From IMG/VR virus record IMGVR_UViG_3300031910_000003, positions 4,702 to 68,701 of that record: a DNA stretch of 64,000 bases. One strand, 5' to 3'. The position numbers were made by a program, and so were the translations under genes. This document shows positions 1 to 64,000 of the stretch, one piece after another (position 1 is the stretch's first letter; each line of letters starts with the position of its first letter). The notes beneath the pieces were generated by a model. The model searched no databases. It was given only the letters and a program-made list of their open reading frames with translations, and had not been told where the DNA came from. This DNA is from a virus (taxonomy: Duplodnaviria > Caudoviricetes).

Positions 1-2
1 GC

Positions 3-758
3 TCTTTTGTCTTGCGTAGCTATACGACCGCGGTCGGCTGTGTCCTCAATTCGGTGTCGATAGTTCCGAGCACGACCAATGGCGCCGCCAAATTCAAGTC
101 ATGCGCCTATGCGGACAGTTCCGGTGTGCCCGGTTCCTTGCTCGCCACCGGCACCGAGGTCGTCGGCTGTACGAGCGGCACTACGCTGACCAGCAGCTTT
201 TCGAGCCCGCCGAGCTTGTCGGCGAGCACCAAATACTGGATCGGCTTCATCAACGATAGCGCCATCAATGCGCAAGAGAGCGACACCCACAATTTCGGGT
301 GCGGCAAGTCCAACACCTATGCCTCGGGGCCGCCAAACCCAGCCGGCACGATGACCTTCAACCAGGGGTCCTATCTGATTTGGGGCAACGTCAGCAGCAC
401 CGGGGTCAATTGGTACGAGGTCGATGTCAACCCGCCGCCCGGCGACCTCTCCTATGTCTCGGACAGCACGTCCGGGCACGAGGACCTCTATTCGTTCCCG
501 GCGCTGACGGTGACACCGCAAACCATCTACACGGTGGGGGTCAAAGGCTACATCAAGAAATCCGACAGCGGCGCCCGCACGGTCAGCCTCGTGATGAGCT
601 CAAGCGGCAGCAGCGGCACCGGCAGCAACAGCGGTGTGACACCCGCCACCAGCTATGGCTGGATCGACTCCTACTTTGACACCGATCCCCACACCAGCTC
701 GGCGTGGGGCCAAACCGGCCTCAACAGCGCGACATCAGGCGTCGAAGTCGCCTCATAA
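3..758 (+). CDS. Virion structural protein, C-terminal part (start upstream of window)
   Basis: Frame open from the window edge; S/T/G-rich beta-type sequence at the head of the tail gene run. Confidence 0.6.
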   Translation, partial: SFVLRSYTTAVGCVLNSVSIVPSTTNGAAKFKSCAYADSSGVPGSLLATGTEVVGCTSGTTLTSSFSSPPSLSASTKYWIGFINDSAINAQESDTHNFGCGKSNTYASGPPNPAGTMTFNQGSYLIWGNVSSTGVNWYEVDVNPPPGDLSYVSDSTSGHEDLYSFPALTVTPQTIYTVGVKGYIKKSDSGARTVSLVMSSSGSSGTGSNSGVTPATSYGWIDSYFDTDPHTSSAWGQTGLNSATSGVEVAS

Positions 759-767
759 GGAGCGGCA

Positions 768-1100
768 ATGGCGACGAACGCGGATGTTGGCGGCGTCGTC
801 CGCGAGGTCCTGGTCGAGGACACGACTGATAAAGTCATTGTCGGCGGCGTCGTCCGCGAGGTCCTGGTCGAGGACACGACTGATAAAGTCATTGTCGGCG
901 GCATCGTTCGCGAAGTCCTGGTGGTGGACGTGCCGGACCGCTTTGTGCTGGTGCCACGCTGGGCGCGCCGCATGCCGTGGCTCGAAGAACCGGAAAACGA
1001 CCCGGATTTTGAAGCCTTGGCACTGATGCGCCACCGACGCAGCGTCGCCATCGGGCCGGCGCAAAAACACCTGCGCCCGTACCTGCAGATCAATAGCTGA
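768..1100 (+). CDS. Small virion-region protein with VGGVVREVLVEDTTDKVI repeats
   Basis: AAGGAG RBS before ATG; internal 18-aa repeat. Confidence 0.7.
   Translation: MATNADVGGVVREVLVEDTTDKVIVGGVVREVLVEDTTDKVIVGGIVREVLVVDVPDRFVLVPRWARRMPWLEEPENDPDFEALALMRHRRSVAIGPAQKHLRPYLQINS
789..930 (+). repeat. 54-bp tandem repeat, about 2.6 copies
   Basis: ggcggcgtcgtccgcgaggtcctggtcgaggacacgactgataaagtcattgt at 789 and 843; degenerate third copy at 897. Confidence 0.95.
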
Positions 1101-1167
1101 ACTCGCTGAAACTCGCTGAAGCAGCCGGGCGGCCTTGGGCCGCCCTTTTCTTTTCAAGGGGCCCGCA

Positions 1168-1482
1168 ATGAGTCTGTTTTACATCACTGAATACGAGAAC
1201 GTCGTGTTCGACGCGCGCGGCGAGTCGGTATTGGCGCCGGAGGAGCCGGCACTGGTCGACCAAACGCCAATCGATTTCTCCGATGGCCTGGCGCATCCGA
1301 GTGCCGTGTTCAATAGCAAGACGCGCTACGTGATGATCCACACCGACGCGATCTGCTCCTACACCGTCGGCTACAGCCCGCAAGCCACGGTTCTCAATCG
1401 TCGGATGGCAACCAGCGAGACCCGGTTCTTTGGGTTGAAGGCAGGCGGCGGGCTCAGCCTCTCCGTCATCAGGAACGCGTAG
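1168..1482 (+). CDS. Hypothetical phage protein
   Basis: MSLFYITEYENVV...; AAGGGG RBS. Confidence 0.7.
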   Translation: MSLFYITEYENVVFDARGESVLAPEEPALVDQTPIDFSDGLAHPSAVFNSKTRYVMIHTDAICSYTVGYSPQATVLNRRMATSETRFFGLKAGGGLSLSVIRNA

Positions 1483-1492
1483 GAGAGCCACG

Positions 1493-2146
1493 ATGATTGG
1501 ATCACGTGGCGTGACGCCGCCGGATGTCGTCGCCGGGCTTGGGGTCCTCGCCGATCTCTTAAAGAACATCGACCCGACTTTGCTCGGGCGCCTCGAGGAA
1601 CTGAAGGCCGAGGAATACCGGGTCGCGACCAACGGGCAAGCGCTGGCCTCGGCCGAGGCCGAGCACCGCGAGCGCACTCGGATCCTCGAGCAGCGCAAAG
1701 GCGAGCTCGATCAGCGTGAGGCCGGCCTCGTCGAGCGCGAGCAGGCCTGCGCGGCGAGTGCGGCCGAGACCGCACGCCGGCAGGCGAGCTTTAACGACCA
1801 GGCGCGAGAACTGCGGGAGCGCGAAGCCGCCTTGGCCGCTGAGCGCGAGAAGCTGGCGCAGAGCGCGCGCGAGTTTACCGAGGGTTGCAGCGCTAAGCGT
1901 ACCGAGCTCGCCGGCGAAAAACAGGCGGCCAAGGACGAGATCGCGCGCCAGCGGCAACAGGCGGCGACTGCGGCACAGGAAGACGAGGCGACCCACGCCG
2001 CCAACATCCGGCGCATGCACGAGGTCGCCGAGGGCGAGATCGCCCGCCAGCAGCGCGAGCTGGTGCAGCGCGAGGCGCAGCTTGGCGAGCGCGAGCGCGC
2101 GATCAACGAGCGCGCCGCCCAGCTGCGCGCGGTGCTCGGCGCCTGA
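1493..2146 (+). CDS. Coiled-coil protein
   Basis: E/R/A/Q-rich heptads; GGAG RBS. Confidence 0.7.
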   Translation: MIGSRGVTPPDVVAGLGVLADLLKNIDPTLLGRLEELKAEEYRVATNGQALASAEAEHRERTRILEQRKGELDQREAGLVEREQACAASAAETARRQASFNDQARELREREAALAAEREKLAQSAREFTEGCSAKRTELAGEKQAAKDEIARQRQQAATAAQEDEATHAANIRRMHEVAEGEIARQQRELVQREAQLGERERAINERAAQLRAVLGA

Positions 2147-2171
2147 CCTTTCCCTTTGATGGAGTAACCCG

Positions 2172-2507
2172 GTGACTATCGAGAAAGAATTCTTCGTCCT
2201 GCTGGTTCATGGCGAGGGCGACCGCGATCACGTCAATCATCTGGCGCGCCACCGCAGAAACTTCGAGCTGTCGAATTTCGCGCGCCTCAATCCTGGCCAG
2301 CCTTTGCCGGCACGTCTGACCGCAGAGCCTGACGAGCAGCCCGATGTGACGGTGCTGTTGCAGGACCCGGATCTACCCAGCGGGCGACCGACCGAATGGA
2401 CGGTGCGCACTTGGGACGAGATCGAGGCCTGGAAGGCGCTCATCGGCTGGGATCCCGAAAAACGGCATTGGCGGCACGGCGCCAAGGTCAAGCTGGCAAT
2501 CGCCTAA
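2172..2507 (+). CDS. Hypothetical protein
   Basis: GGAG RBS, GTG start, operon context. Confidence 0.65.
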   Translation: MTIEKEFFVLLVHGEGDRDHVNHLARHRRNFELSNFARLNPGQPLPARLTAEPDEQPDVTVLLQDPDLPSGRPTEWTVRTWDEIEAWKALIGWDPEKRHWRHGAKVKLAIA

Positions 2508-2522
2508 CTCCGGAGCTTTTCG

Positions 2523-2996
2523 ATGTCTTCAGCACGTACTTACACGGTCAATTTTCGCGCCGTCTCGGTTTCGGCGGTGCAGGATTTGTGCTGCGCCTAT
2601 GCCGGCGCCAGCATGGCTATCGAGGTGGTCTCGATCACATTGGGGCAGATCACGCAGACCTCGGTTGAGGAATGCGCGATCTCGATCAAGCGTCTGCCGG
2701 CGACGGTGTCGACCGGCTCGGGCGGCTCGGCGATGACGCCGACACCCGATGTCGACACCGACGCGGCGGCGACCTTCACCGCGCGGATCAACGACACGAC
2801 CGCGGCGACCACCAGCGGCACCGCGATCTATCCGCATGTCGACGTGTGGAACCAGGTCAACGGCTACCAGTGGATCTTCCCGGAGCGCGCGCGCCCGAGC
2901 TGCAAGCCTTCCGAGGCACTGTCGTTTTCCCTCGACGGTGCACCAGCAGCCGCGCGCACCTGCAGCGGCTCAATGAAGATTCGCGAACTCTATTAA
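2523..2996 (+). CDS. Putative virion protein
   Basis: S/T-rich; GGAG RBS; operon context. Confidence 0.6.
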   Translation: MSSARTYTVNFRAVSVSAVQDLCCAYAGASMAIEVVSITLGQITQTSVEECAISIKRLPATVSTGSGGSAMTPTPDVDTDAAATFTARINDTTAATTSGTAIYPHVDVWNQVNGYQWIFPERARPSCKPSEALSFSLDGAPAAARTCSGSMKIRELY

Positions 2997-3002
2997 AACG
3001 CG

Positions 3003-4022
3003 ATGACGACGGTCACCGTCTACCGCTCGAGCGACGCCAGCGCCCCGTCCCTGACGGGGCAAGCTGGCGGGCTGATCACCGTGCTCGACGCTTGCCTGGT
3101 CAATGGCTACGGCTCGCAGGCCAACGCGGGCTGGACCAAGAGCTTCTCGGGCACCAACAAGGCGGCCTACCGCAACAGCGCCACCGACGGCACCGGCTTC
3201 TATCTGCACATCGACGACACCGGCACCAACAACACGGCCAAAGAAGCCTTGATGACCGGCTTCGAGACGATGAGCGGTATCGACACCGGCACCGGGCAGT
3301 TTCCGACCGCCGCACAGGTCAACCTCTTTGCCGGCAGTGTCACTGGCGGCGTGGTCTGCCGCAAGTCGACGACCGCCGACTCGACCGTGCGCAACTGGAC
3401 CTTGGTCGCCGATGACACTGTCTTTTACTTCTTTGCCGAGACCGGCGATGTCACCAACCCGGTTGCCGCTTACTCGTTCTCATTCGGCGACATCTTTTCC
3501 TACAAATCGAGCGATGCCTATCGCTGTCATATCAACGGCCGCGCACAGGCCAATAACTCCAACACGACGAACGATGTTTGGGGCACATTGGTCAACCCGA
3601 ATAGCGGCACCTCGCTCGCCACCCAGCAGGCCGGCCATTACATGCCGCGGACCTGGACGGCCGTCGGTGGCTCGATCCAGGTCGGCAAGCACAGCGATGC
3701 CTTCAAATTGGGGGTCGGGACCAACAACAGTTCCTATGGCTACGGCGCGGCCGTGACCTACCTCCCTTATCCCAACGGCCCCGATGGCGGGCTTTATCTC
3801 GCCCCGGTGTGGATCCACCACACCAATGCGGTGCGCGGCTACTTCAAAGGCCTCTGGTGCCCGTGCCACTACCTGCCGCTCAACCACAACGACACCTATT
3901 CCGGCACCGGCAATCTCGCTGGCAAGAGCTTTGTCGTGCAAAACATCATCAGTAGCTCCCCGGGCAGCAACCTTGTCGTTGGCGGGCAAGTCCACATCGA
4001 GACCTCGTCGACCTGGTCATGA
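3003..4022 (+). CDS. Tail-associated protein
   Basis: N-terminus VYRSSDASAPSLTGQAGGLITVLDACLVNGYG resembles proteobacterial phage tail-fibre-region proteins. Confidence 0.65.
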   Translation: MTTVTVYRSSDASAPSLTGQAGGLITVLDACLVNGYGSQANAGWTKSFSGTNKAAYRNSATDGTGFYLHIDDTGTNNTAKEALMTGFETMSGIDTGTGQFPTAAQVNLFAGSVTGGVVCRKSTTADSTVRNWTLVADDTVFYFFAETGDVTNPVAAYSFSFGDIFSYKSSDAYRCHINGRAQANNSNTTNDVWGTLVNPNSGTSLATQQAGHYMPRTWTAVGGSIQVGKHSDAFKLGVGTNNSSYGYGAAVTYLPYPNGPDGGLYLAPVWIHHTNAVRGYFKGLWCPCHYLPLNHNDTYSGTGNLAGKSFVVQNIISSSPGSNLVVGGQVHIETSSTWS

Positions 4023-5578
4023 GCCTGGGCGCGACGAACTTTGACAGCGGCTATAAGTCGGCAAACATCCAGCTCTTGAACGCCGGCCCGTTGCTGGCGG
4101 TTTCCAATGTCACGTCGGGGCAGGCCGTCACGACGCGCAAGATCCCAGCCCAAAAAGTCTATTGGGAGATCGTGCCGGCAACGCTGGTGGTTTATCCGGT
4201 TGTCGGCTTTGACGGCACTGCCGGCAACCAGGCGACACTCAAGACCGCCTCGGCCGATTTCTCATTCACCGTGCCGAGCGGTTTCTCGGCGTGGGACTCG
4301 AGCGCCGGGACGTTTTCGACCACCAACGTCGGCGCCGGCGTCACGCTGAGCAATGGCAACAAGACTGCGGCCGCTGCTGCAGCCGGTGGCGTCGCCTACG
4401 GCTCGACCGGGCATTCCTCGGGCAAATGGTATTTCGAGATCAATGTCGACGCCCGCACCACGGCGAGCTACCACAACATGGAGATCGGGATCGGCACACC
4501 GCCGCTGACCTCGACCGACATGACCCATTCCGGCGCGAATTGCTTTGCGGAGCAGGAAGACGGGGCGATTGCCTACAACTCGGGTGTCGCGTCCAGCACC
4601 AGCAATATTGGCGTGTGGGCTGTCAACGACCGGGTCTGCGTCGCGGTCGATCTCACCGCTGGCAATTGGTGGATACGACGCAATGGCGGCAACTGGAATG
4701 GCAGCGGCACCGCCAACCCGGCGACCCCGCTGGGCCAATCGAGTGCGGCCGGCATCGTCCCGGCAACGACGATCGCCGATGCCATCGGCTTTGCCAATGT
4801 CTCGCTGAGCACCTCGAGCGGCACCTTGCTCGGTGCCGACGCCAACGCGGTGGGCTATCGCGGGTCGACCGGGGTGGTGGCGCTGAACGGCTCGACGCTC
4901 TCGACCATCCAGACGCACACCTTGGGCGATGTGGTGCAGGTCGCCGCCGACCTCGGCATGCAACTGGTGTGGTTCAACGTCAACAATGGCAACTGGAACA
5001 ACAACGCCGCGAATAGCCCCGCGTCGGGGACCGGCGGGATCTCTTTCTCAACCATGACCTGGGGCGAGCTGTTGCCTGCCGTCGGCCTATCAATCGGCGT
5101 GCAGGCGACGGGCAGGTTCACATCGGGCAGCCAATCATTCGCTGCACCAAGCGGCTTTTCGGCATTGGATAGTGCCACAGTAACGACCACTCCCGCCGAG
5201 CTGTGCTCGGCGTCGCCAACTCATGACGGGCCGGCGCGGCAGGACCCGGTGACGACCACGGCGCAACGCGATCCGTGGGCGACCGCTGCCGGCGCGTGGT
5301 ACGGGATCAGCAACAACACGCCGAACACCGCGGTCAAGATCTGGTCGTCAGCGGCGACGGCAACCCACGTCTCGGGCTTTGTCTACGAGAACGGCGTGGG
5401 CGTCAAAAAGACCGTGCGGCTCTACGACCACACCGACGGCACCTTTCTCGGTGAGACGACCAGTGCCGCCGATGGCTCCTACTCGATCCCCGCACTCGGC
5501 CGCACCAACGTGCTGGCGGTCGCGTTCGACCCGACGACCTTCAATGCCATCTGCTGGGACCAGGTAACGCCGGTCTAA
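4019..5578 (+). CDS. Tail fibre/receptor-binding protein with two SPRY-like domains
   Basis: [27 protein letters not shown] and [31 protein letters not shown] motifs; C-terminal [21 protein letters not shown] module. Confidence 0.7.
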
Positions 5579-5615
5579 CTCCCCTTTCGACCATACCAGC
5601 GGCAGGAGTAGTGCC

Positions 5616-7604
5616 ATGGCCGTCTGGCATACCCGCGACAATTCGACGGTCGCGACCGACATCTTGGCTTTGACCCTCGGCAATATTGGCTGGTCGGCGA
5701 TGACCGGCTGGGCGTCCGGTGTGTCGACCCCGCCCGGCACCTTGATCCGGCAAAGCGCGGGCAACGCGCAGTTTACCGCCAGTCAATCGACAACGACGCT
5801 CACCGTGACCGCCGTCACGTCGGGCACGATCTACGTCGGGATGCACCTCAACCCGCCGAGCGGCGCCAACGAAACGATCACCGCACTGGGCACCGGGACC
5901 GGCGGCGCCGGCACCTATACGGTCGGCACTTCGCAGACCATCAGCAGCGGCACGTTCAACGGCGGTTTGCTGGCCGGCAACGAGCGCGCCTTCGCGGCCA
6001 TCCAGTCGGCCACGCACAACACCGGCTCGACCGAACCCAACTGGACGCTGACCGCGGGTGCGAAGACCACCGACGGCTCGGTCACCTGGATCGAGGTTAC
6101 CGGGCAAGCGGGTGTAAACGGTAACCTCGGCGACTGCCCGAACTGGACGTCGGTCAAGAACACCAGCCCCGGCCAGGGCACGCTCATCCAGAACAACGCC
6201 GGCTCGATCCTGCTGATCCAGACCTCGGCGGGCGGCACGACCGGCAACGGCGCGGAGCCGTCGTGGAACACGGCGGCGGGGGCGACGACGACCGACAACA
6301 CGGTCACCTGGACCTCGCTCGGGGCGGTCGGCAATTTTGGCGCCTGGGCAGCACCCCATGCGCGGATGGTAACTGCGTTCACCGCCGGTTGGGGTGTGGC
6401 CGGTGACATCTTCTATGCCGGCGACGATCATGCTGAACTCAAGCAAGCCACCAGCACCAACTCACCGCCCGGCTCCGCCGCGTCGCCCAACTTCATCTAC
6501 TCGATAGACCACACCGCGGCGCTGCCGCCGGGCTCCGCCAACCTGAAGGCTGGCGCCTCTATAGCGACGCAGGGCAGCAACACGGTCTCGGTCAACCAGA
6601 GCGGCAATTCCTACTGGTATGGCTTCACCTTCAGCGCCGGCTCGGGCAGCAGCAGCACCTGCCCCGTGACGATCGGAGCGTCGGGGACCTGGGTCAAGCT
6701 CGACTCCTGCAATCTCAAGCTCAACACCACCGGCACGTCCAACGTAAACATCCAGGTGGGGGGCACCAACCTCGTGGAGCTGGTCAACACGACCATGACC
6801 TTTGGTGCGGCGGGCCAGCTCTTCTTCCCCGAGTCCAGCGGCCGGCTGATCTGGCGCAACACCCCGAACGCGATCCGCGGGACGGCGCCGACGCAGTTGG
6901 TAGCGAGCAGCGTGACGAGCGCGGGCCTGTTCATCTGCGAGGGCGTCGACCTGAGCGCCGTCACGGGGACGCTGATCGGCAACGCGGGCGGCCTCAACGT
7001 CTCTCTGGTCGACTGCAAGATCGCGGGCGGCGTGACGATCCAGGCGACCCAAACCATCATCTCCGCCTCGTGGACCGACGTCATCCGCTGCGATAGCGGT
7101 GCCACCAATTACCATCAGCGCCGCTACTGGTATCAGGGGACACTGCAGGAAGAGACGACGATCGTGCGCACCGGCGGCGCCAGCGATGGCACGACGCCGA
7201 TCAGTTGGAAGATCGTCACCACCGCGAATTCAAGATGGCTCTTGCCGTTCGAAGCCTTCCCGATGTCGATCTGGAACAGCCGCACCAATGCCAGTCTGAC
7301 GGTCACCGTCTATGGCATCTGGGGCGGCGGTGCGGTGCCCAACAATGACGACATCTGGTTCGAGGTCGAGTACCTCGGCTCGACCGCCTCGCCGCTGGCG
7401 TCATTCGTCAACAACACCAAGAGCAACAATCTCGCGACCGGCGCGGCGCTGTCTTCGGACAGCAGCACCTGGGGCGGCAGCACAACCGCCTTCAAGATGG
7501 CGGTGACGTTCACACCGCAGATCGCCGGCTATCTGCGCGTCTATGTCAAAGCGGCCAAGGTGTCGTCGACTTTTTATATCGACCCACTGCCCGTGCTGAG
7601 CTGA
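5616..7604 (+). CDS. Large tail/virion protein
   Basis: 662 aa, G/S/T-rich; repeated TG.TEP.W....G..TTD..VTW modules resembling carbohydrate-binding repeats. Confidence 0.65.
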
Positions 7605-7619
7605 TCGGGGCGATAGGCG

Positions 7620-9068
7620 ATGGCTTATTCGCCGCAATGGTCGGTCCTCTTCGAGGAGTCCGACGAGGAATTCTTCCCGGTCAGACGCCGCTTTGCCCGG
7701 GTTCCTCCGGCGCTTGCTCCGTTCACCCGCGCGTCGCCCGGCAAGTATCTGGTGCCGCCAGGTAACGACGTCTGGTTCAACTTCGCCGGCACGGCCTACA
7801 CGGCACCCGCCGGCAACAAGACCAATTTCAATTTTGACACGGCGCGGCAAGCGCTCACGGTCGGCTTTCTGTCGCCGAACTTTGTCGTCGAGACGGCGCC
7901 GCGCTCGGCGATCCTGCCGGGCACGTATGTCGTCGAAGAGACGATCCCGCCACCGACACCCGCACCGCTGCCGCCACCGCCGGCCCTCCAAAAGCCGTGG
8001 CACCACATGGCGCGGTTCGAGGAGGAGGAACCCGAGTGGCGGCCGCCGCGGCTCGGCTTTGTCGTTCAGCCGCCGGGCAAGCACAAAAAGCATCACGTCG
8101 TCGTCCTGATGGACGAGGAGCGCGCGCGCTACGAAGAGGACGAGATCCTCGTCGTCTACGCTCAGCGCAAATTCGCGCCGCGAGCGCTGGCGGTCCCGCA
8201 CATCAAGCCCTACCACCATGTCGCGCGGATCGAGGAGCCGGACCCCGATTGGGCGCCACTGGTCCGGGGTGCCGCGCAGGGCCCCCAGCCGACGCCGCCG
8301 CGGCAGAGACCGTGGCACCACTTCCTATGGCTCGAGGACCTCGAGCCTGACCCGGTTCCTGCCCGGCGCCAGGCGGCGATCGCACCGCTGGCCGCACCGC
8401 CGCGCTACCGGCCGTGGTGGCACAGCATCCTGCACGAGGAGACCGAGCTCGCCGAGGCCTTCCCGGTGCGCCTGTTCACCCCGGCACCGGCGCTGCCGCC
8501 GGCCGCCTCGGCAGCGGCAGCAGCACTGCACCGCTTCCTCGAAGAACCCGACGAGGCCCAGGCCTTTCCGGTGCGGCCTTCGGCGCCGCCCGTGGTGGCG
8601 GTGCAGATCACGCCGTGGTGGCGCATCGCCTGGCGCGAAGAGGCCGACGAGGCCGAGACCTTCCCGGTGCGGCCTTCGGCGCCGCCCGTGGTGGTGGTGC
8701 AGATCACGCCGTGGTGGCGCATCGCCTGGCGCGAAGAGGCCGACGAGGCCGAGACCTTCCCGGTGCGCCTCTTTACGCCGGCACCGGCGTTGCCGCCGGT
8801 CGCCTCGGCAGCGGCAGCAGCACTCCACCGCTTCCTCGAAGAACCCGACGAGGCCCAGGCCTTTCCTGTGCGGCCTTCGGCGCCGCCCGTGGTGGCGGTG
8901 CAGATCACGCCGTGGTGGCGCATCGCCTGGCGCGAAGAGGCCGACGAGGCCGAGACCTGGCTGCCGCACCCGGCCGGCTCGTTTGTCGGGGTGACACCGC
9001 CGCCACCGGCGGCGCGCATCCACGACACGCTGTTCATCGCCAATCTCGGCCGCTTCATGAACCGGTGA
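7620..9068 (+). CDS. Pro/Glu/His/Trp-rich repeat protein
   Basis: 482 aa; recurring PW(H/W)..EE motifs and near-exact DNA repeats. Confidence 0.7.
   Translation: MAYSPQWSVLFEESDEEFFPVRRRFARVPPALAPFTRASPGKYLVPPGNDVWFNFAGTAYTAPAGNKTNFNFDTARQALTVGFLSPNFVVETAPRSAILPGTYVVEETIPPPTPAPLPPPPALQKPWHHMARFEEEEPEWRPPRLGFVVQPPGKHKKHHVVVLMDEERARYEEDEILVVYAQRKFAPRALAVPHIKPYHHVARIEEPDPDWAPLVRGAAQGPQPTPPRQRPWHHFLWLEDLEPDPVPARRQAAIAPLAAPPRYRPWWHSILHEETELAEAFPVRLFTPAPALPPAASAAAAALHRFLEEPDEAQAFPVRPSAPPVVAVQITPWWRIAWREEADEAETFPVRPSAPPVVVVQITPWWRIAWREEADEAETFPVRLFTPAPALPPVASAAAAALHRFLEEPDEAQAFPVRPSAPPVVAVQITPWWRIAWREEADEAETWLPHPAGSFVGVTPPPPAARIHDTLFIANLGRFMNR
8460..8957 (+). repeat. A-B-B-A-B internal repeat (A=105 bp, B=96 bp)
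   Basis: A at 8460 and 8757; B at 8565, 8661 and 8862; near-identical DNA. Confidence 0.9.
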
Positions 9069-9074
9069 GGCGCA

Positions 9075-9542
9075 ATGGACGAAAACCCCTGTGGCAGCTG
9101 CCACGCCTGCTGCGACCGCCTCGAGGTCGCCGATCTCGAGCCGCCAAAGCCGTTTCTGGTGCGCTGCCCGCATGTCCAGGTCGGCTGCGGCTGCGAGATT
9201 TACCCAAACCGACCCGAGAGCTGCCGCGTCTTTGCCTGCACCTGGCTGACCAGCCAGAGCGGCCGAGGGCCGAACGGCGAGGCCTGGGACCGGATGGCGC
9301 CCGAGCTGCGGCCCGACCGCTGCGGTGTGATCTTTGCCCCGATCGACGAGTTTGAGCCCGGTTACCGGCTGCATGTGCACGTCGATCCGAAGCGGCCCGA
9401 CGCGTGGCGCCGCCGGGACGTCAAGCGCTGGCTCGAGCGCATCGTCACCCGCGGGATCACCGTCGTCCTGCGTGTCGGCCACAAGAGCACCGTGCTGCGC
9501 CGAGATCTCCCCAACATGCGCCGCCGCCCTCCCGCGGCGTGA
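9075..9542 (+). CDS. CxxCxxCC (YkgJ/FliB-like) cysteine-cluster protein
   Basis: CGSCHACC...C..Y..RP.SC..F.C.W motif. Confidence 0.75.
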   Translation: MDENPCGSCHACCDRLEVADLEPPKPFLVRCPHVQVGCGCEIYPNRPESCRVFACTWLTSQSGRGPNGEAWDRMAPELRPDRCGVIFAPIDEFEPGYRLHVHVDPKRPDAWRRRDVKRWLERIVTRGITVVLRVGHKSTVLRRDLPNMRRRPPAA

Positions 9543-9560
9543 ACTCCGCGAGAGAAGCCC

Positions 9561-9758
9561 ATGAAGATCGAGTCCTGGTCCAGCAGCGAAGACAAGCGGC
9601 GCTGGAAGATCGTCCGCACCGACAATTACACCGATGTCCCCGGCGAGATCGTCTGCGCCGACGAGGTGACCGGGGAGTGTTCCCTGCATGTCGGCGGCGA
9701 GACCAAGACGCTCAGCTTTGGGCCGGGCGGGATCCGCATTGTCGGGAGGGGGCGATGA
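9561..9758 (+). CDS. Hypothetical protein
   Basis: 65 aa; ATGA coupling to next gene. Confidence 0.6.
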   Translation: MKIESWSSSEDKRRWKIVRTDNYTDVPGEIVCADEVTGECSLHVGGETKTLSFGPGGIRIVGRGR

Positions 9759-9985
9759 ACACGAGCGAGCCGCGCCCCGGCAACACCCACGACAAGGTCG
9801 AGCTCGACCAGTTCTACGAGCTGCGAGCCGAACTGAGGACGCATGCGGCGACCGACCAGCTGCAGTTCGAGACGATCAAGGAAAAGCTCACCGAGATCGG
9901 CAAGATCCTCAACCGGATCAGTTGGGCGGGCTGGCCGATCGCAATCGGCGTCTTGACCCTGCTCTACCACACCTTCGCCAAATGA
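9755..9985 (+). CDS. Coiled-coil protein with C-terminal TM helix (XhlA/holin-like)
   Basis: ISWAGWPIAIGVLTLLY hydrophobic end; GGAGG RBS. Confidence 0.5.
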   Translation: MNTSEPRPGNTHDKVELDQFYELRAELRTHAATDQLQFETIKEKLTEIGKILNRISWAGWPIAIGVLTLLYHTFAK

Positions 9986-10031
9986 CGCCCTAGCGCAGGT
10001 CTTTCGCGGGGTCGACCCCGCGCATTAAGCT

Positions 10032-10078
10032 CCGGCCCGGCTCCCTCGACATGGGGGAGTCGGGCCGGTCTTTTTTTG
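10032..10078 (+). terminator. Rho-independent terminator ending the structural operon
   Basis: ccggcccggctccc / gggagtcgggccgg stem followed by a T-tract. Confidence 0.85.
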
Positions 10079-10091
10079 TGCCCTGGGGGGA

Positions 10092-10289
10092 ATGACCGTC
10101 GATCAAGTGCTCTTTATCACCGCCGCGCTGATGACCATGGACTGGCTGTGGTTCACGCTCGCCGGCGGGCTGATGATTTGGCTGATCCTCTGGGCACTCT
10201 GGTCTGGCAGATCAGCCGGCAGCGGCTTGCGGCGGAAGTTCCGCCGAGGATGGCGTCGCAGTTCGGCGGGCGCGCGCGGCACCAATTGA
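10092..10289 (+). CDS. Small membrane protein
   Basis: Hydrophobic N-terminal half, Arg-rich tail, GGGGG RBS. Confidence 0.5.
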   Translation: MTVDQVLFITAALMTMDWLWFTLAGGLMIWLILWALWSGRSAGSGLRRKFRRGWRRSSAGARGTN

Positions 10290-10868
10290 TGTCGGCTGCT
10301 TGGTGTTGGCGGCCATTCCGGCCGCTGTCGCGGTGAACGGCCCGATCTTGGGCTCGCCGGTGATGTATTGCCTGTCCGTCAAGTGGCGAATGGCGGTGCC
10401 GACAATGTTGGCCAGCATACCTGGGACACGCCGACGCAGCAGCTCGACGCCGATCGGGCTGCCACTTCTGACGATCGCCGCGAGTACCCTGGCGTCGGAG
10501 GGTCCCATCGACCCAGCCGGGGTTCTGACCCGCTGCCCGGTTGGTGTGGCTGCTTGCCGCCGTCGCTGTCGGCTAGCCGCTGCCCCGGTGCGCTGACGCG
10601 GACGCCCGGGACGCTGCCGCTGCCCCTGCTGCGTCTGCTGTGTCGCGCGCGGCCGCGCGGCTGGCGTGGTCGGCATCTGCACCGTGCGCACCGCCGCGAC
10701 CGAGGAGACGCTCGTTTGCAGATAGATGCGGTTAATCTCGCTGTAGAGGTTTTGCGCCTCTGCCGCGAGCTGCGCATTCGCCAGCAGGTTCGGATAGGTG
10801 TATGCCCACTTGCCGACCGTGGTCATGCAGGGGCCGTAATCCTCCGTGCCCGTCGTTGTCGATTGCAT
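10212..10868 (-). CDS. Hypothetical protein, possible C-terminal winged helix
   Basis: Basic Q/R linker followed by DARVLAAIVRSGSPIGVELLRRRVP...L.DRQYI. Confidence 0.5.
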   Translation of the reverse strand: MQSTTTGTEDYGPCMTTVGKWAYTYPNLLANAQLAAEAQNLYSEINRIYLQTSVSSVAAVRTVQMPTTPAARPRATQQTQQGQRQRPGRPRQRTGAAASRQRRRQAATPTGQRVRTPAGSMGPSDARVLAAIVRSGSPIGVELLRRRVPGMLANIVGTAIRHLTDRQYITGEPKIGPFTATAAGMAANTKQPTSIGAARARRTATPSSAELPPQAAAG

Positions 10869-10954
10869 TTCTGTCTCCGTGGGGTTAATCGGGAAATCGA
10901 CGCGGGCAGCGTCAATTGATGGTTCAACTGACGTTGCGAGGTCAACCTGCAATG

Positions 10955-11245
10955 TCAGTTGGGCCGTCTCAGCCAGTCGTCGCCGGCCGGGTTGAGCGCG
11001 CGATCAATCACCATCTGCCGGTGCAGCTCGCGGATTTCGTCGGGGAGTTTCGCCACCTCATCCTGCGACAGCGCCCGCAGCTGGAGCGGCGCGCCGTAAA
11101 ATTCGTACCAGACGAAGCAATACACGCACCACGTCACGTCACCGGGTGTTGGCCGCGGCCGAGGCTGCCTGCTGTTGTTAGTGATCGCGGTGAACCCGTC
11201 GAGCAGATTACGGCAGGCCGGGCAGACCGGCGCTGGCGCCGACAA
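10955..11245 (-). CDS. Zn-finger-like small protein
   Basis: CPAC...CVYC. Confidence 0.6.
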   Translation of the reverse strand: MSAPAPVCPACRNLLDGFTAITNNSRQPRPRPTPGDVTWCVYCFVWYEFYGAPLQLRALSQDEVAKLPDEIRELHRQMVIDRALNPAGDDWLRRPN

Positions 11246-11323
11246 CTGGCCGGAGCTGAGATAGATGACTTTTTTTTCACGCGCGGCCTTGCGGCGGCGA
11301 TTGGTCGGCGCGCACCGTGGCCT

Positions 11324-11602
11324 CTATTCGCGGGACAGTTGGACGCGGTAGCCGAGTTGCGTCTGCCGGGTGACCTCGAAGCCAGCGTTCAATTGATCGA
11401 ACTCTTCCTGGGTGAGTTCGAGCCGCTGCGGCGGCAGTTTGGTTCCTTCGAGGCCAAGCATCGCCAGCGCGCCGATCGTGCCCAGGGCGACGAGCAGCGG
11501 GCTGCAGTCAGGGGTTTCGATCCGCCCCTCGGGGTGCATGCGGCCGATCATCCCCAGGTCGCGGATCGCCGTCAGCAGGGCGCGCAGCTCGGCTTCACTC
11601 AA
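11324..11602 (-). CDS. Hypothetical protein
   Basis: ORF in the leftward gene run. Confidence 0.55.
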   Translation of the reverse strand: MSEAELRALLTAIRDLGMIGRMHPEGRIETPDCSPLLVALGTIGALAMLGLEGTKLPPQRLELTQEEFDQLNAGFEVTRQTQLGYRVQLSRE

Positions 11603-11615
11603 TGCTTTTCAGCCA

Positions 11616-11852
11616 TCAACGTCCGTCCATGGGGATGCCCCACTTCTTCTCGGGATGCAGCTGTTCGACGCCGATCACGGTCGCGTCGATGGCCTCATTC
11701 GCGTAACGCTGGGCACCTCGGAGAAGGCTGCAGATGTAAAGCAGCACCCCGCACTCGAACAGCTGCAGCAAGAACATCGCCACCAGGAGTGCATCGAAAG
11801 CGGTGACGGTCCAATCAGGGTTCCCAGTCAATCCAACCGCCGTCCTTGCCAA
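11616..11852 (-). CDS. Small membrane protein
   Basis: One hydrophobic segment. Confidence 0.5.
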   Translation of the reverse strand: MARTAVGLTGNPDWTVTAFDALLVAMFLLQLFECGVLLYICSLLRGAQRYANEAIDATVIGVEQLHPEKKWGIPMDGR

Positions 11853-11875
11853 AAAACGGCAGGAGCTTCGGCATG

Positions 11876-12106
11876 TTATCCCCTCTCCATCGCCTCGGCA
11901 CCGGCCGCCGGCAGGCGCACACTGGTGACGACGGCAATGTAACCGACGTCACTATGTCCGACCCAGGTCCGCTCATCGACTTCATCCCAATGTACCGCAC
12001 CGATCCGCATTTCCTCGGCCGTCTTGACCTCGGCGCGGGCCTCGTCATCGCTCCAAAACGCGCGGTCGCAGCGCCGGACGCCGCCGACGATCGCGCGGGT
12101 CTCCAT
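11876..12106 (-). CDS. Small-protein paralog 1 of 3
   Basis: Shares the W..ARAE..EM.IG...W..D...G...V.S..LP pattern with 12143 and 12629. Confidence 0.7.
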   Translation of the reverse strand: METRAIVGGVRRCDRAFWSDDEARAEVKTAEEMRIGAVHWDEVDERTWVGHSDVGYIAVVTSVRLPAAGAEAMERG

Positions 12107-12142
12107 CTGGTAAAATCATCCACACCCAGATGCTCCGGTCGC

Positions 12143-12397
12143 TCATGGCGGCGGCTCCCCGTCCGGCAGCAGGGCGCTGCGCAGCACGATATAATGCTTG
12201 TGGTTTCGCCCGATCACGACCTGGTCATCGATGGCGTACCACGTGATCGGCCCGAGCTTCATCTCGGCGATCCACCGCTCGGCCTCGGCGCGCGCGCTCT
12301 CTTTCGTCCAGTGCACGCGCTTGCTGGCCTGCACCGCGCCCAGGACCTCGCCTTGCTCGGGGAAGATCATCGCCGCCCAAATGCTTCGATCCTTCAT
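12143..12397 (-). CDS. Small-protein paralog 2 of 3
   Basis: GAVQASKRVHWTKESARAEAERWIAEMKLGPITW. Confidence 0.75.
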   Translation of the reverse strand: MKDRSIWAAMIFPEQGEVLGAVQASKRVHWTKESARAEAERWIAEMKLGPITWYAIDDQVVIGRNHKHYIVLRSALLPDGEPPP

Positions 12398-12632
12398 CTC
12401 CCCTCCGGTGGAGTCGGTGAGCCTTAACGCGCAACGCCGCTAAGCCCCCACGCTCGAACGAGCGTCGCCAAAACTCAAACTCCTCGGAGCTGAGCGCGTA
12501 CCGCTCGCCGGCCGCACGCTTGCTTATCGCCCGGCCGATCACCGCCTCAACCACGGCGGCTTTCTGTTTGGCTGTCCAACGGCGGAGCTCGGGAGGCGGC
12601 AATTGCGCCCGCAGTTCAGCGCGCGAGGTCAT
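12225..12632 (-). CDS. sciP: SciP/DUF1153-like CtrA-inhibitor homolog (domain is the first ~75 aa)
   Basis: LPPPELRRWTAKQKAAVVEAVIGRAISKRAAGERYALSSEEFEFWRRSFERGGLAALRV matches the recalled SciP pattern LPP.D.RRW.A.RKAAVV.AV..GLI....A..RY.LS.EEF..W; ATGA-coupled start. Confidence 0.8.
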   Translation of the reverse strand: MTSRAELRAQLPPPELRRWTAKQKAAVVEAVIGRAISKRAAGERYALSSEEFEFWRRSFERGGLAALRVKAHRLHRRGDEGSKHLGGDDLPRARRGPGRGAGQQARALDERERARRGRAVDRRDEARADHVVRHR

Positions 12633-12898
12633 CGCGGTGTCGGCTCTTGCGGCAACCGTAGGCTGCGCACCGTCAGGCGCAGATGCGGATTGCTCACATG
12701 GCCGATCAGCAATCCGCCGTCGATCCTTTGCCATGTGACCGGGCCAATTCCCATTTCGCTCGCCCACTCCTCGGCCTCGGCGCGTGCCGCCGCTTGCGTC
12801 CAATGCAATGCCCAGCTGGCGCGCACCGCGCCGACCAGGTCGGTGACGCCGATCGGGATCAGCATCGACAACCAGACGTAGCCCCTGCGTGCTCGCAT
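12629..12898 (-). CDS. Small-protein paralog 3 of 3
   Basis: GAVRASWALHWTQAAARAEAEEWASEMGIGPVTW. Confidence 0.75.
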   Translation of the reverse strand: MRARRGYVWLSMLIPIGVTDLVGAVRASWALHWTQAAARAEAEEWASEMGIGPVTWQRIDGGLLIGHVSNPHLRLTVRSLRLPQEPTPR

Positions 12899-13418
12899 GC
12901 GTCGCCTTCGACGAGCCGCTGCGGCTCGCGGTGCAGCCATTCGTTATGCGTGAAGGGCTCGAGCTCGGCGATCGCCACGCGGCCGTCGCTCGCGGGATAG
13001 CCGCGGCAGGCCATGGTCAGCACCGACTGATCCTCGCGAAACCGCTCAAGGCAGGGGTCGCACAGCACCGCGTTGGCGCCGTCGGTCGCCAAGCCGCAGA
13101 CAAAGCATCCCCAGCCGTGCCCGGACACCTGGGCGCGCTTGTCGAGCATGATCATGTTGCGGACACCCTCGGTCGTCTCGCACACGCAGCACGCGCCGAA
13201 GTCGGGCGTCTCGTGCTCTTCCGGCTCGACCTCGGCGACGGGGACCTCCTCGAGCTCGGCGGCAAAGCGCGCCAAGGTCACCTCGTCGTGGGTCTGCGGC
13301 GAGACCGCCGCGACGAGCGCGACGACCGGGATCCCGCTCTCGGTCATGCCCTCCCAGCGCCGCGCGCGGACGCCGGCGTCGATCTCGACGATGACCGGGG
13401 TGCTCTCGAGGGTGATCT
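12859..13418 (-). CDS. Cys-rich hypothetical protein (start uncertain)
   Basis: CCVC, CFVC and CDPC motifs; no canonical start after the RBS. Confidence 0.55.
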
Positions 13419-13700
13419 TTACGGCAGCCTCCCTTCCGGCTGCCCCTGAAACCGCCACAGCGCGGCCGAAGCGAGGCTCACCCGCGCTCGGAAGGCCTCG
13501 GCTTGCTGATCGGGGTGGCGGATGCCCTCAAGCAGCGCCTGCAGCGGCCCGGCGAGGTCGTCGAGTTCTCTCGCGATCGCGCGAATCAACACATCGCGTT
13601 GCTGGGCGGCGGCCGGTGTTAGCGGGCCCGGCCGGATCGCCCGGCCGACGACCGCCGACGCGCGCACCAAGGCCTCGGGGCTCGGCTCAGCCTGTTTCAC
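13419..13700 (-). CDS. Hypothetical protein
   Basis: GTGA-coupled start. Confidence 0.55.
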   Translation of the reverse strand: MKQAEPSPEALVRASAVVGRAIRPGPLTPAAAQQRDVLIRAIARELDDLAGPLQALLEGIRHPDQQAEAFRARVSLASAALWRFQGQPEGRLP

Positions 13701-13822
13701 AGCTGCGCGATCAGCGGCAGGGCCATGCCGGCGGGGCCGACGACGGCCGGGATCACCTCCTCGCCATCGGCGCGGGTCTCGATCCAGGCGTAGAGCTTTG
13801 TGATCTTGTGCGGCCTAGCCAT
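13697..13822 (-). CDS. 41-aa hypothetical protein
   Basis: MARPHKITKLYAWIETRADG...; high GC3; coupled to neighbours; below the ORF-track cutoff. Confidence 0.5.
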   Translation of the reverse strand: MARPHKITKLYAWIETRADGEEVIPAVVGPAGMALPLIAQL

Positions 13823-14075
13823 CCCGGGCGCTATCTTGCGCGGGAAAATGACGGCCGGGGATTGGGAACCCGGCCGCCAAGTGGAGGGGAATCACGGGCG
13901 GCAGGGATGTGTCGCCCGCCTTCGCCACATTCGGGCGAAGCTCGGGTTGCGCCGAGCCTGCCGCATCACAGCACGAGGCGATGCTGCCGATGCAGTGATT
14001 AGGGCAGTGCATGACGCCAAATCTCGTGATGACCATGCCGGGGATCGGGCTGCCGCGGCAAGTCTCGCAGTCCAT
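13815..14075 (-). CDS. Cys-rich hypothetical protein
   Basis: CETC...HCPNHC...SCC. Confidence 0.5.
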   Translation of the reverse strand: MDCETCRGSPIPGMVITRFGVMHCPNHCIGSIASCCDAAGSAQPELRPNVAKAGDTSLPPVIPLHLAAGFPIPGRHFPAQDSARDG

Positions 14076-14353
14076 CAGCGGCGTTCTTCTTGGGCGTGGA
14101 ACATCAACATCGCGCAGTCCAGCGCTTCGCTTGCCTTGTCGACATCTGGCTCGGCCATGTAGCGCAGCGCGAACTTCTGCAGCATTGCTTCGAACTTGGC
14201 GCGCGCAGCTTCGGGGTCACCGATCCGCACCGAGGACCAGATCGACACCAGGAACGGCGCCAACGGGTCGCGATCGAGCAGCACGAACATGTGCTCGTCG
14301 GGACGCGCCGCCGCGTAGCAGTCAAAGCGGCTCGGGTCTTGCTTGGTTCCCAT
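14075..14353 (-). CDS. Conserved phage hypothetical protein
   Basis: DE.MFVLLDRDPLAPFLV.IW pattern; GGGAG RBS. Confidence 0.6.
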   Translation of the reverse strand: MGTKQDPSRFDCYAAARPDEHMFVLLDRDPLAPFLVSIWSSVRIGDPEAARAKFEAMLQKFALRYMAEPDVDKASEALDCAMLMFHAQEERR

Positions 14354-15311
14354 CGGCACTCCCCCTCGGGTATTCATCCCAGGTCACGCCATCGAGCAGC
14401 CGGCCGGCGGTTTTTTTGCCGACACGCACATGGCTCGCGGTCCACTCGCAGCCATCGTAGCACTCGCTCGGATCGCGCCGGCCGAGCTGGTCGCGCGGCA
14501 ACCACTCGCCCCACTGCTTGAAGAAAAACGGCACGCCGGCGGTGCCGCACTGATCGCGCACCGAGCGCGCCCAGGCCGACTCCATCGGCCGCGCGTGCGG
14601 GCCGCTCTCGCCGCCGAGGACGACCCAATCGAGGGCGGCTGGTGCGTCGAGGGCGAGGTGACGCCACATCGGGTCCCGTTCGATGAACATCGCCAGATTG
14701 ACCGGCCCGAGCAGCGGCTCAAGGCTGACCCAGCGCACCGCCGCGGGCGTGTAGAGCAGTTTCGGGATCCGCTCGTCGGCACGCTCCTGGTCCTCGACCG
14801 AGACGCCAAGCTCGACGTTGGGGAGCGGGTAACCCGGATAAGGGCCGATGTCTTTGCCCGGGCCAAGCACCCCGGCCGCCGCGTATGCCCATCGCTGACC
14901 CAGATCGTTCCCCGGGCGAATCTGCAGATAGCGCCGCATCCGGTCGGCGCGCTTGGTCAGCACCTGAAATCTGTGGTGCTTGCACACCGCCATGACGCCG
15001 AAGACCCGGTCGATCCACTCGTCGGGCACCGCCTCGTGAAACAGGTCTGACATCGAGTTGACGAAGATCCGACGCGGCGTCTTCCAGCGCAGCGGCTGAT
15101 CGAGGGCCTTCTCCCAGAGCCGCACCTCGCCGGTCCACACCGGGCCGGCTTTGCTCGGCTGCGTCAGGCCGGCGAACTTCGGCTCGCATCGCAGCCAACG
15201 GCCGGCCTCGCGCATCGCGTAGCAGTTGGTGCAGCCGGGTGAGACGATGCTGCAACCCGCGATCGGGTTCCAAGTCGCCTCGGTCCACTCGATGCCGGTC
15301 TTATCGGCCAT
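14322..15311 (-). CDS. Gp37/Gp68 (DUF5131) family protein
   Basis: TGIEWTEATWNPIAGC...SPGCTNCYA; IFVNSMSDLFH; WVSLEPLLG; WVVLGGESG; PFFFKQWG. Confidence 0.9.
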   Translation of the reverse strand: MADKTGIEWTEATWNPIAGCSIVSPGCTNCYAMREAGRWLRCEPKFAGLTQPSKAGPVWTGEVRLWEKALDQPLRWKTPRRIFVNSMSDLFHEAVPDEWIDRVFGVMAVCKHHRFQVLTKRADRMRRYLQIRPGNDLGQRWAYAAAGVLGPGKDIGPYPGYPLPNVELGVSVEDQERADERIPKLLYTPAAVRWVSLEPLLGPVNLAMFIERDPMWRHLALDAPAALDWVVLGGESGPHARPMESAWARSVRDQCGTAGVPFFFKQWGEWLPRDQLGRRDPSECYDGCEWTASHVRVGKKTAGRLLDGVTWDEYPRGSADGNQARPEPL

Positions 15312-15465
15312 CCCGCCTCCACCAGCGCGACCGATGGTGCGCCCACCATTCCTCCCAGCGCTCGCGGTACTCGACCTCCCACAGGGAGAGCAGCATGGCG
15401 GGCACCAACAGACAGCACAGCACGACGCCGAGCGTGAAGATCACCGGCAGCACGTAGCCGTTCAA
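15301..15465 (-). CDS. 54-aa membrane protein
   Basis: TTG start overlapping the upstream stop; TM segment then Trp-rich tail. Confidence 0.45.
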   Translation of the reverse strand: MNGYVLPVIFTLGVVLCCLLVPAMLLSLWEVEYRERWEEWWAHHRSRWWRRDGR

Positions 15466-15794
15466 TTCGGCCTCTCGCGATGTAGATCGCCGAACACTGC
15501 GCGGGCCACCGCTTGCTCAGTTTCGCAGTCTTTCAGCTCCGAGAAGGCCTCGGCCATCGTGCGCCAGCGCGTGCGGTCGAGCTCATACCGCCAGGTGCCG
15601 GACCGAGCGCCGCACAGCCCGCACCACGGGTACAACTCGCGCGTCGCCAACAGATCGGCGACTTGCTCGACCAACGGTGCCTTGACCTTGGCCTCGGCCT
15701 CGGTGCGGCCGGAGGCTTCACCGGCCGTCGCGAGGATGCAGTGCCGCTGCGGGCACAGGCATTGGGTGATCCAGACGTGCGTCAGATGTCCCAT
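15462..15794 (-). CDS. Hypothetical Cys-containing protein
   Basis: CLCPQRHC...CGLCG. Confidence 0.55.
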   Translation of the reverse strand: MGHLTHVWITQCLCPQRHCILATAGEASGRTEAEAKVKAPLVEQVADLLATRELYPWCGLCGARSGTWRYELDRTRWRTMAEAFSELKDCETEQAVARAVFGDLHRERPN

Positions 15795-15992
15795 TTTCTT
15801 GCGCGCAAGAAAATTAGCCGCGGTTCACGGAACGTTTCGTCAATCAGCGTCAACCACTGCACGGAAAATCAAATAGATAGGGGTAGAGCACTGCTTTCGG
15901 GAGGCAGGGGCCGGAGGTTCAAATCCTCTCACTCCGACCAGCACTTAGCGGAATTTCCGTAAGCGACGCGCAAGAAAATTCGCAAGAAAATT
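15793..15992. repeat. Integrase arm-type sites CGCAAGAAAAT x4
   Basis: Inverted pair forming a 22-bp palindrome at 15793-15814; direct tandem pair at 15969-15992; the two pairs flank the att core. Confidence 0.8.
15882..15940 (+). mobile_element. attP: attP core: 3' 59 nt of tRNA-Pro(CGG)
   Basis: ggtagagca-ctgct TTCGGGA ggcag-gggcc-ggagg TTCAAAT cctct-cactccgaCCA; tRNA 5' end absent; directly downstream of the integrase. Confidence 0.9.
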
Positions 15993-15998
15993 TTCATC

Positions 15999-17066
15999 TT
16001 ATCTCCGTCTCTCGATGGCCCGCTTCGCTGCGGCAAAGTGATTGGGATGGTGGTGCGCGTAGAGTTCGGTCGTGCGTTCGTTCGAGTGGCCGAGCCAGCC
16101 GGCGATTTGGTGCAGATCCACGCCAGCTTGGGCGAGCCATGTGCCGCATGTGTGTCGCAGGACGTGCGGGGTCACATCAGTCAGTCCCGCCCGTGCGCAG
16201 GCCGCGTCGAATGACCGCCTGACGCTCTTCACCCGCTCGCTTTCGTAGGCGATCACGAACGGGCAATTGCTGCGCCGCTGCGCCGCACACAGAAACCACC
16301 GCAACCCATCTGGTATCGGTATGACCGGTCGACGCTTGTTGGTGCGGGGACGCCCCGCTTCGTTGAAGTCAATGCGACCGTTGACCAAGTCGACCTGCGA
16401 CCAGCGGAGTCCAAGGATCGCACCGCGGCGCGCGCCCGTATAGAGCGCGATCAGCAGGAACAGGGGCAGGTGCAGTCGCGCTTTCGGCTCTCGTCGGCTT
16501 TCCCACAACAAGCGGGCAGCTTCCAAGCGCGTCAACCACCGATCTCTCCCTGGTTGCCGCGACGGCAGTTCAACGAACGGTGCGGAGGTGAGGTATTTGT
16601 TCTTTACCGCGTAATTCACCGCAGCGCGGAGGACAATCAGCTCTCTCGCCGCCGTCTGTTCTTTGACCCCCTGCTTTAGCCGGGCCCTCCGGTATTGGCG
16701 GCATGTCTGCGGCGTGATGTCATCGACCGTCCGCTCTCCCCACCAGTCCAGCAGCCGATCAATAGCATATGCGACGCGCTTGGGATCGGCGAGGTCGGGC
16801 GCGCGTTGCGCCCCGTAAAACCCAAGGGTCTCGGCTATTCCGGTCTCAGCCGGATGACGGCGGCCGGGCTGGTGCGGCTCGTCGGGTCTTCGGCCTTGAG
16901 CGATGAGCCACTGCCCGAAGATTTCTTGAGCATGTCCGAGATCGCCCGTACCTGTCGTAACGTGGCGGGTTTTGCCTTCTTCCGTCCACCGGATCGCGTA
17001 GGTTAGTTCTTTCCATCTTGTAATGAGGACGAGTTTCGGCCCCTCGTTCGGCCGTCCGCGCGCCAT
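15999..17066 (-). CDS. int: Tyrosine integrase
   Basis: LYTGARRGAILGLRWSQVDL (R); PHVLRHTCGTWL (HxxR); LGHS (H); YAH (Y); alternative start at 17087. Confidence 0.95.
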   Translation of the reverse strand: MARGRPNEGPKLVLITRWKELTYAIRWTEEGKTRHVTTGTGDLGHAQEIFGQWLIAQGRRPDEPHQPGRRHPAETGIAETLGFYGAQRAPDLADPKRVAYAIDRLLDWWGERTVDDITPQTCRQYRRARLKQGVKEQTAARELIVLRAAVNYAVKNKYLTSAPFVELPSRQPGRDRWLTRLEAARLLWESRREPKARLHLPLFLLIALYTGARRGAILGLRWSQVDLVNGRIDFNEAGRPRTNKRRPVIPIPDGLRWFLCAAQRRSNCPFVIAYESERVKSVRRSFDAACARAGLTDVTPHVLRHTCGTWLAQAGVDLHQIAGWLGHSNERTTELYAHHHPNHFAAAKRAIERRR

Positions 17067-17245
17067 GGCACCCCCCTTTTCTGCCAACGCACAAGATCAG
17101 AGTGGCGATACATAACCTTGCCCGCAACGGGCTTCCATCCAATGCGCTCCTTCTCCCGCTCGGTGCGCAATGATCGTGGCTCGATGCCGAGGCGACGTGC
17201 GGCCTCGACCTCCGTGTACATCGGCTCAAGTTCATCATCACTCAT
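17003..17245 (-). CDS. xis: Excisionase-like HTH protein
   Basis: YTEVEAARRLGIEPRSL...VAGKVMYR..DL; overlaps the int start. Confidence 0.75.
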   Translation of the reverse strand: MSDDELEPMYTEVEAARRLGIEPRSLRTEREKERIGWKPVAGKVMYRHSDLVRWQKRGVPWRADGRTRGRNSSSLQDGKN

Positions 17246-17278
17246 GGTGTTCCCCATCAGTGGTCACCCCGCTCGCGG

Positions 17279-17542
17279 TCACCGTCGATATCCTCTGATC
17301 TCGTTCTTGCCAGCGGCGCGACGGCGCAGTGGACCGCGGTCCTGCCGCCGAAATGGCTGTCCGCGCTTTTTGATCGCGCGCCGCATCAAACGCTTGGCCT
17401 TGCTCTGTACCCGCCAGGCCGCCCATACGCTTCCCGGCTGCAAGTCAACGGCGATGTCCCACCATGCCCGGGCAGCCGAAGGTCGCGCTCGACGCCGCAG
17501 GCGCCTAACAGCGGCTTTCACAGCTTGGGTGTCGGTGGTCAT
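17279..17542 (-). CDS. Basic hypothetical protein
   Basis: ATGA-coupled to 17539. Confidence 0.45.
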   Translation of the reverse strand: MTTDTQAVKAAVRRLRRRARPSAARAWWDIAVDLQPGSVWAAWRVQSKAKRLMRRAIKKRGQPFRRQDRGPLRRRAAGKNEIRGYRR

Positions 17543-18849
17543 CGGTCACTCTCCCTCAACTCGCGCTCGCGGTCACCGAGCCGGTGCATGACGGTGACCC
17601 AGGCGTCGCGATCGGCCTCGCGCATCTCTTCGAGCGTGTCGCGATTGGCGTTGACGAAGCGGCCAGTGGCCACCGTGTCGTCGAGATCGGTCAGATCGGC
17701 GATCACGCGCAGCATGTCGGCGACCGTGTCTTCCCATGACGGCGAGCCGTCGGGGTATTTGCTGATCGGCACGACGAGCGCGTCATCGCCGCGCAGATCG
17801 CTGTAGCTGAAAGGATCATCGCCCTCGCCGGCTTCGCCCTCATCGGCGCGTTGGCCGAATGGATCGGTGAACGTCTGATCGCGGCCGGCCTCTTCCCGCG
17901 CGAGGCGCGCCTGCTGGGCCTCGTCATCGGCGGCGCGCGCGGCGGAGCGGAGATTGGCGATCGCCGGCCGCAGCACCAGCTTCTGCTCATCCGGGAGCGG
18001 GTCGTACCAGCGCCGCAATGCGGCCGTGCCGCCGGCTGCCGCGTCAAAGGCCTGCTTGCGCAAGTGCTCGCGCGCCGGATTGATCGGCGAGCCGCCAGCG
18101 ACCCACTGGCCGATCAGCCGGCCGGTCTCAATGGTCAACTTCTCGCCGAGAAACAGGTGGCGCAGATCATCCGGGCATTTGACCCGGCTGGGGTCGGTTT
18201 CGTACTCGCCGTGCAAGACCATCGGCAGCACGATCGTCATGTCGAACTTCAACCGCTTGTCCTGGATCGGTTCCCACGGCTGCGGGGTCCATACCTCTTT
18301 GTTGTTCTTCGTCTCGATCTTGATCGGCTGCTTGGCGCGCGAGCACAGGATCAGCGGGATGCGCGTCGTCAGCAGCACGCTGACCATGCGGTTGTAGTCG
18401 CGCTTTGGCTTTGACCACTTGGCGAGCCCCTTCCAGCCGTTGAGCTCGTTCTGCTCGGCCTGGTCGAGCACACCGCCGAACCCCTCCCACACGTGGCTGA
18501 ACGAGTCGATCATCAGCGCGTGGACGCCATACTCCATGAACAGTTCGATGCCCTGCAGGTAGCGGCCCGGGCTGAATGGCCGGGTCAACTCACCGACCTT
18601 GAAGCCACCGGGGACCCGCTCGGCGAAGATGCGGGCGCGCCCCTCGGTGTCCATGCAGCCGACGATGCCCTTGTCGGGGCCGGCGAGCGCGTCAGCGATG
18701 CCGCGCGCCAGATAGAGGGCGGTCAGCGTCTTGCCGCATTCCGATGGCCCGAACAGTTGAATGATCAGGTGCACACCGGCACGGCTCGCATCGGCGATCT
18801 CGAAGATCGGGCCTTCGCTGCCCGGCAGGTCGTCGGTACCGCGGGCCAT
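17539..18849 (-). CDS. P-loop ATPase, Sak4/AAA_24-like recombination protein
   Basis: Walker A GPSECGKT; Walker B LMIDSFSH.W. Confidence 0.8.
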   Translation of the reverse strand: MARGTDDLPGSEGPIFEIADASRAGVHLIIQLFGPSECGKTLTALYLARGIADALAGPDKGIVGCMDTEGRARIFAERVPGGFKVGELTRPFSPGRYLQGIELFMEYGVHALMIDSFSHVWEGFGGVLDQAEQNELNGWKGLAKWSKPKRDYNRMVSVLLTTRIPLILCSRAKQPIKIETKNNKEVWTPQPWEPIQDKRLKFDMTIVLPMVLHGEYETDPSRVKCPDDLRHLFLGEKLTIETGRLIGQWVAGGSPINPAREHLRKQAFDAAAGGTAALRRWYDPLPDEQKLVLRPAIANLRSAARAADDEAQQARLAREEAGRDQTFTDPFGQRADEGEAGEGDDPFSYSDLRGDDALVVPISKYPDGSPSWEDTVADMLRVIADLTDLDDTVATGRFVNANRDTLEEMREADRDAWVTVMHRLGDRERELRESDR

Positions 18850-18852
18850 CGC

Positions 18853-20172
18853 TTACACCTCTGCCAGTGCCAACGAGGCCTGCTTGGGTTCGGTTGCCGG
18901 CTGGCGCGCCACGGTGCCGTCCTCGATCACGATGCCGGTCTTGGCAGCGTCGTCGGTGACCTCGACCCAGCATTGGTAATCCTGGCCGTCGACCAGTTCG
19001 CCGAGCAGCCGCCAGCTTTCCTTGTCGAGCAATGAGCCGTCGCGCACGCAGAGCACGCGCAGTTTCGGGTTGGCAGCCATCGCGATCGCCACGCTCGCCC
19101 GGATCTTCTCGGCTTGGCTCGCCTGATCAAACGGGATGCCGTCCAGCAGCACGTCGTCGTCGTCCCAGCCGAGCCCGTCGATCGGCATCTTGGCGCTGGC
19201 GATCGCCGCGTTCTTGCGCTGGGTGCGTTCCTCCATCGCCGCGGTCAAGTCGGCCGACCGCCCTTCGAGGGCGGCGGCCTCGGCTTCGAGGGTCTCGCGC
19301 CGTGTCTTGGCTTCGAGCTGGGCGTTGGTCGTGCGGGCGGCTTCGAGCTGGGCAACGAGGTCGGCGGTGTCGAGCGGCTCGGGGAGCGGCGCTGCGTCGG
19401 TCAGGCTGCGCTCGAGCTGGTCCGCGGTCGACTCCAAGCCCTCGGCCTCGGTCTCCAAATCGGCGGCCTCGCGGCGCAGCAGCTCGACCCGCTCGCGCTT
19501 GCTCCTGGCGGTCTGCCGGTTGCCGGCAACCTCGCTCGACACCTGTTGCCGGCGCGCCTTGCGGCGCTCCAACAGCGCGTTGTCCTCGCCCGCCTTGCGC
19601 AGCTCCTGGGTCAACGCGGTGACGTCGACCGGTGCCTCCGGCAGACCCTCGGGATAGTGGATCCCGGAGGCCTGCCCGCGCAGCTTGCGGGCGTCGCGGT
19701 TGACCTCGGTGCGGATCTCGTAGTCGCGGGCGTTCTGGCCATCGAGCGCGTCGATATCGACATCGATCTTGGCCACCTGCCGCAGCGCCTCGCGCCGCTT
19801 GGGCGGGGTCATCCGAGTGAATTCGAGCGGGTCAAAGGCGATGGCGCCGACCAGCGCGTCGAGCATGTGCTGCGGGCTGCGGTAGCGCGCCCCGTTCGCC
19901 GCCTCGACCACGACATGCGAGCCGGCCGCGGTGAACCGGCGGGTGACCAGCAACTCGCCGCAATCGGCTTGGACGTGCGCGGTCTCGGCACCGCGACGGA
20001 TCGGCTTTTTTGGCAATACGTCGCCGCCGCCAAAGACGCACATGATCGCGTCGAGCACGGATGACTTGCCGGCACCATTGGGCCCGCGGACCTCGACCAA
20101 GTTGCCGACCGGCGTGATGTCGACGGCCTTTAGACGTTTGAAGTTCTCAGCGACTAAGTTGACGATTCTCAT
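18853..20172 (-). CDS. SMC/SbcC-like ATPase with coiled coil
   Basis: ENFKRLKAV..GPNGAGKSS; long coiled coil; SQAEK signature; RDGSLLD. Confidence 0.85.
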   Translation of the reverse strand: MRIVNLVAENFKRLKAVDITPVGNLVEVRGPNGAGKSSVLDAIMCVFGGGDVLPKKPIRRGAETAHVQADCGELLVTRRFTAAGSHVVVEAANGARYRSPQHMLDALVGAIAFDPLEFTRMTPPKRREALRQVAKIDVDIDALDGQNARDYEIRTEVNRDARKLRGQASGIHYPEGLPEAPVDVTALTQELRKAGEDNALLERRKARRQQVSSEVAGNRQTARSKRERVELLRREAADLETEAEGLESTADQLERSLTDAAPLPEPLDTADLVAQLEAARTTNAQLEAKTRRETLEAEAAALEGRSADLTAAMEERTQRKNAAIASAKMPIDGLGWDDDDVLLDGIPFDQASQAEKIRASVAIAMAANPKLRVLCVRDGSLLDKESWRLLGELVDGQDYQCWVEVTDDAAKTGIVIEDGTVARQPATEPKQASLALAEV

Positions 20173-20368
20173 TGCGATACCTCGGATGATAGGCGCGGTA
20201 GCTGTCCGACAGAGACTTGCGGAGCTCTTCCAGAATCTTCTGCCGAACCTCGTCCGCATTATCCCCCTCTTCGATCGACATGGTCAGACCGGCCTCAACT
20301 TTGAAACTTTCGAACTGCGCCAGCCGGAAGGTGCGCGACACGAAGATCGTCATGTCCTTGATCTTCAT
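20147..20368 (-). CDS. Hypothetical protein
   Basis: ATGA-coupled. Confidence 0.55.
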   Translation of the reverse strand: MKIKDMTIFVSRTFRLAQFESFKVEAGLTMSIEEGDNADEVRQKILEELRKSLSDSYRAYHPRYRNENRQLSR

Positions 20369-21315
20369 GGCAGGTAATCCCGGTCGGTCGGGGCCTGCAG
20401 CCGGGCGGCTAGGCGATAGCGTAGATCCAGTTCGGCGCGGGATCGCGGTGCAGGGATCTCCTTGCGCTCCAGCCGGTCCTGCAACTCGCGCACCTCCCAA
20501 GGCGGGATGCGGATCTCAAAGGCCTGCGGGCGGCGAGCACCCGGGGGCCGGTAGCTCGGCCACTGGTCGCGCTCCAGGCACTCGGCAAACTTCTCGCGGG
20601 CCCACAGATTGAGCACATGCCCCCACTCGATATGCTCTTCGGGATATTTCATGACCGAGACCAGGAACGGCGGTTCCTTCTCGACAGCGATAAACCAGTA
20701 GGACTTTGGGCGGGTGCCGGTGCAGATCTCGACACCATCGAGGTACCAAGCCGCCCGCTGCGGGTAGCCGAACCTCCAAGCCTCGCGCTCGAAGTTGCGC
20801 GGGTTCGCGGTGCCCGCACTCTTGACGTCGCGTAGGTCAATCAGGTTGTGCGGCAGATAGTCGACCCTGAGCTTGCACGGAAAGCCGAACTCGGGATCGT
20901 TCCAGGTCATCGTGACCTCGGTGTCGCCGGCGTCGCGGAAGCTGCGGGCGATCGGATCGGCGAGGATCGCCTGGGCCATCGCCTCGACCAGCTCGACTTC
21001 CTTGCTCAGCAGTGGCGTTACCCCGGCGTTGTAGGCGCGGTCGCGCGCCGCTTTGGCGCGGTCGGTGCGATAGCTGCCGGCTTCAATGACTTGGACCTCG
21101 GCGTCGAACTTGTCGGGCTCCAACAAGAGCAGGTGAGTTGCCGACCCGATGTCGAAGTGATTGGCGGTCCCGGGCGGGGCTCGGTTTGGGTTAAACGGCG
21201 AGGTGTGCCAATATTTGGCGGGACACTCCCGCTCGATCGTGTGCGCGCCGGAAGCGTTCAGAGCCTTGATGCCCTGATACATCTCCTTCGGCATGTCGCG
21301 GATGATGTTGGTCAA
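20365..21315 (-). CDS. RecE/ExoVIII-like PD-(D/E)XK exonuclease (DUF3799-like)
   Basis: IGSATH.LLLEP; CKLRVDYL..DVKS; YPQRAAWY. Confidence 0.85.
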   Translation of the reverse strand: MTNIIRDMPKEMYQGIKALNASGAHTIERECPAKYWHTSPFNPNRAPPGTANHFDIGSATHLLLLEPDKFDAEVQVIEAGSYRTDRAKAARDRAYNAGVTPLLSKEVELVEAMAQAILADPIARSFRDAGDTEVTMTWNDPEFGFPCKLRVDYLPHNLIDLRDVKSAGTANPRNFEREAWRFGYPQRAAWYLDGVEICTGTRPKSYWFIAVEKEPPFLVSVMKYPEEHIEWGHVLNLWAREKFAECLERDQWPSYRPPGARRPQAFEIRIPPWEVRELQDRLERKEIPAPRSRAELDLRYRLAARLQAPTDRDYLP

Positions 21316-21565
21316 TTGCTCGGCTCCCTGGTGGCGGGGGCCGTAAACAGCCGGACAAGCCGAGAGCGGTCATGCTCGGCTGTGGAGTTATTCGCGCACT
21401 CGCGTGCCTTATATCCTCGCACCCCCACCGCAGAGACCTGCGGTGGGGGACATACCGCACACTCAACCGCGCGGCAATGGCAACTGCTCTCGTCAACCTG
21501 TTCGGAGTTTACGACTCCACTGACGATTGTGCCGCAACCCGCGGCAGTGGTCAACCATTGCGGGG

Positions 21566-22009
21566 TCAGTGGCCGTGCAGCGCACCCCAAATCGCGATCG
21601 CGAAATTGACCGCGCCGACCACTGCAAGACAGGTACAGCTGATGAACACTGCCCTGCTCCAAAACGCGGCGCGCTTGTAGGCGGCTTCGAACCCGAGATG
21701 TGTCTCTCGGGCCTTCTGGATCTCTGCCTCGTGCGACGCCAGCTGGCGCGTGCAATCGATGATCGACGTCGACAGCAAGTAGAGCGCCATCGCGTCGGGC
21801 ATCAGATGGCTCGACACTTCGATCGGCGGTCCGCCAATCGGGTCTTGCAGGCCAGCGCGCTCGACTTGTTCCTGCACGACGGCGCGCATTTTGCCGTCTT
21901 GGCTGATCTCGAGCGTCACATGCCCGCCCGGCGGGACGCGAATGCCGCCGTCGTTGCCGCCACGTCGTCTGAACATCGGCGCCCTCCTTGCTGTGCCGAC
22001 GGGCAGCAT
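21566..22009 (-). CDS. Hypothetical protein with C-terminal TM helix
   Basis: Hydrophobic C-terminus. Confidence 0.5.
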   Translation of the reverse strand: MLPVGTARRAPMFRRRGGNDGGIRVPPGGHVTLEISQDGKMRAVVQEQVERAGLQDPIGGPPIEVSSHLMPDAMALYLLSTSIIDCTRQLASHEAEIQKARETHLGFEAAYKRAAFWSRAVFISCTCLAVVGAVNFAIAIWGALHGH

Positions 22010-22033
22010 ACATGCAACGCAGTCCGGCGATCA

Positions 22034-22222
22034 TCAATGCCCGGTGAGCCATTGGGTCAGCGTCGTCAGCCCGACGAGCAGCGCGGCGATCACCACGACC
22101 AGCAGGACCGGGTTGAGCAGGCGCCCGCGACGCGGCTCGTGCGGCAACAGCGGCGAGATCCCGGTGGTGACCGATCCGCCGAGCGGCAGGCGCTCGGGGT
22201 GGATCATTGCCTGCTTGGCCAT
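22034..22222 (-). CDS. Small membrane protein
   Basis: GGAGG RBS; single TM. Confidence 0.6.
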   Translation of the reverse strand: MAKQAMIHPERLPLGGSVTTGISPLLPHEPRRGRLLNPVLLVVVIAALLVGLTTLTQWLTGH

Positions 22223-22243
22223 TTATCCTCCCCCCCATCGAGA

Positions 22244-22657
22244 TCAGAACCAGACGCGGCGGTCGGCAAAGAGGACCGCCGTGCCGCAAATGAAATACGC
22301 CGGGTCGTCGGCCTTCTCGGGCTCGTGCAGCCGGACGTTGCGCAGATAGAGCTCGGTTGCCCGCTCGTTGCGCGGCAGGTTCTTGCCGCGCCGATCGCGC
22401 ACCGCGGAGACGCCGTCATCGGCGAGCCGCAACAGCAGTTCGTGGCCTTCCTCGTCGACAAACATGTCGCGGTAGGCGCGCTCGCCGAGCCACGGCACGG
22501 CACCGGTGTAGACCAGCACGTGCTCAAGGTGGCCACCATCGAGCAGCGGTCTGATCACCGCGGCGAGTGCCATAAAGCTCGGCTGCTCGGGCAGCTCGAC
22601 CGAGCTGGTTTCGTCCTCGGCGCCGGGCCGCATGATCACGATCCTGGTGATGCTCAT
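22244..22657 (-). CDS. Hypothetical protein
   Basis: ATGA-coupled; N.RATELY..ICGTAVLF. Confidence 0.65.
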   Translation of the reverse strand: MSITRIVIMRPGAEDETSSVELPEQPSFMALAAVIRPLLDGGHLEHVLVYTGAVPWLGERAYRDMFVDEEGHELLLRLADDGVSAVRDRRGKNLPRNERATELYLRNVRLHEPEKADDPAYFICGTAVLFADRRVWF

Positions 22658-23019
22658 CGCCGTGCCTTCGCCAGTGCTGCCAGGGCGCGTTCGAGGGCCG
22701 GGCCCTTTGGCGTGACACCGGCCTCTTGCATCATCGGGCTCGACAGCACTTCATGCACATAATCGACGAGATCGCTGAGTGCGGTTTCGAGATCGGGTGC
22801 GGCGGCGAGCCGGTTGCCGATCGCGCGCCAGGTCTCGCCGCTGTCATTGAGCCGGCTGGCGAGAACGGCGATCGGACGGCCGTTGGCATCGATCAGCATG
22901 CCGTCATCGTCGACCCGCCAGGGTGGCGGCACGGTTGCCGGACGGACGATGTTGAAGGCGGCGGCGAGGTCATCGATGAACCCGTGCGCCTGTCTTAAGG
23001 GTTTGCGGCGCCCGATCAT
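22654..23019 (-). CDS. Hypothetical protein
   Basis: ATGA-coupled. Confidence 0.6.
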   Translation of the reverse strand: MIGRRKPLRQAHGFIDDLAAAFNIVRPATVPPPWRVDDDGMLIDANGRPIAVLASRLNDSGETWRAIGNRLAAAPDLETALSDLVDYVHEVLSSPMMQEAGVTPKGPALERALAALAKARR

Positions 23020-23243
23020 TGCAGGTAGCCGAGCATCCAACGGCGATTGTAGGCGCGCACCGCAAGCGGGTCGGGCTCGTCGTCGGCATCGCAGCGGACG
23101 CGCGGGTCGCCGTAGCCGTCGAGACTGACGGTGTGTCGTTCCGCACCGCGGCCGCAGTCCAAGCACACGTCTCCTTTGAAGCGTTCCCGGAGGTAGGCCT
23201 CGCCGTCGAAAGGCTGCTCGGGGGTGGTAACTGCCTCGCACAT
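23016..23243 (-). CDS. First gene of the leftward early operon, Cys-containing
   Basis: CLDC...C. Confidence 0.55.
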   Translation of the reverse strand: MCEAVTTPEQPFDGEAYLRERFKGDVCLDCGRGAERHTVSLDGYGDPRVRCDADDEPDPLAVRAYNRRWMLGYLQ

Positions 23244-23273
23244 AAGGAAAACTCCCTACTAAAAGAACATTTT

Positions 23274-23346
23274 AATAGGGAATTGCCTATTAGTCAAACA
23301 GTGAAATCGGGATGTTTACCCTACTGTTTTTATAGGGTCGCCACCC
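23274..23346. promoter_or_regulatory. Putative leftward operators, ATAGG(G)-N5/6-CCTAT type
   Basis: aatagggaattgcctatt at 23274-23291 and accctactgtttttatagggt at 23318-23338 in an AT-rich intergenic region; similar half-sites at 24678-24745. Confidence 0.55.
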
Positions 23347-23648
23347 TGCTACCCTAAAGGGCCGCTTCACGTTTTTTGCGCGTCTTCTCTTTAGGGCGAG
23401 AACGTGTGCGAAACGCCAATGGATATCGGCCACCTTGACGTCAGTGAAACGTCAGCGATTCGTGAATGACCGTGAATTCTTGTAACCCACAGGCAACCCA
23501 CAGGCGTCACGCCTTGACAGGTGGCGCAATGGGCCGCTTGATGGGCGACCACTGCAAAATGGTTAACAATTCTGTGCAGGGGTCACAGAGCAATCTTGCT
23601 TGGCGCGTTGAACATGGCTGACGCCTGCGGTGTCAGCAGGGAGGGCCA

Positions 23649-24224
23649 ATGGAGACGACGATCAACCTCCCGCCCGCCGATCAAGTGCTGGAACTCATTA
23701 GAGAGTTTCGTGCCGCTCGTGACGCCGGGCGGCACGCCTCGCCGGTTGCACAGTGCGACCCCCCCAACAGCGATGCGCCGTGGCCGCCGCTGCTGCTCGC
23801 GATCGGCTTGCTCTCTGCGGGGGTGTTGGCGACTGACCTGCTGTACCCGTTCGTTTCGGGCCCTACAGCCTTTTCCAAGCCGACATTCGCGGTGTTCTCC
23901 AGCGTGGCACTCGCGGGACGGTTGGCCGGTGCGCGCGGCGCCTGGTATGCCGTGCTGTTTGCCTGGCCGGCGGAAGTGTTGTTAGGGCGCACGAACGTCG
24001 ACCTGCACGAGCTCGTCCATCTCAGCGGCACCCTGCTTGCCGCTGCGGTTGTTGCCGCCTGCTTTACCCCTTGGGTGTGGTGGCCCTGGACCGGGCCCTG
24101 GGCAGCTCTGCCTCGGGCGTGGGATCGAGCTGTGCATTCATTCGGGCTGCTCCGGTTGCGTCGGTGGCGGCTTTTTTTGGGGCCCGGCGAGCAACCGGCG
24201 GCCGGCTTGTTCGAGTACCCGTAA
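23649..24224 (+). CDS. Multi-pass membrane protein in the immunity region (DUF4118-like TM pattern)
   Basis: About four hydrophobic segments; convergent with the repressor. Confidence 0.55.
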   Translation: METTINLPPADQVLELIREFRAARDAGRHASPVAQCDPPNSDAPWPPLLLAIGLLSAGVLATDLLYPFVSGPTAFSKPTFAVFSSVALAGRLAGARGAWYAVLFAWPAEVLLGRTNVDLHELVHLSGTLLAAAVVAACFTPWVWWPWTGPWAALPRAWDRAVHSFGLLRLRRWRLFLGPGEQPAAGLFEYP

Positions 24225-24665
24225 TGTCGCCTCGTCGTCGGTCATCGACCCGATCTCGAGCAGCGTGTAAGCCGCCGCGAGGATGATGTTGCGGATCCAT
24301 TCGTCTTCGGCGCGCTCACCGATGATATAGCGTGCGACCTGGTGGGCGCGCGCGATCAGGTCGGGGTCAATGGAGCGCTGCGCGAGCGGGCTTAGGACCC
24401 GCTCGTGGGGCGGTCGAAACTGTTCGGGGTCAATGGCGAAATAACGTCCCAGCGCGGTGCGCACGGCTGCCGGCAGAACCCGCGGCGTGCGCCCCGCCAT
24501 AAACTGCTGCAGATAGGCGTGGTTCTTCCCGATCGCGCGTGACAGCGGGCCGAAGCCGATGCCTCGCTCGGCGACCAGCTGCTGCAGCAGCACCCGCACC
24601 GGATCGGTTGGCGTTCGATCGCTCGGCAATTCTCCCTGCCTCTTGCGGTAGTGATCTCGCGGCAT
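24138..24665 (-). CDS. CI-like repressor (HTH only, no S24 peptidase)
   Basis: LSRAIGKNHAYLQQFMAGRTPRVL, typical of alphaproteobacterial phage repressors; divergent from Cro. Confidence 0.75.
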   Translation of the reverse strand: MPRDHYRKRQGELPSDRTPTDPVRVLLQQLVAERGIGFGPLSRAIGKNHAYLQQFMAGRTPRVLPAAVRTALGRYFAIDPEQFRPPHERVLSPLAQRSIDPDLIARAHQVARYIIGERAEDEWIRNIILAAAYTLLEIGSMTDDEATLRVLEQAGRRLLAGPQKKPPPTQPEQPE

Positions 24666-24677
24666 AATGCCCTAAAA

Positions 24678-24745
24678 AATAGGCGAATTCCAATAGGTTC
24701 GAGCCGCTTGACGATAGGGTAGCTCCCTCGGTACGCTGCCTATCG
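24678..24745 (+). promoter_or_regulatory. PR-like promoter with overlapping operators
   Basis: TTGACG (24708) N18 TACGCT (24732); ATAGG half-sites. Confidence 0.6.
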
Positions 24746-24772
24746 ACCGCGCGTTTGAACCGATCGGACCCT

Positions 24773-25108
24773 ATGGCCAAAGCGAAGCAATCCAAGCCTT
24801 CTTCTGGTCGCGCCAGGCGCGCGATCCTTATGCCCAGCTGGCAGCAGCGGCCGCCGCAGAAGGTGGTCATCAAGCATCCGCTGGCCGACGAGATCGAAGC
24901 GTTTCTCGCCGAGACCGGTATGACGCCGACCTTCTTCGGCTATGGCGCGATGCGCGACCCGGCCTTTGTCTTCGAGGTCCGGCTCGGTCGGGATCTGCGC
25001 GGCACCACCGAGAACAAGGTTCGGGTGCAGATGGCCTTCTATCGCCAATGGCACCAGTTCATGGACCCCTCGGGAGCCGCCGCGTCAGTCCTCGTCGCAC
25101 GGAGATAG
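24773..25108 (+). CDS. Cro-like protein
   Basis: EIEAFLAETGMTPTFFGYGAMRDPAFVFEVRLGRDLR. Confidence 0.75.
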   Translation: MAKAKQSKPSSGRARRAILMPSWQQRPPQKVVIKHPLADEIEAFLAETGMTPTFFGYGAMRDPAFVFEVRLGRDLRGTTENKVRVQMAFYRQWHQFMDPSGAAASVLVARR

Positions 25109-25143
25109 CAAAGCGGGAGGGGGAAGCATGAAGGGGGATAGCA

Positions 25144-25470
25144 ATGGACACCAACGGACTTAGCGAGAAGGGCGGGGGGATCAACGGTGGCCAGCTGCGC
25201 TCGTTCGTCGAGCGCTATGAGCGCCTGCAGGGCGAGATCGACGGCCTCAACGGCGACAAGGCCGATCTGATCAAAGAGGTCGAGAGCACCGGCTTCGACA
25301 AGAAGGTGTTCAGGATCGTCGTCAAGCGCCGGCGCAGGGGCAAGGACCGGTGCGACGAGGAAGACACGATGGTCGCGCTCTACGAGCAGGCGCTCGAGGA
25401 GCCGGGCGAGGAGGCACCGGAAGAGGACGCCTCGCGCGTGCACGCGCGCGAGGACGTGGCGGCCGACTGA
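25144..25470 (+). CDS. gapR: GapR/DUF2312 nucleoid-associated protein homolog
   Basis: QLRSFVERYERL..E......DK..L..E..STGFDKKV.R.VV..R......EE..MV.LY..AL. Confidence 0.85.
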   Translation: MDTNGLSEKGGGINGGQLRSFVERYERLQGEIDGLNGDKADLIKEVESTGFDKKVFRIVVKRRRRGKDRCDEEDTMVALYEQALEEPGEEAPEEDASRVHAREDVAAD

Positions 25471-25481
25471 GGGGGGCGGAG

Positions 25482-26750
25482 ATGGCGATCGTCAATCTGC
25501 GTGAGCCGAAAGGCGATGATTTCCCGCTGACCCATATCAAATTGCCGCCGCGCCGGTTGCGTCTCCTGCGCCAGGACGTCGTCGACGGTTTGGCGGAGTC
25601 GATGTCTAAGATCGGGCTGCTCCAGCCGATCTTGGCGGCCGAGGAAGACGGCCTGCTGATCGCTGGGCTGCATCGCTACGAAGCCGCCAAGAAGCTCGGT
25701 TGGCGGACGATCAGAACTGTTCTCGTCGAAGGCCGATCCGTGGACCTGATGCGGATCATGCAGATCGACGAGAACCTGGTCCGCGCCGATCTGTCACCGG
25801 CGGAGCGCGCCGCGCACCAGCATGAGCGCAAGAAGCTCTACGAGAGCGAATTTCCAGAGACGCGACAGGGCGGTGCTCCAGCGGCTCGGGGACCAGGGAG
25901 AGGGGGTAAGATCGCCAAAACGTCGGGCATACCCTCGTTTGCAGCTGATGCCGCCACCAAGACCGGGGTTAGCAGGCGCACCGTCGAACGTGACGTCGAG
26001 CGTGCTCAAAAGATCCCCGATGTCCTCAGTGTCGCCGGCACGGCGCTCGATACGCCGGACGAGCTCGACGCACTCGTCAAACTGCCCAAAGCCAAGCAAC
26101 GAGAACTGATCGGACGCGCGAAGGGCGGCCACAAGGTCAGCGCAAAGACCACGCTGAAACAGGTCAAGCGCGAGGAGCGTGAGGCCGAACTCGCCAAGCG
26201 TACCGAACTCGCGTCGCAAGCCATCGGCCGCCGACGCTATGGCGTGCTCTATGCCGACCCGCCATGGCGGTTCGAACCGTACTCGCGCGAAACCGGCCTC
26301 GATCGCGCCGCCGACAATCACTACCCGACGATGACGCTAGACGAGATCAAGCGGCTGCAGGTGCCAGCCGCCAAGGATTGCGTGCTGTTTCTTTGGGCGA
26401 CCGCACCGATGCTGTGCGAGGCGCTTGAGGTCCTCCGCGCCTGGGGGTTCGCCTACAAGAGCCATTGCATCTGGGCGAAGCCCCGCAAGGGAACCGGGTT
26501 CTGGTTCCGCAACGCGCACGAGCTACTGCTGGTCGGCACCCGAGGCAACGTCGCGGCACCAGCGCCGGGCCATCAGCCGCTTTCCGTGATTGAAGCCGCG
26601 GCCACGCGGCACAGCAAAAAACCCGAAGCCTTTGCCGAGATGATCGAGCGGCTGTTCCCGCGCACCGGCAAGCTGGAGATGTTTGCACGTCAATCGCGGC
26701 TCGGCTGGCACGCCTGGGGCAATGAAGTCGTCGAGGAGGCCGCGGAATGA
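25482..26750 (+). CDS. ParB-like domain fused to an MT-A70 N6-adenine methyltransferase
   Basis: IGLLQPI..LIAGLHRYEA (ParBc); YADPPW, LFLWAT, NAHELLLVG, HSKKPE, LEMFAR (MT-A70). Confidence 0.9.
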   Translation: MAIVNLREPKGDDFPLTHIKLPPRRLRLLRQDVVDGLAESMSKIGLLQPILAAEEDGLLIAGLHRYEAAKKLGWRTIRTVLVEGRSVDLMRIMQIDENLVRADLSPAERAAHQHERKKLYESEFPETRQGGAPAARGPGRGGKIAKTSGIPSFAADAATKTGVSRRTVERDVERAQKIPDVLSVAGTALDTPDELDALVKLPKAKQRELIGRAKGGHKVSAKTTLKQVKREEREAELAKRTELASQAIGRRRYGVLYADPPWRFEPYSRETGLDRAADNHYPTMTLDEIKRLQVPAAKDCVLFLWATAPMLCEALEVLRAWGFAYKSHCIWAKPRKGTGFWFRNAHELLLVGTRGNVAAPAPGHQPLSVIEAAATRHSKKPEAFAEMIERLFPRTGKLEMFARQSRLGWHAWGNEVVEEAAE

Positions 26751-27163
26751 GCGCCGAACACCTGCCCGGGATGGAGCCGGCGCACAAAACCAACAGCGAG
26801 CGCGCCCCACCCAGCGGCCGGCGCCTCAGCGCCGCCGATGCCTCCTTGGTCAAGGGCATGCTCAAGCGCCACGATCGGCAGCACGACATCGCCTCGTGGT
26901 TCGGCGTCAACTCCGGCCGGATCATGGATGTCAAACATGGCGAGCTGCACCCGCAGGCTCCGGTCGCACCGGCAGAGGCTTTGCCGCCGCCAGGACCGTA
27001 TTCGTCGGGGCGCGCCGCACAGGCCGCGATGTCAGCGCTTGTGCTCGCCAAGGATGCGATCGAGCGCGCCCAAGCATCAATCGACGCCGTCCGGGCCGAG
27101 ATCGATGCGGCCAAGGTCGCGATCAACTCCGCCCTCGATGAGATCCGGAACGAAAAGCTGTGA
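26747..27163 (+). CDS. HTH-like hypothetical protein
   Basis: VKGMLKRHDRQHDIASWFGVNSGRI. Confidence 0.65.
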   Translation: MSAEHLPGMEPAHKTNSERAPPSGRRLSAADASLVKGMLKRHDRQHDIASWFGVNSGRIMDVKHGELHPQAPVAPAEALPPPGPYSSGRAAQAAMSALVLAKDAIERAQASIDAVRAEIDAAKVAINSALDEIRNEKL

Positions 27164-27197
27164 GCGAGCTGATCCACATGGTGCTGCGCGGTCGCGG

Positions 27198-27644
27198 ATG
27201 AGCCGGTCGACCGCACCGCGGTTCAAACTAACGCCGCCCGTCGTCCCTGAGCAGGAACTGCACGAGACGGTGGCGTCAGCCTTCCATCTGCTGATCGCAC
27301 CGCCAGCGCAATGGGCCATGTATCCCGCCGGTGCGATCCAACTGACGCAGGCGCAAGCGACAAAATTGGTGCGCATGGGACTGAAGCGCAGCTGGCCGGA
27401 TTTCCTGGTGCTCCATGACTGGCTCTACGGCATTGAACTGAAGCGGCGCGGCGCAAAGCTGTCAAAGTCATACTGGGGCCGCACCAAGCGCGGTAGCCCG
27501 ATCTATCGCATCGGCCAAGAAGACAACTTCCCCGCGCTCATCGCCGCCGGCATGCGGGACATCGCGGTCTGCTACAGCGTCCAGGAGGCAGTCGACGCAC
27601 TCAAGCGCTGGCGCATCCCGTTGCGCGGCAGGGTCGCGGCATGA
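27198..27644 (+). CDS. VRR-NUC-like PD-(D/E)XK nuclease
   Basis: GLKRSWPDFLVL..GIELKR..K.S..Q. Confidence 0.75.
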   Translation: MSRSTAPRFKLTPPVVPEQELHETVASAFHLLIAPPAQWAMYPAGAIQLTQAQATKLVRMGLKRSWPDFLVLHDWLYGIELKRRGAKLSKSYWGRTKRGSPIYRIGQEDNFPALIAAGMRDIAVCYSVQEAVDALKRWRIPLRGRVAA

Positions 27645-27673
27645 GCCACACTTGCCACTGGCCGGGCTGCTAA
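27641..27673 (+). pseudogene. Orphaned original 5' end (MSHTCHWPGC*) of the gene at 28140
   Basis: Translates to a near-copy of MNHRCHWPGC at 28140; ATGA-coupled to the upstream gene. Confidence 0.8.
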
Positions 27674-28143
27674 TGGGCGCTCCACACATAGAGAGAAAAT
27701 GCCCTGACTGCGGTGACGTCAAGCGACTGTCTGATTTCTATAAATCGAGAGACGGATATGACGGCTACTGCAAGTCATGTCGGCGATCGAGAGACCGCGA
27801 GCGAGCAGAGCAAAAGGCTGAACGTTGGCGCAGGATCGATCCGCAGAAGCGGCGAGCTTATAAACTTCTCAGGCTCTACGGAATTACGATCGACGACTAC
27901 AACAGAATGTTGGAGGAGCAAGACTTCTCCTGCGCAATCTGTGGGGGCGTAGAGACACGAAGCATGTACGGAGAGGACCCGCGATTAGTCGTCGATCACA
28001 ACCATCGTACAGGGCAGGTCCGAGGTCTGTTGTGCTGTACTTGCAATGCAAGTCTGGCTGCAGTGGAACATGAACAATTTATGTTACTTGCCAAAGAGTA
28101 CCTGCGCAGGACGGATGGCTACCAATTTGTGGGTGATCCATGA
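27673..28143 (+). CDS. Endonuclease VII-family homing endonuclease
   Basis: YGIT..DY..ML.EQ...CAIC...LVVDHNH.TG.VRGLLC..CN; N-terminal CxxC..CxxC; visibly lower GC than the flanks. Confidence 0.9.
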   Translation: MGAPHIERKCPDCGDVKRLSDFYKSRDGYDGYCKSCRRSRDRERAEQKAERWRRIDPQKRRAYKLLRLYGITIDDYNRMLEEQDFSCAICGGVETRSMYGEDPRLVVDHNHRTGQVRGLLCCTCNASLAAVEHEQFMLLAKEYLRRTDGYQFVGDP

Positions 28144-28385
28144 ACCATAGGTGTCACTGGCCGGGGTGCCAAGTAGAGGTTCCTCCAGACAAGTTTACGT
28201 GCAGGCGCCACTGGTTTGCGCTGCCCAAGCCGATCCGGCGGGAGATCTGGCGGCACTATCGCAAAGGCCAGGAGGTCACCAAGGACCCCTCGGACGCCTA
28301 CATCCGCGCCGCCCGGCGAGCGCGCGAGTGGATCTACGCCAACCATCCGCCGCTGCAACAACTGCAGCTGGATTTTGCCCAATGA
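28140..28385 (+). CDS. Cys/His hypothetical protein with recoded 5' end
   Basis: CHWPGC..C.RHW..LP..IR. Confidence 0.75.
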   Translation: MNHRCHWPGCQVEVPPDKFTCRRHWFALPKPIRREIWRHYRKGQEVTKDPSDAYIRAARRAREWIYANHPPLQQLQLDFAQ

Positions 28386-28636
28386 CCGGTCCCGAGGTCC
28401 TTCAGCTGCCGCACGCGGGGCCGGTCACCGACGGCGATGTCTCGACCTGCGCCCAGGTCACCAAAACGCTGGCGGTCGCGTGCGTCAGCCTCTCGCTCAG
28501 ATACGGCTGGCCGACCGTGCTCGATAGCATGCTCTCGGCCTATTACTCGCTGGCACTGGAAAGGGTGGGCCCAGCGCGGCTCGCCGAAGTGCTGACCGAC
28601 CTCGCCGACGAAACGCTCAAAAGGCGCGTCCAATGA
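28382..28636 (+). CDS. Hypothetical protein
   Basis: ATGA-coupled. Confidence 0.6.
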   Translation: MTGPEVLQLPHAGPVTDGDVSTCAQVTKTLAVACVSLSLRYGWPTVLDSMLSAYYSLALERVGPARLAEVLTDLADETLKRRVQ

Positions 28637-28884
28637 AAACTGCCGAAGTCATGCCCCGCAAGGTCAAGCGCAACCGCCGCAGGCGGTCGTCGACCGATCG
28701 GGAACGACACGCCGCGGCCATGCTGCTGGCTCCGGTCGTCAGGCGGGTCGTCCTCGGTGCCAAGCTGGCTGACGTCTGGCCAAAGGCGGTCCGCGCCTGC
28801 CGCGTCTGCGGCTGCACCGACGACCGCGCTTGTCCGGGCGGGTGCTGGTGGGTCGACACTGATCTCTGCAGCAGCTGCGCGTGA
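28633..28884 (+). CDS. Hypothetical protein with C-terminal Cys cluster
   Basis: CRVCGCTDDRACPGGCWWV...LCSSC. Confidence 0.7.
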   Translation: MKTAEVMPRKVKRNRRRRSSTDRERHAAAMLLAPVVRRVVLGAKLADVWPKAVRACRVCGCTDDRACPGGCWWVDTDLCSSCA

Positions 28885-29948
28885 CGGTCAGGATCCTCGA
28901 GGGCCACGTGCTCGATGTGCTCGCCACGCTCGCGGACGAGAGCGTGCACTGTGTGGTGACCAGCCCGCCCTATTACGGGCTGCGCGACTATGACCTGCCG
29001 CCGCAGGTTTGGGGCGGTGATCCGCATTGCACGGCGTGCCAGGACATCGATGCCGGTGCCTTCTGCCGGCATTGCGGCGCCTGGCGCGGTGACCTCGGAT
29101 TGGAGCCCTCGCCCGAGCTCTACATCGAGCATCTGCTCGCGGTGTTCCGCGAAGTCTGGCGGGTGCTGCGCGCCGATGGCACGCTGTGGCTCAACATCGC
29201 CGACAGCTATTGCTCGCGCGGTAGTGCCTCGGGGGCGCTGGCGGCGACCGGGTTGCGCTCGCCGGCACGCGCCCATCTGGCGCGGCCCGAACAAGGCAAG
29301 CCGGCGATCGCGCGCAGGCGCCGCAGCTGGGGCGAGGCCAAGAACAAGGACCTCTTCCTGATTCCGCCGCGGTTGGCGCTCGAATTGCGCGCCGCAGGCT
29401 GGTACGTCCGCAAGGACAACATCGTGCACAAGCGCAACCCGATACCCGAGTCGGTCGAGGATCGCACAACCAGCGCGCACGAGTACGTCTTTCATCTGAG
29501 CAAATCGGAAACCTACTGGTACGACGCCGCGGCGATCCGCGAGCCGTTTGTCGACGACCGCATGGGCCGCGACGGCGGTCGCGGACAGAGCGAGCGCAAC
29601 CGCGGTGGCCGCACCGACGGCTTCACCAAGCCCAACAACATCGACCCTTCGACCAATGGCGGGCGCAACCGGCGCTCGGTGTGGACGATCTCGACGCGGC
29701 CGACACCCGAGGCGCATTTCGCGACGATGGCGCCACTGGTCGCCGAGATCTGCATCCTCGCCGGCTGCCCGGCCGGCGGGGTCGTGCTCGACCCATTCCT
29801 CGGCAGTGGCACCACGGCGATCGTCGCCGACCGCCTGGCGCGCGACTGCATCGGCATTGAGCTGAGTCCCGGCTATGTGGCAATGGCCGACCGGCGGGCG
29901 CGCGAGCCCGGCTTTGCGCTGCTGCTGCCAGCGGAGGCGGCAGCGTGA
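28881..29948 (+). CDS. N4-C/N6-A DNA methyltransferase (beta class)
   Basis: VTSPPY (motif IV) precedes LDPFLGSGTT (motif I). Confidence 0.92.
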   Translation: MTVRILEGHVLDVLATLADESVHCVVTSPPYYGLRDYDLPPQVWGGDPHCTACQDIDAGAFCRHCGAWRGDLGLEPSPELYIEHLLAVFREVWRVLRADGTLWLNIADSYCSRGSASGALAATGLRSPARAHLARPEQGKPAIARRRRSWGEAKNKDLFLIPPRLALELRAAGWYVRKDNIVHKRNPIPESVEDRTTSAHEYVFHLSKSETYWYDAAAIREPFVDDRMGRDGGRGQSERNRGGRTDGFTKPNNIDPSTNGGRNRRSVWTISTRPTPEAHFATMAPLVAEICILAGCPAGGVVLDPFLGSGTTAIVADRLARDCIGIELSPGYVAMADRRAREPGFALLLPAEAAA

Positions 29949-30277
29949 GCGACCTGTTCAGCTGGGCTGATGGTGCGGCGTTGCGCGACGCGGGCATGGC
30001 GCTCGCCGGCGAGGCTCAAGAACAGGAGCAGCCCGGCTGGGGAGAGCGCGCTTATCTGGCGATCGTCGCCGTCGCGCGCCGGCAGTCGACCGTGCATGTC
30101 GATGATCTGCTGCGCGTCTTCACCGAGCGGCCCAAGCACTTCAATGCCTGGGGCGGGGTGTGGCGCCGAGCCATTGCCGACGGGGTGATCAGCCGCACCG
30201 GTGCGATGCGAGAGGCCGCCGATCGGCGCAAGCACCGCCACCATTATCCGGTCTACCGATCGGAGATCTTTCAGTGA
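29945..30277 (+). CDS. Hypothetical protein
   Basis: GTGA-coupled; LRDAGM..A. Confidence 0.65.
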   Translation: MSDLFSWADGAALRDAGMALAGEAQEQEQPGWGERAYLAIVAVARRQSTVHVDDLLRVFTERPKHFNAWGGVWRRAIADGVISRTGAMREAADRRKHRHHYPVYRSEIFQ

Positions 30278-30552
30278 TCGAGGACGTCGGCACACAGGAC
30301 CGCGGCTGGGGCTGGCTCAACATCGCCGCGCTGCTGACAGAGCCCTACCGGTCTCGGCTCAGCCTGCCGCAGAAGATCGCACTCTTGCGCTGCTGTCGCA
30401 TGATGGCGGCCGGCAACGCCGATGGCTGGACCATCCAGGTCGAGAAGACCGGGGTCGCCTGCGCCGATTTCGAGCCGGCGATCGAGCGGGCGCTCGACGT
30501 GCTCGAGGGCAAGCCGCACCTGTTCCCGCCGATGCAGATGGAGGTCCCGTGA
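30274..30552 (+). CDS. Hypothetical protein
   Basis: GTGA-coupled. Confidence 0.55.
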   Translation: MIEDVGTQDRGWGWLNIAALLTEPYRSRLSLPQKIALLRCCRMMAAGNADGWTIQVEKTGVACADFEPAIERALDVLEGKPHLFPPMQMEVP

Positions 30553-30986
30553 CGCCGGCCGCTGCGTTCCAACTGCGCGCGCTCCACATGGCGCTGCAAC
30601 TAGCCAGTGTTGCCACTGGCGATCACCGCCCCGGCGTTGCCCGGGAGCTGGTCGACGAAGCCCTCGACATCGCCTTTAAACATTGCTTTTGGGCCGCCGA
30701 GCGCGGGCTAGACCCCCACCAGATGCTGGCCGAGCTGGGCTTCGATATGTCCCGGCTGACCAGCTGGGGCCCGGCGCTCTGGCACCTCGTGGATTTGTGG
30801 CTCGATGAGGTCTGGCCCCGATTGCAGCCATCGTCGGGGCGAGATGAAGGGGGTTCCTCGGGCCACAAAATGAGCGGCGCCGGTCAGCGGGGGATGTGCT
30901 GGAGCCGGCGCCGCCGATCGCGATCGCGACTCACGTCACACCGTTCGGGGGGAATGAACAGTGCTCCGTTCAGACCAGCAATATAG
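30549..30986 (+). CDS. Hypothetical protein
   Basis: GTGA-coupled; GGAGG RBS. Confidence 0.5.
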   Translation: MTPAAAFQLRALHMALQLASVATGDHRPGVARELVDEALDIAFKHCFWAAERGLDPHQMLAELGFDMSRLTSWGPALWHLVDLWLDEVWPRLQPSSGRDEGGSSGHKMSGAGQRGMCWSRRRRSRSRLTSHRSGGMNSAPFRPAI

Positions 30987-31092
30987 TCGAGTTTTGTGTA
31001 ATTTTCGAGACTTAGCTGTGAAAAGCCAAGTCTCGACGCCGTTGCCGCGCTCGGGGGAGCGCGGATCCACTTCAGCTAGGGGGTAAAAGGGG

Positions 31093-31926
31093 ATGACCGA
31101 GACACGGTGGTACAAGCGGTTTCACGGCACGGCTTACGACCCGAAATTCACCGCTGCCGGGCTCGAAGCCCAATCCACGCACTGCAATGCTTTGGGGGTA
31201 TGGGACGCGTTACTTGAGACGACTAGCGACCGCGAAGAAGACCGCGGCTCGCTTGCCAATGTCGACCTCCGGGTGGTCGCCGCAGGCCTGCGGCTGGGGC
31301 TCGAGGAGGTCAAGCGGATCTGGAGCGCCTTCGTCAGCCTCGGCATGATCGTCGGCGAACGGGTCGCCCAATGGGCCAAGCGCCAGGGGGCGGCCGCCAT
31401 CAAGCTTGCCCAGGCGGTCTCGCCGGCGGCCGTGCGACAGCGCCGCTATCGGGCCCGTCGAGCGGCGGCAGGCCTCGAACCCGAACTGCCGGGACTCGAG
31501 AGCGTCACCGAGGCCGTAACAGGCGTCACACCGGGCGTCACCCAACGCGTCACATCGGCCGCAGAAGAAGAAACAGACAGAGATAAGATTCCCCCCCGCG
31601 GGGGCCCCCCCCAAGGGGGGACCGCACGCGCTCGATTTAATCGATCGACGGGAAGCAGGACCTCAACGGCTGGCACCACTGCGGCTGAAGCGATGACCTG
31701 GGGCCGCCCGGCGCCCCATCAGATCGATATGCTGCTGCCAATCGACGGAGAGATCATCGATGAGCAGTTCTACCGATATCGTCGTCCTCGGCGGAAGTCG
31801 CCCCACCAGACCCTCCATGAAGCCGCGATTAGAGTCGGCCTTAGAGCGCAGCTCGCTCGTGATCTTGCCCGAGGACAGGCCACCGATGCGTATCCCAGAT
31901 GGGGCATGGCTCCCGCCGGTCGCTGA
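31093..31926 (+). CDS. Putative replication initiator
   Basis: W...HGT..DPKF N-terminus; RQRRYR helix; VT repeats; PP.GG..GG; position upstream of a loader-like gene and HU. Confidence 0.65.
   Translation: MTETRWYKRFHGTAYDPKFTAAGLEAQSTHCNALGVWDALLETTSDREEDRGSLANVDLRVVAAGLRLGLEEVKRIWSAFVSLGMIVGERVAQWAKRQGAAAIKLAQAVSPAAVRQRRYRARRAAAGLEPELPGLESVTEAVTGVTPGVTQRVTSAAEEETDRDKIPPRGGPPQGGTARARFNRSTGSRTSTAGTTAAEAMTWGRPAPHQIDMLLPIDGEIIDEQFYRYRRPRRKSPHQTLHEAAIRVGLRAQLARDLARGQATDAYPRWGMAPAGR
31503..31553 (+). repeat. Candidate iterons (CGTCAC x4, CGTAAC x1) inside the initiator gene
   Basis: Copies at 31503, 31515, 31524, 31536 and 31548; lambda-O-like placement. Confidence 0.45.
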
Positions 31927-32566
31927 TGCCGCACTACTGGCCCAAGCCGATGCTCAGATCGGCCGCCTCGAGGATTACCTGGCGCCGATTAATCCGGTCA
32001 GGCTGACGCTGCGCATTTCGACACTGCTGCGACAGTATTGGGTGCAGGGTGGCGATGACTTCTCGGACGAGCTGTCGCTTGAGTTATGGATCGACGCACT
32101 GGCATGGGCTCCCGAATGGGCAGTGGCCGAGGCGATCGCTGAATGGTTTGCCAATTCGCGCGTCAAACCGACCGGTGCCGATCTGGTTGCGTTGTGCCGG
32201 GAGCGCACCGCCGACGCCGACGTCGAACTCTTCTGCCTGCGCCGCCTGGTCAATCCGTGGGAGCAAGAGCAGGCGCGCGCGCGCCAGGCGGAAGCCGATG
32301 CAGCGCGTCAGCGCGCCGCCGAGCGTGAGGCGTTCAACGCCGCCAACCCCGACTGGACATTGGGCCTGCCACGGCAGCAACGTCGCATGCGGCCGGTCGA
32401 GCTCGAGCCGTTTGACACGAAACGGCACCGTGCGGTGTTGGAGGAACTCAAAAAGTTCCGCCTGCGCGCTGCCCGTCATCGGAGAGTGATTGAAGCAATG
32501 CGCCAGGCCGGATTAGATCCAGACGGCAACCCATTAACGGGAGGAGGACCCGATGAACAATTCTGA
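31886..32566 (+). CDS. Replication accessory protein (helicase-loader-like)
   Basis: W.DAL...PEWAV.EAI.EW.......P...DL..LC; follows the initiator. Confidence 0.5.
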   Translation: MRIPDGAWLPPVADAALLAQADAQIGRLEDYLAPINPVRLTLRISTLLRQYWVQGGDDFSDELSLELWIDALAWAPEWAVAEAIAEWFANSRVKPTGADLVALCRERTADADVELFCLRRLVNPWEQEQARARQAEADAARQRAAEREAFNAANPDWTLGLPRQQRRMRPVELEPFDTKRHRAVLEELKKFRLRAARHRRVIEAMRQAGLDPDGNPLTGGGPDEQF

Positions 32567-32858
32567 GCTGATCGACGCGGTGGCAGAGAAGGCGGTGCTG
32601 ACAAAAGCAGCAGTCAAGCACACGGTCGACGTCGTGTTCGAGGTGATCACCGACGAGCTCGCGGCGGGCAATGACGTGCGGATCCACGGGTTCGGCACGT
32701 TTCACCCGCACGAGCGAAAACCCTACATGGGCCACAATCCGCAAACGGGCGAAAAGATCAGCGTGGTAGCCAAACGCTCGGCGAAGCTCACGATGGGCAA
32801 GGCGTTGACCGGCGCACTGAACCCGCCGGCACGGAAGCCGGCGCGGAGACGGGCGTAG
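32553..32858 (+). CDS. hup: HU/IHF-family DNA-binding protein
   Basis: MNNSELIDAVAEK..V.I.GFGTF..RK...G.NPQTGEKI. Confidence 0.95.
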   Translation: MNNSELIDAVAEKAVLTKAAVKHTVDVVFEVITDELAAGNDVRIHGFGTFHPHERKPYMGHNPQTGEKISVVAKRSAKLTMGKALTGALNPPARKPARRRA

Positions 32859-33363
32859 CACCGTTTATTGCCACTGGCGCAACTGGCCGGGATTTGCCCG
32901 ACATTTTAGCAGCCAGATGTTGGTACATCGGGCAGCTGAGGCATGCCGGAACGTTGTGCGGGGCGAAATCAACGACCGGGACCGCGACCGGGACCGGCAC
33001 GACAAAGGCTGGCGGGGTCACGATCGCGGCCCGTCGCAACTGGTCGTCGACCGCGTTTTTCTCGAAATGGTTGTCCAGCAGCAGGCGGCCGCGCAGCGCG
33101 GCGTTGCCGAGACCGGCGACCATAAGCAGGAAGTCGGCGTTGGGGCGCCGCATCCGCTTAGCATAGGTCTCGCGGACCATTGCCTCGACCAACATCGCGG
33201 AGTGCCGGGTCACTTTGCGCCCGCCGGCCAGCCAGCGCCGCACCAATCGGGGATCACGATGAACCGCATGGGCCAACGCCGTCTGCCAGCGCGGTCCGAA
33301 TAGGTAAGTGCCGAGTTGTTCGAGGTCGCTCGGCTCGAGTCGGTGCGGCATCCCCCGTCCCAT
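32788..33363 (-). CDS. HTH-like hypothetical protein
   Basis: LFGPRWQTALA..V..D.RLVRRW.AG. Confidence 0.6.
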   Translation of the reverse strand: MGRGMPHRLEPSDLEQLGTYLFGPRWQTALAHAVHRDPRLVRRWLAGGRKVTRHSAMLVEAMVRETYAKRMRRPNADFLLMVAGLGNAALRGRLLLDNHFEKNAVDDQLRRAAIVTPPAFVVPVPVAVPVVDFAPHNVPACLSCPMYQHLAAKMSGKSRPVAPVAINGATPVSAPASVPAGSVRRSTPCPS

Positions 33364-33486
33364 ACGTTCCTAATTAACCATGCTGAACAGGGACTCCCGT
33401 TTACCAGTCGTTTACATCAGCCGCCGTCAGGGTAGAAGCACAGCCCCGCGGCACATGTCGCGCATTGCGGACATCCGCGGGTTTTC

Positions 33487-33516
33487 TTGACTTTTGCGGG
33501 ATGCGCGTGCTATACA
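33487..33516 (+). promoter_or_regulatory. sigma70-type promoter
   Basis: TTGACT-N18-(TGc)TATACA. Confidence 0.7.
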
Positions 33517-33539
33517 CTGACGAAATTCACGATCTACCA

Positions 33540-33573
33540 GACCGCCCGGCGCGAACCGCTGCGGCGGTCTTTT
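33540..33573 (+). terminator. Leader terminator/attenuator
   Basis: GACCGCC...GGCGGTC followed by TTTT, between the promoter and the RBS. Confidence 0.55.
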
Positions 33574-33590
33574 CGCGTGTGCGAGGTGGT

Positions 33591-34418
33591 ATGGGTCGGC
33601 GCGGCCGGTTCCGAAAAACCGGGCGTCGGACCCCGAGTGGCCGACTGTCCCAGGCCGGGCAGCAGCCCGATCACAATCCGTTCCTGCTCGCTCAACGCCT
33701 CCGGGTGGTCGACCCGGGGCTGGCTGAGGCGTTCCTGGCGCTCGCCTGTCGACCCGAAGCGGCTCGGTCACAAGAGGAGCAGGCTATCGTGGTCCTCGGC
33801 ACGCAACGCGCGCACAACCCGAACCTCGCCTACCCGCCCGGCATTGCCTACGAGCGCGGGCTGTTTCGTAACACTGATGCCGCCGGCGAGACCCACGACG
33901 GGCGCGAGTTGTTACAAGCGGCCGACATCTATGTCGGGCTGCACCGCTCGGTATGGGGCAAGCTGAGCGACGACATCGAAGCCGACATAACCCGCCGCTG
34001 GGGTCCCCGCGCTTTTGAGCTGTTGCTCGAGGTCGGCCGGGTCAACGCCCCCGCACCGCCAGCCAGCCACTTCCGCCAACTCGTCGCCGGCACCCCGGCA
34101 CCGCTTACCGATCCCGACCCCGACCAATACCTGCGCCGCCGGCTGCGGCTCGCCGATCGCTATGCCGCGGCCCGCACCGTCTTGCTGCAGCTCAGCCTGC
34201 TGTCACTGCACGTCGTCGAGGCGATCGCGATCGAGGGTAGGACGCTTGGCTTTTTGAAAGCCGGGACGCCACGCACCGCGAGTAGCGTGCGCGACGAGCA
34301 GGCCTTTGTCGCTGGGCTCAAGGCGCTGGCTGACCATTTCGGGCTCATCGAACGCGCCAAGCAACGCATACGCACCACGCGCGAGCGGGACGAATTGGCC
34401 CCGGCTGCTGCCGGATGA
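33591..34418 (+). CDS. Hypothetical protein, possible late regulator
   Basis: GAGGTG RBS; R.YAAA..VL..VVEAIAIEG..L..L..HFG C-terminus resembling alphaproteobacterial phage regulators. Confidence 0.5.
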   Translation: MGRRGRFRKTGRRTPSGRLSQAGQQPDHNPFLLAQRLRVVDPGLAEAFLALACRPEAARSQEEQAIVVLGTQRAHNPNLAYPPGIAYERGLFRNTDAAGETHDGRELLQAADIYVGLHRSVWGKLSDDIEADITRRWGPRAFELLLEVGRVNAPAPPASHFRQLVAGTPAPLTDPDPDQYLRRRLRLADRYAAARTVLLQLSLLSLHVVEAIAIEGRTLGFLKAGTPRTASSVRDEQAFVAGLKALADHFGLIERAKQRIRTTRERDELAPAAAG

Positions 34419-34430
34419 AGGGGGAAAAAC

Positions 34431-35435
34431 ATGCTCACGGTGAATGTCCTCGGCCCGCTCTCGATCCTCGTCGATGGACGGCCGCTGATCCATGCACCAA
34501 AGAAGGGCAAGGCACTCTTGGCCTATCTGGCGATCGTCCGTGAGCCGGTCTCGCGCGAACGCCTGGCTGATCTGTTGTGGCCCTACCAGGGTTCCGAGCA
34601 GGCGCGGCACAGTCTGCGCAACTGCCTGCTCGATGTGCGCAAGCACCTCGGGGCATCTCGGGAGATGTTGCGCAGCGACTTCACCTCATGCTGGCTCCAG
34701 GCGGAAACCGATCTCCAGCGCTTCCTCGACCTGGCTCGATCGGGCAGCCGCGCGGCGCTCGGCGCCGCCGGCAAGCTGGTCCGCGGTGAGCTGATGGACG
34801 ACTTCGTGGTCAACAGCGAGCCCTGGTGCGAATGGTGCGACGGCGAGCGCGAGCGGGTGCGCGAGCTGCTGAACCGGGCGCTGACCAAGTATTCCGAGGC
34901 TTCGACCGCGGCCGGTCAGCAAGAGGAAGCGATCGAGGCGGCGCGCCGTCTGGTCAAGCTCGACAACCTGCACGAGCCGGCTCATCGGTGCCTGATGCGG
35001 GCCTTGGCTGCTGCCGGCTGGCGCAGTGCCGCACTGCAGCAATACAAAAAGCTGCAGAAGATCCTGCAGGACGAGCTCGGCGTAACCCCCGACGCGGCCA
35101 GCCGGGAGCTGGCTGAGGAGCTTGCCCAGAGCGAGCGTGAGCCCGAACCGGTGCCGACGGCGCCCGAACCGGTGCCGCCGCTCAGGCTCGTGTTGCCGGC
35201 AGCGCCCGCGGCCTCGCAGGCGCTGCGGAGCCAGCTGCAAAAGCTCGCCATCCAAGTCGAGGCTTGGCGCACCGGCGCCGGTCGCCTGACGCGCGGGCTC
35301 GTCGAGGAGTTGGGCCAAGCGGTGGTCGACGCCGACCAGCGGATCGGCGAGCTCGAGGACCGCCTTGCCGAAGTTGCGGCGAGCGCCTGGCCACCGGATC
35401 CGATCCGGCCGGACGCCGAGTACGCCGCTGCGTGA
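34431..35435 (+). CDS. SARP-type activator (wHTH + BTAD)
   Basis: VNVLGPL..LLAYL..SRERLADLLWP..ARHSLRNCL..R; LVKLDNLHE.AHR.LM.ALA..G.RS.AL.QY..L..IL.DELGV.P. Confidence 0.9.
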   Translation: MLTVNVLGPLSILVDGRPLIHAPKKGKALLAYLAIVREPVSRERLADLLWPYQGSEQARHSLRNCLLDVRKHLGASREMLRSDFTSCWLQAETDLQRFLDLARSGSRAALGAAGKLVRGELMDDFVVNSEPWCEWCDGERERVRELLNRALTKYSEASTAAGQQEEAIEAARRLVKLDNLHEPAHRCLMRALAAAGWRSAALQQYKKLQKILQDELGVTPDAASRELAEELAQSEREPEPVPTAPEPVPPLRLVLPAAPAASQALRSQLQKLAIQVEAWRTGAGRLTRGLVEELGQAVVDADQRIGELEDRLAEVAASAWPPDPIRPDAEYAAA

Positions 35436-35593
35436 GGCAGGGCAGCGTCGGCAATGAATTCAGAGAACTGATCCGCAAGCTCGAGAAGCTCGACCGCGAG
35501 CCGGAGCGCCAGGCCAAGCGGCGCGAACGGGCCGAGGCGAAGAAGCGCAAGGCCGGAAAACCAGCGTCTTCCCGATAAACCTGCCGCCGGGCG

Positions 35594-35736
35594 ATGCACC
35601 AAAAGTGCACCGAAAATGCACCGCGGCAGCACCGTCAGGGTGTCCAGGGCCGGGCCCGGTGCCGCGTCATGGCGGCATAAAAGCCCTGGCACACTCTCTC
35701 AAACGCACCCGGACCACCCGGACCACCCGGACCACC
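35594..35736. repeat. Short direct repeats upstream of the recombinase
   Basis: TGCACC x3 at 11-bp period (35594-35622); CACCCGGAC x3.4 (35706-35736). Confidence 0.75.
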
Positions 35737-35739
35737 TTG

Positions 35740-35767
35740 GGGTTCGATAATCAGGATTATCGCCGGC
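35740..35767. other. lox/dif-like crossover site (11-6-11)
   Basis: gggttcgATAA-tcagga-TTATcgccggc; second half-site gggttcgataatc at 35818-35830. Confidence 0.6.
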
Positions 35768-35843
35768 AAGCGATTGGCCCGAAAGCGGCGGTTTGCCTGG
35801 GTTTTTCAGCGTTCTTTGGGTTCGATAATCGAGGGTCGCGGGC

Positions 35844-36800
35844 ATGGTCGAGACATTGCCCGCGCTGCCCGTCGACCTCTCTGACCTCGCCGCACGCGCG
35901 GCGGAATTTGCGCGCAGCTCACGCAGCGCGGCTACCGAGCGGGCCTACCGCTCCGATTGGACTGATTTCTCGGGATGGTGCGAACGAGCCGGCTTGAGCC
36001 CCTTGCCGGCCGCGCCCGCGACGGTGGGGGCCTACCTCAGCGCCCGCACCGGGGAGCTCAAGGTGGCCACCCTCCACCGCCGACTGGCTGCGATTACGGC
36101 GGCACACCGGATGGCGGGACTTGGTCTCGATGGTGGTCATCCGGCGATTGCCCGGGTGCTGGCCGGCATCCGCCGAGCCTACGGCACCCGGCAACAAGCC
36201 AAGACCGCCATTTTGACCGAAGACCTGCGCCGCGTCGTGCGAGCCCTGCCAACCACGTTGGCGGGGATTCGCGATAAAGCCGTGCTCCTTGTGGGCTTTG
36301 CAGGCGCATTTCGACGCTCCGAGCTGGCAGCGCTCGACCTGGGCGACATCAGCCTATCAAACGCCGGCCTCACCATCACCATCCGCCGCTCGAAGACCGA
36401 CCAGGAGGGCGCCGGCCGGCAGGTCGGGATCCCGCGGGCGCGCAAGACCTCGGTCACCTGTCCGGTGGCGGCGCTCGAATCGTGGCTGAACGAAAGAACC
36501 GAATTAACCAATTCTGACGCGCTGTTCCTGGGCGTCTTTCACGGCCGGCTGATGGGCCGGCTGTCCGGCCAGGCGATCGCCGAGATCGTCAAGCGAGCTG
36601 TAAACCGGGTCGGTTTTGACCCGAGCAAATTCGCCGGTCACTCGCTGCGCAGCGGGTTCGCGACCTCGGCCGCCCGCGGCGGTGCCGACCTCGCCTTCAT
36701 CATGCAGCAGACCGGGCACAAGAGCGCCGACGTCGCCCGGCGCTACGTCCAGGCCGGCAGCCTTCTCCAAAACCCAGCATCAAAGGCAGTCAAACTGTGA
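35844..36800 (+). CDS. Cre-like tyrosine recombinase/resolvase
   Basis: RAYRSDW..F..WC SAM-like N-terminus; GFAGAFRRSEL; RSKTDQ; GHSLRSG; TGHKS; RYV. Confidence 0.92.
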   Translation: MVETLPALPVDLSDLAARAAEFARSSRSAATERAYRSDWTDFSGWCERAGLSPLPAAPATVGAYLSARTGELKVATLHRRLAAITAAHRMAGLGLDGGHPAIARVLAGIRRAYGTRQQAKTAILTEDLRRVVRALPTTLAGIRDKAVLLVGFAGAFRRSELAALDLGDISLSNAGLTITIRRSKTDQEGAGRQVGIPRARKTSVTCPVAALESWLNERTELTNSDALFLGVFHGRLMGRLSGQAIAEIVKRAVNRVGFDPSKFAGHSLRSGFATSAARGGADLAFIMQQTGHKSADVARRYVQAGSLLQNPASKAVKL

Positions 36801-37117
36801 GCGAGTTCGACCCGCTTCCGCGCGAATATTTCGATCCGCCCAACCTGATCATCGTCGGCGCCGACGAGCGCCGGATCACCCCGCAGGAATGGACCGTGCT
36901 GCAGCAGCTGTGGCAGAGCCGCGGCGCGCTGGTTTCCGGGAGGGGCTTCCTCGAGGTGCTCTACCCAGAGCCGAAAACCCCGCCCAAGCAATTTGCCAAC
37001 CTGTTGAAGGTCACGATCTGCCGGCTGCGCGCAAAGCTCGCCGGAACCCCGGTGAAAATCGAGACCGTGCACCGCAAGGGCTACCGGCTGCGCAGGACCG
37101 CAACTGCTGCTGCCTGA
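36797..37117 (+). CDS. Stand-alone OmpR/CtrA-type winged-helix DNA-binding protein
   Basis: ITPQEW.VL..L..LY..KVTICRLRAKLA...IETVHRKGYRL; no receiver domain. Confidence 0.85.
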   Translation: MSEFDPLPREYFDPPNLIIVGADERRITPQEWTVLQQLWQSRGALVSGRGFLEVLYPEPKTPPKQFANLLKVTICRLRAKLAGTPVKIETVHRKGYRLRRTATAAA

Positions 37118-37144
37118 CCACTGACTGACTGACGGGGGCCGCTG

Positions 37145-37402
37145 ATGCCGACACCTTTCGGAGAGGACGGCTGCCGCTACCTCGTCGACGATCGATGGCA
37201 TCAGTGCGGTGTCAAAGAGCAGCCGGGCTCAAGCTATTGCGCCGAGCATCACGCGCTTTGCTACCTGGCGCGCAACAGCGTGGCCGAGGGCCGGCGACTG
37301 CGCCTGATCGACCGGATCGGAGATGCCGTCGGCGGCCGTCAGGCAGCCTCTGCACTCGCCAAGCTGATGCTCAAGATCGCGGCGATCGAAGGTCACGCAT
37401 GA
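37145..37402 (+). CDS. GcrA C-terminal-domain-like protein
   Basis: CRY......CG.....GSSYC.EHH..CY matches the GcrA CRWP..FCG..GSPYC..H..AY pattern; N-terminal HTH absent. Confidence 0.65.
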   Translation: MPTPFGEDGCRYLVDDRWHQCGVKEQPGSSYCAEHHALCYLARNSVAEGRRLRLIDRIGDAVGGRQAASALAKLMLKIAAIEGHA

Positions 37403-37590
37403 CGCGCTCACCGCTCGCAGCGCGCGATGTTGCGCCCGGTACCAGTTGGGCTTTCCACGACCATCGGACGCTGGCCGAGGTCATAGCCGAGGAGGCCCTG
37501 CATGAACGCTCGGGACGTGGCGGGGCTCAACGGCCGGCTGGCGATCGCGCTGAAAGCGGCGCGCGCCGTCGGTGCGACCGGCTCGGATGA
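37399..37590 (+). CDS. Small protein, paralog of 56681-56863
   Basis: PLAARDVAPGTSWAFHDHRTLAEV. Confidence 0.6.
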   Translation: MTRSPLAARDVAPGTSWAFHDHRTLAEVIAEEALHERSGRGGAQRPAGDRAESGARRRCDRLG

Positions 37591-37720
37591 GGAACTGACC
37601 AACGCGATCCTGCTCAAACACGGCGCCGGCGAGATCGACATCAGGCCGCTGCTGACACGGCTGCGGCGGGCGTCAGCACGAAGAGCCAGCCCGGCGCGAG
37701 CCCGAACAGGTTTCACATGA
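37502..37720 (+). CDS. Hypothetical protein
   Basis: GAGGAGG RBS. Confidence 0.55.
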   Translation: MNARDVAGLNGRLAIALKAARAVGATGSDEELTNAILLKHGAGEIDIRPLLTRLRRASARRASPARARTGFT

Positions 37721-38001
37721 AACACGCCGAGCTCGTCCTCTGCGACGACTACCTCGAGGCCGACGAGATCTACGCGGCGATCGCCCAGGCGATTGCCGCC
37801 GAGCGAACCTTGCTGGCGGCACAGGGTGCGGATGGGGTCGCGCGGCCGCGGACCCTCGGGTGGTCAGACAAACCGGATGGGCTGCTGGTCGAGGCCGATC
37901 AGGCTCGCTACTTCATCGGCTGGGGGGACAGAGAGGGCATGACCCGTTTGGCTTCCCTGATCCGCGCCGAATTTGTCGCCGGTGTCGCCGGCAGCTGCTG
38001 A
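37717..38001 (+). CDS. Hypothetical protein
   Basis: ATGA-coupled. Confidence 0.6.
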   Translation: MKHAELVLCDDYLEADEIYAAIAQAIAAERTLLAAQGADGVARPRTLGWSDKPDGLLVEADQARYFIGWGDREGMTRLASLIRAEFVAGVAGSC

Positions 38002-38231
38002 GCCGGCCAGGCAGCGGCGACCGCGGTTCTACGTTTTTCGCGTGCTGCACAAGGGGGATCCGCCGGTCGTCTCGGCGCTACCCGGGTCATTCACCGACCT
38101 GATCAACGCGTGGCAGGAGGCGGGCTGCCTGCGCGCCGAGCAACCGCAAGCGATCTTCATCGCCGGCGAGCTCTGCTCCACGCAGTGAAGCCGGCCTTTT
38201 CGAATTTGCCCCCTAAAAAACGGATCTTCGC

Positions 38232-38549
38232 ATGTCGCTCATGCTCACCCGGTGTTGGGTGCCGCAGTCGGCACCCATGGGAACCATTGTTGGCTACCTC
38301 CACTGCTACAATTCGGGCGTGACGGTGCCGAGCAACTTTCTGCTCGATCCAGATGCCGCCGGCCTGTTCATGATCAACGGCAACCAACTGGTGACCGCGG
38401 CCAAGATGCTGCCGCTCGGTTTCTATGCGCTGCAGATCAGCGCGGTGGCGACCAATCTGAGCGCTCTGGAAGACGGGTGGTTCACGATCCAGGTGACGCC
38501 GCCGGCTCCTCCGCCACCCCCGCCGCCACCACCTCCGCCGCCGGCGTAG
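38232..38549 (+). CDS. Cadherin/Ig-like single-domain protein with poly-Pro tail
   Basis: GTIVG.L..F.L..F.INGNQLVT..Y.L.I.A..FTIQV followed by a run of about 12 prolines. Confidence 0.5.
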   Translation: MSLMLTRCWVPQSAPMGTIVGYLHCYNSGVTVPSNFLLDPDAAGLFMINGNQLVTAAKMLPLGFYALQISAVATNLSALEDGWFTIQVTPPAPPPPPPPPPPPPA

Positions 38550-38575
38550 CTTTCTATATCGCGGCGAGGTGCCCG

Positions 38576-39157
38576 ATGGCGCTCTGCGAGCATTGCCGCG
38601 CCGAGCTGGCGAGCCAGGAGCGTTTGCCGCCGCCGTGGTTTGATCACGACCGGCACACCGTCGCCGGCGAGCATCTCGGCGTAAAGAGATGGCAGATCCT
38701 CGAGATCCTGTGGCGGCGCCGCGACAGGGCGGTTTCGACTGAGACGCTGATGACCTTGCTCTACAGCGACCAGCCCGACGACCCGCCGGACGACAAGATC
38801 ATCGACGTCTACATCTCCCAGTTGCGCCGTGATCTCGAACCGACGCCGTGCTCGATCAGGACCGATTGGGGGTTCGGCTACCAGCTATGCGAGTACAAGC
38901 AGACCGGCGACCCGGTGCTTGGCGAGGTCGACGACGACGTGCCGCTACCGCAGCGGCCGCTGCGCACCGTGGCGGGCTGGGTGCGGAACGACAAATATCA
39001 GCTCGCCGAGCTCAAGGTCGGGCAGAGCCGGCGCGTCGACAACGCGAAGCTCAGCACCCTGAAGTCGGCCTGTCAGCGCGCCCAGCAGCGCGGCCACGGC
39101 AGCTTCACCGCCGGCTGCGATGGGAAGGGAGTCATGCGCATCTGGCGGGTCGAATGA
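38576..39157 (+). CDS. Second OmpR/CtrA-type winged-helix protein with extra C-terminal domain
   Basis: QILEILW..LM..LY..PDDKIIDVYISQLRRDL..SIRTDWGFGYQL. Confidence 0.85.
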   Translation: MALCEHCRAELASQERLPPPWFDHDRHTVAGEHLGVKRWQILEILWRRRDRAVSTETLMTLLYSDQPDDPPDDKIIDVYISQLRRDLEPTPCSIRTDWGFGYQLCEYKQTGDPVLGEVDDDVPLPQRPLRTVAGWVRNDKYQLAELKVGQSRRVDNAKLSTLKSACQRAQQRGHGSFTAGCDGKGVMRIWRVE

Positions 39158-39225
39158 TCGCCCCCTCGGGCATCCGATTGCTATGGCGGGCGAGCCGATG
39201 ACGGCGCCGCTGTTCAAATCGCCGC

Positions 39226-39792
39226 ATGAGCCGATCGCAGAGCCCGACCGCGGCTGTCGTGATCTACGAAGCTGCCGCGCTGCACATCGCCGAGGGTTTG
39301 ATCATCCTCAGCTCGAGGGCCGCCGATAGCTCGATCGGCATCGCCTCGATGTTCCAGGCGACAGTCGAGCAGCGCACCCTGCTTGGTGTCAGCCTGCTGC
39401 TCTCCTCGTGGCTGGCGATCCTCGCCCTGCGGCGTGCGGGCGTCTTCGCGATCTTCGCTCTCTTACCCCAGCAGACCCTGCTGCTGATCACCGCGATCGG
39501 CGCTCTGTGCTTTGCCGGCATGGGACACTACGCCGACGGGTATGAGCCGGCCGGCGGCAGGCTGTTCATCCTGGCCGACCAGCTGCCGCGCATCCTGTTC
39601 GCGCTGGCCCATGGTGTCGCGGTCTATCCGTGGTTCTGGGCCAACGATGCACCGGCCCGCAAACGCACCGTGGTCGACAACATCATCGCCGGCGCGACCT
39701 GGGTTTCGCACGCCGCGGATCCCGTCGATGACGACCTGCTGGTGATCCCGGCCGATGAGTTGCGCCAGATCGTCGAGGCCAACCTCTTATGA
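39226..39792 (+). CDS. Multi-pass membrane protein
   Basis: About four hydrophobic segments. Confidence 0.55.
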   Translation: MSRSQSPTAAVVIYEAAALHIAEGLIILSSRAADSSIGIASMFQATVEQRTLLGVSLLLSSWLAILALRRAGVFAIFALLPQQTLLLITAIGALCFAGMGHYADGYEPAGGRLFILADQLPRILFALAHGVAVYPWFWANDAPARKRTVVDNIIAGATWVSHAADPVDDDLLVIPADELRQIVEANLL

Positions 39793-39942
39793 TCGCACGC
39801 CGGACCTACCGGCCACGGCCCAACATGCCGGTTGGGTCCGGGGCTAAGCCGAACGCCGTCTATGCCGGCCCCTACTCGCGGCGAAAAGGCGGCGTATTCG
39901 CCGCCCTTTTGCCCGAAAGCGGGCAGCACAGCAGGAAAGCCC

Positions 39943-40140
39943 ATGGACCGGATGCTGAAGTTCTTCGCTTACGACCATCTGCGTGACGACCTGAAGCTGG
40001 TCTCGCAGGCCTTCGCCCATCTGGCCCATCACATCGCGCAAATCGTGCCCCAGGGTCCGGAACGAACGGTCTCCCTGCGTAAGCTGCTCGAAGCCAAGGA
40101 CGCCGCGGTCCGCGCCGTCGCCATCCCGGAGAGCGAATGA
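39943..40140 (+). CDS. Small helical-hairpin protein, possibly Acb2/Tad1-like
   Basis: FFAYDHL..VSQ.F..LA..I...P.GPERTV.LRKLLEAKDAAVRA. Confidence 0.5.
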   Translation: MDRMLKFFAYDHLRDDLKLVSQAFAHLAHHIAQIVPQGPERTVSLRKLLEAKDAAVRAVAIPESE

Positions 40141-40466
40141 CCAAGCGTCTCGAGCCCGAAGCCAAGCGGCTGCGGGCGCTGTCACCGGCGGCGCTGGCCG
40201 ACGCGATCGGCGCCCATCAGACGGCGATCGAGGCGCTGAAGGCCGAGGCGATCCGGCGCGGCCACCTGCGCGTCGAAGGGACCGCCTACCGCATCGTGCT
40301 GAGCCCGCCCGGCACCTCCCAGCGCACCGACAAGACCAAGCTCCTCGAGGTCCTCGGGATCACCGCGGCCGAATTCACATCGCGTTTCACACACACGGTG
40401 CAGACCGGCTGGCGGCTGACATGCACGCCGCTGCGCAAGCTGGGCGCCCTCGCGGCCGCGGCGTAA
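40137..40466 (+). CDS. Hypothetical protein
   Basis: ATGA-coupled. Confidence 0.6.
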   Translation: MTKRLEPEAKRLRALSPAALADAIGAHQTAIEALKAEAIRRGHLRVEGTAYRIVLSPPGTSQRTDKTKLLEVLGITAAEFTSRFTHTVQTGWRLTCTPLRKLGALAAAA

Positions 40467-40545
40467 AGGGATTAAATTAATCGGGTCCGGGCCGGGCCCG
40501 GGCGATCGATCCACCCATCGATCGGTCCAATCCCATCCCGACTGC

Positions 40546-40570
40546 GGGGCGGCCCATCCGGGGCCGCCCC
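40546..40570. terminator. GC hairpin between convergent operons
   Basis: GGGGCGGCCC-atccg-GGGCCGCCCC; weak U-tract. Confidence 0.5.
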
Positions 40571-40575
40571 CCCGT

Positions 40576-41466
40576 TTATGCGGCGAACAGATCGCCGATG
40601 ACCGCGCTGGCGCGCAGCGCCAGCTCCATCTGGGCCAGGTGCTTTTGGATCAGCGCCAGCTTGTCGGCATAGGTCGCGGCCTTGCCGGGATCGATCCGTT
40701 TGACCGCGACGATCTCGTTGTCGTCAAAGCCCATCGCCAGGATCTTGCTCACCTGATCGATCTTTTTCTCGAGCCGGCTGGCGGCGCGCAGCTCTTGCTG
40801 GCTCGGCGGCTCCTGGGCGGCGACGACCTGGTCGAAGATCGAGACCTGCGCCTCGGCCTCACGCAGCGCCAGCGACATCGCGCGCAGCGCTTTGTAAGTC
40901 GGGCACTGCCCGGCCTTGATCGCGCCAAACAGGCGGCGTTGGCCGACCGGCGACAACTGCGCCATCTCGTAGGCTTGAGAGTTCGTCAGATTGCCGCTGG
41001 CGAGCAGCTGCAGGTACTCGTCTTCGAGCTTTAGAAGGGATGTCCGCTCGGTAATGCGGAACGGCACCTTGCCGAGCGCCTTGGCGGCGGCTTCGACGTC
41101 ACCGCCGAGCTCGTCGACGAGTCGCTGGTAGGCGTGGGCTTCTTCGAGCGCGGTCATCGGTTCACGCGCGGCATTCTCGATAATCTGCGTCACAAGCACG
41201 TCGGTGCCCGTCAGATCGAGAACACGAGCGAGGATCATCCTGGCCTTGTTGTGCTGATGGGCGCGCCAGCGGCGCTCACCAAAGACGATCCTCCAGCCGT
41301 CGCCGTCGGGCCGGACGCCGATCGGCTGCAATAGGCCGTTCTCGCGGATCGAGCCGGCGAGTTCGGCGATCGAGCCGGGGGTGAATATCTTGCGCGGCTG
41401 GGTCGGGTCGCGATGGACCTTTGCCATTGGCAGCGCGCGCACCTCGAGCGCTGGTGTCTCAGACAT
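40576..41466 (-). CDS. parB: ParB/RepB/Spo0J-family protein
   Basis: DPTQPRKIF..ELA.SI.ENGLLQPI.VRP..IVFGERRWRA; IIEN..RE..TALEEA.AY; preceded by the leader motif. Confidence 0.9.
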   Translation of the reverse strand: MSETPALEVRALPMAKVHRDPTQPRKIFTPGSIAELAGSIRENGLLQPIGVRPDGDGWRIVFGERRWRAHQHNKARMILARVLDLTGTDVLVTQIIENAAREPMTALEEAHAYQRLVDELGGDVEAAAKALGKVPFRITERTSLLKLEDEYLQLLASGNLTNSQAYEMAQLSPVGQRRLFGAIKAGQCPTYKALRAMSLALREAEAQVSIFDQVVAAQEPPSQQELRAASRLEKKIDQVSKILAMGFDDNEIVAVKRIDPGKAATYADKLALIQKHLAQMELALRASAVIGDLFAA

Positions 41467-41497
41467 GGGGGGTGTGGGCTCCTCGGAAGGAAGGCGG

Positions 41498-41665
41498 TTA
41501 GCGGGCCAGAGCCAGGTCGAGCACGTGCCTGATCGGCTCAAACAGGCTGCTGACGAAGTAGGCGAGCGCACTGCCTGAGCCGGCTGCCAGACACAGCACG
41601 AGCACCAGCAGCACGATTGCCTCGAAGCGGTGGCCGCGCAGAAACGACCAAACGAGATCGCTCAC
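41498..41665 (-). CDS. 55-aa membrane protein
   Basis: GTGA-coupled; one TM; below the ORF-track cutoff. Confidence 0.5.
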   Translation of the reverse strand: MSDLVWSFLRGHRFEAIVLLVLVLCLAAGSGSALAYFVSSLFEPIRHVLDLALAR

Positions 41666-41847
41666 AGCGTCACCCGCTTGATGGTCGCGTCGGCCGGGAT
41701 CGACTTGTCGAGTGCGATCGCGCGCAGTGCCACCTGGATCGCCAGCACGCTCGACGATGCCGCGGTCTTGACCACGGTCTTCTTCGGTTTGTCGGCGCCG
41801 GCTGGGAGCCAGGTGAAGGCCACGTTGAAATCGCGCGGGCGGGTCAT
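41662..41847 (-). CDS. Hypothetical protein
   Basis: ATGA-coupled; GGGAG RBS. Confidence 0.55.
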   Translation of the reverse strand: MTRPRDFNVAFTWLPAGADKPKKTVVKTAASSSVLAIQVALRAIALDKSIPADATIKRVTL

Positions 41848-42047
41848 GACTTGCGGCTCCCCTGCCAGTCGCGGTAGCGCGCTGTCTTGAGTTTCTCGCC
41901 GCTGACCGGTTTGGGCGTTGCCGCCGAGCCGATTGCCTTCCTGGTCTGTTGGCCGTCGCCGGTCAGCGGGAAGCGCTGCGGCTTGGCGAGTGCGGCGTCG
42001 TGCGCGGCCACGTGCTGGCGATACCAGCGCGAGGTAATGCGGCTCAT
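41844..42047 (-). CDS. Basic hypothetical protein
   Basis: ATGA-coupled. Confidence 0.5.
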   Translation of the reverse strand: MSRITSRWYRQHVAAHDAALAKPQRFPLTGDGQQTRKAIGSAATPKPVSGEKLKTARYRDWQGSRKS

Positions 42048-42316
42048 TGCTTTGCCCACCGCTTGAAGGTTTTGCGCTCGCCCGAGTAGGCGGGTGTGAG
42101 AAGCATTGCTTCCCACGCGGTTTCGACGTGATAGGTGCGCGCGGGATTGGCGCGCGCGTTGGCCGTTGGGTCGTAGGGTGGGGCGCCGAAGCCGTGCGTT
42201 TTGAGATAGGCCGGGTCCCGCCCGCGAGGGGCGCGGTAGCCAGTGCGCAGCTCGAAAGAGGTTGGCGCGTTGGCGCGCGCACGGGCCAATGTGAGGGGGG
42301 AAGGTGATTGGTGCAA
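42044..42316 (-). CDS. Hypothetical protein (TTG start after leader motif)
   Basis: Leader motif at 42323; promoter at 42352-42380. Confidence 0.5.
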   Translation of the reverse strand: MHQSPSPLTLARARANAPTSFELRTGYRAPRGRDPAYLKTHGFGAPPYDPTANARANPARTYHVETAWEAMLLTPAYSGERKTFKRWAKQ

Positions 42317-42351
42317 TTTAGGCTCCGTCGGAAGGAAGTAACCACACACTT

Positions 42352-42380
42352 ATTGTAGCAGATTACGCTACTTAGTACAT
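42352..42380 (-). promoter_or_regulatory. Leftward module promoter
   Basis: ATGTAC-N17-TACAAT with TG extension; AT-rich. Confidence 0.6.
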
Positions 42381-42429
42381 TGAAAAGCGCTGTGCTCTCG
42401 CAGTGTTACTCTGCTAAGTCAGTGAGATC

Positions 42430-42690
42430 ATGGCGCGCGCAACTGGCTTCTATTGGGTGAGGCTTCTCGGATCTTCCGAGCACCCCGACGGGTGGACGAT
42501 TGGCGAATGGTCCAACAGCGCGCCCGACGGCGCGGGCCACAGGTGGCGTCTGCCCGGCTACTCGTTTCACGAACACGACAACGCATTTCAGGAGATCGAC
42601 GAGCGCCGCGTCGAGCGGGTCAAGCGGCGCACCTGGCGCAACGATCGTGAGCCGCTGACGAGATCGCGCAATTCGCGGCCGACGTCCTGA
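42430..42690 (+). CDS. Hypothetical protein (rightward)
   Basis: GFYWV..WTIGEW..W.LPG. Confidence 0.55.
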   Translation: MARATGFYWVRLLGSSEHPDGWTIGEWSNSAPDGAGHRWRLPGYSFHEHDNAFQEIDERRVERVKRRTWRNDREPLTRSRNSRPTS

Positions 42691-42813
42691 ACCTGACCCT
42701 TTGGTCGAGAGGCTGATCAGGCGCGCGCTGTTCGTCGCGTTTGTGCTCTTTGTGATATTTGGTTGGCTTGGTCTGGTAGCTGTGGTCGAGGCAGCTTGGC
42801 GCTGGTTCTGGGG

Positions 42814-43059
42814 CTAAGGCGAAGGCGGGGCCGGGAAGAAGCGACCGCCGCGACGGCTGACATGCTTGGTATTGACCAGCAGCCGCATCATCAAGTCGAA
42901 CTCGTCGCGGGTCAGATGGTCGGTCAGTGCGGCATAGAGCCGATCAGCGCAGGCACCCTGTGGCGTGTCATTGACCACGCGCACCACCGCTTCGGTGACG
43001 CGCCGGGCGGTGATCATCGCGATCTTGTTGGCCTCGTCGCTCAGGCGGGCAGCGCTCAC
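42814..43059 (-). CDS. Winged-helix-like small protein
   Basis: LYAAL..HLT.DEF..MM.LLV..K.VSR.G; similar layout to 53042-53329. Confidence 0.55.
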   Translation of the reverse strand: MSAARLSDEANKIAMITARRVTEAVVRVVNDTPQGACADRLYAALTDHLTRDEFDLMMRLLVNTKHVSRRGGRFFPAPPSP

Positions 43060-43084
43060 AGCAGCGACTCCTTGGCGGCGCGGC

Positions 43085-43297
43085 TCATTGGTCGGCTTGC
43101 TTGTCGCGCGCGACCAGGCGGGCGATCAGATCGTCCAGCTCCTTGCCGGTCGCGCCGCTCGCTATCGTGATGCCGCGGTTGCCGCGGAAGCCCATCTGCT
43201 CGCCATGATGGTGTGCGCGGCAGAACTCGTTCGAGCATTCGCCGCGGGCATTGCCGTGGACGCAGCGGCTGCTGGATTTGCGGGACTTGCGGGCCAT
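43085..43297 (-). CDS. Hypothetical protein starting MARKSRKS
   Basis: Leader motif at 43305; Cys/His-rich. Confidence 0.6.
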   Translation of the reverse strand: MARKSRKSSSRCVHGNARGECSNEFCRAHHHGEQMGFRGNRGITIASGATGKELDDLIARLVARDKQADQ

Positions 43298-43325
43298 CGG
43301 GTCTCTCCTCGGAAGGGCGGGCGGC

Positions 43326-43748
43326 TTATACCAGCCCGTTGTCGTAGAAGTGGATCTTGCGGCCGCCGACGGTGCGGGGCAGCTCCAGCTCGGCCGCTGC
43401 TTTGCGGGTGACGCGATAGAAGAAACCCTCTTTGAACAGCCAGCCCTTGGTGACCGCGTATTTGACGGCACTCTCGGGCACGTATTCCAAGCAATCTTCC
43501 AACTCGACTACGTGCCGGCCGCGCAGTGCGTTCTTGATATCCTCGTTGGTGTAGCGCTGCAGCTCTTCCGGCTTCCACTGGCGGATCAGGTGGCCGTCGT
43601 CGTCCTCGTCAAACACCGGGGCTTCATTGAACGCCTTGAAGGCGATCGCGCCGGCCCGGCTGGCCGAGCCGCTGCGGACGTCGTAGCTGAAGCGCTTGTG
43701 CGCAACCCGCGGGAGGGCCAGAGCTGGTTTGCGGGACTTGCGGGCCAT
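43326..43748 (-). CDS. Hypothetical protein starting MARKSRKP
   Basis: Leader motif at 43755. Confidence 0.7.
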   Translation of the reverse strand: MARKSRKPALALPRVAHKRFSYDVRSGSASRAGAIAFKAFNEAPVFDEDDDGHLIRQWKPEELQRYTNEDIKNALRGRHVVELEDCLEYVPESAVKYAVTKGWLFKEGFFYRVTRKAAAELELPRTVGGRKIHFYDNGLV

Positions 43749-43790
43749 CGGGTGCTCCATCGGAAGGAATGAATAAGTAATCACAAGATC

Positions 43791-43818
43791 ATCATAGGAT
43801 AGTACCTTACATTGTAAA
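43791..43818 (-). promoter_or_regulatory. Leftward module promoter
   Basis: TTTACA-N16-TATGAT. Confidence 0.7.
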
Positions 43819-43883
43819 GAAAAAAGCGCTCTTTTATGCGTTTTATTTGCACTCATCCCGGTGATTATTTGGGGCCGGTCTGG

Positions 43884-44090
43884 TCAGCCCTCTTGCACAC
43901 AAGCCGCATCGCGCACGGCTGCCGATCGGCACCAGGTCGTGGCCAGGGATCTCGCGCCAGTGCCCGCATTCCAGCCATACCCAGCGGCCGAGCGCGCCGC
44001 GATGGCCGAGGTCGACAATGGCCCGCAACGGCGCACCGCGGCCGGGATGGCGCTGCAGCCTAACGAAGGCATCATGTCGCAGCGGCGCAT
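43884..44090 (-). CDS. Hypothetical protein
   Basis: Small ORF in the gene run. Confidence 0.35.
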   Translation of the reverse strand: MRRCDMMPSLGCSAIPAAVRRCGPLSTSAIAARSAAGYGWNAGTGARSLATTWCRSAAVRDAACVQEG

Positions 44091-44114
44091 CGCGGCCGGT
44101 CATGGCAGCACCAA

Positions 44115-45677
44115 TTACCAGTGGGCGTGTCGCCCGTTGTTCCACAGCTGCAGCACGATCGTGTTGACGTTGGTGCCGACCGAGGCGAACGAGCATGGCG
44201 GCAGATCATCCCACCGCCCGTTCTTCTCCTTGACCAGCGCGCGCAGTGCCGTGGCCTTCTTCGACTCGCGGAACTCGGTGCCGGCCGACATGATCGCGAC
44301 CAGCTGCCCCTCCGGCTTCAAGAACTTCATCGCATGCGTCACGTGGTCGACGTCGCGCTCCAGATCAAAGGGCGGGTTCATCACAACGCAGTCGTAAAGC
44401 CGCTTCGGGTCCGGCTGCATCTGCAGAAAGTCGCCGCACCAGACCTTGCGATAGAGCCGCTCGGCGCGCAACGCGCGCGCCAGCTTCGGCTGGATCTCGA
44501 CGCAGTCGACCCGGTGGTTGAAGGGATAGGACCGGTCCTCGTCGCGGAACTTGTTGCCGACGTGGCCGGCGGTCGCGCAGCGGCGCGCCAGGTTGCCGGT
44601 GCCGGCCGAGGGCTCCAGGATCGAGAGCGGCGGCTTGTCCGGGTCACGCCACAGCGCGACCTTTGAGATCAGGTATTCGGCCGCCGCGTCCGGTGTCGGG
44701 AAGAACCCAAAGCGCCGCGCCACTGTCGTCTTGCGCTTGGCGAACAGGTCTTCCTGGGTGTGCGCGTCGGCGATGACCTCGCCATACCACTCGGCCAGTA
44801 GCTTGTTGACCTTGCACACCAGATCGTTGCGCTTGAACCAGAGATGCGCGTTGCCGTTCTTGTAGCCCTCGATCTTGAAGTATTCGGTTTGCGTCGTGCT
44901 CTGCTTTGGGCCGTAGCCGCCTTCGCGGCGATCCTGCTCGAGCTGCCAAACGCCGGTGCCATACTGCGCGCCGATATGCCCGCCATTGTCGAGGACCGCA
45001 AAGGTGCGCTCGATGTCGAGCAGCGTGTCGCGCATCGGGCCGTAGCTCAGCCCACCGCCAAAATCGCGGAAGGCGTAAGTCAGGATGATCCGCGAGCCGA
45101 TCTTGAACCCGTCGTGGCTGCGGAAGCGGCGATCGAGCTTTGAGAACGCATTGGCGATGCCGCGCCGGAAGATCGTATCGGCGTCCATCGCGAACTGCTG
45201 GATCGTCGCATAGATGTTGTCGACGGTGACCGGCGGCATGCCCTCGCCGAGATCCTCGGGATGGATCACCTGCCCCTTGTCCCAGGCGCCGCGCCGCTCG
45301 ACCCGGTCGGGCAGGTAGCGCATCTGCTGGCGCAGCTTCTCTTTGGCCTCGGTATCCATCAGCCGCTCGAGATCGGTGCGCTGCACGACATAGGACCACA
45401 CACCAAGATCGGTCAGCCGCCGGGCGACGCGTTGGTACAGCTCGCGGTCCGGCAGCTTGACGGCCTTGTGGAAGTCCTGAACTTCGTGGACGCTGCTCTC
45501 GATCAAGGGTTTGGCGTCGCCGGTCGCGCGCTGGGCCATCGCGTGCGCGGCCTTGATCGCGGTGTCGGCCTGCTCGATCGCGGTAAAGGCCTGGTCGTAG
45601 AGCTCGAGCGCCTTGTTGCGGTAGCCGACGATCTCCTCGACCGTCGAGCGCGGAATCAGTTCACGTGCTGCACTCAC
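44115..45677 (-). CDS. DUF4942-like domain + class I SAM N6-adenine methyltransferase
   Basis: FFPTP; ILEPSAGTGNL (motif I); VMNPPF (motif IV); N-terminal F.I..YKNGNAHLWF. Confidence 0.88.
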   Translation of the reverse strand: MSAARELIPRSTVEEIVGYRNKALELYDQAFTAIEQADTAIKAAHAMAQRATGDAKPLIESSVHEVQDFHKAVKLPDRELYQRVARRLTDLGVWSYVVQRTDLERLMDTEAKEKLRQQMRYLPDRVERRGAWDKGQVIHPEDLGEGMPPVTVDNIYATIQQFAMDADTIFRRGIANAFSKLDRRFRSHDGFKIGSRIILTYAFRDFGGGLSYGPMRDTLLDIERTFAVLDNGGHIGAQYGTGVWQLEQDRREGGYGPKQSTTQTEYFKIEGYKNGNAHLWFKRNDLVCKVNKLLAEWYGEVIADAHTQEDLFAKRKTTVARRFGFFPTPDAAAEYLISKVALWRDPDKPPLSILEPSAGTGNLARRCATAGHVGNKFRDEDRSYPFNHRVDCVEIQPKLARALRAERLYRKVWCGDFLQMQPDPKRLYDCVVMNPPFDLERDVDHVTHAMKFLKPEGQLVAIMSAGTEFRESKKATALRALVKEKNGRWDDLPPCSFASVGTNVNTIVLQLWNNGRHAHW

Positions 45678-45847
45678 TCAAATTTCTCCAAGGCTAGACT
45701 GATTGCGGTTGCGGTGGCGAGCGACACGAACGCGAGGGCGCCGAACCGGCCGTTGCCAAAGGACGCGATCACGAAGAGCACGCCGAATGAGCCGAGCACG
45801 GTGCTCAGCACCCACAGGCCCAGCCGCGACAGCAGCGCCGCGTTCAT
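45678..45847 (-). CDS. Small 2-TM membrane protein
   Basis: MNAALLSRLGLWVL...; ATGA-coupled. Confidence 0.5.
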
Positions 45848-46059
45848 GGGTGCCGCATCCTGTCGACTCGCAATGCGAGCTCGACCGCCTTGGCCGGCGG
45901 GCAGCCGCGCGCCAGCAGCGAGCGGATGTGCTGGCGGTTGTCGCCCGAGATTTGCAGTCCGCGCTTGTCGAGGATCGCCTGCGCGGCATCGAGGCGGCTG
46001 ATCGTCACGTCGGCGCAGCGCTGACGTATGCTCGCCGGGAAGAAATAGACGCGGCCCAT
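45844..46059 (-). CDS. Hypothetical protein
   Basis: ORF in the gene run. Confidence 0.5.
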   Translation of the reverse strand: MGRVYFFPASIRQRCADVTISRLDAAQAILDKRGLQISGDNRQHIRSLLARGCPPAKAVELALRVDRMRHP

Positions 46060-46062
46060 CGG

Positions 46063-46251
46063 TCAGTCCCCCACGAATGGGCTTGACGAACGCGCGCTGA
46101 CATAGCCGATGTCGCCATTCTCCAAGCGGACCGTGTAGCCCAGCAGCTTGCCGCTATCGATCTGGTGCCAGACCTGCTCGACCGTGGCTTGACGCGGGCG
46201 GTTGCTGAGATGGTTGCGGACGCTGATCTTGTCGCCGACCTGGTGGCTCAT
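46063..46251 (-). CDS. SH3-like small protein
   Basis: VGDKISV..ATVEQV..YTVRLENG. Confidence 0.5.
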   Translation of the reverse strand: MSHQVGDKISVRNHLSNRPRQATVEQVWHQIDSGKLLGYTVRLENGDIGYVSARSSSPFVGD

Positions 46252-46469
46252 TGGGTCAGCCCCAGCGCGCGCAGGTGCTTGCAGGTGTGGCCCTTGTGAT
46301 AGATCGCACCCGGGCAGCTGCAGCCCCATTGGCCGCTCGCCTTGCGCTGCGCCACCACATAGGTGCGGGCGCTGCTGGCGCTGCTGATCTCAAAGCGGTT
46401 TTGGTAGCTGTCGTTGGCGGGCAGCGCCTTGGCGCCCATCCGGTTCAGGGTTTCGAGGACTTCTTGCAT
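46248..46469 (-). CDS. SWIM zinc-finger protein
   Basis: YVV..W.CSCP..Y..CKHL; leader motif at 46476. Confidence 0.75.
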   Translation of the reverse strand: MQEVLETLNRMGAKALPANDSYQNRFEISSASSARTYVVAQRKASGQWGCSCPGAIYHKGHTCKHLRALGLTQ

Positions 46470-46504
46470 CTCAGGCTCCATCGGAAGGAAAAAGATCAAT
46501 AAAC

Positions 46505-46840
46505 TCAAGCACTTAAGAATATCAGACAGGCTACTAGAGTCACGCAAAAAGCCCCGGTTAACCGTTTATTTACTGGCCGGACCTCGAACGTCACGCCGTC
46601 GATGCGCAGCTCGGTCAATCCCTCGACCGGGATCGAGCGCCAGGCGTGCTTGTCCTGGTCCCACACCACGATCAGGCTGTCGGTGGTCTTGCGGCCGGTG
46701 CCCTTCAGCTCGCCGACCTCGGCAAAGCGGCACCACATCTGGCGGACCTCGCCATTGCTGCGCTTGATGAAGGTGCAGCCAAAAAACCGGCCGGCGGTGG
46801 CGCGGATCAAGCGCGAGGCCTGCTGCGGAGTGATCGCCAT
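46505..46840 (-). CDS. SH3/WYL-like beta-barrel protein
   Basis: F.C.FIKRSNGEVR.M..VWD.DK.AWRSI..L. Confidence 0.55.
   Translation of the reverse strand: MAITPQQASRLIRATAGRFFGCTFIKRSNGEVRQMWCRFAEVGELKGTGRKTTDSLIVVWDQDKHAWRSIPVEGLTELRIDGVTFEVRPVNKRLTGAFCVTLVACLIFLSA
46516..46543 (-). promoter_or_regulatory. Leftward module promoter
   Basis: GTGACT-N16-TATTCT. Confidence 0.5.
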
Positions 46841-46844
46841 TGGC

Positions 46845-47048
46845 TCACTCGCCGAGCAAGGACCAGCGCGGCTCGTCGAGTAGACGCTGCGGCTGGTTTT
46901 TCCAGATCCGCCCATCGTCCCATTCAATGATCATCGTGCCGGCGCTCGAGGGCGTGCCCTGCAGCGCCACGATGCGGCCAGTGAACCCGTCGCCGATGCC
47001 GGTGCGCCAATGCACCCGGTCGTTCACCTGCGGGATGCGGGCGGTCAT
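46845..47048 (-). CDS. SH3-like small protein
   Basis: DRVHW..FTGRIV..IEWDDG. Confidence 0.5.
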   Translation of the reverse strand: MTARIPQVNDRVHWRTGIGDGFTGRIVALQGTPSSAGTMIIEWDDGRIWKNQPQRLLDEPRWSLLGE

Positions 47049-47737
47049 GCGACCGCCCTCAGCTTGGCGCTGGCGCCGGTCAGCACCGCAACGCCGTGCT
47101 CGGTGTCGACCGCCCGCGCGTCCTTGCCCCACGGCAGCCCGTAGTGCTTGGCGCAGACCGGACCGTAACCCACCGCTGTCGAGCGCTCGTCGGTCAGAGC
47201 GGTGTTGCAGAAGCAGCACACCCCGGTCAGGTGGCCGTACTCGGCCGCCGCCTTGGCGGGATCCTCGGCCATCGCCTTCAGCGCCAGCGCCACTGCGGTC
47301 TGTGTCGTCTCGTCGTACTTGCGGGAGGGCTCGAACTGGCCGTCGCGGGTGACCCGGCCGTACCAGTCGCGCGAGCCATAGCCGCCGGCGGCGGAGCAGA
47401 CGTTGATGCTGCCCGGGGCCTTCGACTTCGCGCCGGCGATGTTCAGCCGGATGTCGCGGCCGTTGGCGCGCACGATCACCGCCGGGTGCTTCAGGTGCTT
47501 GGCGGCGCGCTCGAGCAGGTCGACGATGCCTTTGACCGACCCGACGTCGGTGGTCTGGCGCTCTTGGGGCTGGGTGGCGCGGCGGGTCAGCTCGCCGACC
47601 CAATACCACTGCTTGTCGCTGAGGCCGCGGCTCTTGCCGCGCTTGCCTTCGTGCTGCAGGATCAGGCTTTCCGCGAACTCGTAGTCGCGCCCGTGCAGTT
47701 GATCCAATACTGCCCGGAGGGGTTCGATTGACTGCAT
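47045..47737 (-). CDS. DUF6011-like protein
   Basis: CCFCN..LTDERS..VGYGPVCA; leader motif at 47744. Confidence 0.75.
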   Translation of the reverse strand: MQSIEPLRAVLDQLHGRDYEFAESLILQHEGKRGKSRGLSDKQWYWVGELTRRATQPQERQTTDVGSVKGIVDLLERAAKHLKHPAVIVRANGRDIRLNIAGAKSKAPGSINVCSAAGGYGSRDWYGRVTRDGQFEPSRKYDETTQTAVALALKAMAEDPAKAAAEYGHLTGVCCFCNTALTDERSTAVGYGPVCAKHYGLPWGKDARAVDTEHGVAVLTGASAKLRAVA

Positions 47738-47776
47738 GATGTGCTCCTCGGAAGGAAAAAGTTCAACAACATCAAT

Positions 47777-47806
47777 AACCTAGCATAGTTCGCGCAGTAG
47801 TGGCAG
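47777..47806 (-). promoter_or_regulatory. Leftward module promoter
   Basis: CTGCCA-N18-(TGc)TAGGTT; AT-rich leader. Confidence 0.45.
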
Positions 47807-47825
47807 AAAAATGCGCAGTGCGCGC

Positions 47826-47849
47826 AAAAAAAAGCGCGCCGGAGCGCGC
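47826..47849 (-). terminator. Rho-independent terminator
   Basis: gcgcgc-tccg-gcgcgc followed by T8 on the - strand. Confidence 0.75.
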
Positions 47850-47941
47850 GCCTTGCACTGAAAAGGGGGCTTAGCTCAGTGCGTCAGGGCAGTGAGTCAA
47901 TGCGGCGGGCAAACGCCGCGGCCTTGCGCCATGAGTTGCGG

Positions 47942-48400
47942 CTACGGACTTCCGCGCTCAGTGGCGCGGCGTGTTGCGCGGCGCTGTTCGAGATGGCTCG
48001 GCGAAAACCGCCTGACCCGCGCCTGGTACACCGCGGGCTCACCGCGATCGAATTTCGCGAGGGCTGCTTCGACGCGTTGCCGGCGGCCGCTGCGGTCGTC
48101 AAGTTCGCGGTCTGCTTGAAACGCCCGGGCAAACTCGTCTAGCGCCCTGCGGATCGACAGCACGTCCCAATCGAGCGATTTGGTAATCGCACCCAGCGAC
48201 GCACCGTCTAGCCATCGCCGTGCGATCTCCGCCTGCTCAGCAAGCGTGAGCTCGACAAAGGCTGGTGGTGTCTTGGCCTTGGCCAGGCGCTTGCGTGCGG
48301 CGGTGATGCGAACGGCGCGGTAGCGCGCGACGTCAGCCTCGATTTCCGCCAGCACCTCGGCCGGAAGATCGTCGGCGGTGTCGGAATCAGTCATCGGCAT
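47942..48400 (-). CDS. HTH-like hypothetical protein
   Basis: EIARRWLDGASL.AI...L. Confidence 0.5.
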   Translation of the reverse strand: MPMTDSDTADDLPAEVLAEIEADVARYRAVRITAARKRLAKAKTPPAFVELTLAEQAEIARRWLDGASLGAITKSLDWDVLSIRRALDEFARAFQADRELDDRSGRRQRVEAALAKFDRGEPAVYQARVRRFSPSHLEQRRATRRATERGSP

Positions 48401-48402
48401 CG

Positions 48403-49188
48403 TCAGCCAAACAGGCGGCGGCGCAATTCCTTCATGGTCATCGCACGGTCGCCGGCCACCGCTTCGGCAAAGTCACCAGCGGTGCACTCGTAGGGCGGTG
48501 TCAGCCGCCCCTGCGGCAGCTGGTACACGACGCGGACCGGTGTCTTGATCACCTTGGCGTCATTGAGCCAATGCAGTCTGATATATCGGCTGTGTGCGAC
48601 CAGGAAGCGTTTGAGCTTGGCGAAAGGCCACTGCCCCTCATCGCCGATGCGCCGCGGGTGCCGCCGATCCCGCGCGAACATCTCAAAGGCACGCTCGGTA
48701 AACGCCCGATGGTCGAGTTCGGGCAGTCTGCGATAATCCCAAAGCACATCGACGTCGTGCAGCTGGCTCGCCTCGGTGCGGTAGCTGCCGAAGATCGCCA
48801 ACCCGGTCACTTCGACAAGGTGATCCTGCCGCGCGGCCGCGGCCGCCTGGGTGCGCTCGAGCAGCCCCGTGACGAGCCGATCGGCTGTGGCGCGGCTGAT
48901 CGCCGGCAAAAATAGCGCGGCGCAGAGACTGCTGCCCGCGGACCCGATCTCGTGGAGCGGCACATCGGGGTCCCGGAATCCGCTTGCCCGCTTTCTCGAG
49001 CGCTTCGCCAAACGGCGTCTGAGCATTTCGGCCAACAGTCGCTCCGCCGCTGGTTGGTCGAGAGCGAAGAACTCGACGACGTCATCGATCTGGAATTTGT
49101 CGGACATCGATCCGCGCACCATGCGGAGGAACTCGCGCACCCGGGCGATGGGCAGACCGTCGACGGTATCGGTTCGGTCGAACTTCAT
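48403..49188 (-). CDS. Pol-beta-superfamily (minimal) nucleotidyltransferase with N-terminal extension
   Basis: LAIFGSY......HDVDV (GS-x-DxD). Confidence 0.7.
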   Translation of the reverse strand: MKFDRTDTVDGLPIARVREFLRMVRGSMSDKFQIDDVVEFFALDQPAAERLLAEMLRRRLAKRSRKRASGFRDPDVPLHEIGSAGSSLCAALFLPAISRATADRLVTGLLERTQAAAAARQDHLVEVTGLAIFGSYRTEASQLHDVDVLWDYRRLPELDHRAFTERAFEMFARDRRHPRRIGDEGQWPFAKLKRFLVAHSRYIRLHWLNDAKVIKTPVRVVYQLPQGRLTPPYECTAGDFAEAVAGDRAMTMKELRRRLFG

Positions 49189-49418
49189 TCGGTGGCCTCT
49201 GGAGCCAGTCCCTCAAGGCGGCGCAGCCGCTCGCCCTGGCGCGAGACTTGGCTGTGGGTCGCGCGGATCTCGGCTAAGAGTCGGGTGTGGCTGTTGTCGA
49301 GCCGCTGCACGATGGCGGTGAGCACGTTCACGTCATCGCGTAAGCTGGCGAGCTCGGCCAGCATCCGATCCTGCTGACGCGCCAGAAACTCCAGCGTGAC
49401 CGGTTCGCGTTCGCTCAT
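49185..49418 (-). CDS. Small coiled-coil protein
   Basis: Heptads; partial leader motif at 49427. Confidence 0.6.
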   Translation of the reverse strand: MSEREPVTLEFLARQQDRMLAELASLRDDVNVLTAIVQRLDNSHTRLLAEIRATHSQVSRQGERLRRLEGLAPEATE

Positions 49419-49795
49419 TCGGCAGACTCCTCGGAAGAGCAGAGCGCGCCCTGCGCTATCCCGGTCCCTTCGTTCCAGGTGCCGCAGCCGCAGAGCCATT
49501 GGCCGGCGTGGTTGATCACGTCGACCTTGGTCGGATTGAACACGTCGCCGCAGTCGCGGCACTGGATGATCTCGCCGGTGCGGTCGTAGTAGACGGTTTC
49601 GTCGGGCTCGCTCAGATCGATCAGCGCGACGCGCTGGCAGTCGCTCGGATGGTCGCTGCCTTGGTAGCGCTCGAAGACGTCGAACACGGTGGCGGTCGTG
49701 TCCGGTTTGGCTTGGTACTCGCGCGCCTTCTCGGCGGCTTGCTGCGGGTTGTCGGCCTCGAGGTCGATTTCCCAGCGGACGAGATAAGCGGTCAT
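49415..49795 (-). CDS. Hypothetical protein with Zn ribbon
   Basis: YLVRWEIDLEA..P.QAA.KA; CRDC..CGC. Confidence 0.65.
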   Translation of the reverse strand: MTAYLVRWEIDLEADNPQQAAEKAREYQAKPDTTATVFDVFERYQGSDHPSDCQRVALIDLSEPDETVYYDRTGEIIQCRDCGDVFNPTKVDVINHAGQWLCGCGTWNEGTGIAQGALCSSEESAE

Positions 49796-50034
49796 AGCCC
49801 GAAGCTCTGTGCCAGTTTTTCGGATTGCTCTTCCCCCACCTCGGCGATGCAGTCGACTGCCAGCATAACCTCGTGGCGAAACAGCTCGACCGAGAGATGG
49901 TCGAGTGTGCCGTGCGCGATGCGCATCCAGGCCTCGACGTGCCGCGGGTTGGCCTCGGGTGCGAGTCTGCGGATCAGGCCTTGGTAGCTAGTGACGGTCA
50001 TTGTTATGTCCCCCGTGGTTGTGACGGCGCTCAT
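49792..50034 (-). CDS. Hypothetical protein
   Basis: NPRHVEAWMR..HGTLDHLS...F. Confidence 0.6.
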   Translation of the reverse strand: MSAVTTTGDITMTVTSYQGLIRRLAPEANPRHVEAWMRIAHGTLDHLSVELFRHEVMLAVDCIAEVGEEQSEKLAQSFGL

Positions 50035-50558
50035 GACTTGCGCCTCCGTCGCCTGGGCTCGATGATCTCGAGGGGCCAAGGAAATTTCGTCACCTCGATC
50101 ATCAGCAGTAGCTCGTCGGCGAGCGTGCCGGCGGCGTAGTGCTTTTGGACCTCTTCGGCGTCGAGGAGCGGGCCGCTGCCGATCTCGGTGATCGACCATT
50201 CGAGGCTGATCGGATTGCCGGTTTGGCTTGACTCCTTGGGCTGACGCGCCGGATCGAAAAACTCCATGTGCGGGTGCCACTCGCCGCCGGCCTCGCACTC
50301 GGCCTTGTGGATCAGACCGAGCTCGCGGCAGAGCGACTGAACGTTCTCAAACTGGCCCCACGACGCTTCGTTGGCGCACAGGTACAGGTGGCGCTTCTCT
50401 CTGGCGCAGGCCTCGATCTCGGCGAGCGCTTTGTCTTCGTCGAGCGCGCCCCAATCGGGTCCGCAGCGGTCCTCGACGATCGCCTCGACCAGGCTGTCGA
50501 GATCGCGGCGCTTGATCTTGCCGCCGATCGTGATCGCGGCGTTGGCGTATTCGCCCAT
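50031..50558 (-). CDS. Hypothetical protein
   Basis: Coupled ORF. Confidence 0.6.
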   Translation of the reverse strand: MGEYANAAITIGGKIKRRDLDSLVEAIVEDRCGPDWGALDEDKALAEIEACAREKRHLYLCANEASWGQFENVQSLCRELGLIHKAECEAGGEWHPHMEFFDPARQPKESSQTGNPISLEWSITEIGSGPLLDAEEVQKHYAAGTLADELLLMIEVTKFPWPLEIIEPRRRRRKS

Positions 50559-51013
50559 CAGCGTTGCTCCTGTTTCGTGACCAGCGCCAAGGCGATCTGG
50601 TGCAGCTTGGTGCCGGGCGCGTTGCTCGCGGCGCGCGCTCTGACAAAGGCGATGGCCGCCGCGTCGTCGGCGAAGGTGTCGCTGTCGTCGTCCCGCTGGA
50701 TGGCGAGAGGGCCATGCCCGGCGCTGGTCAAGCACATGCACCAGCCTTCCAGCTGGGCGATCAGCATCGCCGGCCCGGTCAATTGCCCGTCGCCGACAAT
50801 CTCGTCGTGTCTCAGCTGATCGGTGAGCAGCAGCAGCCTCTCGGTCGCCTCTTCGAGAAAGGCGCCGGGCCCATCGTCACAGGTCACTTGCCGCAGCCCA
50901 TCGACATCGAGCTCGCGTTGATCCTGCAATTTCAGATCGTAGGTTGCCGCCGCGAGCAGCCGCCAGCAAGCGAGCACGGTGTCGTAATCGAACAGCACGC
51001 GCGGTGTCGTCAT
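50558..51013 (-). CDS. Hypothetical protein
   Basis: Coupled ORF. Confidence 0.6.
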   Translation of the reverse strand: MTTPRVLFDYDTVLACWRLLAAATYDLKLQDQRELDVDGLRQVTCDDGPGAFLEEATERLLLLTDQLRHDEIVGDGQLTGPAMLIAQLEGWCMCLTSAGHGPLAIQRDDDSDTFADDAAAIAFVRARAASNAPGTKLHQIALALVTKQEQR

Positions 51014-51014
51014 G

Positions 51015-51488
51015 TCATCGGTGCTCCTCGTCGAGATCGGCCGAGTGCCGCTTAGGGCAAAAATCTTCATGCGGACCCGTATCGTCGATGGCGCTACCGC
51101 CGCACTCGGGACAGATTGCGAGCGCGTCGCGAGCAGCCTTGTAGGCGATGTCGACGTCATCCCAATCGATGCTGCCGCCATCGCCCTGCGCCTCGCTATT
51201 TGCGTAGGCTTGCACGAGCAGCCGGCAGGCCTTTGCGGCCGGTCCCTCGCCGGCGATCTCTTGCAGTGCGGCGATGATCTCGGGGAGTGCCGACTTGGCG
51301 ATCGACACGCGGCACGCTTCACAGGTCTTGCCGCGGCTGGTGATCGGGCTCAGCAGGATACTGGCTTCGCGATCTTGTTCGCTGGTCGACGAGACGTCGT
51401 AGATCTCGAGGCCATGCGTTTGCACATAGCGATTGCGACCGAGGCTATCGCGGTAACACGGCCTCGCAAACTTGATGATTCTGATCAC
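51015..51488 (-). CDS. Hypothetical protein
   Basis: Leader motif at 51496; CPEC..H..C. Confidence 0.65.
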   Translation of the reverse strand: MIRIIKFARPCYRDSLGRNRYVQTHGLEIYDVSSTSEQDREASILLSPITSRGKTCEACRVSIAKSALPEIIAALQEIAGEGPAAKACRLLVQAYANSEAQGDGGSIDWDDVDIAYKAARDALAICPECGGSAIDDTGPHEDFCPKRHSADLDEEHR

Positions 51489-51527
51489 TGTGTTGCTCCA
51501 TCGGAAGGAAGGGGGGGAAGGGTACCG

Positions 51528-52136
51528 CTATTTCTTGCGGCTTTCGAGCCAGGATCGAGGGACGACCGGGACGTCTGGCTCAACACCCGGTCGGGGAACG
51601 ACGTGAGTCGGTGGTGGCTTGGTGACCGGTTGACGCGGTTGCTTGCCGCCGCGCGGCGGTGACAGTTGGAGCTCGGGCACCTTGATGCCGAGCGTCTCTT
51701 CGAACCATACCGCGACGAGCCGGCGATGGCACCAGTTCTGTGGCACGCTGAACGGTGGCACTTCCCAGCACAGCAGCACCGGCTCTTCGGGTGCGACGAG
51801 CGCGACCAGCTCGGCATAGACCTGCTTGGGGTCGAGCCGCCCCAGCATCTCGCCGTACAACTCGCAATACCGCTCGTAGCTGACGCTGTTGAACCACGGC
51901 CCAGGCGCCAGCTTCGAGTACATGCGGTAGCCTGCCGGGTGATTGCGCGGCGCAAACCGCGCGATGCTGATCCGGCCGGGGCCGCTGTAGGTTCGGAACG
52001 AGCTTGTCTTCACCGCAACGCCTTTCCTTAGTGCCCGTGCAATTGTAGCACGTGACGGCGGCACTGGCACGGTGGTTGCGCGTGTCGCGACGATCGCCGC
52101 GGCAATCAGCTCCAGGTCACTGATTGGCTTGGCCAT
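51528..52136 (-). CDS. DUF488-like protein
   Basis: RISIAR.AP..LAP..Y..LD..VLLCWE..CHRRLVA.W. Confidence 0.75.
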   Translation of the reverse strand: MAKPISDLELIAAAIVATRATTVPVPPSRATIARALRKGVAVKTSSFRTYSGPGRISIARFAPRNHPAGYRMYSKLAPGPWFNSVSYERYCELYGEMLGRLDPKQVYAELVALVAPEEPVLLCWEVPPFSVPQNWCHRRLVAVWFEETLGIKVPELQLSPPRGGKQPRQPVTKPPPTHVVPRPGVEPDVPVVPRSWLESRKK

Positions 52137-52139
52137 CGC

Positions 52140-53045
52140 TCAGGCGATCGGTTCGATTTCTTGGTACCGAGCCGGATCGATGACCATGCCGCAGCCGGGC
52201 TGCTGCGAGCGGTACTCGTCCTTTGGCAACAGGAAGTAGCGCTTGGCGACACCGGGCTCACGCGAGCCGCCGATCGTGGCCATGACGCCGGTCTTGCCCT
52301 CGGGCACCTTCTCGTGCCACTCGCCCCAGGCGCAGATGACCATCAGGTCATTGGCGTGCGCCGCCTCGAACACTTTGATGTCGCGTTTGAAGCTCTCGCC
52401 CGGTTTGAGCTCGACACCGTAGAACTTCTCGTAGGCGTCAGGGTGCCAGTTGCGCATCGTGTCGCGCGCGCTCTGGAGGGTCGTGGCGACGTCGCCCTCG
52501 CCGTGGCAGATAAAGGCAGTCGGGAAGACGGTCGCGACGATCGCCCAATCGCAATCTTCCTCGTACCATCCGCCTTCTCGGCGCATGTAGTCGGGGACCT
52601 GGGCGTTGTGCGCGCGGTCGAGATGGAAGCCGCCGTGGCTCGGGGTGTCGTACCAGGTCACCCCCGGCACGTATTCCTCGGCATTGTCGGCGTGCCCCCA
52701 AGGGGTTCTCTTGCAGACCGCGGTTGTTGGGCCGGTGAACCGCAGCGTCCACGATTTCGGCCCGGCCGGATAATAGATGACCGTCCCGTCGGCGTTGAAC
52801 CGCAGCTCCGCGGCCTTGGGCAGTTCGGCCCACATCTCGACGATCTCGCCATCCGGATGGCGCGGGCCGTCGAAGTAGTAGCCGTTCTTCTGGATCCCCG
52901 GGCGCCCGCTCTTGCGCGTCAGCTTGGGCCGACGCCAGCTGCCGACCAGCCGAGGCTGCCAATGGGCGAGCACGGCGATCACGACACCGGGTGTCTCGAT
53001 CGCGCGCTGCAGGGCGGCTCGTGAGTCGATATTGATCTGGCTCAC
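52140..53045 (-). CDS. DUF7007-like protein
   Basis: TPWG.AD..TPSHGGF.L..WYEEDCDWA. Confidence 0.7.
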   Translation of the reverse strand: MSQINIDSRAALQRAIETPGVVIAVLAHWQPRLVGSWRRPKLTRKSGRPGIQKNGYYFDGPRHPDGEIVEMWAELPKAAELRFNADGTVIYYPAGPKSWTLRFTGPTTAVCKRTPWGHADNAEEYVPGVTWYDTPSHGGFHLDRAHNAQVPDYMRREGGWYEEDCDWAIVATVFPTAFICHGEGDVATTLQSARDTMRNWHPDAYEKFYGVELKPGESFKRDIKVFEAAHANDLMVICAWGEWHEKVPEGKTGVMATIGGSREPGVAKRYFLLPKDEYRSQQPGCGMVIDPARYQEIEPIA

Positions 53046-53329
53046 TGTGCGGCCTCCGGCAGGGTCGCGGCGATCTGCTCGAAAGCCGACACTGGTGCGG
53101 TCTTGAGGAAATAGAGCTCGCCGCTCTTGCGCAGCTTGCCGGCTCGCACGAGCCCGCGCATGAACTGCTCGTAGGTTTCGAGGCTACAGCCCTGCCCCAT
53201 CAGCGCGGCGTAGATCACGCCGCCCGGGGCACCGGTCGGGCCGGCGGCTTTGACCGCCTCGACGATCGCGTCGCAGATCGCGCGGATGGCGCGCGCCTGC
53301 TCGGGTGTCATTTGTGGCATTGGTAACAT
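53042..53329 (-). CDS. Winged-helix-like small protein
   Basis: GAPGGVIYAALM..LE.YE..M..LV..G; leader motif at 53332; start may be 53320. Confidence 0.6.
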   Translation of the reverse strand: MLPMPQMTPEQARAIRAICDAIVEAVKAAGPTGAPGGVIYAALMGQGCSLETYEQFMRGLVRAGKLRKSGELYFLKTAPVSAFEQIAATLPEAAQ

Positions 53330-53377
53330 TGCTCCATCGGAAGGATGCGCCGGAGACCGCCGGCGCGCGGTGTTGGG

Positions 53378-53602
53378 TCAGTTGTATCGGACGGTGAGTC
53401 CTTGCTCGTGGCATCGTTCAGCAAACGCCGTCGCTGCGGCAGAGGGCAGATAAACCGCGCCGAGCCTGACGTTGTACTTGGCGCGCAAATTCGCCATCGC
53501 CGAGCGACCCGCATCACTCAGCGAGTCGACCGACGCGTAACACTCGCCGCGGCGTAACGCTTCAGGCGAATTGCCGAGTGCTTTGACGTGAATATCGGCC
53601 AT
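53378..53602 (-). CDS. Hypothetical protein
   Basis: Leader motif at 53611. Confidence 0.65.
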   Translation of the reverse strand: MADIHVKALGNSPEALRRGECYASVDSLSDAGRSAMANLRAKYNVRLGAVYLPSAAATAFAERCHEQGLTVRYN

Positions 53603-53639
53603 TGCATTTGCTCCATCGGAAGGAAAGTAACCAACACTA

Positions 53640-53668
53640 ATTGTAGCACAATAACCGGCTGAGTACAG
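53640..53668 (-). promoter_or_regulatory. Leftward module promoter
   Basis: CTGTAC-N17-(TGc)TACAAT; similar to 42352-42380. Confidence 0.65.
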
Positions 53669-53689
53669 TGTGTTTACTTGGCGGCCTCC

Positions 53690-54307
53690 TCAATCCATGT
53701 TGCACATAACAAGGCACTGCTCATACGGGATGCCGCTCTCCTCGTGCAGCACCGCGGCCGCGTCGCCGGGCCGGTTGGTCGCCGTCGTCGGGTGGTGCTT
53801 GATCAGGTGCGTCAGCCCGCCGATCAGATAGCGGGCGTCCTGGTCGTCGTAGCCCTGGGCGCGGGCGGCTTTGTAGTCGCGCTGCCATTTGCACTGCGCC
53901 AGGAACTCGCCGCGGATCCGCGATACCTCACGCGGTGAGAAGTACACGCCCGGCTTGCCGGCGATCACCGCGTCGAACCATGCGGCGTCGTCTTCGGGCC
54001 ACTTCCAGGCGCAATCGAGGACGTGCTTGAGTGCCCCGAGCTCGGCCTCGCCCCTGGTGGCATAGCCGCCGCTCGGATAGACGTGGCCGGTCTGCGGCTC
54101 GGCGATGCCCTCGATGATCGTGTGCCCCCAGCCCCAGCGCTGGAAGGCGACCAGCGCCACCACGGCGCCGATGCGGATGATCGTCGGCGAGTCCTCGGTC
54201 TGCTTGACGATGTGCTCGAGCTGGCGGCCGGCGTCCTGCTTGGCGGCGGTGACGGTCGGGCCCTCGCCCTCGATGCCGTAATAGGTCAGCTTGATTATCT
54301 TGCTCAC
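53690..54307 (-). CDS. Hypothetical protein
   Basis: GTG start after the leader motif at 54314. Confidence 0.65.
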   Translation of the reverse strand: MSKIIKLTYYGIEGEGPTVTAAKQDAGRQLEHIVKQTEDSPTIIRIGAVVALVAFQRWGWGHTIIEGIAEPQTGHVYPSGGYATRGEAELGALKHVLDCAWKWPEDDAAWFDAVIAGKPGVYFSPREVSRIRGEFLAQCKWQRDYKAARAQGYDDQDARYLIGGLTHLIKHHPTTATNRPGDAAAVLHEESGIPYEQCLVMCNMD

Positions 54308-54374
54308 CTGTGACTCCTCGGAAGGAAGGGTGCGCCGGAAACCGCCGGCGCTCGGTTCATTTCTCGGCTCTGTG

Positions 54375-54953
54375 CTACCAGCACGAGTACGAGGCGACGC
54401 CCTCGGGATTGACCGAATAGCGCTGACAGACCGTCCGGCTCTGTCTGGGCTGCGCCGGGCGCAGCGCGTACTCATATTCGGCGACGGTGCCCGCTGCGTC
54501 GAGCACGGCCCCGAGCACGGTCCCAAGCCCCTGCAAGAAGCCGCCGACTGCCTGATTGGTGCCCGCCTGCGCGATCCGCTGGTCGAGGGTCTGCAAGTCG
54601 GCAAAGGTCCGGTCTTGCCAATAGCCGGCGCAGGTCTCCATTGCCGGGCTCGGCGGCAGTTGCGGGTTCGGCGCGTCGGCGTGGCAATAGGCGGCGTGCT
54701 GCTGGGCGGCGGCATTGATCCGCCGCGTGAGTTCGACCTGGTCGGCCGGACTCAGCTTGCGGCCAACCTCGATCGCGGCGGCGAGATTGCGCACGGCGTT
54801 CGCCTTGAGCCGCGGCGAGGCGCAGACGATGCGCTGCGGCGGGGTCAGGTCAGGGTGGGCGCAGAATGCGTCAGCTAGGGCTTGCACGTCTTGCGCCTGG
54901 GCGCTGCCCGATAGGCCGATGACCGCACAGGTTGCCAAAAGTGCTTTTCTCAC
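54375..54953 (-). CDS. Secreted protein, LprI-like Cys pattern
   Basis: Signal peptide MRKALLATCAVIGLSGSAQA; C..P.LT..QRIVC..P.L..C..C. Confidence 0.5.
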   Translation of the reverse strand: MRKALLATCAVIGLSGSAQAQDVQALADAFCAHPDLTPPQRIVCASPRLKANAVRNLAAAIEVGRKLSPADQVELTRRINAAAQQHAAYCHADAPNPQLPPSPAMETCAGYWQDRTFADLQTLDQRIAQAGTNQAVGGFLQGLGTVLGAVLDAAGTVAEYEYALRPAQPRQSRTVCQRYSVNPEGVASYSCW

Positions 54954-55001
54954 GTCACTTACTCCTTGGGGTATTGCGCCGGAACCGCCGGCGCGCGGAT
55001 C

Positions 55002-55703
55002 TCAGTCGTTTCTGGCGTGCGGCCATTCGCACCTGCCAGGGTCGCCGCGCACGCAGGCGCGCTCGCCGTCCTTGCAGCGGGCGCAGTTGTGATACTCGAA
55101 TTTCGGGTGCATGCCCGGAAGCAACCGGCGCGGATCTCTCGGGTCGACCGTCTTGTTGTATTCGACGATGGCTCTGACCTCGTCGGGCATCCAGACGCGC
55201 TCGGTGATCGGCTCGAGCTTGGCGAGCTCGCCGACGCGGTCGTGATCGCGGTGACCGGCGCCGGCCGCCAGCGCCTCGCCCTGCTTTCGGGCCCACTCGG
55301 CAGCGGCCTCGCTCTCGGGGATCACCTTGTAGACGCGGCACGGGATCTTGAAGTTGACGCCATTGTGCGCGCGGGCGCTGTCGTGGTGGAAAAACCAGAA
55401 CCACCCGTCCTGCGTTTCCTCGGTGGGGCGCAGCCGGTCGATCGGGATTCCTTGATCGAGACCACCGGAATGCTCGACGCCGCCATTGCGGCAGAGATGG
55501 AACGAGCCGCCGGCACCGATATCGCGCGGCCCCTTGCTTGGCCCTGACGTCGGCTGGATGCGGTCGCCCCAATGGTGCGCAAAGCGGCGTAGCTCACCGT
55601 CCGTCATCCAAACAAAATCGCCGACACGCGGACCGGTGATCCGCTCGCGGCGCAACTGGCGCTCGGCGAGGATCTCGCCGTCGCGTTCGTCAAACTCTGG
55701 CAT
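55002..55703 (-). CDS. Hypothetical phage protein
   Basis: GPRVGDFV..RF.HHW..GSF.L..SGGLD..WFFHHD..AH.GV. Confidence 0.65.
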   Translation of the reverse strand: MPEFDERDGEILAERQLRRERITGPRVGDFVWMTDGELRRFAHHWGDRIQPTSGPSKGPRDIGAGGSFHLCRNGGVEHSGGLDQGIPIDRLRPTEETQDGWFWFFHHDSARAHNGVNFKIPCRVYKVIPESEAAAEWARKQGEALAAGAGHRDHDRVGELAKLEPITERVWMPDEVRAIVEYNKTVDPRDPRRLLPGMHPKFEYHNCARCKDGERACVRGDPGRCEWPHARND

Positions 55704-55717
55704 TGTCGTCAATCTCC

Positions 55718-55924
55718 TCAGTGGGCATTGTAAAAGGTCTCGTCGGCGACCGCGGCGTCGAAGCTGTTTTGCATCGTCTCGCCGCAGCCGCACTCCGAGC
55801 CGAAGGTGTCCCGGGTGCGCGGGTAGAAAAACGCGCGCTGGCCTCGTCTGATCTGGCCGGTCTTGCAGCCGCTGCACGGGCTGTCGAATTTGGCGGTGAT
55901 CCAGTAGGGGTCGCCACGTGCCAT
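55718..55924 (-). CDS. Small Cys-containing protein
   Basis: WITAKF.S.C.GC..I.RG. Confidence 0.6.
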   Translation of the reverse strand: MARGDPYWITAKFDSPCSGCKTGQIRRGQRAFFYPRTRDTFGSECGCGETMQNSFDAAVADETFYNAH

Positions 55925-56466
55925 CAGGAGGTTCTCCTTCTGCGGCCAAGCAGCGCCGTCTCGTGCGGGTTAGGGTCGCGGAGACAAGCCGGGCAGAACT
56001 CCTCGTCCCCGCTGGTAGAGAACGTTTGTTCGCACCGCATGCAATCCCGCTCGACGGTTTCGGGTTCCTCGTTCAGCACCCAGCCGGTGCCGACCTTGTA
56101 GTAAGCGCCGCGCGCTCGCGTCGGCGGCACCAGCAGCGGATCGTCCTCGGTGAGCTCGCCGTATTTGTACGGGTTGTCGCGGAGCATTTTGACGAACGCC
56201 TCGTGCTCGGCGATCAGCCAGGCGTTGAACGCGTCGACCACCGGCTGCGCGATCGGGAACCGCGAGTCGCTCCGGTGCAAGAGACCGATCGAGGCCACGA
56301 CGTCGCGCTCCCAATCGGCGAGGGGCGAGCTGTGGTTGTAGATCGACTTCTCGTAATCGCTGGCCTCGCGGCGCAGCGTCGCGGTGTAGACCGGGCCGTC
56401 GCCGGCGATCTCATAGTCGACGGTGCCCATGTACGAGCAGGTCCAACGGAAGGTGTAGCCGGGCAT
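55924..56466 (-). CDS. Hypothetical protein with C-terminal Zn ribbon
   Basis: GGAGG RBS; CMRC..CPAC. Confidence 0.6.
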   Translation of the reverse strand: MPGYTFRWTCSYMGTVDYEIAGDGPVYTATLRREASDYEKSIYNHSSPLADWERDVVASIGLLHRSDSRFPIAQPVVDAFNAWLIAEHEAFVKMLRDNPYKYGELTEDDPLLVPPTRARGAYYKVGTGWVLNEEPETVERDCMRCEQTFSTSGDEEFCPACLRDPNPHETALLGRRRRTS

Positions 56467-56684
56467 CAAACAACCTCCTCGTCGCTGTCGATCACCGGCA
56501 GTTCCGGCTGCCCGGTCACGCTGTGCACGTTGATCTGAAACTCGCTGCCGTCGTCGCTCGTGATCACGATCTGCCTTGTGTAGTGGGTGTCCCGCGCGTC
56601 TCTGCGGCCCCCGTAGCGGAACCCGCGGCTGATCTTGATCTCCTTCGCGCGGAAGAAGGTCAGTTCGGTGTGTGCTGCGCTCAT
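56466..56684 (-). CDS. Hypothetical protein
   Basis: GGAG RBS. Confidence 0.55.
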   Translation of the reverse strand: MSAAHTELTFFRAKEIKISRGFRYGGRRDARDTHYTRQIVITSDDGSEFQINVHSVTGQPELPVIDSDEEVV

Positions 56685-56863
56685 GCTGCTTGTCTCCTGC
56701 GTTGCGCATACTTGCGGGGTTTGGGGCGCTTGATCGGTTGCACCAAGCGGCCATTGCGGTAGCTGGCGTCGCGCTCGACCTCGGCCAGCGTGCGGTGGTT
56801 GCGGAACGCCCAGCTGTCACCAGCTGGGACGTCGCGGGCGGCGAGCGGGTGGCGGTTCATCAC
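56681..56863 (-). CDS. Small protein, paralog of 37399-37590
   Basis: PLAARDVPAGDSWAFRNHRTLAEV. Confidence 0.65.
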   Translation of the reverse strand: MMNRHPLAARDVPAGDSWAFRNHRTLAEVERDASYRNGRLVQPIKRPKPRKYAQRRRQAA

Positions 56864-57123
56864 CGCCGCCCTGGTGCTTGGTCGATCTTCTCGGCGATCG
56901 AGTCGATCTCTGTCTTGACGTCGAAAAGGCGCCCGATGCGCGCAATGTGCTCGTCGTGCGCTTTGAGGAACGCATCCGGCCCTTGCGGGTAATAGTCCCG
57001 CCCGTGCGGCGAGGCATCGCCCAACTTGTCGATCGCGACCAGCAGCGCGTCGCTCGCGTTGAGCAACTGCTTGATCAGTTCCTCGCGGCTGGTGCCGTTT
57101 AGGTGGATGGTCGGGATCATCAT
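56860..57123 (-). CDS. Hypothetical protein
   Basis: PTIHLNGTS..L..PHGRDYYPQ. Confidence 0.65.
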   Translation of the reverse strand: MMIPTIHLNGTSREELIKQLLNASDALLVAIDKLGDASPHGRDYYPQGPDAFLKAHDEHIARIGRLFDVKTEIDSIAEKIDQAPGRR

Positions 57124-57419
57124 GCGCCCGGCCCCCGGCGTTGCAGCCGTGTCGCCAGCCGGGCCCGCCACTGATTTGTGGCCTCGTCGATCTCGCGCGC
57201 GATGCGCTCGCATTTCGCGCAGGTGCACGGCTGCGGGTCGGTCCACTGCTCGGCGCAGTAGGAGCGATAGAGCGCCTTGGCGACGCCCTCTTGCACGTCT
57301 GGGCTCTCGTTCGGGAAGTGGAAACGCGCGAGCGAGTGCGCCTCCTCCTGGGTGACCGCGTACACCGGTCCGATGTCGGACGCGATTTGGTCGGCCTTTA
57401 CGTCATACTCGTCGTACAT
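57120..57419 (-). CDS. First gene of the leftward module array
   Basis: Leader motif at 57427. Confidence 0.65.
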   Translation of the reverse strand: MYDEYDVKADQIASDIGPVYAVTQEEAHSLARFHFPNESPDVQEGVAKALYRSYCAEQWTDPQPCTCAKCERIAREIDEATNQWRARLATRLQRRGPGA

Positions 57420-57465
57420 ACGATTGCTCCTCGGAAGGAATTAGTGAGCAATAACAACAACTTAG

Positions 57466-57495
57466 AGTGTAGCACAAAGTACCATAAATGCACAG
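57466..57495 (-). promoter_or_regulatory. Leftward promoter
   Basis: CTGTGC-N18-(TGc)TACACT. Confidence 0.6.
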
Positions 57496-57516
57496 GTTTT
57501 TTGTTCATCGGGCTTG

Positions 57517-57525
57517 TGCTAAGCT
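57517..57525 (+). promoter_or_regulatory. Extended -10 rightward promoter
   Basis: TGcTAAGCT; predicted +1 near 57532; no clear -35. Confidence 0.5.
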
Positions 57526-57531
57526 GGTGCT

Positions 57532-57621
57532 GCTTCTCGGAAGGAAGCACGGGCGTCCCCGGCTTCGCCTTTAAGGTCCGGGGATTGAGCGGCCGCGGGT
57601 CTCGCCTGCGGCCGTTCTTTT
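57532..57621 (+). ncRNA. Predicted three-hairpin sRNA antisense to the leader motif
   Basis: GCTTC-TCGGAAG-GAAGC; TCCCCGG..CCGGGGA; GAGCGGCCGCGGG..CCTGCGGCCGTTC followed by TTTT. Confidence 0.55.
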
Positions 57622-57629
57622 GTGAAAAT

Positions 57630-57695
57630 GCGGCGACTGTAGCAGACAGCGAGGTCCCCCTCGTTGGCCGGGTGCGAGTCCCGGTAGCCGCTCCA
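57630..57695 (+). ncRNA. tRNA-like RNA lacking a 7-nt anticodon loop
   Basis: Acceptor stem GCGGCGA (or GCGACTG)/TAGCCGC; T-arm CCGGG-TGCGAGT-CCCGG; T-CCA end; CGAGG-TCCC-CCTCG hairpin. Confidence 0.65.
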
Positions 57696-57727
57696 GTTCA
57701 TTGCGCGCGATTGATTGCGGGGAGCTG

Positions 57728-59080
57728 ATGTTCGTCGGCGCGGTCCCCAAGGAGTTTATTGCGCAGATCCTCGATGTCGTGCCGTTTGACCAGTGGGGTG
57801 GTGTGCATGTCTGCTGCTCCGGCTCGTTCCGGCCGGAAGTGGCATTGCGGCAGCGCTACCCGGATTTGCCCATTGTCGGCAACGATGTCTCATTGCTGTC
57901 CGTCGCGATCGGCGAATTGGCAGTCGGGCGCTTGCTCGAGTTTCGCTTCCGCGAGCGCCTAGCACCGCTCGAGGAGATCCTCGCCGGCTGCGACCAGACG
58001 GACCGCGTCGCCGCCGTGCTGATCGCGCAGGAGATGGCCGTCTATCGCGGCCGCAATGCGCACGCGCAGGGGATGTTCGAGCATTACCTGGCGCATTTTG
58101 AAGCCTTTCTTGCGCCGGCCCGCGACAAGCTCGTGACGCTCGTCCGCGATCTTGCGTCGACCGATTTCTTTGCCGGCGATTTCCGTGTGCACGCGGCGCG
58201 CGCGGCCGCGGCCGGCGCCGGTATCCTGGCGTTCCCGCCGACTTACAAAAACGGCTACGAGCGCATCTACAAATTTCTCGGCGACAATGTCGAGTGGGCG
58301 CAGCCGCCCTATGACATCTGGGACCCGGCCGAGCTCGAAGAATGGTTGCGCGGCATCGACGACGCGGGTCAGCGCTATTGCGTGCTCGCCGATCGATTGC
58401 TCCCCAGCTTTACGCCGGCGATCCGCTACGACAATGCGAGCGGGCGCAAGACGGTGTGGGGCTATACCGACCAGAGCGGCTCGTCATTGCGTGGCAAGTC
58501 GGCCGCGGAAGTGCCGTTTCAGTATCGCGCGGTGCAGCCGGCGCGCCTCGGCCCGAAGACCCAGGTCAGCCTCGTGCAGGTCGAGGCGGGCCACATGACG
58601 TTTCTCAAGAACCAATATCTCGCGCGCGGCATCAAGCACGTACCGGGGATGCTTAATTTTCTCGTCATGCTCGGTGACGAGCTCGCCGGCGGCTTCATCT
58701 ATTCGCGCTCGCGCATGAACCCGGAGACCGAGCTCTACCTGCTCTCGGACTTTTCGATCGTGCGTGAGGGCCGCATCGCCAAACTGGTGGCGTTGCTCGC
58801 GACCTCGCGGCTGGCTGTGGACGTGGCGCGCAAGCGCTTTATGTCGCCGCTCGACGAGATCTGGACCACTGTTTTCACCGACAAGCCGGTCAGCATGAAA
58901 TATCGCGGTGTCTTCGAATTGAAGGCCCGCAAGCCCGGCTTTCTCCAATACATGTCACCGATCAGGAATGAGACCCCGAATGAGCTCTACCGAGAATGGT
59001 TCAAGCGCTACGGTAGGAGTGCCCAAGCTCGAAACGCGGGTCAGAAAGGTGCCGATCAGCCGGCTCGAGAGGCTGCCTGA
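57728..59080 (+). CDS. Putative DNA-modification enzyme (adenine-MTase-like N-terminus, GNAT-like C-terminus)
   Basis: VHVCCSGSFRPE..NDVSLLS; FPPTYKNGYE; YLLSDF..KLVALLA..TTVFTDKPVSMKYRG; GGGGAG RBS; resembles a phage family I recall as a putative antirestriction adenine methyltransferase (not searched). Confidence 0.6.
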   Translation: MFVGAVPKEFIAQILDVVPFDQWGGVHVCCSGSFRPEVALRQRYPDLPIVGNDVSLLSVAIGELAVGRLLEFRFRERLAPLEEILAGCDQTDRVAAVLIAQEMAVYRGRNAHAQGMFEHYLAHFEAFLAPARDKLVTLVRDLASTDFFAGDFRVHAARAAAAGAGILAFPPTYKNGYERIYKFLGDNVEWAQPPYDIWDPAELEEWLRGIDDAGQRYCVLADRLLPSFTPAIRYDNASGRKTVWGYTDQSGSSLRGKSAAEVPFQYRAVQPARLGPKTQVSLVQVEAGHMTFLKNQYLARGIKHVPGMLNFLVMLGDELAGGFIYSRSRMNPETELYLLSDFSIVREGRIAKLVALLATSRLAVDVARKRFMSPLDEIWTTVFTDKPVSMKYRGVFELKARKPGFLQYMSPIRNETPNELYREWFKRYGRSAQARNAGQKGADQPAREAA

Positions 59081-59732
59081 AAACCCGCGCTACATGACGT
59101 CGCTGCAGTTCGAGCGGCTGACCCAGAACATCAAGCGCGACGGGGCACTGACCAGCCTGCCGCTGGTCTACGATCTGATTGGCGACGATAGTGGGCCGCT
59201 GCTGGTGCTGTCGGGCAACCACCGGGTCGACGCGGCTGAAGCCGCCGGACTGACCGAGATCGACGTGGTCGAGATCATCACCCGGATCGATGATGACCGG
59301 CGCCGAGCGATCGCGCTGTCGCACAATGCGATTGTCGGCCAGGACGATCCGAACCGCCTGCGCGCGTTTTACGAAAGCCTGTCGCTGGCGCTCAAAGAAT
59401 ATACCGGTCTGACCGAGGACAGCTTCAAGGTGCCGACCCTCGACATCGCCGCACTCAGCGTGCGGCCGCCGCTGTTTGAGCAGATGGTGGTCGACTTCCT
59501 GCCGCAGAGCGCAGAGATCTTTCGCGAGGCGCTGAAGCGCATCAAAGCCGGCACGGTCCCGCCGACTGTGCTGGTCGGACGCTTCGAGGACTTCGACGCG
59601 TTCTTCGAGGCGACGATGCGCACCAAGAAACAGACCAATGTCCACAATGCCGCAATGGCGCTGCGCATGATGGCCGAACTGGCGATCGAGCGGCTCGACC
59701 AGATCGAGGGCGCGGGTGACCGAGAAGTTTAA
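58980..59732 (+). CDS. ParB/Srx-like protein
   Basis: VPISRL..NPRYM..L..NIKRDG..PLV..VLSGNHRV.AA. Confidence 0.85.
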   Translation: MSSTENGSSATVGVPKLETRVRKVPISRLERLPENPRYMTSLQFERLTQNIKRDGALTSLPLVYDLIGDDSGPLLVLSGNHRVDAAEAAGLTEIDVVEIITRIDDDRRRAIALSHNAIVGQDDPNRLRAFYESLSLALKEYTGLTEDSFKVPTLDIAALSVRPPLFEQMVVDFLPQSAEIFREALKRIKAGTVPPTVLVGRFEDFDAFFEATMRTKKQTNVHNAAMALRMMAELAIERLDQIEGAGDREV

Positions 59733-60150
59733 GCTCGAGCACGTCAAGGACGCACTGCGCGCGTCCGGCGGCATCGTCATTGGTGCGGCCAATAAGCTCG
59801 AGCAGGCCTATGGCTCATGTGCACCCGCGACGGTGCGCAATTACATCAGGCGTCACCCCTCGCTCCAACGCTTTCGCGACGAGATCGTCGAGGACACGCT
59901 CGATCTGGCGGAGACCGCGCTGATCAAGGGCATCGCTGCCGACAACATGACAGCGGTCATCTTCTACTTGAAGACCAAAGGCAGAGAGCGCGGCTATGTC
60001 GAACGCGTGGGCTATGTCGACAAGGACAACCAGCCTGCCAATCCCGCCGATGCGCAACACCAATATGTCGTAGTGCTTCCAGACAATGGCCGGGAGTATA
60101 GTGACGCTGACGACGAGCTCACCGAAGCCGACGCCGACGATACCGGCTAA
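59716..60150 (+). CDS. terS: Terminase small subunit (HTH)
   Basis: AL..SGG.V..AA..L..RNY..LDLAE..L...I..N.TA.IFYLKTKG..RGY.ER; directly upstream of TerL. Confidence 0.8.
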   Translation: MTEKFKLEHVKDALRASGGIVIGAANKLEQAYGSCAPATVRNYIRRHPSLQRFRDEIVEDTLDLAETALIKGIAADNMTAVIFYLKTKGRERGYVERVGYVDKDNQPANPADAQHQYVVVLPDNGREYSDADDELTEADADDTG

Positions 60151-61651
60151 CGCGATCCAGCTGAAGCCGCAGCCCGGGCCGCAGACCACATTCATCACGA
60201 GCAAGGCTGACATCGCGATCTATGGCGGCGCTGCCGGCGCCGGCAAGACCTATGGGCTGTTGCTCGAGGCCGCACGGTACTTGCCGCGCACACCGGCGTT
60301 TGATGCGGTGCTGTTCCGCCGCACGACCCCACAAATCACCAACCCTGGTGCGGTGTGGGACGAAGGGCTGCGCTTTTTTACGAAGATCGGCGGCGAGCCG
60401 CGCACGGGGCACCACGAGTTCCTCTGGGCGGGTGGCGGCAAGCTGCGCATGGCGCACTTGGTCGCCGAGCTCACTGTGCTCGACTGGCACGGTTCACAAC
60501 TGGCACTGATCCTGTTCGACGAGCTGACGCAGTTCACCGCGTATCAGTTCTGGTACATGCTCAGCCGCAACCGGTCGACCTGCGGGGTCCGGCCCTATGT
60601 GCGGGCCACCTGCAATCCCGACCCGGACTGTTTTGTCGCCGAGCTGATTGCCTGGTGGATCGATCAGGAGACCGGTTACCCGATCCCCGAGCGGGCCGGC
60701 GTGCTGCGCTATTTCGTTCGCCTTGGCGACAAGATCATTTGGGATGACCGGCCGGGGCCGCTGCGCCAATACCTGCCAAAGCTGGAGGACCTGCCGCCCG
60801 GCGTCGATCGGCCGCGCATCAAGTCGCTGACCTTTATTCCGGGCAGGCTGTACGACAACGCCGCGCTGATGCGCAAGGACCCGGATTACCTCGCCAATCT
60901 GTTGGCGATGCCGGTCGTCGAGCGCGAGCGCCTATTGGGGGGCAACTGGAAGATCCGGCCGGCTGCAGGCCTCTATTTCAAGCGCGGCTGGTGCGAGATG
61001 GTCGACGCCTTCCCGGCGTTGCGCGACACCGTGCGCTATTGGGATCTGGCGGCGACCGAGAAGACCCCGGACAACGACCCGGACTGGACCGTCGGCGTCA
61101 AGCTCGGCCGCGACGAGTTTGGCGGGCTCTATGTGCTCGACGTGATCCGCGAACGGGTCGGCCCGTTCGAGGTCGAGCAGCTGTTAAAGAACACGGCGAG
61201 CCAGGACGGCAAGACCTGCAAGATCGGCTGGGGCAAGGACCCGGGCCAGGCCGGCAAGGCGCAGACTCTCAATTACGTGCGCATGCTGGCCGGCTATTGG
61301 GTCATGCCCGAGGCCGAGACCGGCGACAAGGTAACCCGCTTTGGGCCCGCCTCGGCACAGTGCCGTGCCGGCAACGTCAAGATTCTGCGCGGCCCGTGGA
61401 ACGAGGACTTCTTCCGCGCGCTCGAGGGCTTCCCGGACCTGATGCACGACGATGATGTCGACGCGTTCGCCGGTGCCGTCGAGCTGATGCACGCGCAAGC
61501 GCCGGGCATGAACATCTACGAGCTGTATCGGCAACAGGCGGCAGAAGCGGCGGCGGCAGAAGAAGCCAAGCGCGCTGCTCAACCCAAGCCGACGCCGCAG
61601 CCGGGATCGGTGGAGTGGTTTCAGATGATCAACAGCCGCAATACCGAGTGA
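60086..61651 (+). CDS. terL: Terminase large subunit
   Basis: YGGAAGAGKT; LFDELTQF; RATCNP; YWDLAAT..HDDDVDA RNase H-like nuclease. Confidence 0.95.
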   Translation: MAGSIVTLTTSSPKPTPTIPANAIQLKPQPGPQTTFITSKADIAIYGGAAGAGKTYGLLLEAARYLPRTPAFDAVLFRRTTPQITNPGAVWDEGLRFFTKIGGEPRTGHHEFLWAGGGKLRMAHLVAELTVLDWHGSQLALILFDELTQFTAYQFWYMLSRNRSTCGVRPYVRATCNPDPDCFVAELIAWWIDQETGYPIPERAGVLRYFVRLGDKIIWDDRPGPLRQYLPKLEDLPPGVDRPRIKSLTFIPGRLYDNAALMRKDPDYLANLLAMPVVERERLLGGNWKIRPAAGLYFKRGWCEMVDAFPALRDTVRYWDLAATEKTPDNDPDWTVGVKLGRDEFGGLYVLDVIRERVGPFEVEQLLKNTASQDGKTCKIGWGKDPGQAGKAQTLNYVRMLAGYWVMPEAETGDKVTRFGPASAQCRAGNVKILRGPWNEDFFRALEGFPDLMHDDDVDAFAGAVELMHAQAPGMNIYELYRQQAAEAAAAEEAKRAAQPKPTPQPGSVEWFQMINSRNTE

Positions 61652-61657
61652 CCTGAC

Positions 61658-63949
61658 ATGCCGCGCGGTGGAACCCAAACCTCACTCGTCGGGATGGTCA
61701 ATACGCTGATGGCGCCGTTCCGCGGCCGTCAGCCCGGCAGAGGCGCGCCGGTCTACAGCTATGCCACCACGCCTAATGGACGGACCCCGGACATCACCCA
61801 GTTTGCGCCGGTTTTCCAGCCATCGGGCGGGCTCTTTGCACCGGGTTATCCACTGGTGCCGCCCGATTACGAGCGCACCCGCCGCTACAACTTTCCGGTG
61901 GGCATCAACTACATTTATACACCACGCTCGTTTGAGCCGATCGGCTTTGCCGAGCTCAAGGCACTGTCCAATGACGACATCACGCGGCTGTGCATCGAGA
62001 CCCGCAAGGACCAGATCGAAAAGCTCGGCTGGACGATCAAGCCGCGCGACGAGGACGGCCCAAAGAAGTCCGGCACCGACAAGCGCATCCAGCAGCTGAC
62101 CGAGTTCTGGCAATACCCCGACGGGATCACGCCATTTGCGACGTGGTTGCGCCAATTGATGGATCAGGTGCTGGTCATCGACGCGCCGGCGATCGAACCA
62201 CGGCGCAATCGCGGTGGCGACGTCATCGGGCTCGACATCATCGACGGGTCGACGATCAAGGTGCTGATCGACGACACCGGGCGCCGCCCGCGGCCGCCGG
62301 CTCCGGCTTTTGAGCAGATCATTCACGGTCGGCCATGGGTATTGCTCGAGGACGGCACCCGCGCCAACACCGAGGAAGGCGAGATCGTTGACCAGTTCAC
62401 CGATCAGGAGCTGATCTATTTCCCGCGCAATCAGCGCGCCGACCACCTCTACGGCTTCTCGCCGGTCGAGCAGATCGTGCTGACGATCAACACCTCGATC
62501 CGCCGCGGCGTGATGCAGCTGCAGCACTTCACGCAGGGCAATGTGCCGCCCGGTCTGGTCAATGCGCCGACGGGCTGGACACCCGAGCAGATCGCACAGT
62601 TTCAGGACTGGTTTGACGGCAAGCTCGCCGGCAACACGGGCGAGCGCACCAAGCTCCTATGGGGACCCGAGGGCGCCAAATACCAGTCGATCAAGGAAGC
62701 GCCGCTCAAAGACGATTTCGACGAGTGGCGGGCCCGGGTGATTTGCTTCGCCTTTAGCCTGCCGCCGACCGCCTTCACCAAGCAGGTCAACCGCAACACC
62801 GCCGAGAGCGCGCAGGAAGCGGCACTCGAGGAGGGCCTGGCGCCGCTGATGGGCTGGGTCAAAAGGCTGGTCGACGGCATCATCCAGCGCCGCATGGGCC
62901 ACCCGGACCTCGAATTCTCCTGGTCGGACATCGCTCCGGTCGACCCGAAAGACCAAGCCGACATGCTGGTCGAGCTGGTCGGCGCCGGGCTGGAGACCTT
63001 GAACGAAGCGCGCGACCTCTTGGGCCTCGACCCCATCGAGGGCGGCGACGAGATCATGTTCAAGACCGGCACCGGTCCGGTCACCCTCGACAGCATCCTC
63101 AACCCGCCCGAGCCGCCGCCGGTCGTGGTGCCGGCTGGTGCGGGTGTAGTCGCGCGAAATCGACCGCCAGCCGCCGGCGGAAAATCGCCGCCGTCGAAAA
63201 ACGGCGCACGGCCGTCGAAGAACGGCACAAAACCGCCGGCAGGCGGCAAAAAGCAGCCGACGACGGCAAAACCGGAGAAGCCCGAGGGCGGCGCCGAGGC
63301 CGGCGGGAAGGCGAAACCGGGCAAGGGCGGGGTAGGCAAAGTCGCCGGCGACCCTCTTCGCCAAGCGGCGGGAGAGCCGCCGCAACATAGCCTTGCTGGA
63401 CCGGACCAAGACCCGCTTGCAGACGAAGCTCGAGCGCTTCTTCGCCGAGCGCGCGCGGGACGTGGCGCGGCAGTTGGCCAAGGAGATGCGGCTCGAGGGC
63501 TGGGAGAGGCTGTAGACCTGCCGCCGCCGTGGCGCTTGATCAGCGGCATCGTTAGCAAAGCCGGCGAAGACAGGGGGCATGTTGCCGCCGAGAACGCGCG
63601 GCCGGTCGAGTTGCCGCTGGCCGACGACATTACGGAAGCTGACATTCGGCACATTGCCTGGCAGATCGTTCGCGATGCGATGGCGCGCGGCGAGGCGCCG
63701 AAGACGCGGACCCGCACGGTGCCGATCGGCGACCTGGTAGCGACCCAGCGTGTCGTCGACGACGAGCGGGTCGAGGACGACGCGGCCGATTACCGCCAGC
63801 ACGGCCAGGGCGCGGAGAAGCCGCTGGTCGTCGAGCGTCAGGGCAAATGGTACATCCTGGCCGGGCATCACCACGCCGAGGGCGCGCTCGACGAGGGTGC
63901 CAGCGAGCTGCGGGTCGAGGAGCTACTGCAAAGCGGAGCCGACGAGTAG
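61658..63949 (+). CDS. Portal protein with long linker and C-terminal ParB-like domain
   Basis: Portal motifs (LD..DG.TIK..D..GRRP..PA..Q..G; YGFSPVEQ; G..P.G; TLNE.R..LG..P) to about aa 490; C-terminal VPIGDLVATQ..PLVV..G.WYILAGHHH. Confidence 0.9.
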   Translation: MPRGGTQTSLVGMVNTLMAPFRGRQPGRGAPVYSYATTPNGRTPDITQFAPVFQPSGGLFAPGYPLVPPDYERTRRYNFPVGINYIYTPRSFEPIGFAELKALSNDDITRLCIETRKDQIEKLGWTIKPRDEDGPKKSGTDKRIQQLTEFWQYPDGITPFATWLRQLMDQVLVIDAPAIEPRRNRGGDVIGLDIIDGSTIKVLIDDTGRRPRPPAPAFEQIIHGRPWVLLEDGTRANTEEGEIVDQFTDQELIYFPRNQRADHLYGFSPVEQIVLTINTSIRRGVMQLQHFTQGNVPPGLVNAPTGWTPEQIAQFQDWFDGKLAGNTGERTKLLWGPEGAKYQSIKEAPLKDDFDEWRARVICFAFSLPPTAFTKQVNRNTAESAQEAALEEGLAPLMGWVKRLVDGIIQRRMGHPDLEFSWSDIAPVDPKDQADMLVELVGAGLETLNEARDLLGLDPIEGGDEIMFKTGTGPVTLDSILNPPEPPPVVVPAGAGVVARNRPPAAGGKSPPSKNGARPSKNGTKPPAGGKKQPTTAKPEKPEGGAEAGGKAKPGKGGVGKVAGDPLRQAAGEPPQHSLAGPDQDPLADEARALLRRARAGRGAAVGQGDAARGLGEAVDLPPPWRLISGIVSKAGEDRGHVAAENARPVELPLADDITEADIRHIAWQIVRDAMARGEAPKTRTRTVPIGDLVATQRVVDDERVEDDAADYRQHGQGAEKPLVVERQGKWYILAGHHHAEGALDEGASELRVEELLQSGADE

Positions 63950-64000
63950 GCCGATCGCGGCAACGCCCGCCGCGGCACCAAGGCACAACAGCACAAAGAC

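Follow-up and report, generated by a model that had tools for sequence, protein, structure and literature searches.

Homing endonucleases are commonly assumed to depend on introns, inteins or intergenic sites if the host gene is to be spared. The locus described here, from a Caudoviricetes phage, raises the question how a nuclease gene came to lie inside a coding sequence, between two copies of one gene start, and which of the two copies is the original. The window, as we call the whole stretch of DNA that was analysed, has a length of 64,000 nt and corresponds to positions 4,702–68,701 of the IMG/VR record IMGVR_UViG_3300031910_000003. An initial annotation had listed a stub, an EndoVII ORF, overlaps of the TAATG and ATGA type and a second start reading MNHRCHWPGC, and each of these elements is present where it was reported.

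Organization of the locus

Gene A, the stub, the nuclease gene and gene B follow one another on the same strand (Table 1). Stub and nuclease gene overlap as TAATG, where TAA and ATG share the A at 27673, and the TGA of the nuclease gene overlaps the ATG of gene B at 28140 as ATGA. The inserted cassette lies after codon 10 of gene B and consists of the TAATG overlap, the nuclease ORF and foreign, low-GC B codons 1–22, which are in frame with the resident body of B. The first 10 codons of the resident gene persist upstream as the stub, closed by the TAA of the cassette.

Table 1. Positions of the features at the A/B locus and of the breakpoints seen in related contigs, in window coordinates.
Feature	Position	Strand	Basis
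Gene A, 148 aa	27198–27644	+	ORF list; its stop overlaps the stub ATG as ATGA (27641–27644)
Stub MSHTCHWPGC*, native gene B start, 10 codons and TAA (27671–27673)	27641–27673	+	Sequence
Endonuclease-VII-motif (HNH superfamily) nuclease gene, 156 aa, free-standing	27673–28143	+	PF02945, phrog_2633, Hpy99I
Hybrid gene B, 81 aa, starts MNHRCHWPGC	28140–28385	+	Foreign codons 1–22 and native-like codons 23–81
Foreign replacement 5' end of B, 22 codons	28140–28205	+	GC3, identity to L007 B
Whole low-GC foreign tract: stop/start overlap, nuclease gene and foreign B start	27671–28205		Composition profile, alignments
34-nt direct repeat, left copy	27640–27673		Repeat search
34-nt direct repeat, right copy	28139–28172		Repeat search
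Left recombination breakpoint in L043 (nuclease in a different background)	27620/27621		Against the window: 79 differences in 27237–27620, then 0 in 27621–29500
Crossover interval in L042 (window type to the left, endonuclease-free L010 background to the right)	28715–28787		Comparisons with the window and with L010

In the composition profile the GC content was 0.46–0.60 from 27670 to about 28200, compared to 0.62–0.73 in the flanks. A scan for promoters and terminators gave none on the + strand between A and B. Gene A matched phrog_824 weakly and its function is unknown; on the public contigs L040 and L041 it is annotated as a gene of 148 aa. Gene B belongs to phrog_18063, also of unknown function. 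A Pfam search with its product returned no family, and its structure model, which was confident (pLDDT 86.8), gave nothing at E ≤ 0.001 when compared with the PDB by Foldseek.

The two copies of the direct repeat are spaced by 499 nt and agree at 27 of 34 positions; the score of their local alignment was reached in none of 500 shuffles. Two unrelated CHWPGC stretches, whether repeated by chance or belonging to two independent genes, or a chimera made during assembly, would be one way to explain such a picture. Apart from the shortness of the stub nothing speaks for this explanation, and we give it virtually no credence in view of the shuffling result and of the stub being contiguous with gene A exactly as the true B start is in the loci L007 and L008. 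The stretch is present in 24 soil runs, none of them listed as an RNA run. Contigs of numerous soil assemblies and sequencing runs, all independent of one another, show the identical window-type structure, thus it is no assembly artefact. In run X2 one contig stops exactly at 27670, a hint that an allele without the nuclease may occur there with the same flanks.

Insertion point and origin of the two gene starts

The related loci L007 and L008 lack the endonuclease and have the arrangement A-ATGA-B with a single uninterrupted B. Both 30-nt copies of the window align to one and the same site, positions 720–750 of L007, and since both map to the single B start of the relatives the insert must lie after codon 10. 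In the alignments of L007, L008 and L009–L014 to the window, the homology ends at 27670 and resumes at 28139 or at 28200. The proposal that one gene had been split was thereby supported, and the possibility raised along with it, that relatives would carry the two CHWPGC copies as independent genes, was not borne out.

The stub was identical to the B start of L007 at 28 of 30 nt, while the new copy shared only 23 of 30 with it. From this difference we concluded that the stub is the native start, as the initial annotation had assumed. It also matched the B start of L013 at 27 of 30 nt, but the new copy in the window itself at 24 of 30, and its peptide equals the consensus N-terminus of the B family.

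Compared along its length with B of L007, the window B had an identity of 0.77 in nt 1–30, which dropped to 0.44 in nt 31–66 and rose to 0.88 in nt 67–243. The GC3 of B was 0.64 in codons 1–22 and 0.50 in codons 11–22, against 0.83 in codons 23–81 and about 0.8 in the flanks; by Fisher's test the contrast was significant for codons 11–22 (p = 0.02) and marginal for codons 1–22 (p = 0.08). The new start had been described as a copy that the element recoded with AT-rich synonymous codons. The lower GC3 agrees with that description, but the changes are not only synonymous: residues 2, 4, 11, 15 and 17–20 differ from the endonuclease-free alleles. Judged by these comparisons, codons 1–22 represent a diverged foreign allele in which about 8 of the 22 encoded residues are changed, and the idea of a copy recoded by the element had to be given up. 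Among the B homologues searched for a donor of this start, none had the residues 15–20 of the window.

The 5' part is also the most variable portion of the B family, so that some of the divergence is to be expected even if immunity was never selected for. Hybrid B retains every invariant residue of the family (H3, C5, H6, P8, C10, W25 and others). In 49 B-family loci of bacterial genomes neither the nuclease nor a second CHWPGC motif was found (0 of 49), and a protein scan of IMG/VR using gene A together with two exact junction patterns returned no further viral contigs.

The nuclease

The product of the inserted ORF matched Pfam PF02945 (Endonuclease_7) over residues 65–145 (E 1e-17; 64.3 bits with a cut-off of 23.6), phrog_2633 'endonuclease VII' (E 3e-32) and Hpy99I (PDB 3fc3; E 2.4e-7 across residues 15–146). 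By its sequence the nuclease is related over nearly the full length to Hpy99I, a sequence-specific enzyme. In an alignment of 13 sequences of the nuclease family C87/C90, D108-H109-N110-H111, R117 and C121/C124-N125 were invariant. The catalytic and zinc-binding pattern of the F-CphI family is CX2-4C..DHxH..R..CX2C-N (PMC6083498), and the nuclease has this pattern in full. It is located in the C-terminal half, behind an N-terminal CxxC...CxxC region; a C-terminal position has been described as a trait of the 'endonuclease clade' and not of the resolvase clade (PMC6083498).

Homologues with 52–65% identity begin with MG, mostly MGAPHIEK, at the matching ATG, and one of them (P0032) has two extra residues ahead of it. 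Those at about 60–65% identity occur in unrelated contexts, and their start overlaps the upstream stop as TGATG. Besides the window type and the locus L049, no B gene was found near the nuclease homologue in the fetched loci, and the three whose context was examined lie among unrelated genes. The GC3 of the nuclease gene was 0.55, compared to 0.79 for gene A (p = 1e-5).

The ORF lies outside any intron or intein, with its own frame and its own start, and takes up 471 of the 499 inserted nt. We considered whether splicing of a group I intron, or some other processing step, could take out the 499-nt insert and connect the stub directly with codon 11 of B, in which case the second start would play no part. 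Excision of 27671–28169 would indeed stay in frame, and some nucleases with the Endonuclease VII motif are intron-encoded (PMC6083498). On the other side, a permissive Rfam scan of 27000–29000 (to E = 1) gave no intron family and only two unrelated weak matches, and with 471 of 499 nt occupied by the ORF no space is left for a ribozyme core. The downstream copy moreover has its own ATG, overlapping the stop of the nuclease gene, and encodes a complete protein of 81 aa like those of the relatives. Removal of the insert from the RNA is thus very improbable. The suggestion of an intron-less nuclease agrees with a free-standing, sporadic, low-GC ORF to which no intron model of Rfam corresponds.

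Distribution among related phages and mosaic breakpoints

Besides the window, the nuclease is present in L040–L044 and L048, and it is absent from L007, L008 and L009–L014. In the flank up to 27649, L009–L011 and L013–L014 are 98–99% identical to the window and L012 is 95% identical. As the nuclease is absent from near-identical relatives, it has no essential function.

At their A/B junction L009–L014 carry a different insert of 128 bp, which contains a terminator and is bordered by a repeat of 11 nt from the junction. No homologue of this insert was found in any fetched sequence. An unrelated insert at this place means that the junction may be a general hotspot of insertion, independent of the nuclease.

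Three mosaic backgrounds carry the cassette; the breakpoints lie 50 bp to the left of the nuclease gene in L043 and about 570 bp to its right in L042 (Table 1). L042 matched the window by 99.9% across 25640–28787; in comparison with L010 it had 109 differences in 28140–28714 and then 1 in about 2,500 bp. We also considered L042, compared with L010, as a conversion patch with two ends and rejected this, since the two share about 99% of their left flanks in any case. L042 has the window-type bases at both differences of the left flank, therefore a single crossover at 28715–28787 is enough. Possible traces of co-conversion are the mosaic breakpoints and the foreign tract of 66 nt in B next to the nuclease gene, but each breakpoint also fits a single ordinary crossover. 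As a sign of ongoing homing, breakpoints near the nuclease gene are only suggestive.

A second case was found in L049, a related phage. Here the gene of a nuclease with 59% identity is flanked by the same gene A and by a gene of the B family, with different junctions and a shorter stub, and the B gene likewise has a 5' end of low GC3. A possible repeat across the end of A and the start of B was weak (12 of 500 shuffles reached its score) and is suggestive only.

These data bear on a further explanation, in which the nuclease gene and the foreign B start are passive cargo of phage mosaicism: like other accessory genes of phages, they would have arrived at a gene boundary through recombination that was illegitimate or relied on short homology, the nuclease being uninvolved. 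It may then serve otherwise (as resolvase, packaging helper or in defence) or be inactive. The terminator-bearing insert of L009–L014, with its junction repeat at the same A/B junction, fits this explanation, and so does the single crossover that suffices for L042 and L043 each. That the catalytic and zinc motif of the nuclease is complete and does not vary within the family is less in line with it, and the same applies to the resemblance to a sequence-specific nuclease along the whole length, beyond the T4 resolvase core, and to the absence from near-identical relatives. A 59%-identical relative at the same gene in L049 would rarely be expected from chance acquisition. Taken together, we regard passive transfer as unlikely, though as a more serious alternative than removal of the insert from the RNA.

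Proposed mechanism of invasion

We consider it probable that a free-standing homing-endonuclease cassette invaded the 5' end of gene B by one-sided double-strand-break repair, with homologous joining at the right end and illegitimate joining at the left. The course of the first entry may be reconstructed as follows. A donor phage would have carried the nuclease gene just upstream of its own B, and the nuclease would have cut a nuclease-free B near codons 10–22. Repair of the right end would have been homologous, within B and with a crossover near codon 22/23. For the left end the donor offered no homology in this model, and it would have been joined illegitimately at codon 10. Such one-sided repair would leave a duplicated gene start. 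Later spread between related phages could have followed ordinary homing, gene A plus the stub serving as left arm and the B body as right arm.

Both the specificity of cleavage and the immunity to it are deduced from sequence. Carriers would be immune in that they no longer have the uninterrupted target: the stub has lost the right half, and over codons 5–16 of the new copy 12 of 36 nt are different. The stop/start overlaps likewise suggest translational coupling, by which the nuclease and B would be made through termination and reinitiation along the chain of A, stub, nuclease and B.

More tentatively, and with doubt prevailing, the nuclease lineage might be specialised for the invasion of gene starts, with a cassette composed of overlap, nuclease, overlap and substitute gene start. 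A cassette of this kind would enter a translationally coupled operon and obtain a low expression of its own from the ribosomes of the interrupted gene, which would be passed on to the repaired gene; its own target site would be destroyed in the same step.

Significance of the replaced gene start

The arrangement with a replacement gene start has been described mainly from fungal mitochondria and is found here in a soil phage. It represents a third route in phage, in which the element enters coding sequence and supplies a substitute for the part it displaces. With the nuclease-free locus and the carrier, two alleles are available on which the target of an uncharacterised nuclease of the Endonuclease VII type can be mapped by experiment. 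The locus also illustrates how chimeric genes are created and transferred horizontally on a local scale in soil phage populations. For annotation it carries a warning: short stub ORFs and hybrid gene ends beside nuclease genes are scars of invasion and should not be taken for real genes. Provided that the stop/start chain functions as proposed, this is a compact case of a selfish gene that takes over translational coupling. Should the lineage in fact be specialised, 'replacement gene end' cassettes would be a general and as yet undescribed route by which homing endonucleases of phages settle in coding sequence with neither intron nor intein.

Comparison with known systems

In fungal mitochondria, mobile endonuclease ORFs (mORFs) create hybrid genes, as in atp6 of Allomyces macrogynus and in atp6, atp9, cox2 and nad3 of Glomus sp. 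(PMC3630166). The window cassette shares with them an endonuclease ORF accompanied by a foreign end of the target gene, which is fused in frame to the resident body, and a displaced resident end that is retained alongside and resembles the relatives more than the inserted copy does. As a mirror image of the fungal cases, in which the 3' end is replaced, it is the 5' end here. The element resides in a phage of soil bacteria and not in a mitochondrion, the nuclease has the Endonuclease VII motif instead of being a LAGLIDADG or GIY-YIG enzyme, and the parts are separate ORFs with stop/start overlaps, not in-frame fusions. The cassette is thus mORF-like in its working, yet no member of the mORF group.

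Group I introns with an intron-encoded endonuclease differ from the locus, as no ribozyme core was matched by Rfam in 27000–29000. The nuclease shares the CX2C, DH(N)H, R and CX2C-N motif with the F-CphI or 'DHHRN' family (PMC6083498), and its sequence similarity to Hpy99I (PDB 3fc3) extends along residues 15–146; its likeness to the 'endonuclease clade' of PMC6083498 lies in the C-terminal position of the motif.

Free-standing homing endonucleases of the T4 type include SegF, SegG and MobE; mobE splits nrdA in phage Aeh1, and mobA is located at gene 60 (PMC2988022). For T4 homing, one-sided illegitimate break repair has been shown experimentally and co-conversion of the flanks has been described, and the start of mobE overlaps the upstream stop as UAAUGA (PMC2988022). 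The window element resembles the Seg and Mob genes as a free-standing nuclease gene that is sporadic among related phages and may carry foreign flanking sequence along, and it resembles mobE in its start codon overlapping the upstream stop. These genes also give a precedent for insertion within a coding region. The nuclease family is a different one. Whereas the T4-type elements are intergenic or split a gene into two polypeptides, gene B of the window is whole by means of a duplicated and replaced start.

Organisation and composition of the locus

The window belongs to an IMG/VR phage record of 68.7 kb. In it, a short stub, a nuclease ORF and gene B follow gene A through overlapping stop and start codons. 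The initial annotation had described the stub, an Endonuclease VII ORF and a second CHWPGC start, linked by TAATG and ATGA. Inspection of the sequence and the ORF list proved this observation accurate at each position, as the overlaps, the ORFs, a 34-nt repeat and a drop in GC were all present. The stub start and the B start were parts of this direct repeat (27/34 identical, 499 nt apart), and its alignment score was reached by 0 of 500 shuffles. From 27670 to about 28200 the GC content was 0.46-0.60, compared with 0.62-0.73 on either side. The nuclease ORF had a GC content at third codon positions (GC3) of 0.55. In gene B this value was 0.64 over codons 1-22, with 0.50 over codons 11-22 alone, and rose to 0.83 over codons 23-81; neighbouring genes had values of 0.73-0.85. 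Two DNA methyltransferase genes flanked the nuclease, a ParB_N and MT-A70 fusion upstream (25350-26750) and an N6_N4_Mtase gene downstream (28881-29948); these labels are Pfam names in the gene tables of identical public contigs.

Features of the A/B region (window coordinates unless a contig is named)
Feature	Position	Strand	Description
Gene A	27198-27644	+	148 aa, ends in ATGA
Stub ORF MSHTCHWPGC	ATG 27641 (within ATGA of gene A), TAA 27671-27673	+	10 codons
Nuclease ORF	27673-28143	+	156 aa; ATG shares last A of the stub TAA (TAATG)
Gene B	ATG 28140	+	81 aa, starts MNHRCHWPGC; ATG overlaps the nuclease TGA (ATGA)
Insert of about 128 bp	L010: 184-312, also L009 and L011-L014; at window A/B junction 27644		In nuclease-free relatives

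Insertion point and origin of the new gene start

The stub sequence is also the consensus N-terminus, MxHTCHWPGC, of the small-protein family phrog_18063, of which gene B is a member. The closest nuclease-free alleles (79% protein identity) were found on the metagenome contigs L007 and L008, where a single uninterrupted B is joined straight to A by ATGA. Alignment with such endonuclease-free relatives had been proposed in the initial annotation; both 30-nt copies of the window aligned to one place, L007 720-750, and the insertion point therefore lies after codon 10. Thus the two CHWPGC copies are not independent genes in the relatives but map to a single B start, and the relatives, together with many independent assemblies, exclude that the copies resemble each other by chance, that they are separate genes or that the assembly is chimeric.

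The stub matched the B start of L007 at 28 of 30 nt and the new copy at 23 of 30. Window B was 44% identical to L007 over the next 36 nt and 88% over the remaining 177 nt. Because of these matches and the GC3 contrast, we regard the stub as the resident start of B and 27671-28205, comprising the nuclease and 22 B codons, as foreign DNA from a lower-GC source, with a predicted crossover back into resident sequence near codon 22/23. The initial annotation had read the new start as recoded with AT-rich synonymous codons, but it departs from the nuclease-free alleles at residues 2, 4, 11, 15 and 17-20; it is a foreign allele. The hybrid B is probably functional, since it retains all invariant residues of its family.

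The B family (window 28140-28385; bacterial loci L124-L172) is widespread in proteobacterial genomes and prophages. Residues H3, C5, H6, P8 and C10 are invariant, C21 and H24 nearly so, and together they resemble a zinc site. B was modelled confidently by AlphaFold (pLDDT 86.8), and no PDB match to the model was found.

The nuclease

The middle ORF matched Pfam Endonuclease_7 with 64 bits (cut-off 23.6) and PHROG families annotated as 'endonuclease VII'. Its closest solved relative was the sequence-specific restriction enzyme Hpy99I (residues 15-146 aligned, E 2.4e-7). Twelve homologues (52-65% identity) begin with MG, most of them with MGAPHIEK, at the window's ATG, one of which (P0032) has two more residues before it; the nuclease start was therefore fixed at ATG 27673. 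In the alignment C87/C90, D108-H109-N110-H111, R117 and C121/C124-N125 were invariant. This is the pattern CX2-4C..DHxH..R..CX2C-N given for Endonuclease-VII-motif homing endonucleases of the F-CphI family (PMC6083498). In the window's protein it occupies the C-terminal half, a position shared with the 'endonuclease clade' of that study. The homologues examined were found in unrelated neighbourhoods, beside an HTH gene or an integrase gene, and their starts likewise overlap the upstream stop, as TGATG. By these sequence features we classified the ORF as a nuclease of the mobile kind.

It is very unlikely that the insert is an intron: no Rfam model matched, 471 of the 499 inserted nt are taken up by the nuclease ORF, and a complete start is present on B itself.

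A second carrier and a second insert at the same gene

The serious rival is that the nuclease was acquired passively, by ordinary mosaic recombination. Some weight is lent to it by the other insert at the same A/B junction, that of L009-L014, at whose two ends 11 nt of the junction are directly repeated (GCGGCATGAGC / GCGGGATGAGC). This insert contained a 13-bp GC-rich hairpin followed by T8 (U8), looking like an intrinsic terminator, and no homologue of it was found among the fetched sequences. The A/B junction may be an insertion hotspot. Against passive acquisition stand the intact catalytic motif, the resemblance to a sequence-specific nuclease over the whole length, and a second related nuclease at the same gene in the soil phage contig L049.

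When metagenome contigs were scanned with the nuclease alignment (76 loci), tblastn placed a B gene beside the nuclease in only two types, the window type and L049. In L049 (1470-2231), from a related phage, a nuclease 59% identical to that of the window is preceded by the same gene A, with 78% protein identity, and followed by a gene of the B family (65%); the nuclease stop overlaps the ATG of B as ATGA. The junctions were unlike those of the window, the upstream leftover being only a three-codon stub, ATG-ACG-CAC, plus 23 nt. The 10-residue C-terminal tail of this nuclease may repeat the end of A in diverged form; the likeness was weak and was reached by 12 of 500 shuffles. The B gene of L049 also had a low-GC3 5' part (0.66 over codons 1-35 versus 0.85). 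Around the point where the insert of the window lies, both carrier alleles differed from both nuclease-free alleles at third positions (codons 9, 12, 14 and 16). The presence of related nucleases at one gene, each with its own junctions, would fit a lineage that targets the start of B; a single ancient insertion, reshaped later, is a possible explanation of both carriers.

Distribution and genetic backgrounds

The carrier structure was identical, base for base, on contigs of many soil assemblies (L040-L044, L048), and B was listed in 178 blocks of the index. In four soil runs contigs spanned stub, nuclease and B with zero differences, and we concluded that the structure is not an assembly artefact. 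In bacterial genomes, mostly those of Alpha-, Beta- and Gammaproteobacteria, 49 loci of the B family were examined, and neither the nuclease nor a second CHWPGC motif was detected in any of them; occupancy of B by the nuclease is thus rare and confined to this clade.

The structure was found in three backgrounds. One soil contig, L043, had 79 differences from the window in 27237-27620 and none in 27621-29500. Another, L042, equalled the window up to 28787, and right of 28715 it equalled the nuclease-free L010 apart from a single difference over about 2,500 bp; in 28140-28714 it differed from L010 at 109 positions. These breakpoints, 50 bp left (L043) and about 570 bp right (L042) of the nuclease, are suggestive of traces of co-conversion, yet each can also be one ordinary crossover. 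Right of 28787, the module 3' of an 83-aa gene was swapped between the otherwise near-identical phages, the window having the methyltransferase and following genes, and L042 and L010 genes of 59, 118, 98, 78 and 143 aa; this crossover fell within a conserved 70-bp stretch.

In soil run X2, one contig broke off precisely at the final base of the stub (27670), and its successor began at 27641; read depth was higher, too, immediately to the left. There may be a coexisting variant in which the stub 30-mer continues differently, possibly a nuclease-free allele.

Proposed entry, spread and expression

What was observed comprises where the insert sits, a stub of native origin, a nuclease and gene start of foreign origin, a hybrid gene that is intact and a sporadic distribution. 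The structural reading, with entry into B, a stub and a replaced start, is supported apart from the synonymous recoding; cleavage, immunity and coupling are what we infer. First entry would have followed a break in a nuclease-free B, the donor having the nuclease just upstream of its own B. The right end would have been repaired via homology within B and the left end, without homology, joined illegitimately, which amounts to one-sided repair. Such a pathway, with junctions at microhomology, is known from experiments on intron homing in T4 (Parker et al. 1999, summarised in PMC2988022). Later spread into relatives would be ordinary homing, with gene A and the stub as left homology and the body of B as right homology.

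Carriers would no longer have an uninterrupted target: the right half is missing from the stub, and 12 of 36 nt across codons 5-16 are different in the new copy. Immunity of the carrier allele to cleavage, as proposed in the initial annotation, is plausible, though lower GC of the donor would give the same differences.

No promoter or terminator was found on the + strand between A and B. This, together with the three stop/start overlaps, suggests termination-reinitiation along A, stub, nuclease and B. For T4 mobE the same overlap (UAAUGA) has been discussed as a means of holding nuclease levels low (PMC2988022).

Comparison with known systems

In the open-access literature we found no description of a phage with a duplicated and replaced gene start. 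The main value of the locus is that natural nuclease-free and nuclease-bearing alleles are on hand for direct tests. T4-type Seg/Mob endonucleases share with it the free-standing state, the start overlap and, possibly, co-conversion; their positions are intergenic, or they divide a gene into two polypeptides (mobE in nrdA of Aeh1, mobA at gene 60; PMC2988022). Most similar to the locus is the mobile endonuclease ORF known from fungal mitochondria (Allomyces macrogynus, Glomus sp.), with which a foreign C-terminal end of atp6, atp9, cox2 or nad3 arrives while the native one stays behind as a remnant (PMC3630166; see also PMC7487136, PMC6279837). The window locus is its mirror image at the 5' end of a gene, and differs in residing in a phage, in its Endonuclease-VII-type nuclease and in its separate, putatively coupled ORFs.

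Follow-up and report, generated by a model that had tools for sequence, protein, structure and literature searches.

Start-associated leaders of leftward genes in a soil phage and a candidate antisense RNA that may address them

Citron and Schuster (1992, cited in PMC8546580) reportedly described the trans-acting antisense immunity RNAs c4 of phages P1 and P7 and CI of phage P4. In these systems a small phage RNA derived from an operon leader is matured by RNase P, and its loops pair with short sites that include a ribosome-binding site, whereby lytic functions are turned off. The start-associated sequences (SAS) of Cluster K mycobacteriophages, reported by Pope et al. in 2011, are short asymmetric repeats present in 11-19 copies per genome, with a Shine-Dalgarno (SD) core located a few nucleotides before the start codon (PMC3203893), and a 2025 survey still terms their role unverified (PMC12699233). 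About half of them are preceded by imperfect 17-bp inverted repeats, the ESAS. Cluster A phages carry stoperators, which are also numerous asymmetric sites on the 13-bp scale, located in short intergenic gaps in one orientation with one site at a promoter (PMC3203893), yet these have no fixed relation to SD or start, and the protein that reads them, as DNA, is a known repressor.

Here we describe start-associated leaders in a 64,000-nucleotide window (positions 4,702 to 68,701 of IMG/VR record IMGVR_UViG_3300031910_000003); scans took in this window and the whole genome of 68,701 bp (65% GC). The genome is that of an uncultivated temperate phage from soil, not of a mycobacteriophage, and it encodes an integrase, a BTAD protein and two OmpR-type winged-helix proteins. 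Its host is probably an alphaproteobacterium; TerL is 55% identical to that of Rhizobium phages and the relatives are alphaproteobacterial prophages. The phage is known solely from soil metagenomes, with near-identical variants in 24 soil DNA runs. A nucleotide search of phage records gave no match to the genome, nor did a single-protein locus search, and exact-motif scans of IMG/VR returned at most one chance copy per contig and brought up no close relative. Relatives were located through the adjacent PF22559/PF22555 gene in prophages of Bradyrhizobium, Rhodopila, Acetobacteraceae and other Alphaproteobacteria. The comparison set leaves aside the closest relatives (P0002-P0004 and P0016, 60-71% identity); in L270 (71% identity) just 285 nt lie upstream, which are unrelated and consist of a 76-bp tandem duplication.

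Regex scans of window and genome recovered all twelve copies of TTCCTTCCGA(N)GGAG that a sequence-only reading of this DNA had listed, eleven of them full and one partial, all on the minus strand. The full form CCTTCCGA[N]GGAG begins at 41479, 42323, 43305, 43755, 46476, 47744, 51496, 53332, 53611, 54314 and 57427, and the partial copy, TTCCGAGGAG, at 49427. As that reading had claimed, the twelve copies share one orientation and are confined to the leftward arm between 41 and 57.5 kb, and in each of them GGAG lies 6-12 nt before an ATG, GTG or TTG. No further full copy exists in the 68.7 kb of the genome: TTCCTTCC has 10 matches as against 1.3 expected (0 of 100 shuffles reach 10), and TCCTTCCGA occurs 11 times in reverse and never in forward orientation. 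The exact 8-mer CCTTCCGA is found elsewhere just twice, at 2907 (plus strand) and 13488 (minus strand), both within genes, and one extra minus-strand copy just beyond the 41-57.5 kb range, at 57537-57545, has GAAG in place of GGAG and no gene behind it. The genes that follow are non-structural and belong to unrelated families (ORFans, DUF6011, ParB-like), with no copy in the packaging and structural genes. A frame-specific GC3 signal begins directly after 10 of the 12 copies and is weak after those at 53611 and 42323.

Counted leftward, copy 1 (TTCCTTCCGAGGAG, 57427-57440) precedes the ATG at 57419 of a 99-aa ORFan and has a promoter -10, GCTACACT, at 57466-57473. Copy 2 (TTCCTTCCGAGGAG, 54314-54327; GTG at 54307) is intercistronic, with a GC hairpin before it at 54332-54351. 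Copy 3 (TTCCTTCCGATGGAG, 53611-53625) stands before an ATG at 53602 that opens a 74-aa frame of weak coding signal, and a -10, GCTACAAT, lies at 53640-53647; copy 4 (ATCCTTCCGATGGAG, 53332-53346; ATG at 53320 or 53329) follows a GC hairpin at 53347-53366. This GC hairpin precedes only these two leaders, and its third copy stands before a plain ribosome-binding site that lacks the motif. Copy 5 (TTCCTTCCGATGGAG, 51496-51510; GTG at 51488) is intercistronic, and the partial copy (49427-49436; ATG at 49418) lies within the 3' end of the upstream gene, where an ATGA overlap couples the two. Upstream of copy 7 (TTCCTTCCGAGGAG, 47744-47757), which serves the ATG of a DUF6011 protein at 47737, there are terminators at 47812-47854 and a -10, GCTAGGTT, at 47777-47784, whereas the stretch before copy 8 (TTCCTTCCGATGGAG, 46476-46490; ATG at 46469) is AT-rich and promoter-like. 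Copy 9 (TTCCTTCCGATGGAG, 43755-43769; ATG at 43748) has the promoter TTTACA-16-TATGAT at 43791-43818, and the first ~25 nt of its gene match those of the gene behind copy 10 (CCTTCCGAGGAG, 43305-43316; ATG at 43297). Copy 11 (TTCCTTCCGACGGAG, 42323-42337) precedes a TTG at 42316 and a frame of weak coding signal, with a -10, GCTACAAT, at 42352-42359, and copy 12 (TTCCTTCCGAGGAG, 41479-41492) precedes the ATG at 41466 of a ParB-like protein.

The arm is built of terminator-promoter-leader cassettes. Host-type promoters precede six copies and the others are intercistronic; upstream of about half of the copies, promoter-like sequence is missing. Every copy adjoins its SD at a fixed 0-1 nt, whereas the distance from leader to -10 varies between 14 and 25 nt. 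As the promoter distance is variable and the other copies are intercistronic, the leader motif is part of the translation start and not of the promoter. For the same reason, the fixed junction with the SD against a varying promoter distance, and with the comparative data given below, we favor the reading as a translational control element among those first suggested.

The resemblance to Cluster K SAS, pointed out from the sequence alone, holds for the anatomy: short asymmetric repeats in one orientation with the SD inside them, located in the non-structural half of the genome before unrelated genes. It does not extend to the sequence or the lineage. The 13-bp Cluster K consensus GGGATAGGAGCCC differs from the TTCCTTCCGA(N)GGAGC found here and is absent at up to two mismatches, its GGAG core alone being common; host phylum and phage lineage are unrelated, and ESAS-type inverted repeats are absent. 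Unlike SAS, the leader is conserved solely 5' of the SD, and it has a structured complementary partner with comparative support.

At least 10 relatives carry an analogous leader, yCC-CTACCAC-(0-1 nt)-SD-start, which is strand-exclusive and restricted to the leftward arm, with CTACCAC counts on the minus and plus strands of 9/0, 7/0, 7/1, 6/0, 6/0, 6/0, 5/0, 4/0, 4/0 and 3/0. A literature search for CTACCAC returned primers only. In 11 distinct relatives the divergent rightward operon opens with a 5-bp hairpin whose invariant loop, U-GUGGUAG, complements CUACCAC, and 6 nt ahead of this hairpin stands a conserved sigma70-type promoter, TTKACA-17-CATNNT. The stem is 96% paired among the 11, with compensatory changes in four of its five pairs, and two of its G.U pairs exist on the plus strand only. 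None of 500 shuffles reached the observed covariation score, number of paired cells or number of double-change cells, and 8 of 500 reached the count of pairs changed on both sides. The phage studied here has the homologous hairpin, TGCTTC-TCGGAAG-GAAGCA (57531-57549, plus strand), with the stem of relative L242 and a loop, UCGGAAG, that is the complement of its own leader core CUUCCGA; the two leader versions differ at three bases, and the loop changes with each of them. The sequence-only reading had recorded this complementary hairpin separately, without tying it to the leader motif. Since there are two leader versions only, this amounts to one covariation event; an automated search for a third leader/loop version gave noise only, the hairpins of L181 and L183 being mismatched to their own leaders. 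Several relatives (L205, L323, L201/L202/L204, L226 and L228) keep the CTACCAC leader without a separate hairpin, and the leader must therefore have a function independent of the hairpin.

Upstream of the hairpin, the extended -10 TGcTAAGCT (57517-57525, plus strand) aligns with the conserved -10 of the relatives, and the -35 of this rightward promoter is poor. Downstream, a strong intrinsic terminator with a 14-bp stem and a T run (57587-57622, plus strand) would end an RNA of ~91 nt starting near 57532. This candidate plus-strand RNA has three predicted hairpins (z = -3.6), the downstream ones likewise requiring plus-strand G.U pairs, and its terminator has no other obvious job. It is followed by a tRNA-like structure with CCA, a point of likeness to the RNase P-matured c4 and CI, although ARAGORN found no tRNA. 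The first genes of the rightward operon encode a methyltransferase-like protein and terminase. As with c4 and CI, the candidate has its own promoter, a terminator and a conserved secondary structure, and the predicted complementarity of its exposed loop to the target ribosome-binding sites is extended. It differs from them in that it would act on 12 targets on divergent transcripts, each bearing the address, rather than on one or two sites in its own operon. No Rfam family matches it at either threshold used; none reaches its gathering score, and the best E-values (0.7-1.4) belong to generic sRNA shapes.

Plain duplexfold energies did not separate the leaders from the GC-rich background, and we therefore adopted accessibility-corrected duplex energies. 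By this measure the 12 leaders lie between -7.9 and -16.2 kcal/mol, whereas the minimum at 276 other SD-plus-start sites is -3.7, and four relatives give the same picture. The predicted pairing of loop and leader spans 15-16 nt including the SD, with a 1-nt bulge in the GAUGGAG-type copies. A cis hairpin in which CUUC would pair with GGAG as an anti-SD, also put forward from sequence, does appear in most minimum-energy folds, but the cost of opening the SD does not differ significantly from that of the other genes (4.4 vs 3.7 kcal/mol, p=0.09) and the relatives mostly give just 2 bp for it; this folded form is weakly supported. Base-pairing between the CU block and the 16S rRNA 3' end was ruled out by hand, as the complementarity stops at GAGGAG.

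We tentatively propose, at somewhat under an even chance, that one antisense loop targets all the leaders and coordinately represses translation. The leader, a 10-nt G-free block UUCCUUCCGA followed after 0-1 nt by the SD GGAG, would work in the mRNA and not in the promoter, as the ribosome-loading site for most leftward cistrons that lack translational coupling to the preceding gene. Its conserved 5' block would be a shared address through which, most plausibly, a single trans-acting RNA controls all tagged genes jointly. A candidate for this RNA is the beginning of the transcript that diverges rightward, here the terminator-ended RNA of about 57532-57622, whose first hairpin would expose UCGGAAG; loop and U-rich 5' arm would pair with leader and SD and block ribosome binding, so that the leftward genes would be repressed in lysogens or during active rightward transcription. 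Established are the anatomy, the tie to one strand and to start codons, the conserved hairpin with its covarying stem, and the agreement of loop and leader in two sequence versions; we infer production of the RNA, its pairing in vivo and this direction of the effect.

The same leader could act in cis only, its G-free CU-rich block keeping the start unstructured or serving as a standby or S1-binding site, while the rightward hairpin would be an unrelated 5' stabilizer and the leader would owe its spread to duplicated promoter-leader cassettes; the arm is indeed composed of terminator-promoter-leader cassettes. Leader-bearing initiation regions open more easily (10.3 vs 15.3 kcal/mol over -20 to +10 at the other GGAG-type starts of the phage, p=0.006), no relative has a G in its conserved block (CUACCAC, UUAACCA, CA-rich leaders), and the leader is kept where the hairpin is absent. 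Composition alone, however, cannot account for an invariant 7-10-mer among phages whose neighbouring protein is just ~36-49% identical and whose GC content runs from 49 to 68%, and the joint change of loop and leader is left unexplained; we consider this reading improbable, if the most credible of the alternatives. Rather less probable is a DNA operator, in which a repressor on asymmetric double-stranded sites past the leftward promoters and between cistrons, with one further site at +6 to +13 of the rightward promoter, would silence both arms in the lysogen. The sites lie where a bound protein would block initiation or elongation, in one orientation like the stoperators of Cluster A (PMC3203893), and the integrase, BTAD and OmpR-type proteins are candidate DNA binders. 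Moreover leader and loop are one DNA word on opposite strands, the loop region repeating the leader on the leader's own DNA strand exactly as a DNA reader predicts, so that a factor reading double-stranded DNA would explain the co-variation equally well. What such a factor leaves unexplained is the fixed 0-1 nt SD junction, the tolerance of a 1-nt insertion beside the core and the covarying stem around the rightward copy; and that copy is reversed relative to its own transcription, whereas stoperator polarity is uniform with local transcription.

Repression, activation or cleavage of the mRNAs as a class by a phage or host protein, in the manner of T4 RegA/RegB, would account for the positions just as the antisense model does, and the GGAG-type SD resembles RegB targets. 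Conservation across distant relatives also suggests a conserved reader, but a scan of 40 window proteins (10 of them against PHROGs only) revealed no RNA-binding domain, and a protein that recognizes CUACCAC would not recognize GUGGUAG in the plus-strand loop, which leaves the conserved hairpin without explanation; this is slightly more doubtful than a DNA operator. We give very little credence to the earlier suggestion of a short homology patch, here one used in exchanging cassettes, or to a relic of duplication; in either case the motif would have no regulatory role beyond the SD. The copies do mark cassette borders, and the shared beginnings of the genes behind copies 9 and 10 suggest a local duplication, yet no other IMG/VR contig has more than one exact copy, and many phages retain the CTACCAC version before genes unrelated to one another, with its counterpart in the loop of a structured RNA.

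Returning to the antisense proposal, we extend it, with a shade more reserve, to start-associated sequences in general, which might be address tags for a phage-encoded antisense RNA, tag and loop co-evolving as in CUACCAC/GUGGUAG and CUUCCGA/UCGGAAG. The pairing element would be either a hairpin loop with which the rightward operon opens or, as here, a short terminated RNA; by binding tag and SD it would jointly shut off translation of a dozen early or accessory genes that are unrelated to one another. By analogy, the single reverse-oriented SAS of Cluster K may follow the same logic, with one anti-SAS RNA per genome.

The finding suggests, in a form that can be tested, how the start-associated sequences of phages, long without an explanation, may work. 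Even if the pairing fails, SAS-like elements are extended from phages of Actinobacteria to those of Proteobacteria. The phage family holds two natural, mutually orthogonal leader/loop pairs together with a conserved promoter and a 19-nt hairpin which, if the proposal is true, would constitute a portable, programmable multi-gene translational switch for Alphaproteobacteria, and a temperate phage would silence a whole arm of unrelated genes post-transcriptionally with one short RNA.

The start-associated motif is a real, highly non-random feature of this phage. The 11 copies of CCTTCCGA[N]GGAG listed by the sequence-only reading were recovered in the window at identical positions (57427, 54314, 53611, 53332, 51496, 47744, 46476, 43755, 43305, 42323 and 41479), as was the partial copy TTCCGAGGAG at 49427, and a scan of the window placed all motif copies on the minus strand. 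A motif scan of the whole 68,701-bp genome, of which bases 4702-68701 make up the window, revealed no start-associated copies beyond these; TCCTTCCGA occurs in the genome 11 times in reverse and never in forward orientation. A search for TTCCTTCC gave 10 matches where 1.3 were expected. The conserved block spans ~17 nt, (T)TTCCTTCCGA-(0-1 nt)-GGAGC, the end of GGAG lies 6-12 nt before a start codon (ATG, GTG or TTG), and a frame-specific GC3 signal sets in directly behind 10 of the 12 copies, being weak behind those at 53611 and 42323. One-mismatch versions of CCTTCCGA are rarer in the whole window than in shuffled sequences (34 vs 63 +/- 8), a deficit that could mean that off-target sites are avoided, or could be an effect of codon structure only.

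Six copies (57427, 53611, 47744, 46476, 43755 and 42323) are located 14-25 nt 3' of alphaproteobacterial-type -10 boxes (GCTACAAT, GCTACACT, GCTAGGTT and TATGAT), in promoters frequently placed after terminators, and the remaining copies are intercistronic, two of them preceded by a GC hairpin. As the distance from promoter to motif varies, whereas the junction between motif and Shine-Dalgarno sequence (SD) is fixed, the motif belongs to the translation start. The other leftward genes, ~30 by a crude gene model, are mostly coupled to the preceding gene (ATGA, GTGA or gaps of 1-4 nt), and a few are set off from it by short gaps, each with a plain AAGGAG or GAGGAG. The intercistronic GC hairpin, GCGCCGGCGG-T(T/C)(T)-CCGGCGC, is found in three minus-strand copies (54332-54351, 53347-53366 and 54976-54994), with the leader motif behind two and a plain AAGGAG ribosome-binding site behind the third; since the gene with GTG at 54953 has the hairpin and lacks the motif, the two elements are separable. 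The products encoded behind the motif are mostly ORFans, apart from a single DUF6011 protein and a single ParB-like protein. The neighbouring minus-strand genes at 43297 and 43748, behind the copies at 43305 and 43755, have their first ~25 nt in common (ATGGCCCGCAAGTCCCGCAAA), which suggests a local duplication.

The genome, an IMG/VR virus record of ~79% estimated completeness, is present near-unchanged in 24 soil metagenome runs and matches none of the phage records at the nucleotide level. Its terminase shares 55% identity with those of Rhizobium phages RHph_TM3_3_3 and RHph_N28_2. Also encoded are two OmpR-type winged-helix proteins, a tyrosine integrase, a BTAD protein and a weak, sub-threshold match to GcrA. 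Identity as a mycobacteriophage was ruled out by the Rhizobium-phage-like terminase and by the relatives, which are prophages in Bradyrhizobium, Rhodopila, Acetobacteraceae, Azospirillum and other Alphaproteobacteria. The relatives were collected with the PF22559/PF22555 (methyltransferase-like/GNAT) gene at 57728-59080 as anchor; in this phage it is followed by a ParB-like gene, the two (57728-60150, plus strand) heading the terminase operon. Related contigs and prophages that contain the anchor gene number well over a hundred; the gene's ParB-terminase neighbourhood is known from this phage. In the closest relative obtained (L270, 71% identity in PF22559 protein) a 76-bp tandem duplication precedes the PF22559 gene (positions 1-160 of that locus), with no similarity to the leader region of this phage.

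Many relatives carry an analogous element in the same arm, yCC-CTACCAC-(0-1 nt)-SD-(6-9 nt)-start, on a single strand only. The minus/plus counts of CTACCAC in these phage and prophage loci are 9/0 in L224, 7/0 in L205, 7/1 in L323 (Bradyrhizobium), 6/0 each in L324 (Rhodopila), L202 and L204, 5/0 in L201, 4/0 in both L314 and L331, and 3/0 in L190. Other lineages have CCTACCA or TTAACCA in its place, and the L205 version, TTCCTACCAC, equals TTCCTTCCGA of this phage at 7 of 10 positions; G is absent from every leader version and the SD adjoins every one. At the leftward promoters of the lower-GC relatives L201, L202 and L204, CTACCACAACC begins 7 nt behind the -10 and forms with a conserved -35-region element an inverted repeat, TTGTGG...CCACAA, that looks like an operator pair. 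A different leader element is seen in a related phage (L188:1900-9950): its hairpins have a conserved loop GGCUGGAACC and stems that vary between copies yet remain complementary, and next to each promoter lies a palindrome TAGCCATTGGCTA.

An extra minus-strand copy of the motif, at 57537-57545, is not followed by a gene. Read on the plus strand, this region contains, in order, an extended -10 (TGcTAAGCT, 57517-57525), the hairpin TGCTTC-TCGGAAG-GAAGCA (57531-57549), a second hairpin and a strong terminator (57587-57622); the putative 96-nt plus-strand RNA has a predicted fold of -53.4 kcal/mol (z = -3.6), and the opposite strand scores worse. Eleven sequence-distinct relatives have a conserved promoter (TTKACA, 17 nt, CATNNT) ~70-125 nt before the PF22559/PF22555 gene and, 6 nt behind it, a hairpin of 5 bp whose loop, T-GTGGTAG, is invariant. 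Within the stem of this hairpin 96% of cells are paired, four of the five pairs show compensatory changes and nine cells are double changes; the covariation score and the numbers of paired and of double-change cells were reached by none of 500 shuffles, and the count of pairs changed on both sides by 8 of 500. Two G.U pairs of the hairpin are possible on the plus strand only, and the large hairpins 3' of it likewise rely on plus-strand G.U pairs. Directly 3' of the terminator of the candidate RNA lies a cloverleaf-like fold (57630-57695, plus strand). Its acceptor stem is 5 bp long, it has a T-arm-like CCGGG-TGCGAGT-CCCGG as well as a 3' TCCA, and an 8-bp stem with a tetraloop takes the place of the anticodon arm; ARAGORN called no tRNA for this fold, which may serve as a signal for processing.

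GUGGUAG, as the loop reads in RNA, is complementary to CUACCAC, the core of the leader in the relatives. The homologous hairpin of this phage shares its stem with that of one relative (L242), and its loop, UCGGAAG, is complementary to the phage's own core CUUCCGA; the two leader versions differ at three bases and all three are mirrored in the loop, a change that counts as one covariation event only. Loop and U-rich 5' arm are predicted to pair with leader and SD over 15-16 nt, at the cost of one G.U pair in GAGGAG-type leaders and one bulge in GAUGGAG-type leaders. Corrected for opening both partners, the net duplex energies of the 12 leaders are -7.9 to -16.2 kcal/mol, compared to -3.7 kcal/mol for the best of 276 other SD-plus-start sites in the genome, and pairing energies behave likewise in L324, L314, L224 and L190.

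A function at the RNA level is favoured by three features: the junction with the SD is fixed, the stem covaries, and loop and leader match in both versions. Together they leave base pairing as the most economical reading, and we tentatively propose, at a little less than an even chance, that the leader pairs with the antisense loop. The 5' RNA of the rightward operon would then presumably repress the leftward genes in a coordinated manner, and the terminator in this phage would turn the 5' end of that operon into a discrete small RNA, as are P4 CI and P1 c4, to which we liken it. Because loop and leader are one and the same DNA word read on opposite strands, a repressor that binds the motif as DNA is a real rival, albeit one that we consider unlikely. 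Several relatives carry the leader with no separate hairpin, so the leader must be functional by itself as well. In support of a cis-acting role, leader-bearing initiation regions take less energy to open than those of the other GGAG-type starts of the phage (10.3 vs 15.3 kcal/mol, p=0.006), although their SD is no more open. The case for the cis anti-SD hairpin envisaged by the sequence-only reading is weak.

The analogy drawn there with the start-associated sequences of Cluster K mycobacteriophages holds for anatomy, which is equal, whereas sequence, host and phage lineage differ; the motif is therefore an analogue and not a member of that group. The function of the Cluster K sequences is still open (PMC3203893; PMC12699233), and in each of four Cluster K phages a single copy is reverse-oriented and lies away from a gene start (PMC3203893), which by analogy would fit pairing with an antisense loop. 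The motif of this phage represents a known but unexplained kind of element, now with a specific, testable candidate partner.

Follow-up and report, generated by a model that had tools for sequence, protein, structure and literature searches.

A candidate base-pairing RNA complementary to a leader tag shared by twelve phage genes

Genetic organisation of the locus and the leader tag

The DNA analysed here (the window) is a stretch of 64,000 nucleotides that spans bases 4702-68701 of a 68.7-kb virus record and has a G+C content of 65%. The record has an estimated completeness of 79% and carries two tyrosine-recombinase genes. The phage host is probably an alphaproteobacterium; the closest matches to the large terminase, TerL, are from Rhizobium phages (55% identity), Azospirillum is the named source of one homologue of the neighbouring DAM-like gene, and a match to the GcrA C-terminal region was found in the record but is weak. 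The candidate RNA unit described below is followed on its right by a rightward (+ strand) operon that begins with a DAM-like/GNAT-like DNA-modification gene (57728-59080) and continues with a ParB-like gene, the TerL gene (60086-61651) and the portal gene (61658-63949). To the left of the unit lie ~16 kb of small genes on the - strand, most of them unassigned in function, with a divergent leftward early promoter marked by the -10-like element TGCTACACT (57466-57474, - strand). A previous reading made from the sequence alone (the sequence-only reading) had placed the unit in a divergent promoter region that also drives the modification/terminase/portal operon.

Twelve of the leftward genes share a leader motif, or tag. 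The pattern CTTCCGA(N0-1)GGAG occurs 12 times, always on the - strand and between positions 41479 and 57437, where 0.11 occurrences are expected and none of 100 shuffled sequences reached 12; this is the same set of 12 leader cores that the sequence-only reading had picked out. The fuller leader consensus is TTCCTTCCGA(N)GGAGC, with six copies lacking the extra base (GAGGAG-type) and six containing it (GA-N-GGAG). A start codon follows every copy at a distance of 6-12 nt (12/12), opening reading frames of 70-296 aa, and the remaining 45 kb of genes contain no copies. The bare 7-mer CTTCCGA is not significantly enriched when considered alone (16 found, 10.5 expected), so the signal derives from the longer motif and its placement. 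Several tags are found at a fixed distance after a -10-like TGCTAnnnT element, and others are located within operons directly after the preceding gene. As RNA the leaders fold weakly, mostly at -2 to -7 kcal/mol, and their Shine-Dalgarno sequences are thus probably open by default.

A structured + strand unit opposite the early genes

Upstream of the leftward promoter, the - strand carries a thirteenth copy of the motif, TTCCTTCCGAGAAG (57533-57546). The sequence-only reading had set this copy apart from the leaders, and it does differ from them in having GAAG in place of GGAG and in lacking a start codon at the usual spacing. Read on the + strand, this copy forms the hairpin GCUUC-UCGGAAG-GAAGC (hairpin 1, or anti-tag; 57532-57548), exactly as previously proposed, with the arms at 57532-57536 (GCTTC) and 57544-57548 (GAAGC) enclosing TCGGAAG at 57537-57543; the hairpin is complementary to the leader sequence UUCCUUCCGAGGAGC. 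In the minimum-energy fold one extra U:G pair extends the stem to 6 bp and leaves a CGGAA loop. With a local folding energy of -16.5 kcal/mol, this is the most stable local hairpin among the 13 motif copies, the others ranging from -2.0 to -10.3 kcal/mol. The sole departure of this mirror of the tag from the leader sequence is GAAG for GGAG (- strand); by this change the position that would otherwise be a U:G pair (C·A on the + strand) becomes Watson-Crick paired in the hairpin of the + strand.

Two further hairpins and a U-tract had been suggested to complete the unit, and both hairpins were recovered by folding. Hairpin 2 (57555-57585, + strand) contains a G:U pair, and the third is scored as an intrinsic terminator (57587-57624, + strand) composed of a 14-pair stem at 57587-57617 followed by UUUUGUG. 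There are no + strand genes upstream for this terminator to end, and no start codon with a Shine-Dalgarno sequence is present inside the unit. For the 93-nt + strand unit beginning at 57532, folding predicts three hairpins that are independent of one another, with an energy of -52.8 kcal/mol (z = -4.26); none of 200 shuffled sequences folded as well. The fold of the - strand is ~14 kcal/mol weaker at -38.6 kcal/mol, and a U-tract is present on the + strand only. Hairpins 2 and 3 are considered + strand specific on the basis of the G:U pairs within them and the U-tract that follows.

The putative rightward promoter of the unit was previously described as an extended -10 element. The sequence TGcTAAGCT is indeed present at 57517-57525 (+ strand), seven bases before hairpin 1, but a generic E. 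coli-type promoter scan finds no promoter at the unit. A possible -35-like element, TTGTTCA (57501-57507, + strand), is located 10 nt before the GCTAAGCT octamer, a spacing that does not fit E. coli sigma-70. The Caulobacter-type housekeeping promoter consensus is TTGACGS-N10-14-GCTANAWC; we take the spacing of the rightward promoter to fit this consensus and its -10 element to resemble GCTANAWC. The sequence TGCTANNNT occurs 13 times in the 68.7-kb genome, five times just upstream of a tagged leader or of the candidate RNA, and a TGCTAnnnT -10-like element is common to the unit and four tag-associated leftward promoters. The related phages of lineage B (see below) carry TGCTATGCT at the same distance from their own hairpin. 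The identification of a promoter here is based on this -10-like element, shared with the tag-associated leftward promoters and conserved in lineage B.

Immediately beyond the terminator is a separate tRNA-like element (57630-57696, + strand) that ends in GCUCCA. Its stems covary between the window and the related loci L019 and L377, and ARAGORN called no tRNA in it; the element may be where read-through transcripts are processed to release the RNA that precedes it. It also contains a -10-like sequence on the - strand, TGCTACAGT (57636-57644), which could drive an antisense transcript across the unit. A search of the whole window against Rfam at the gathering score returned no family match, and a search of 57400-57760 at E ≤ 10 returned generic sRNA shapes as its best hits (E ~1), with C4 absent.

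The predicted pairing between the candidate RNA and the leaders covers the Shine-Dalgarno sequence, in line with the interaction that the sequence-only reading had foreseen for the GAGGAG-type leaders. The six leaders of this type offer ungapped runs of 12-17 bp that include one to three G:U pairs and cover GGAG, and the six GA-N-GGAG leaders offer 9-11 bp, a 1-nt bulge, and then GGAGC. The strength of these interactions was calculated as the net gain obtained when the whole 90-nt RNA is cofolded with each 50-nt start region, with the costs of pairing included. By this measure the 12 tagged leaders gain a mean of -16.2 kcal/mol (-9.4 to -22.7). Another 55 start regions from the same genome served for comparison and gain -5.4 kcal/mol on average (sd 2.7, best -14.7). 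A computed comparison of the RNA with all leaders was among the checks proposed with the sequence-only reading.

All of the individual tags are on the - strand. Among the GAGGAG-type leaders, tag 1 (TTCCTTCCGAGGAG, 57427-57440) precedes the gene at 57120-57419 (99 aa) and forms a 16-bp run with one G:U pair and a net gain of -19.9 kcal/mol. Tag 2 (54314-54327; gene 53690-54307) forms 16 bp with a gain of -14.3 kcal/mol, tag 7 (47744-47757; gene 47045-47737, containing DUF6011) has a 17-bp run and a gain of -16.2 kcal/mol, and tag 12 (41479-41492), which precedes a ParB-like gene at 40576-41466, has a 16-bp run and a gain of -22.7 kcal/mol. Shorter pairings are predicted for tag 10 (GCCCTTCCGAGGAG, 43305-43318; gene 43085-43297), with 12 bp and a gain of -17.9 kcal/mol, and for tag 6 (49427-49440; gene 49185-49418), which has a partial 5' part (GCTCTTCCGAGGAG) and forms 13 bp, three of them G:U, with a gain of -9.4 kcal/mol. 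Five of the leaders with the extra base read GA-T-GGAG: tag 3 (53611-53625; gene 53378-53602), where 11 bp are followed by the bulge and the gain is -12.2 kcal/mol; tag 4 (53332-53346; gene 53042-53320; -17.7 kcal/mol); tag 5 (51496-51510; gene 51015-51488; -21.8 kcal/mol); tag 8 (46476-46490; gene 46248-46469; -9.9 kcal/mol); and tag 9 (43755-43769; gene 43326-43748; -14.7 kcal/mol). The sixth, tag 11 (42323-42337; gene 42044-42316; -17.7 kcal/mol), reads GA-C-GGAG.

Joint change of tag and mirror in related phages

Relatives of the window were reached through homologues of the DAM-like protein in a large protein index and from these to their contigs, and more distant relatives were added by a DAM-like profile scan of viral contigs. 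Other approaches were unproductive: blastn of 56800-58800 against phage records and tblastn of the 99-aa early protein returned no match, a single-protein search for relatives in viral and genome contigs returned no locus, and scans of viral contigs for the tag or for the anti-tag returned only single, scattered chance hits. A search of three collections with a 14-base pattern from the tRNA-like element produced ~350 chance loci and no new relative.

Four lineages were found in which the tag and the anti-tag have changed together, the covariation of loop and leader that had been put forward as a check on the pairing. The core of the leader tag is CCGA in the window, CCCA in L019 and L377, CCAC in L021 and CTACCACA in L431, and in all four lineages the rightward transcript, which would cover the DNA-modification and terminase genes, has the matching complement in a hairpin at its 5' end. 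In lineage A, represented by the window, the leaders have the form CCUUCCGA(N)GGAG and the paired sequences are CCUUCCGAGGAG in the leaders and CUUCUCGGAAGG in the RNA; loci L018 and L379 are identical to the window in this intergenic gap. Lineage B (L019 and L377/L378) encodes a DAM-like protein with 71% identity to that of the window and has at least eight leaders of the form CCCUUCCCAGGAG, with paired cores of CCUUCCCAGGAG (leaders) and CACCUGGGAAGGGG (RNA). Its mirror reads GGUCUUCC-A-CCUGGGAAGG-GGAAGAUC. As in lineage A, a second hairpin comes next, then a terminator hairpin that is rich in GC and has a U-rich tail, and finally the tRNA-like element; in the minimum-energy fold most of the lineage B anti-tag is buried in an 11-bp stem with a GGGA loop. 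In lineage C (L021; DAM-like identity 64% over the aligned part and 67% in a separate alignment) the leaders carry CUUCCACGGAG and the RNA CUCUGUGGAAGGAG, and the mirror, CUCUGUGGAAGGAGAA, is located in the 19-nt loop of a GCCGCC/GGCGGC stem, in a gap that was checked as non-coding. In lineage E (L431; DAM-like identity 43%) the leaders carry CCUACCACAGGA, often doubled, and the RNA carries UCCUGUGGUAGG; the mirror is held by a CCGCGAUCC/GGAUCCGCGG hairpin that lies 82 nt ahead of the start codon.

From lineage to lineage, tag and mirror both differ at five or more positions at which they remain paired, and the contiguous runs between tag and mirror are 11-13 bp in lineage B, 12-15 bp in lineage C and 8-12 bp in lineage E. 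The stems that hold the mirrors are unrelated in sequence (GCUUC/GAAGC, GGUCUUCC/GGAAGAUC, GCCGCC/GGCGGC and CCGCGAUCC/GGAUCCGCGG). When local hairpins are compared in 35-nt windows, the mirror copy is the most stable in each lineage, ranking first of 13, 9, 4 and 9 copies, respectively; the product of these ranks is ~1 in 4200. No obvious terminator is found in L431 and only a weak one in L021, and in these two phages the element is a 5' UTR feature of the rightward operon, not a discrete terminated sRNA. The pattern does not extend to all relatives recovered. The more distant loci L423, L430, L433, L434, L436 and L441, which have related tags (CCTACCAC/CCTGCCAC-GGAG leaders), show no second copy in this gap, L020 contains only a poor and ambiguous candidate (GCGGAAA within a palindrome), and the distant DAM-like loci L383 and L384 have another style of leader (CCCCCC-N-AAGGAG) and no mirror copy.

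A proposed RNA regulator, its alternatives and known systems

The best reading of these features, and one that is judged moderately probable, is that the unit encodes a base-pairing RNA that would cover the Shine-Dalgarno sequences of the tagged early genes. The sequence-only reading had regarded the thirteenth copy as an antisense partner and not as another leader; the joint change in four lineages, the placement in a hairpin with differing stems and the + strand specificity lend this strong comparative support. In the proposed mechanism, host RNA polymerase would start at ~57532 from the housekeeping-type promoter (-10 GCTAAGCT), and most transcripts would stop at the intrinsic terminator near 57621 to yield an RNA of ~90 nt. 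The 5' hairpin would present UCGGAAG, with its arms and flanks lengthening the complementarity, and would pair with the shared tag UUCCUUCCGA(N)GGAGC of the 12 leftward accessory/early genes, forming a duplex of 12-17 bp, or one of 9-11 bp that continues for 5 bp beyond a one-base bulge. Since this duplex would cover the Shine-Dalgarno sequence, it would be expected to block 30S binding and possibly to expose the mRNA to decay, with the result that the whole tagged set would be translated less, together. The RNA would double as the 5' leader of the DNA-modification/terminase/portal operon, the same promoter serving both the short RNA and the late messages, and cleavage at the following tRNA-like element could also free it from read-through transcripts.

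That the RNA is produced, that it pairs with the leaders in vivo, and that it represses them at some particular time are the parts of this reading that we infer. Repression is suggested by the coverage of the Shine-Dalgarno sequence and by the mostly unstructured state of the leaders. The sequence-only reading had also supposed that the RNA acts as a switch when late genes are turned on or in lysogeny, and this timing found no support. The -10 element of the rightward promoter falls into one class with those of the early leftward promoters, so that the candidate RNA would be expected from the beginning of infection onwards; an equally plausible role is that of a brake or limiter on the early proteins, one that would strengthen as template copies increase. 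The converse idea that the RNA unmasks its targets, because CUUC can fold back onto GGAG in the leader, was not adopted, as such a leader self-hairpin would amount to only 4 bp closing a loop of 3-4 nt and the CCUACCAC lineages do not conserve it.

Because all 13 copies are in one DNA orientation, as an extra DNA site would be, the joint change of tag and mirror does not in itself prove RNA pairing. A phage or host protein could instead recognise double-stranded TTCCTTCCGA as a DNA operator at all 13 places, with the site at the rightward promoter spanning +1 to +15 and repressing or timing the late operon, and those at the leftward genes blocking or modulating transcription like the asymmetric stoperators of the cluster A mycobacteriophages. 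The position of the extra copy directly after the rightward -10 element in all four lineages accords with such a site, and a single recognition protein would yield a lineage-specific motif common to all copies. This arrangement is nonetheless considered unlikely, as the tag is locked at 6-12 nt to the Shine-Dalgarno sequence and start codon even in intra-operon genes that lack a promoter, half of the copies contain a 1-nt insertion that would be tolerable as an RNA bulge but rarely in a DNA site, the 45 kb of other genes are free of copies, unlike the distribution of stoperators, and inverted repeats flank the extra copy alone, with a sequence that differs in each lineage. Four features favour RNA over a DNA site: the inverted repeats confined to the mirror, the repair of the stem by GAAG, the + strand specificity and the coupling of tag to start codon.

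It has also to be considered whether the unit acts only in cis, with the promoter, hairpins and terminator forming an attenuator of the late operon and the short RNA being a by-product; such an arrangement would resemble lambda PR'-tR' and its 6S RNA, or a hairpin of the nut/put type on which an antiterminator is loaded. In a reversed form of this pairing, abundant early leaders would bind the nascent late leader and alter its fate. The unit has the only visible rightward promoter on one side and the DAM-like/terminase/portal operon on the other, its strong terminator is 107 nt before the first gene, and the anti-tag of L021 and L431 is no more than a stretch of the 5' UTR. A pure attenuator would however give the hairpin no reason to track the tag of each lineage, and no alternative fold joins hairpin 1 to the terminator, the hairpins being independent in both the minimum-energy and centroid structures. 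Q-type antiterminators (PF06530, PF03589) are absent at E ≤ 0.1 from a record that is an estimated 79% complete. A purely cis-acting role is considered improbable.

The orientation of the thirteenth copy, which is that of the leaders, and the presence upstream of it on the - strand of a -10-like element of the same class that is conserved in lineage B would suit a copy that is transcribed leftward (e.g., from TGCTACAGT, 57636-57644) and serves as a decoy titrating a leader-binding factor, or that is a decayed leader. This seems quite improbable given that the - strand fold is much weaker and that three lineages have lost the Shine-Dalgarno part (GAAG, GTGG and AGAG) and L431 has a weakened form of it (AGGAU), with the hairpin kept; in addition, the conserved 14-mer may belong to the tRNA-like RNA instead. 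The least probable reading is that of a sponge whose GGA loop binds a CsrA/RsmA-type translational repressor with the GGA leaders as its targets. GGA is present in the hairpin loops of the window, L377 and L021 and many leaders read A-N-GGA, but this reading was rejected because the L431 loop UGUGGUAG lacks GGA; in addition, each RNA has a single site, and the jointly changing positions are outside GGA.

A base-pairing RNA of this kind would combine features of several known systems. Bacterial sRNAs such as GcvB and RyhB use a single short seed to pair with many messages at or close to the ribosome-binding site, and end in an intrinsic terminator with a U tail; unlike their targets, those in the window share an identical, engineered-looking tag within one phage genome. 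Among phage RNAs, lambda OOP and P22 sar are cis-antisense RNAs that overlap a single target. The 6S RNA of lambda PR'-tR' is a short terminated transcript from a promoter that also serves the late operon, and we know of no pairing target for it; the window unit resembles it in being predicted to give a short terminated transcript and differs from lambda in that the Q family was not found here. No phage regulon built from a tag and an antisense RNA was found in the literature searched, in agreement with the earlier suggestion that a multi-target phage regulon of this type is without described precedent.

The closest parallel in mechanism is the C4 RNA of P1 and P7, whose loops pair with a ribosome-binding region, a few joint changes in loop and target giving rise to heteroimmune types, and whose release from a longer RNA takes place at an RNase P site that resembles a tRNA (PMC5320573, PMC12197685). 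The window RNA is similar in that its loop is complementary to the ribosome-binding region and that loop and target change together between relatives. C4, whose 5' end is made by RNase P, has a single target operon (icd-ant), encoded further along the transcript that contains C4 itself, whereas the 12 candidate targets in the window are dispersed on the opposite strand, 0.1-16 kb away. The CCA-ending tRNA-like element of the window does not form the RNA but is a separate unit after the terminator, and the Rfam C4 covariance model has no match in the window.

In its placement the tag is most like the start-associated sequences (SAS) of the cluster K mycobacteriophages, asymmetric tags of 11-15 nt that include the Shine-Dalgarno sequence, all face the same way a few nt ahead of the start codons of 11-19 non-structural genes, and are more strongly conserved than ribosome binding would require (Pope et al. 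2011, PMC3203893). Cluster K SAS are defined by a 13-bp consensus, GGGATAGGAGCCC, with no more than two departures and a position 3-8 nt before start codons (PMC3203893). The original report left open whether their partner is RNA or protein (Pope et al. 2011, PMC3203893), and their role was still called unknown in 2024-2025 (PMC11373665, PMC12699233). The window tag is similarly positioned 6-12 nt before its start codons, is on one strand (12/12, -) within a limited region (41.4-57.4 kb), and is conserved beyond the needs of ribosome binding, but it shares only GGAG with GGGATAGGAGCCC. The sequences are unrelated, the phages differ, the hosts belong to different phyla, and no partner has been proposed for cluster K.

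A possible partner is suggested by the cluster K phage Anaya, which contains a single reverse-oriented SAS copy; the 385-bp non-coding gap that holds it is flanked by genes 96 and 97. In the transcribed sense this copy reads GCGCGG-CCUCCUAUCC-CCGCGC, a hairpin with a 6-bp stem and a 10-nt loop that is exactly complementary to GGAUAGGAGG; the hairpin sits on a longer predicted stem, and the region has a z of -4.3. No reverse SAS copy was found in the last 11 kb of Pixie (K3). The Anaya hairpin is no more than a lead, but it suggests that the design extends beyond a single phage group, and it is conceivable, though offered tentatively, that regulons of a tag and its mirror are a general phage device, in which a private start-site tag and one hairpin RNA with a complementary loop set the translation of a whole group of genes, the pair drifting together to produce a phage-specific, immunity-like specificity. 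If so, the Anaya hairpin would be the first concrete candidate partner for the cluster K SAS, which have been unexplained since 2011; the window shows a candidate reader that changes with its tag in four lineages. If the base-pairing reading is right, a single 90-nt RNA would shut off or throttle a dozen unrelated phage genes, a short terminated transcript of a late promoter could have a job of its own, and tag/anti-tag pairs could serve as specificity codes between related phages. Such a design would also be a compact, orthogonal module of translational control for synthetic biology. The window element would extend both the antisense control known from phages and the seed-based sRNAs that act on many targets.

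A tRNA-like element before the DNA-modification gene

Between the terminator of the small RNA and the DAM-like/GNAT gene lies a tRNA-like element (57630-57696) with GCUCCA at its end. Counterparts were identified in the lineage B phages L019 (9920-9985) and L377 (about 9915-9985), and comparison of these with the window revealed covariation in the acceptor-like, middle and T-arm-like stems, as in GCGGCGA/UAGCCGC versus GCGGGGA/UACCCGC and CCGGG/CCCGG versus CCGC/GCGG. The partial counterparts in the more distant loci L380 (about 480-560) and L020 (about 6375-6440) retain the T-arm-like hairpin and GGGACGCUCCA, immediately 5' of the DAM-like/GNAT gene. No tRNA was called by ARAGORN at any of these elements, in the window or its relatives. 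Because GNAT-fold transferases can use aminoacyl-tRNA as a substrate, a functional link between the tRNA-like RNA and the DNA-modification enzyme is a candidate worth testing.

The 14-mer GACTGTAGCAGAC is conserved within the element, and its minus-strand reading at 57636-57644, TGCTACAGT, fits the class of -10-like elements seen at the early promoters. This site could be a leftward promoter that drives antisense transcription through the small RNA, or the likeness could be a coincidence arising from the conserved core of a tRNA-like RNA.

Leader duplication, possible mobile insertions and lifestyle

Two of the tagged leaders, at 43297-43318 and 43748-43769, stand at the first codons of the genes at 43085-43297 and 43326-43748. 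Beyond the tag, these genes share an identical 26-nt stretch, acccgATGGCCCGCAAGTCCCGCAAA, running through the start codon and encoding MARKSRK..., and the leader and N-terminus have therefore been duplicated as one module.

Comparison of L377 (12422-13066 and 14512-17703) with L019 (13840-15927) revealed variation within lineage B: L377 carries an HNH gene placed before the terminase, and its portal ORF is ~370 aa longer than that of L019, with a weak LAGLIDADG match. These differences point to insertions of homing endonucleases or inteins that vary among nearly identical lineage B phages.

In the window, two matches to the tyrosine recombinase family Phage_integrase score above the Pfam threshold (16041-16538, minus strand, and 36219-36755, plus strand), and ParB-like genes are likewise present in two copies. 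The phage may have a temperate lifestyle or persist as a plasmid prophage, which is relevant to an immunity-type role for the small RNA.

Start tags and repeats in other phages

Related start tags of the form CCTACCAC(A/G)GGAG or CCTGCCACGGAG were read in the upstream 10 kb of seven other loci with the DAM-like/GNAT gene (L423, L430, L431, L433, L434, L436 and L441), at 3-8 copies each, while the prophage-like loci L383 and L384 have the start tag CCCCCC-N-AAGGAG. A CC-Y-N-CC pyrimidine block 5' of the Shine-Dalgarno sequence is recurrent in these phage groups. In the upstream 10 kb of L416, a ~60-nt promoter-plus-leader unit occurs four times before leftward genes (at 9900-10000 and three other sites). 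This unit, which contains a GCGG-CTGGAA-CCGC hairpin and AGGAG and has no mirror copy, represents another type of repeated early control region.

Among the cluster K mycobacteriophages, whose genes carry start-associated sequences (SAS), no reverse SAS copy like that of Anaya was found in Pixie (K3) at 50-61 kb. The sole reverse-oriented SAS of Anaya (K1; L467 34871-34883, corresponding to JF704106 59870-59882) is located in a 385-bp non-coding gap, 3' of a terminator. Read in the direction of the neighbouring genes, it forms the hairpin GCGCGG-CCUCCUAUCC-CCGCGC in a region with a folding z of -4.3, and the loop CCUCCUAUCC is perfectly complementary to the SAS core.
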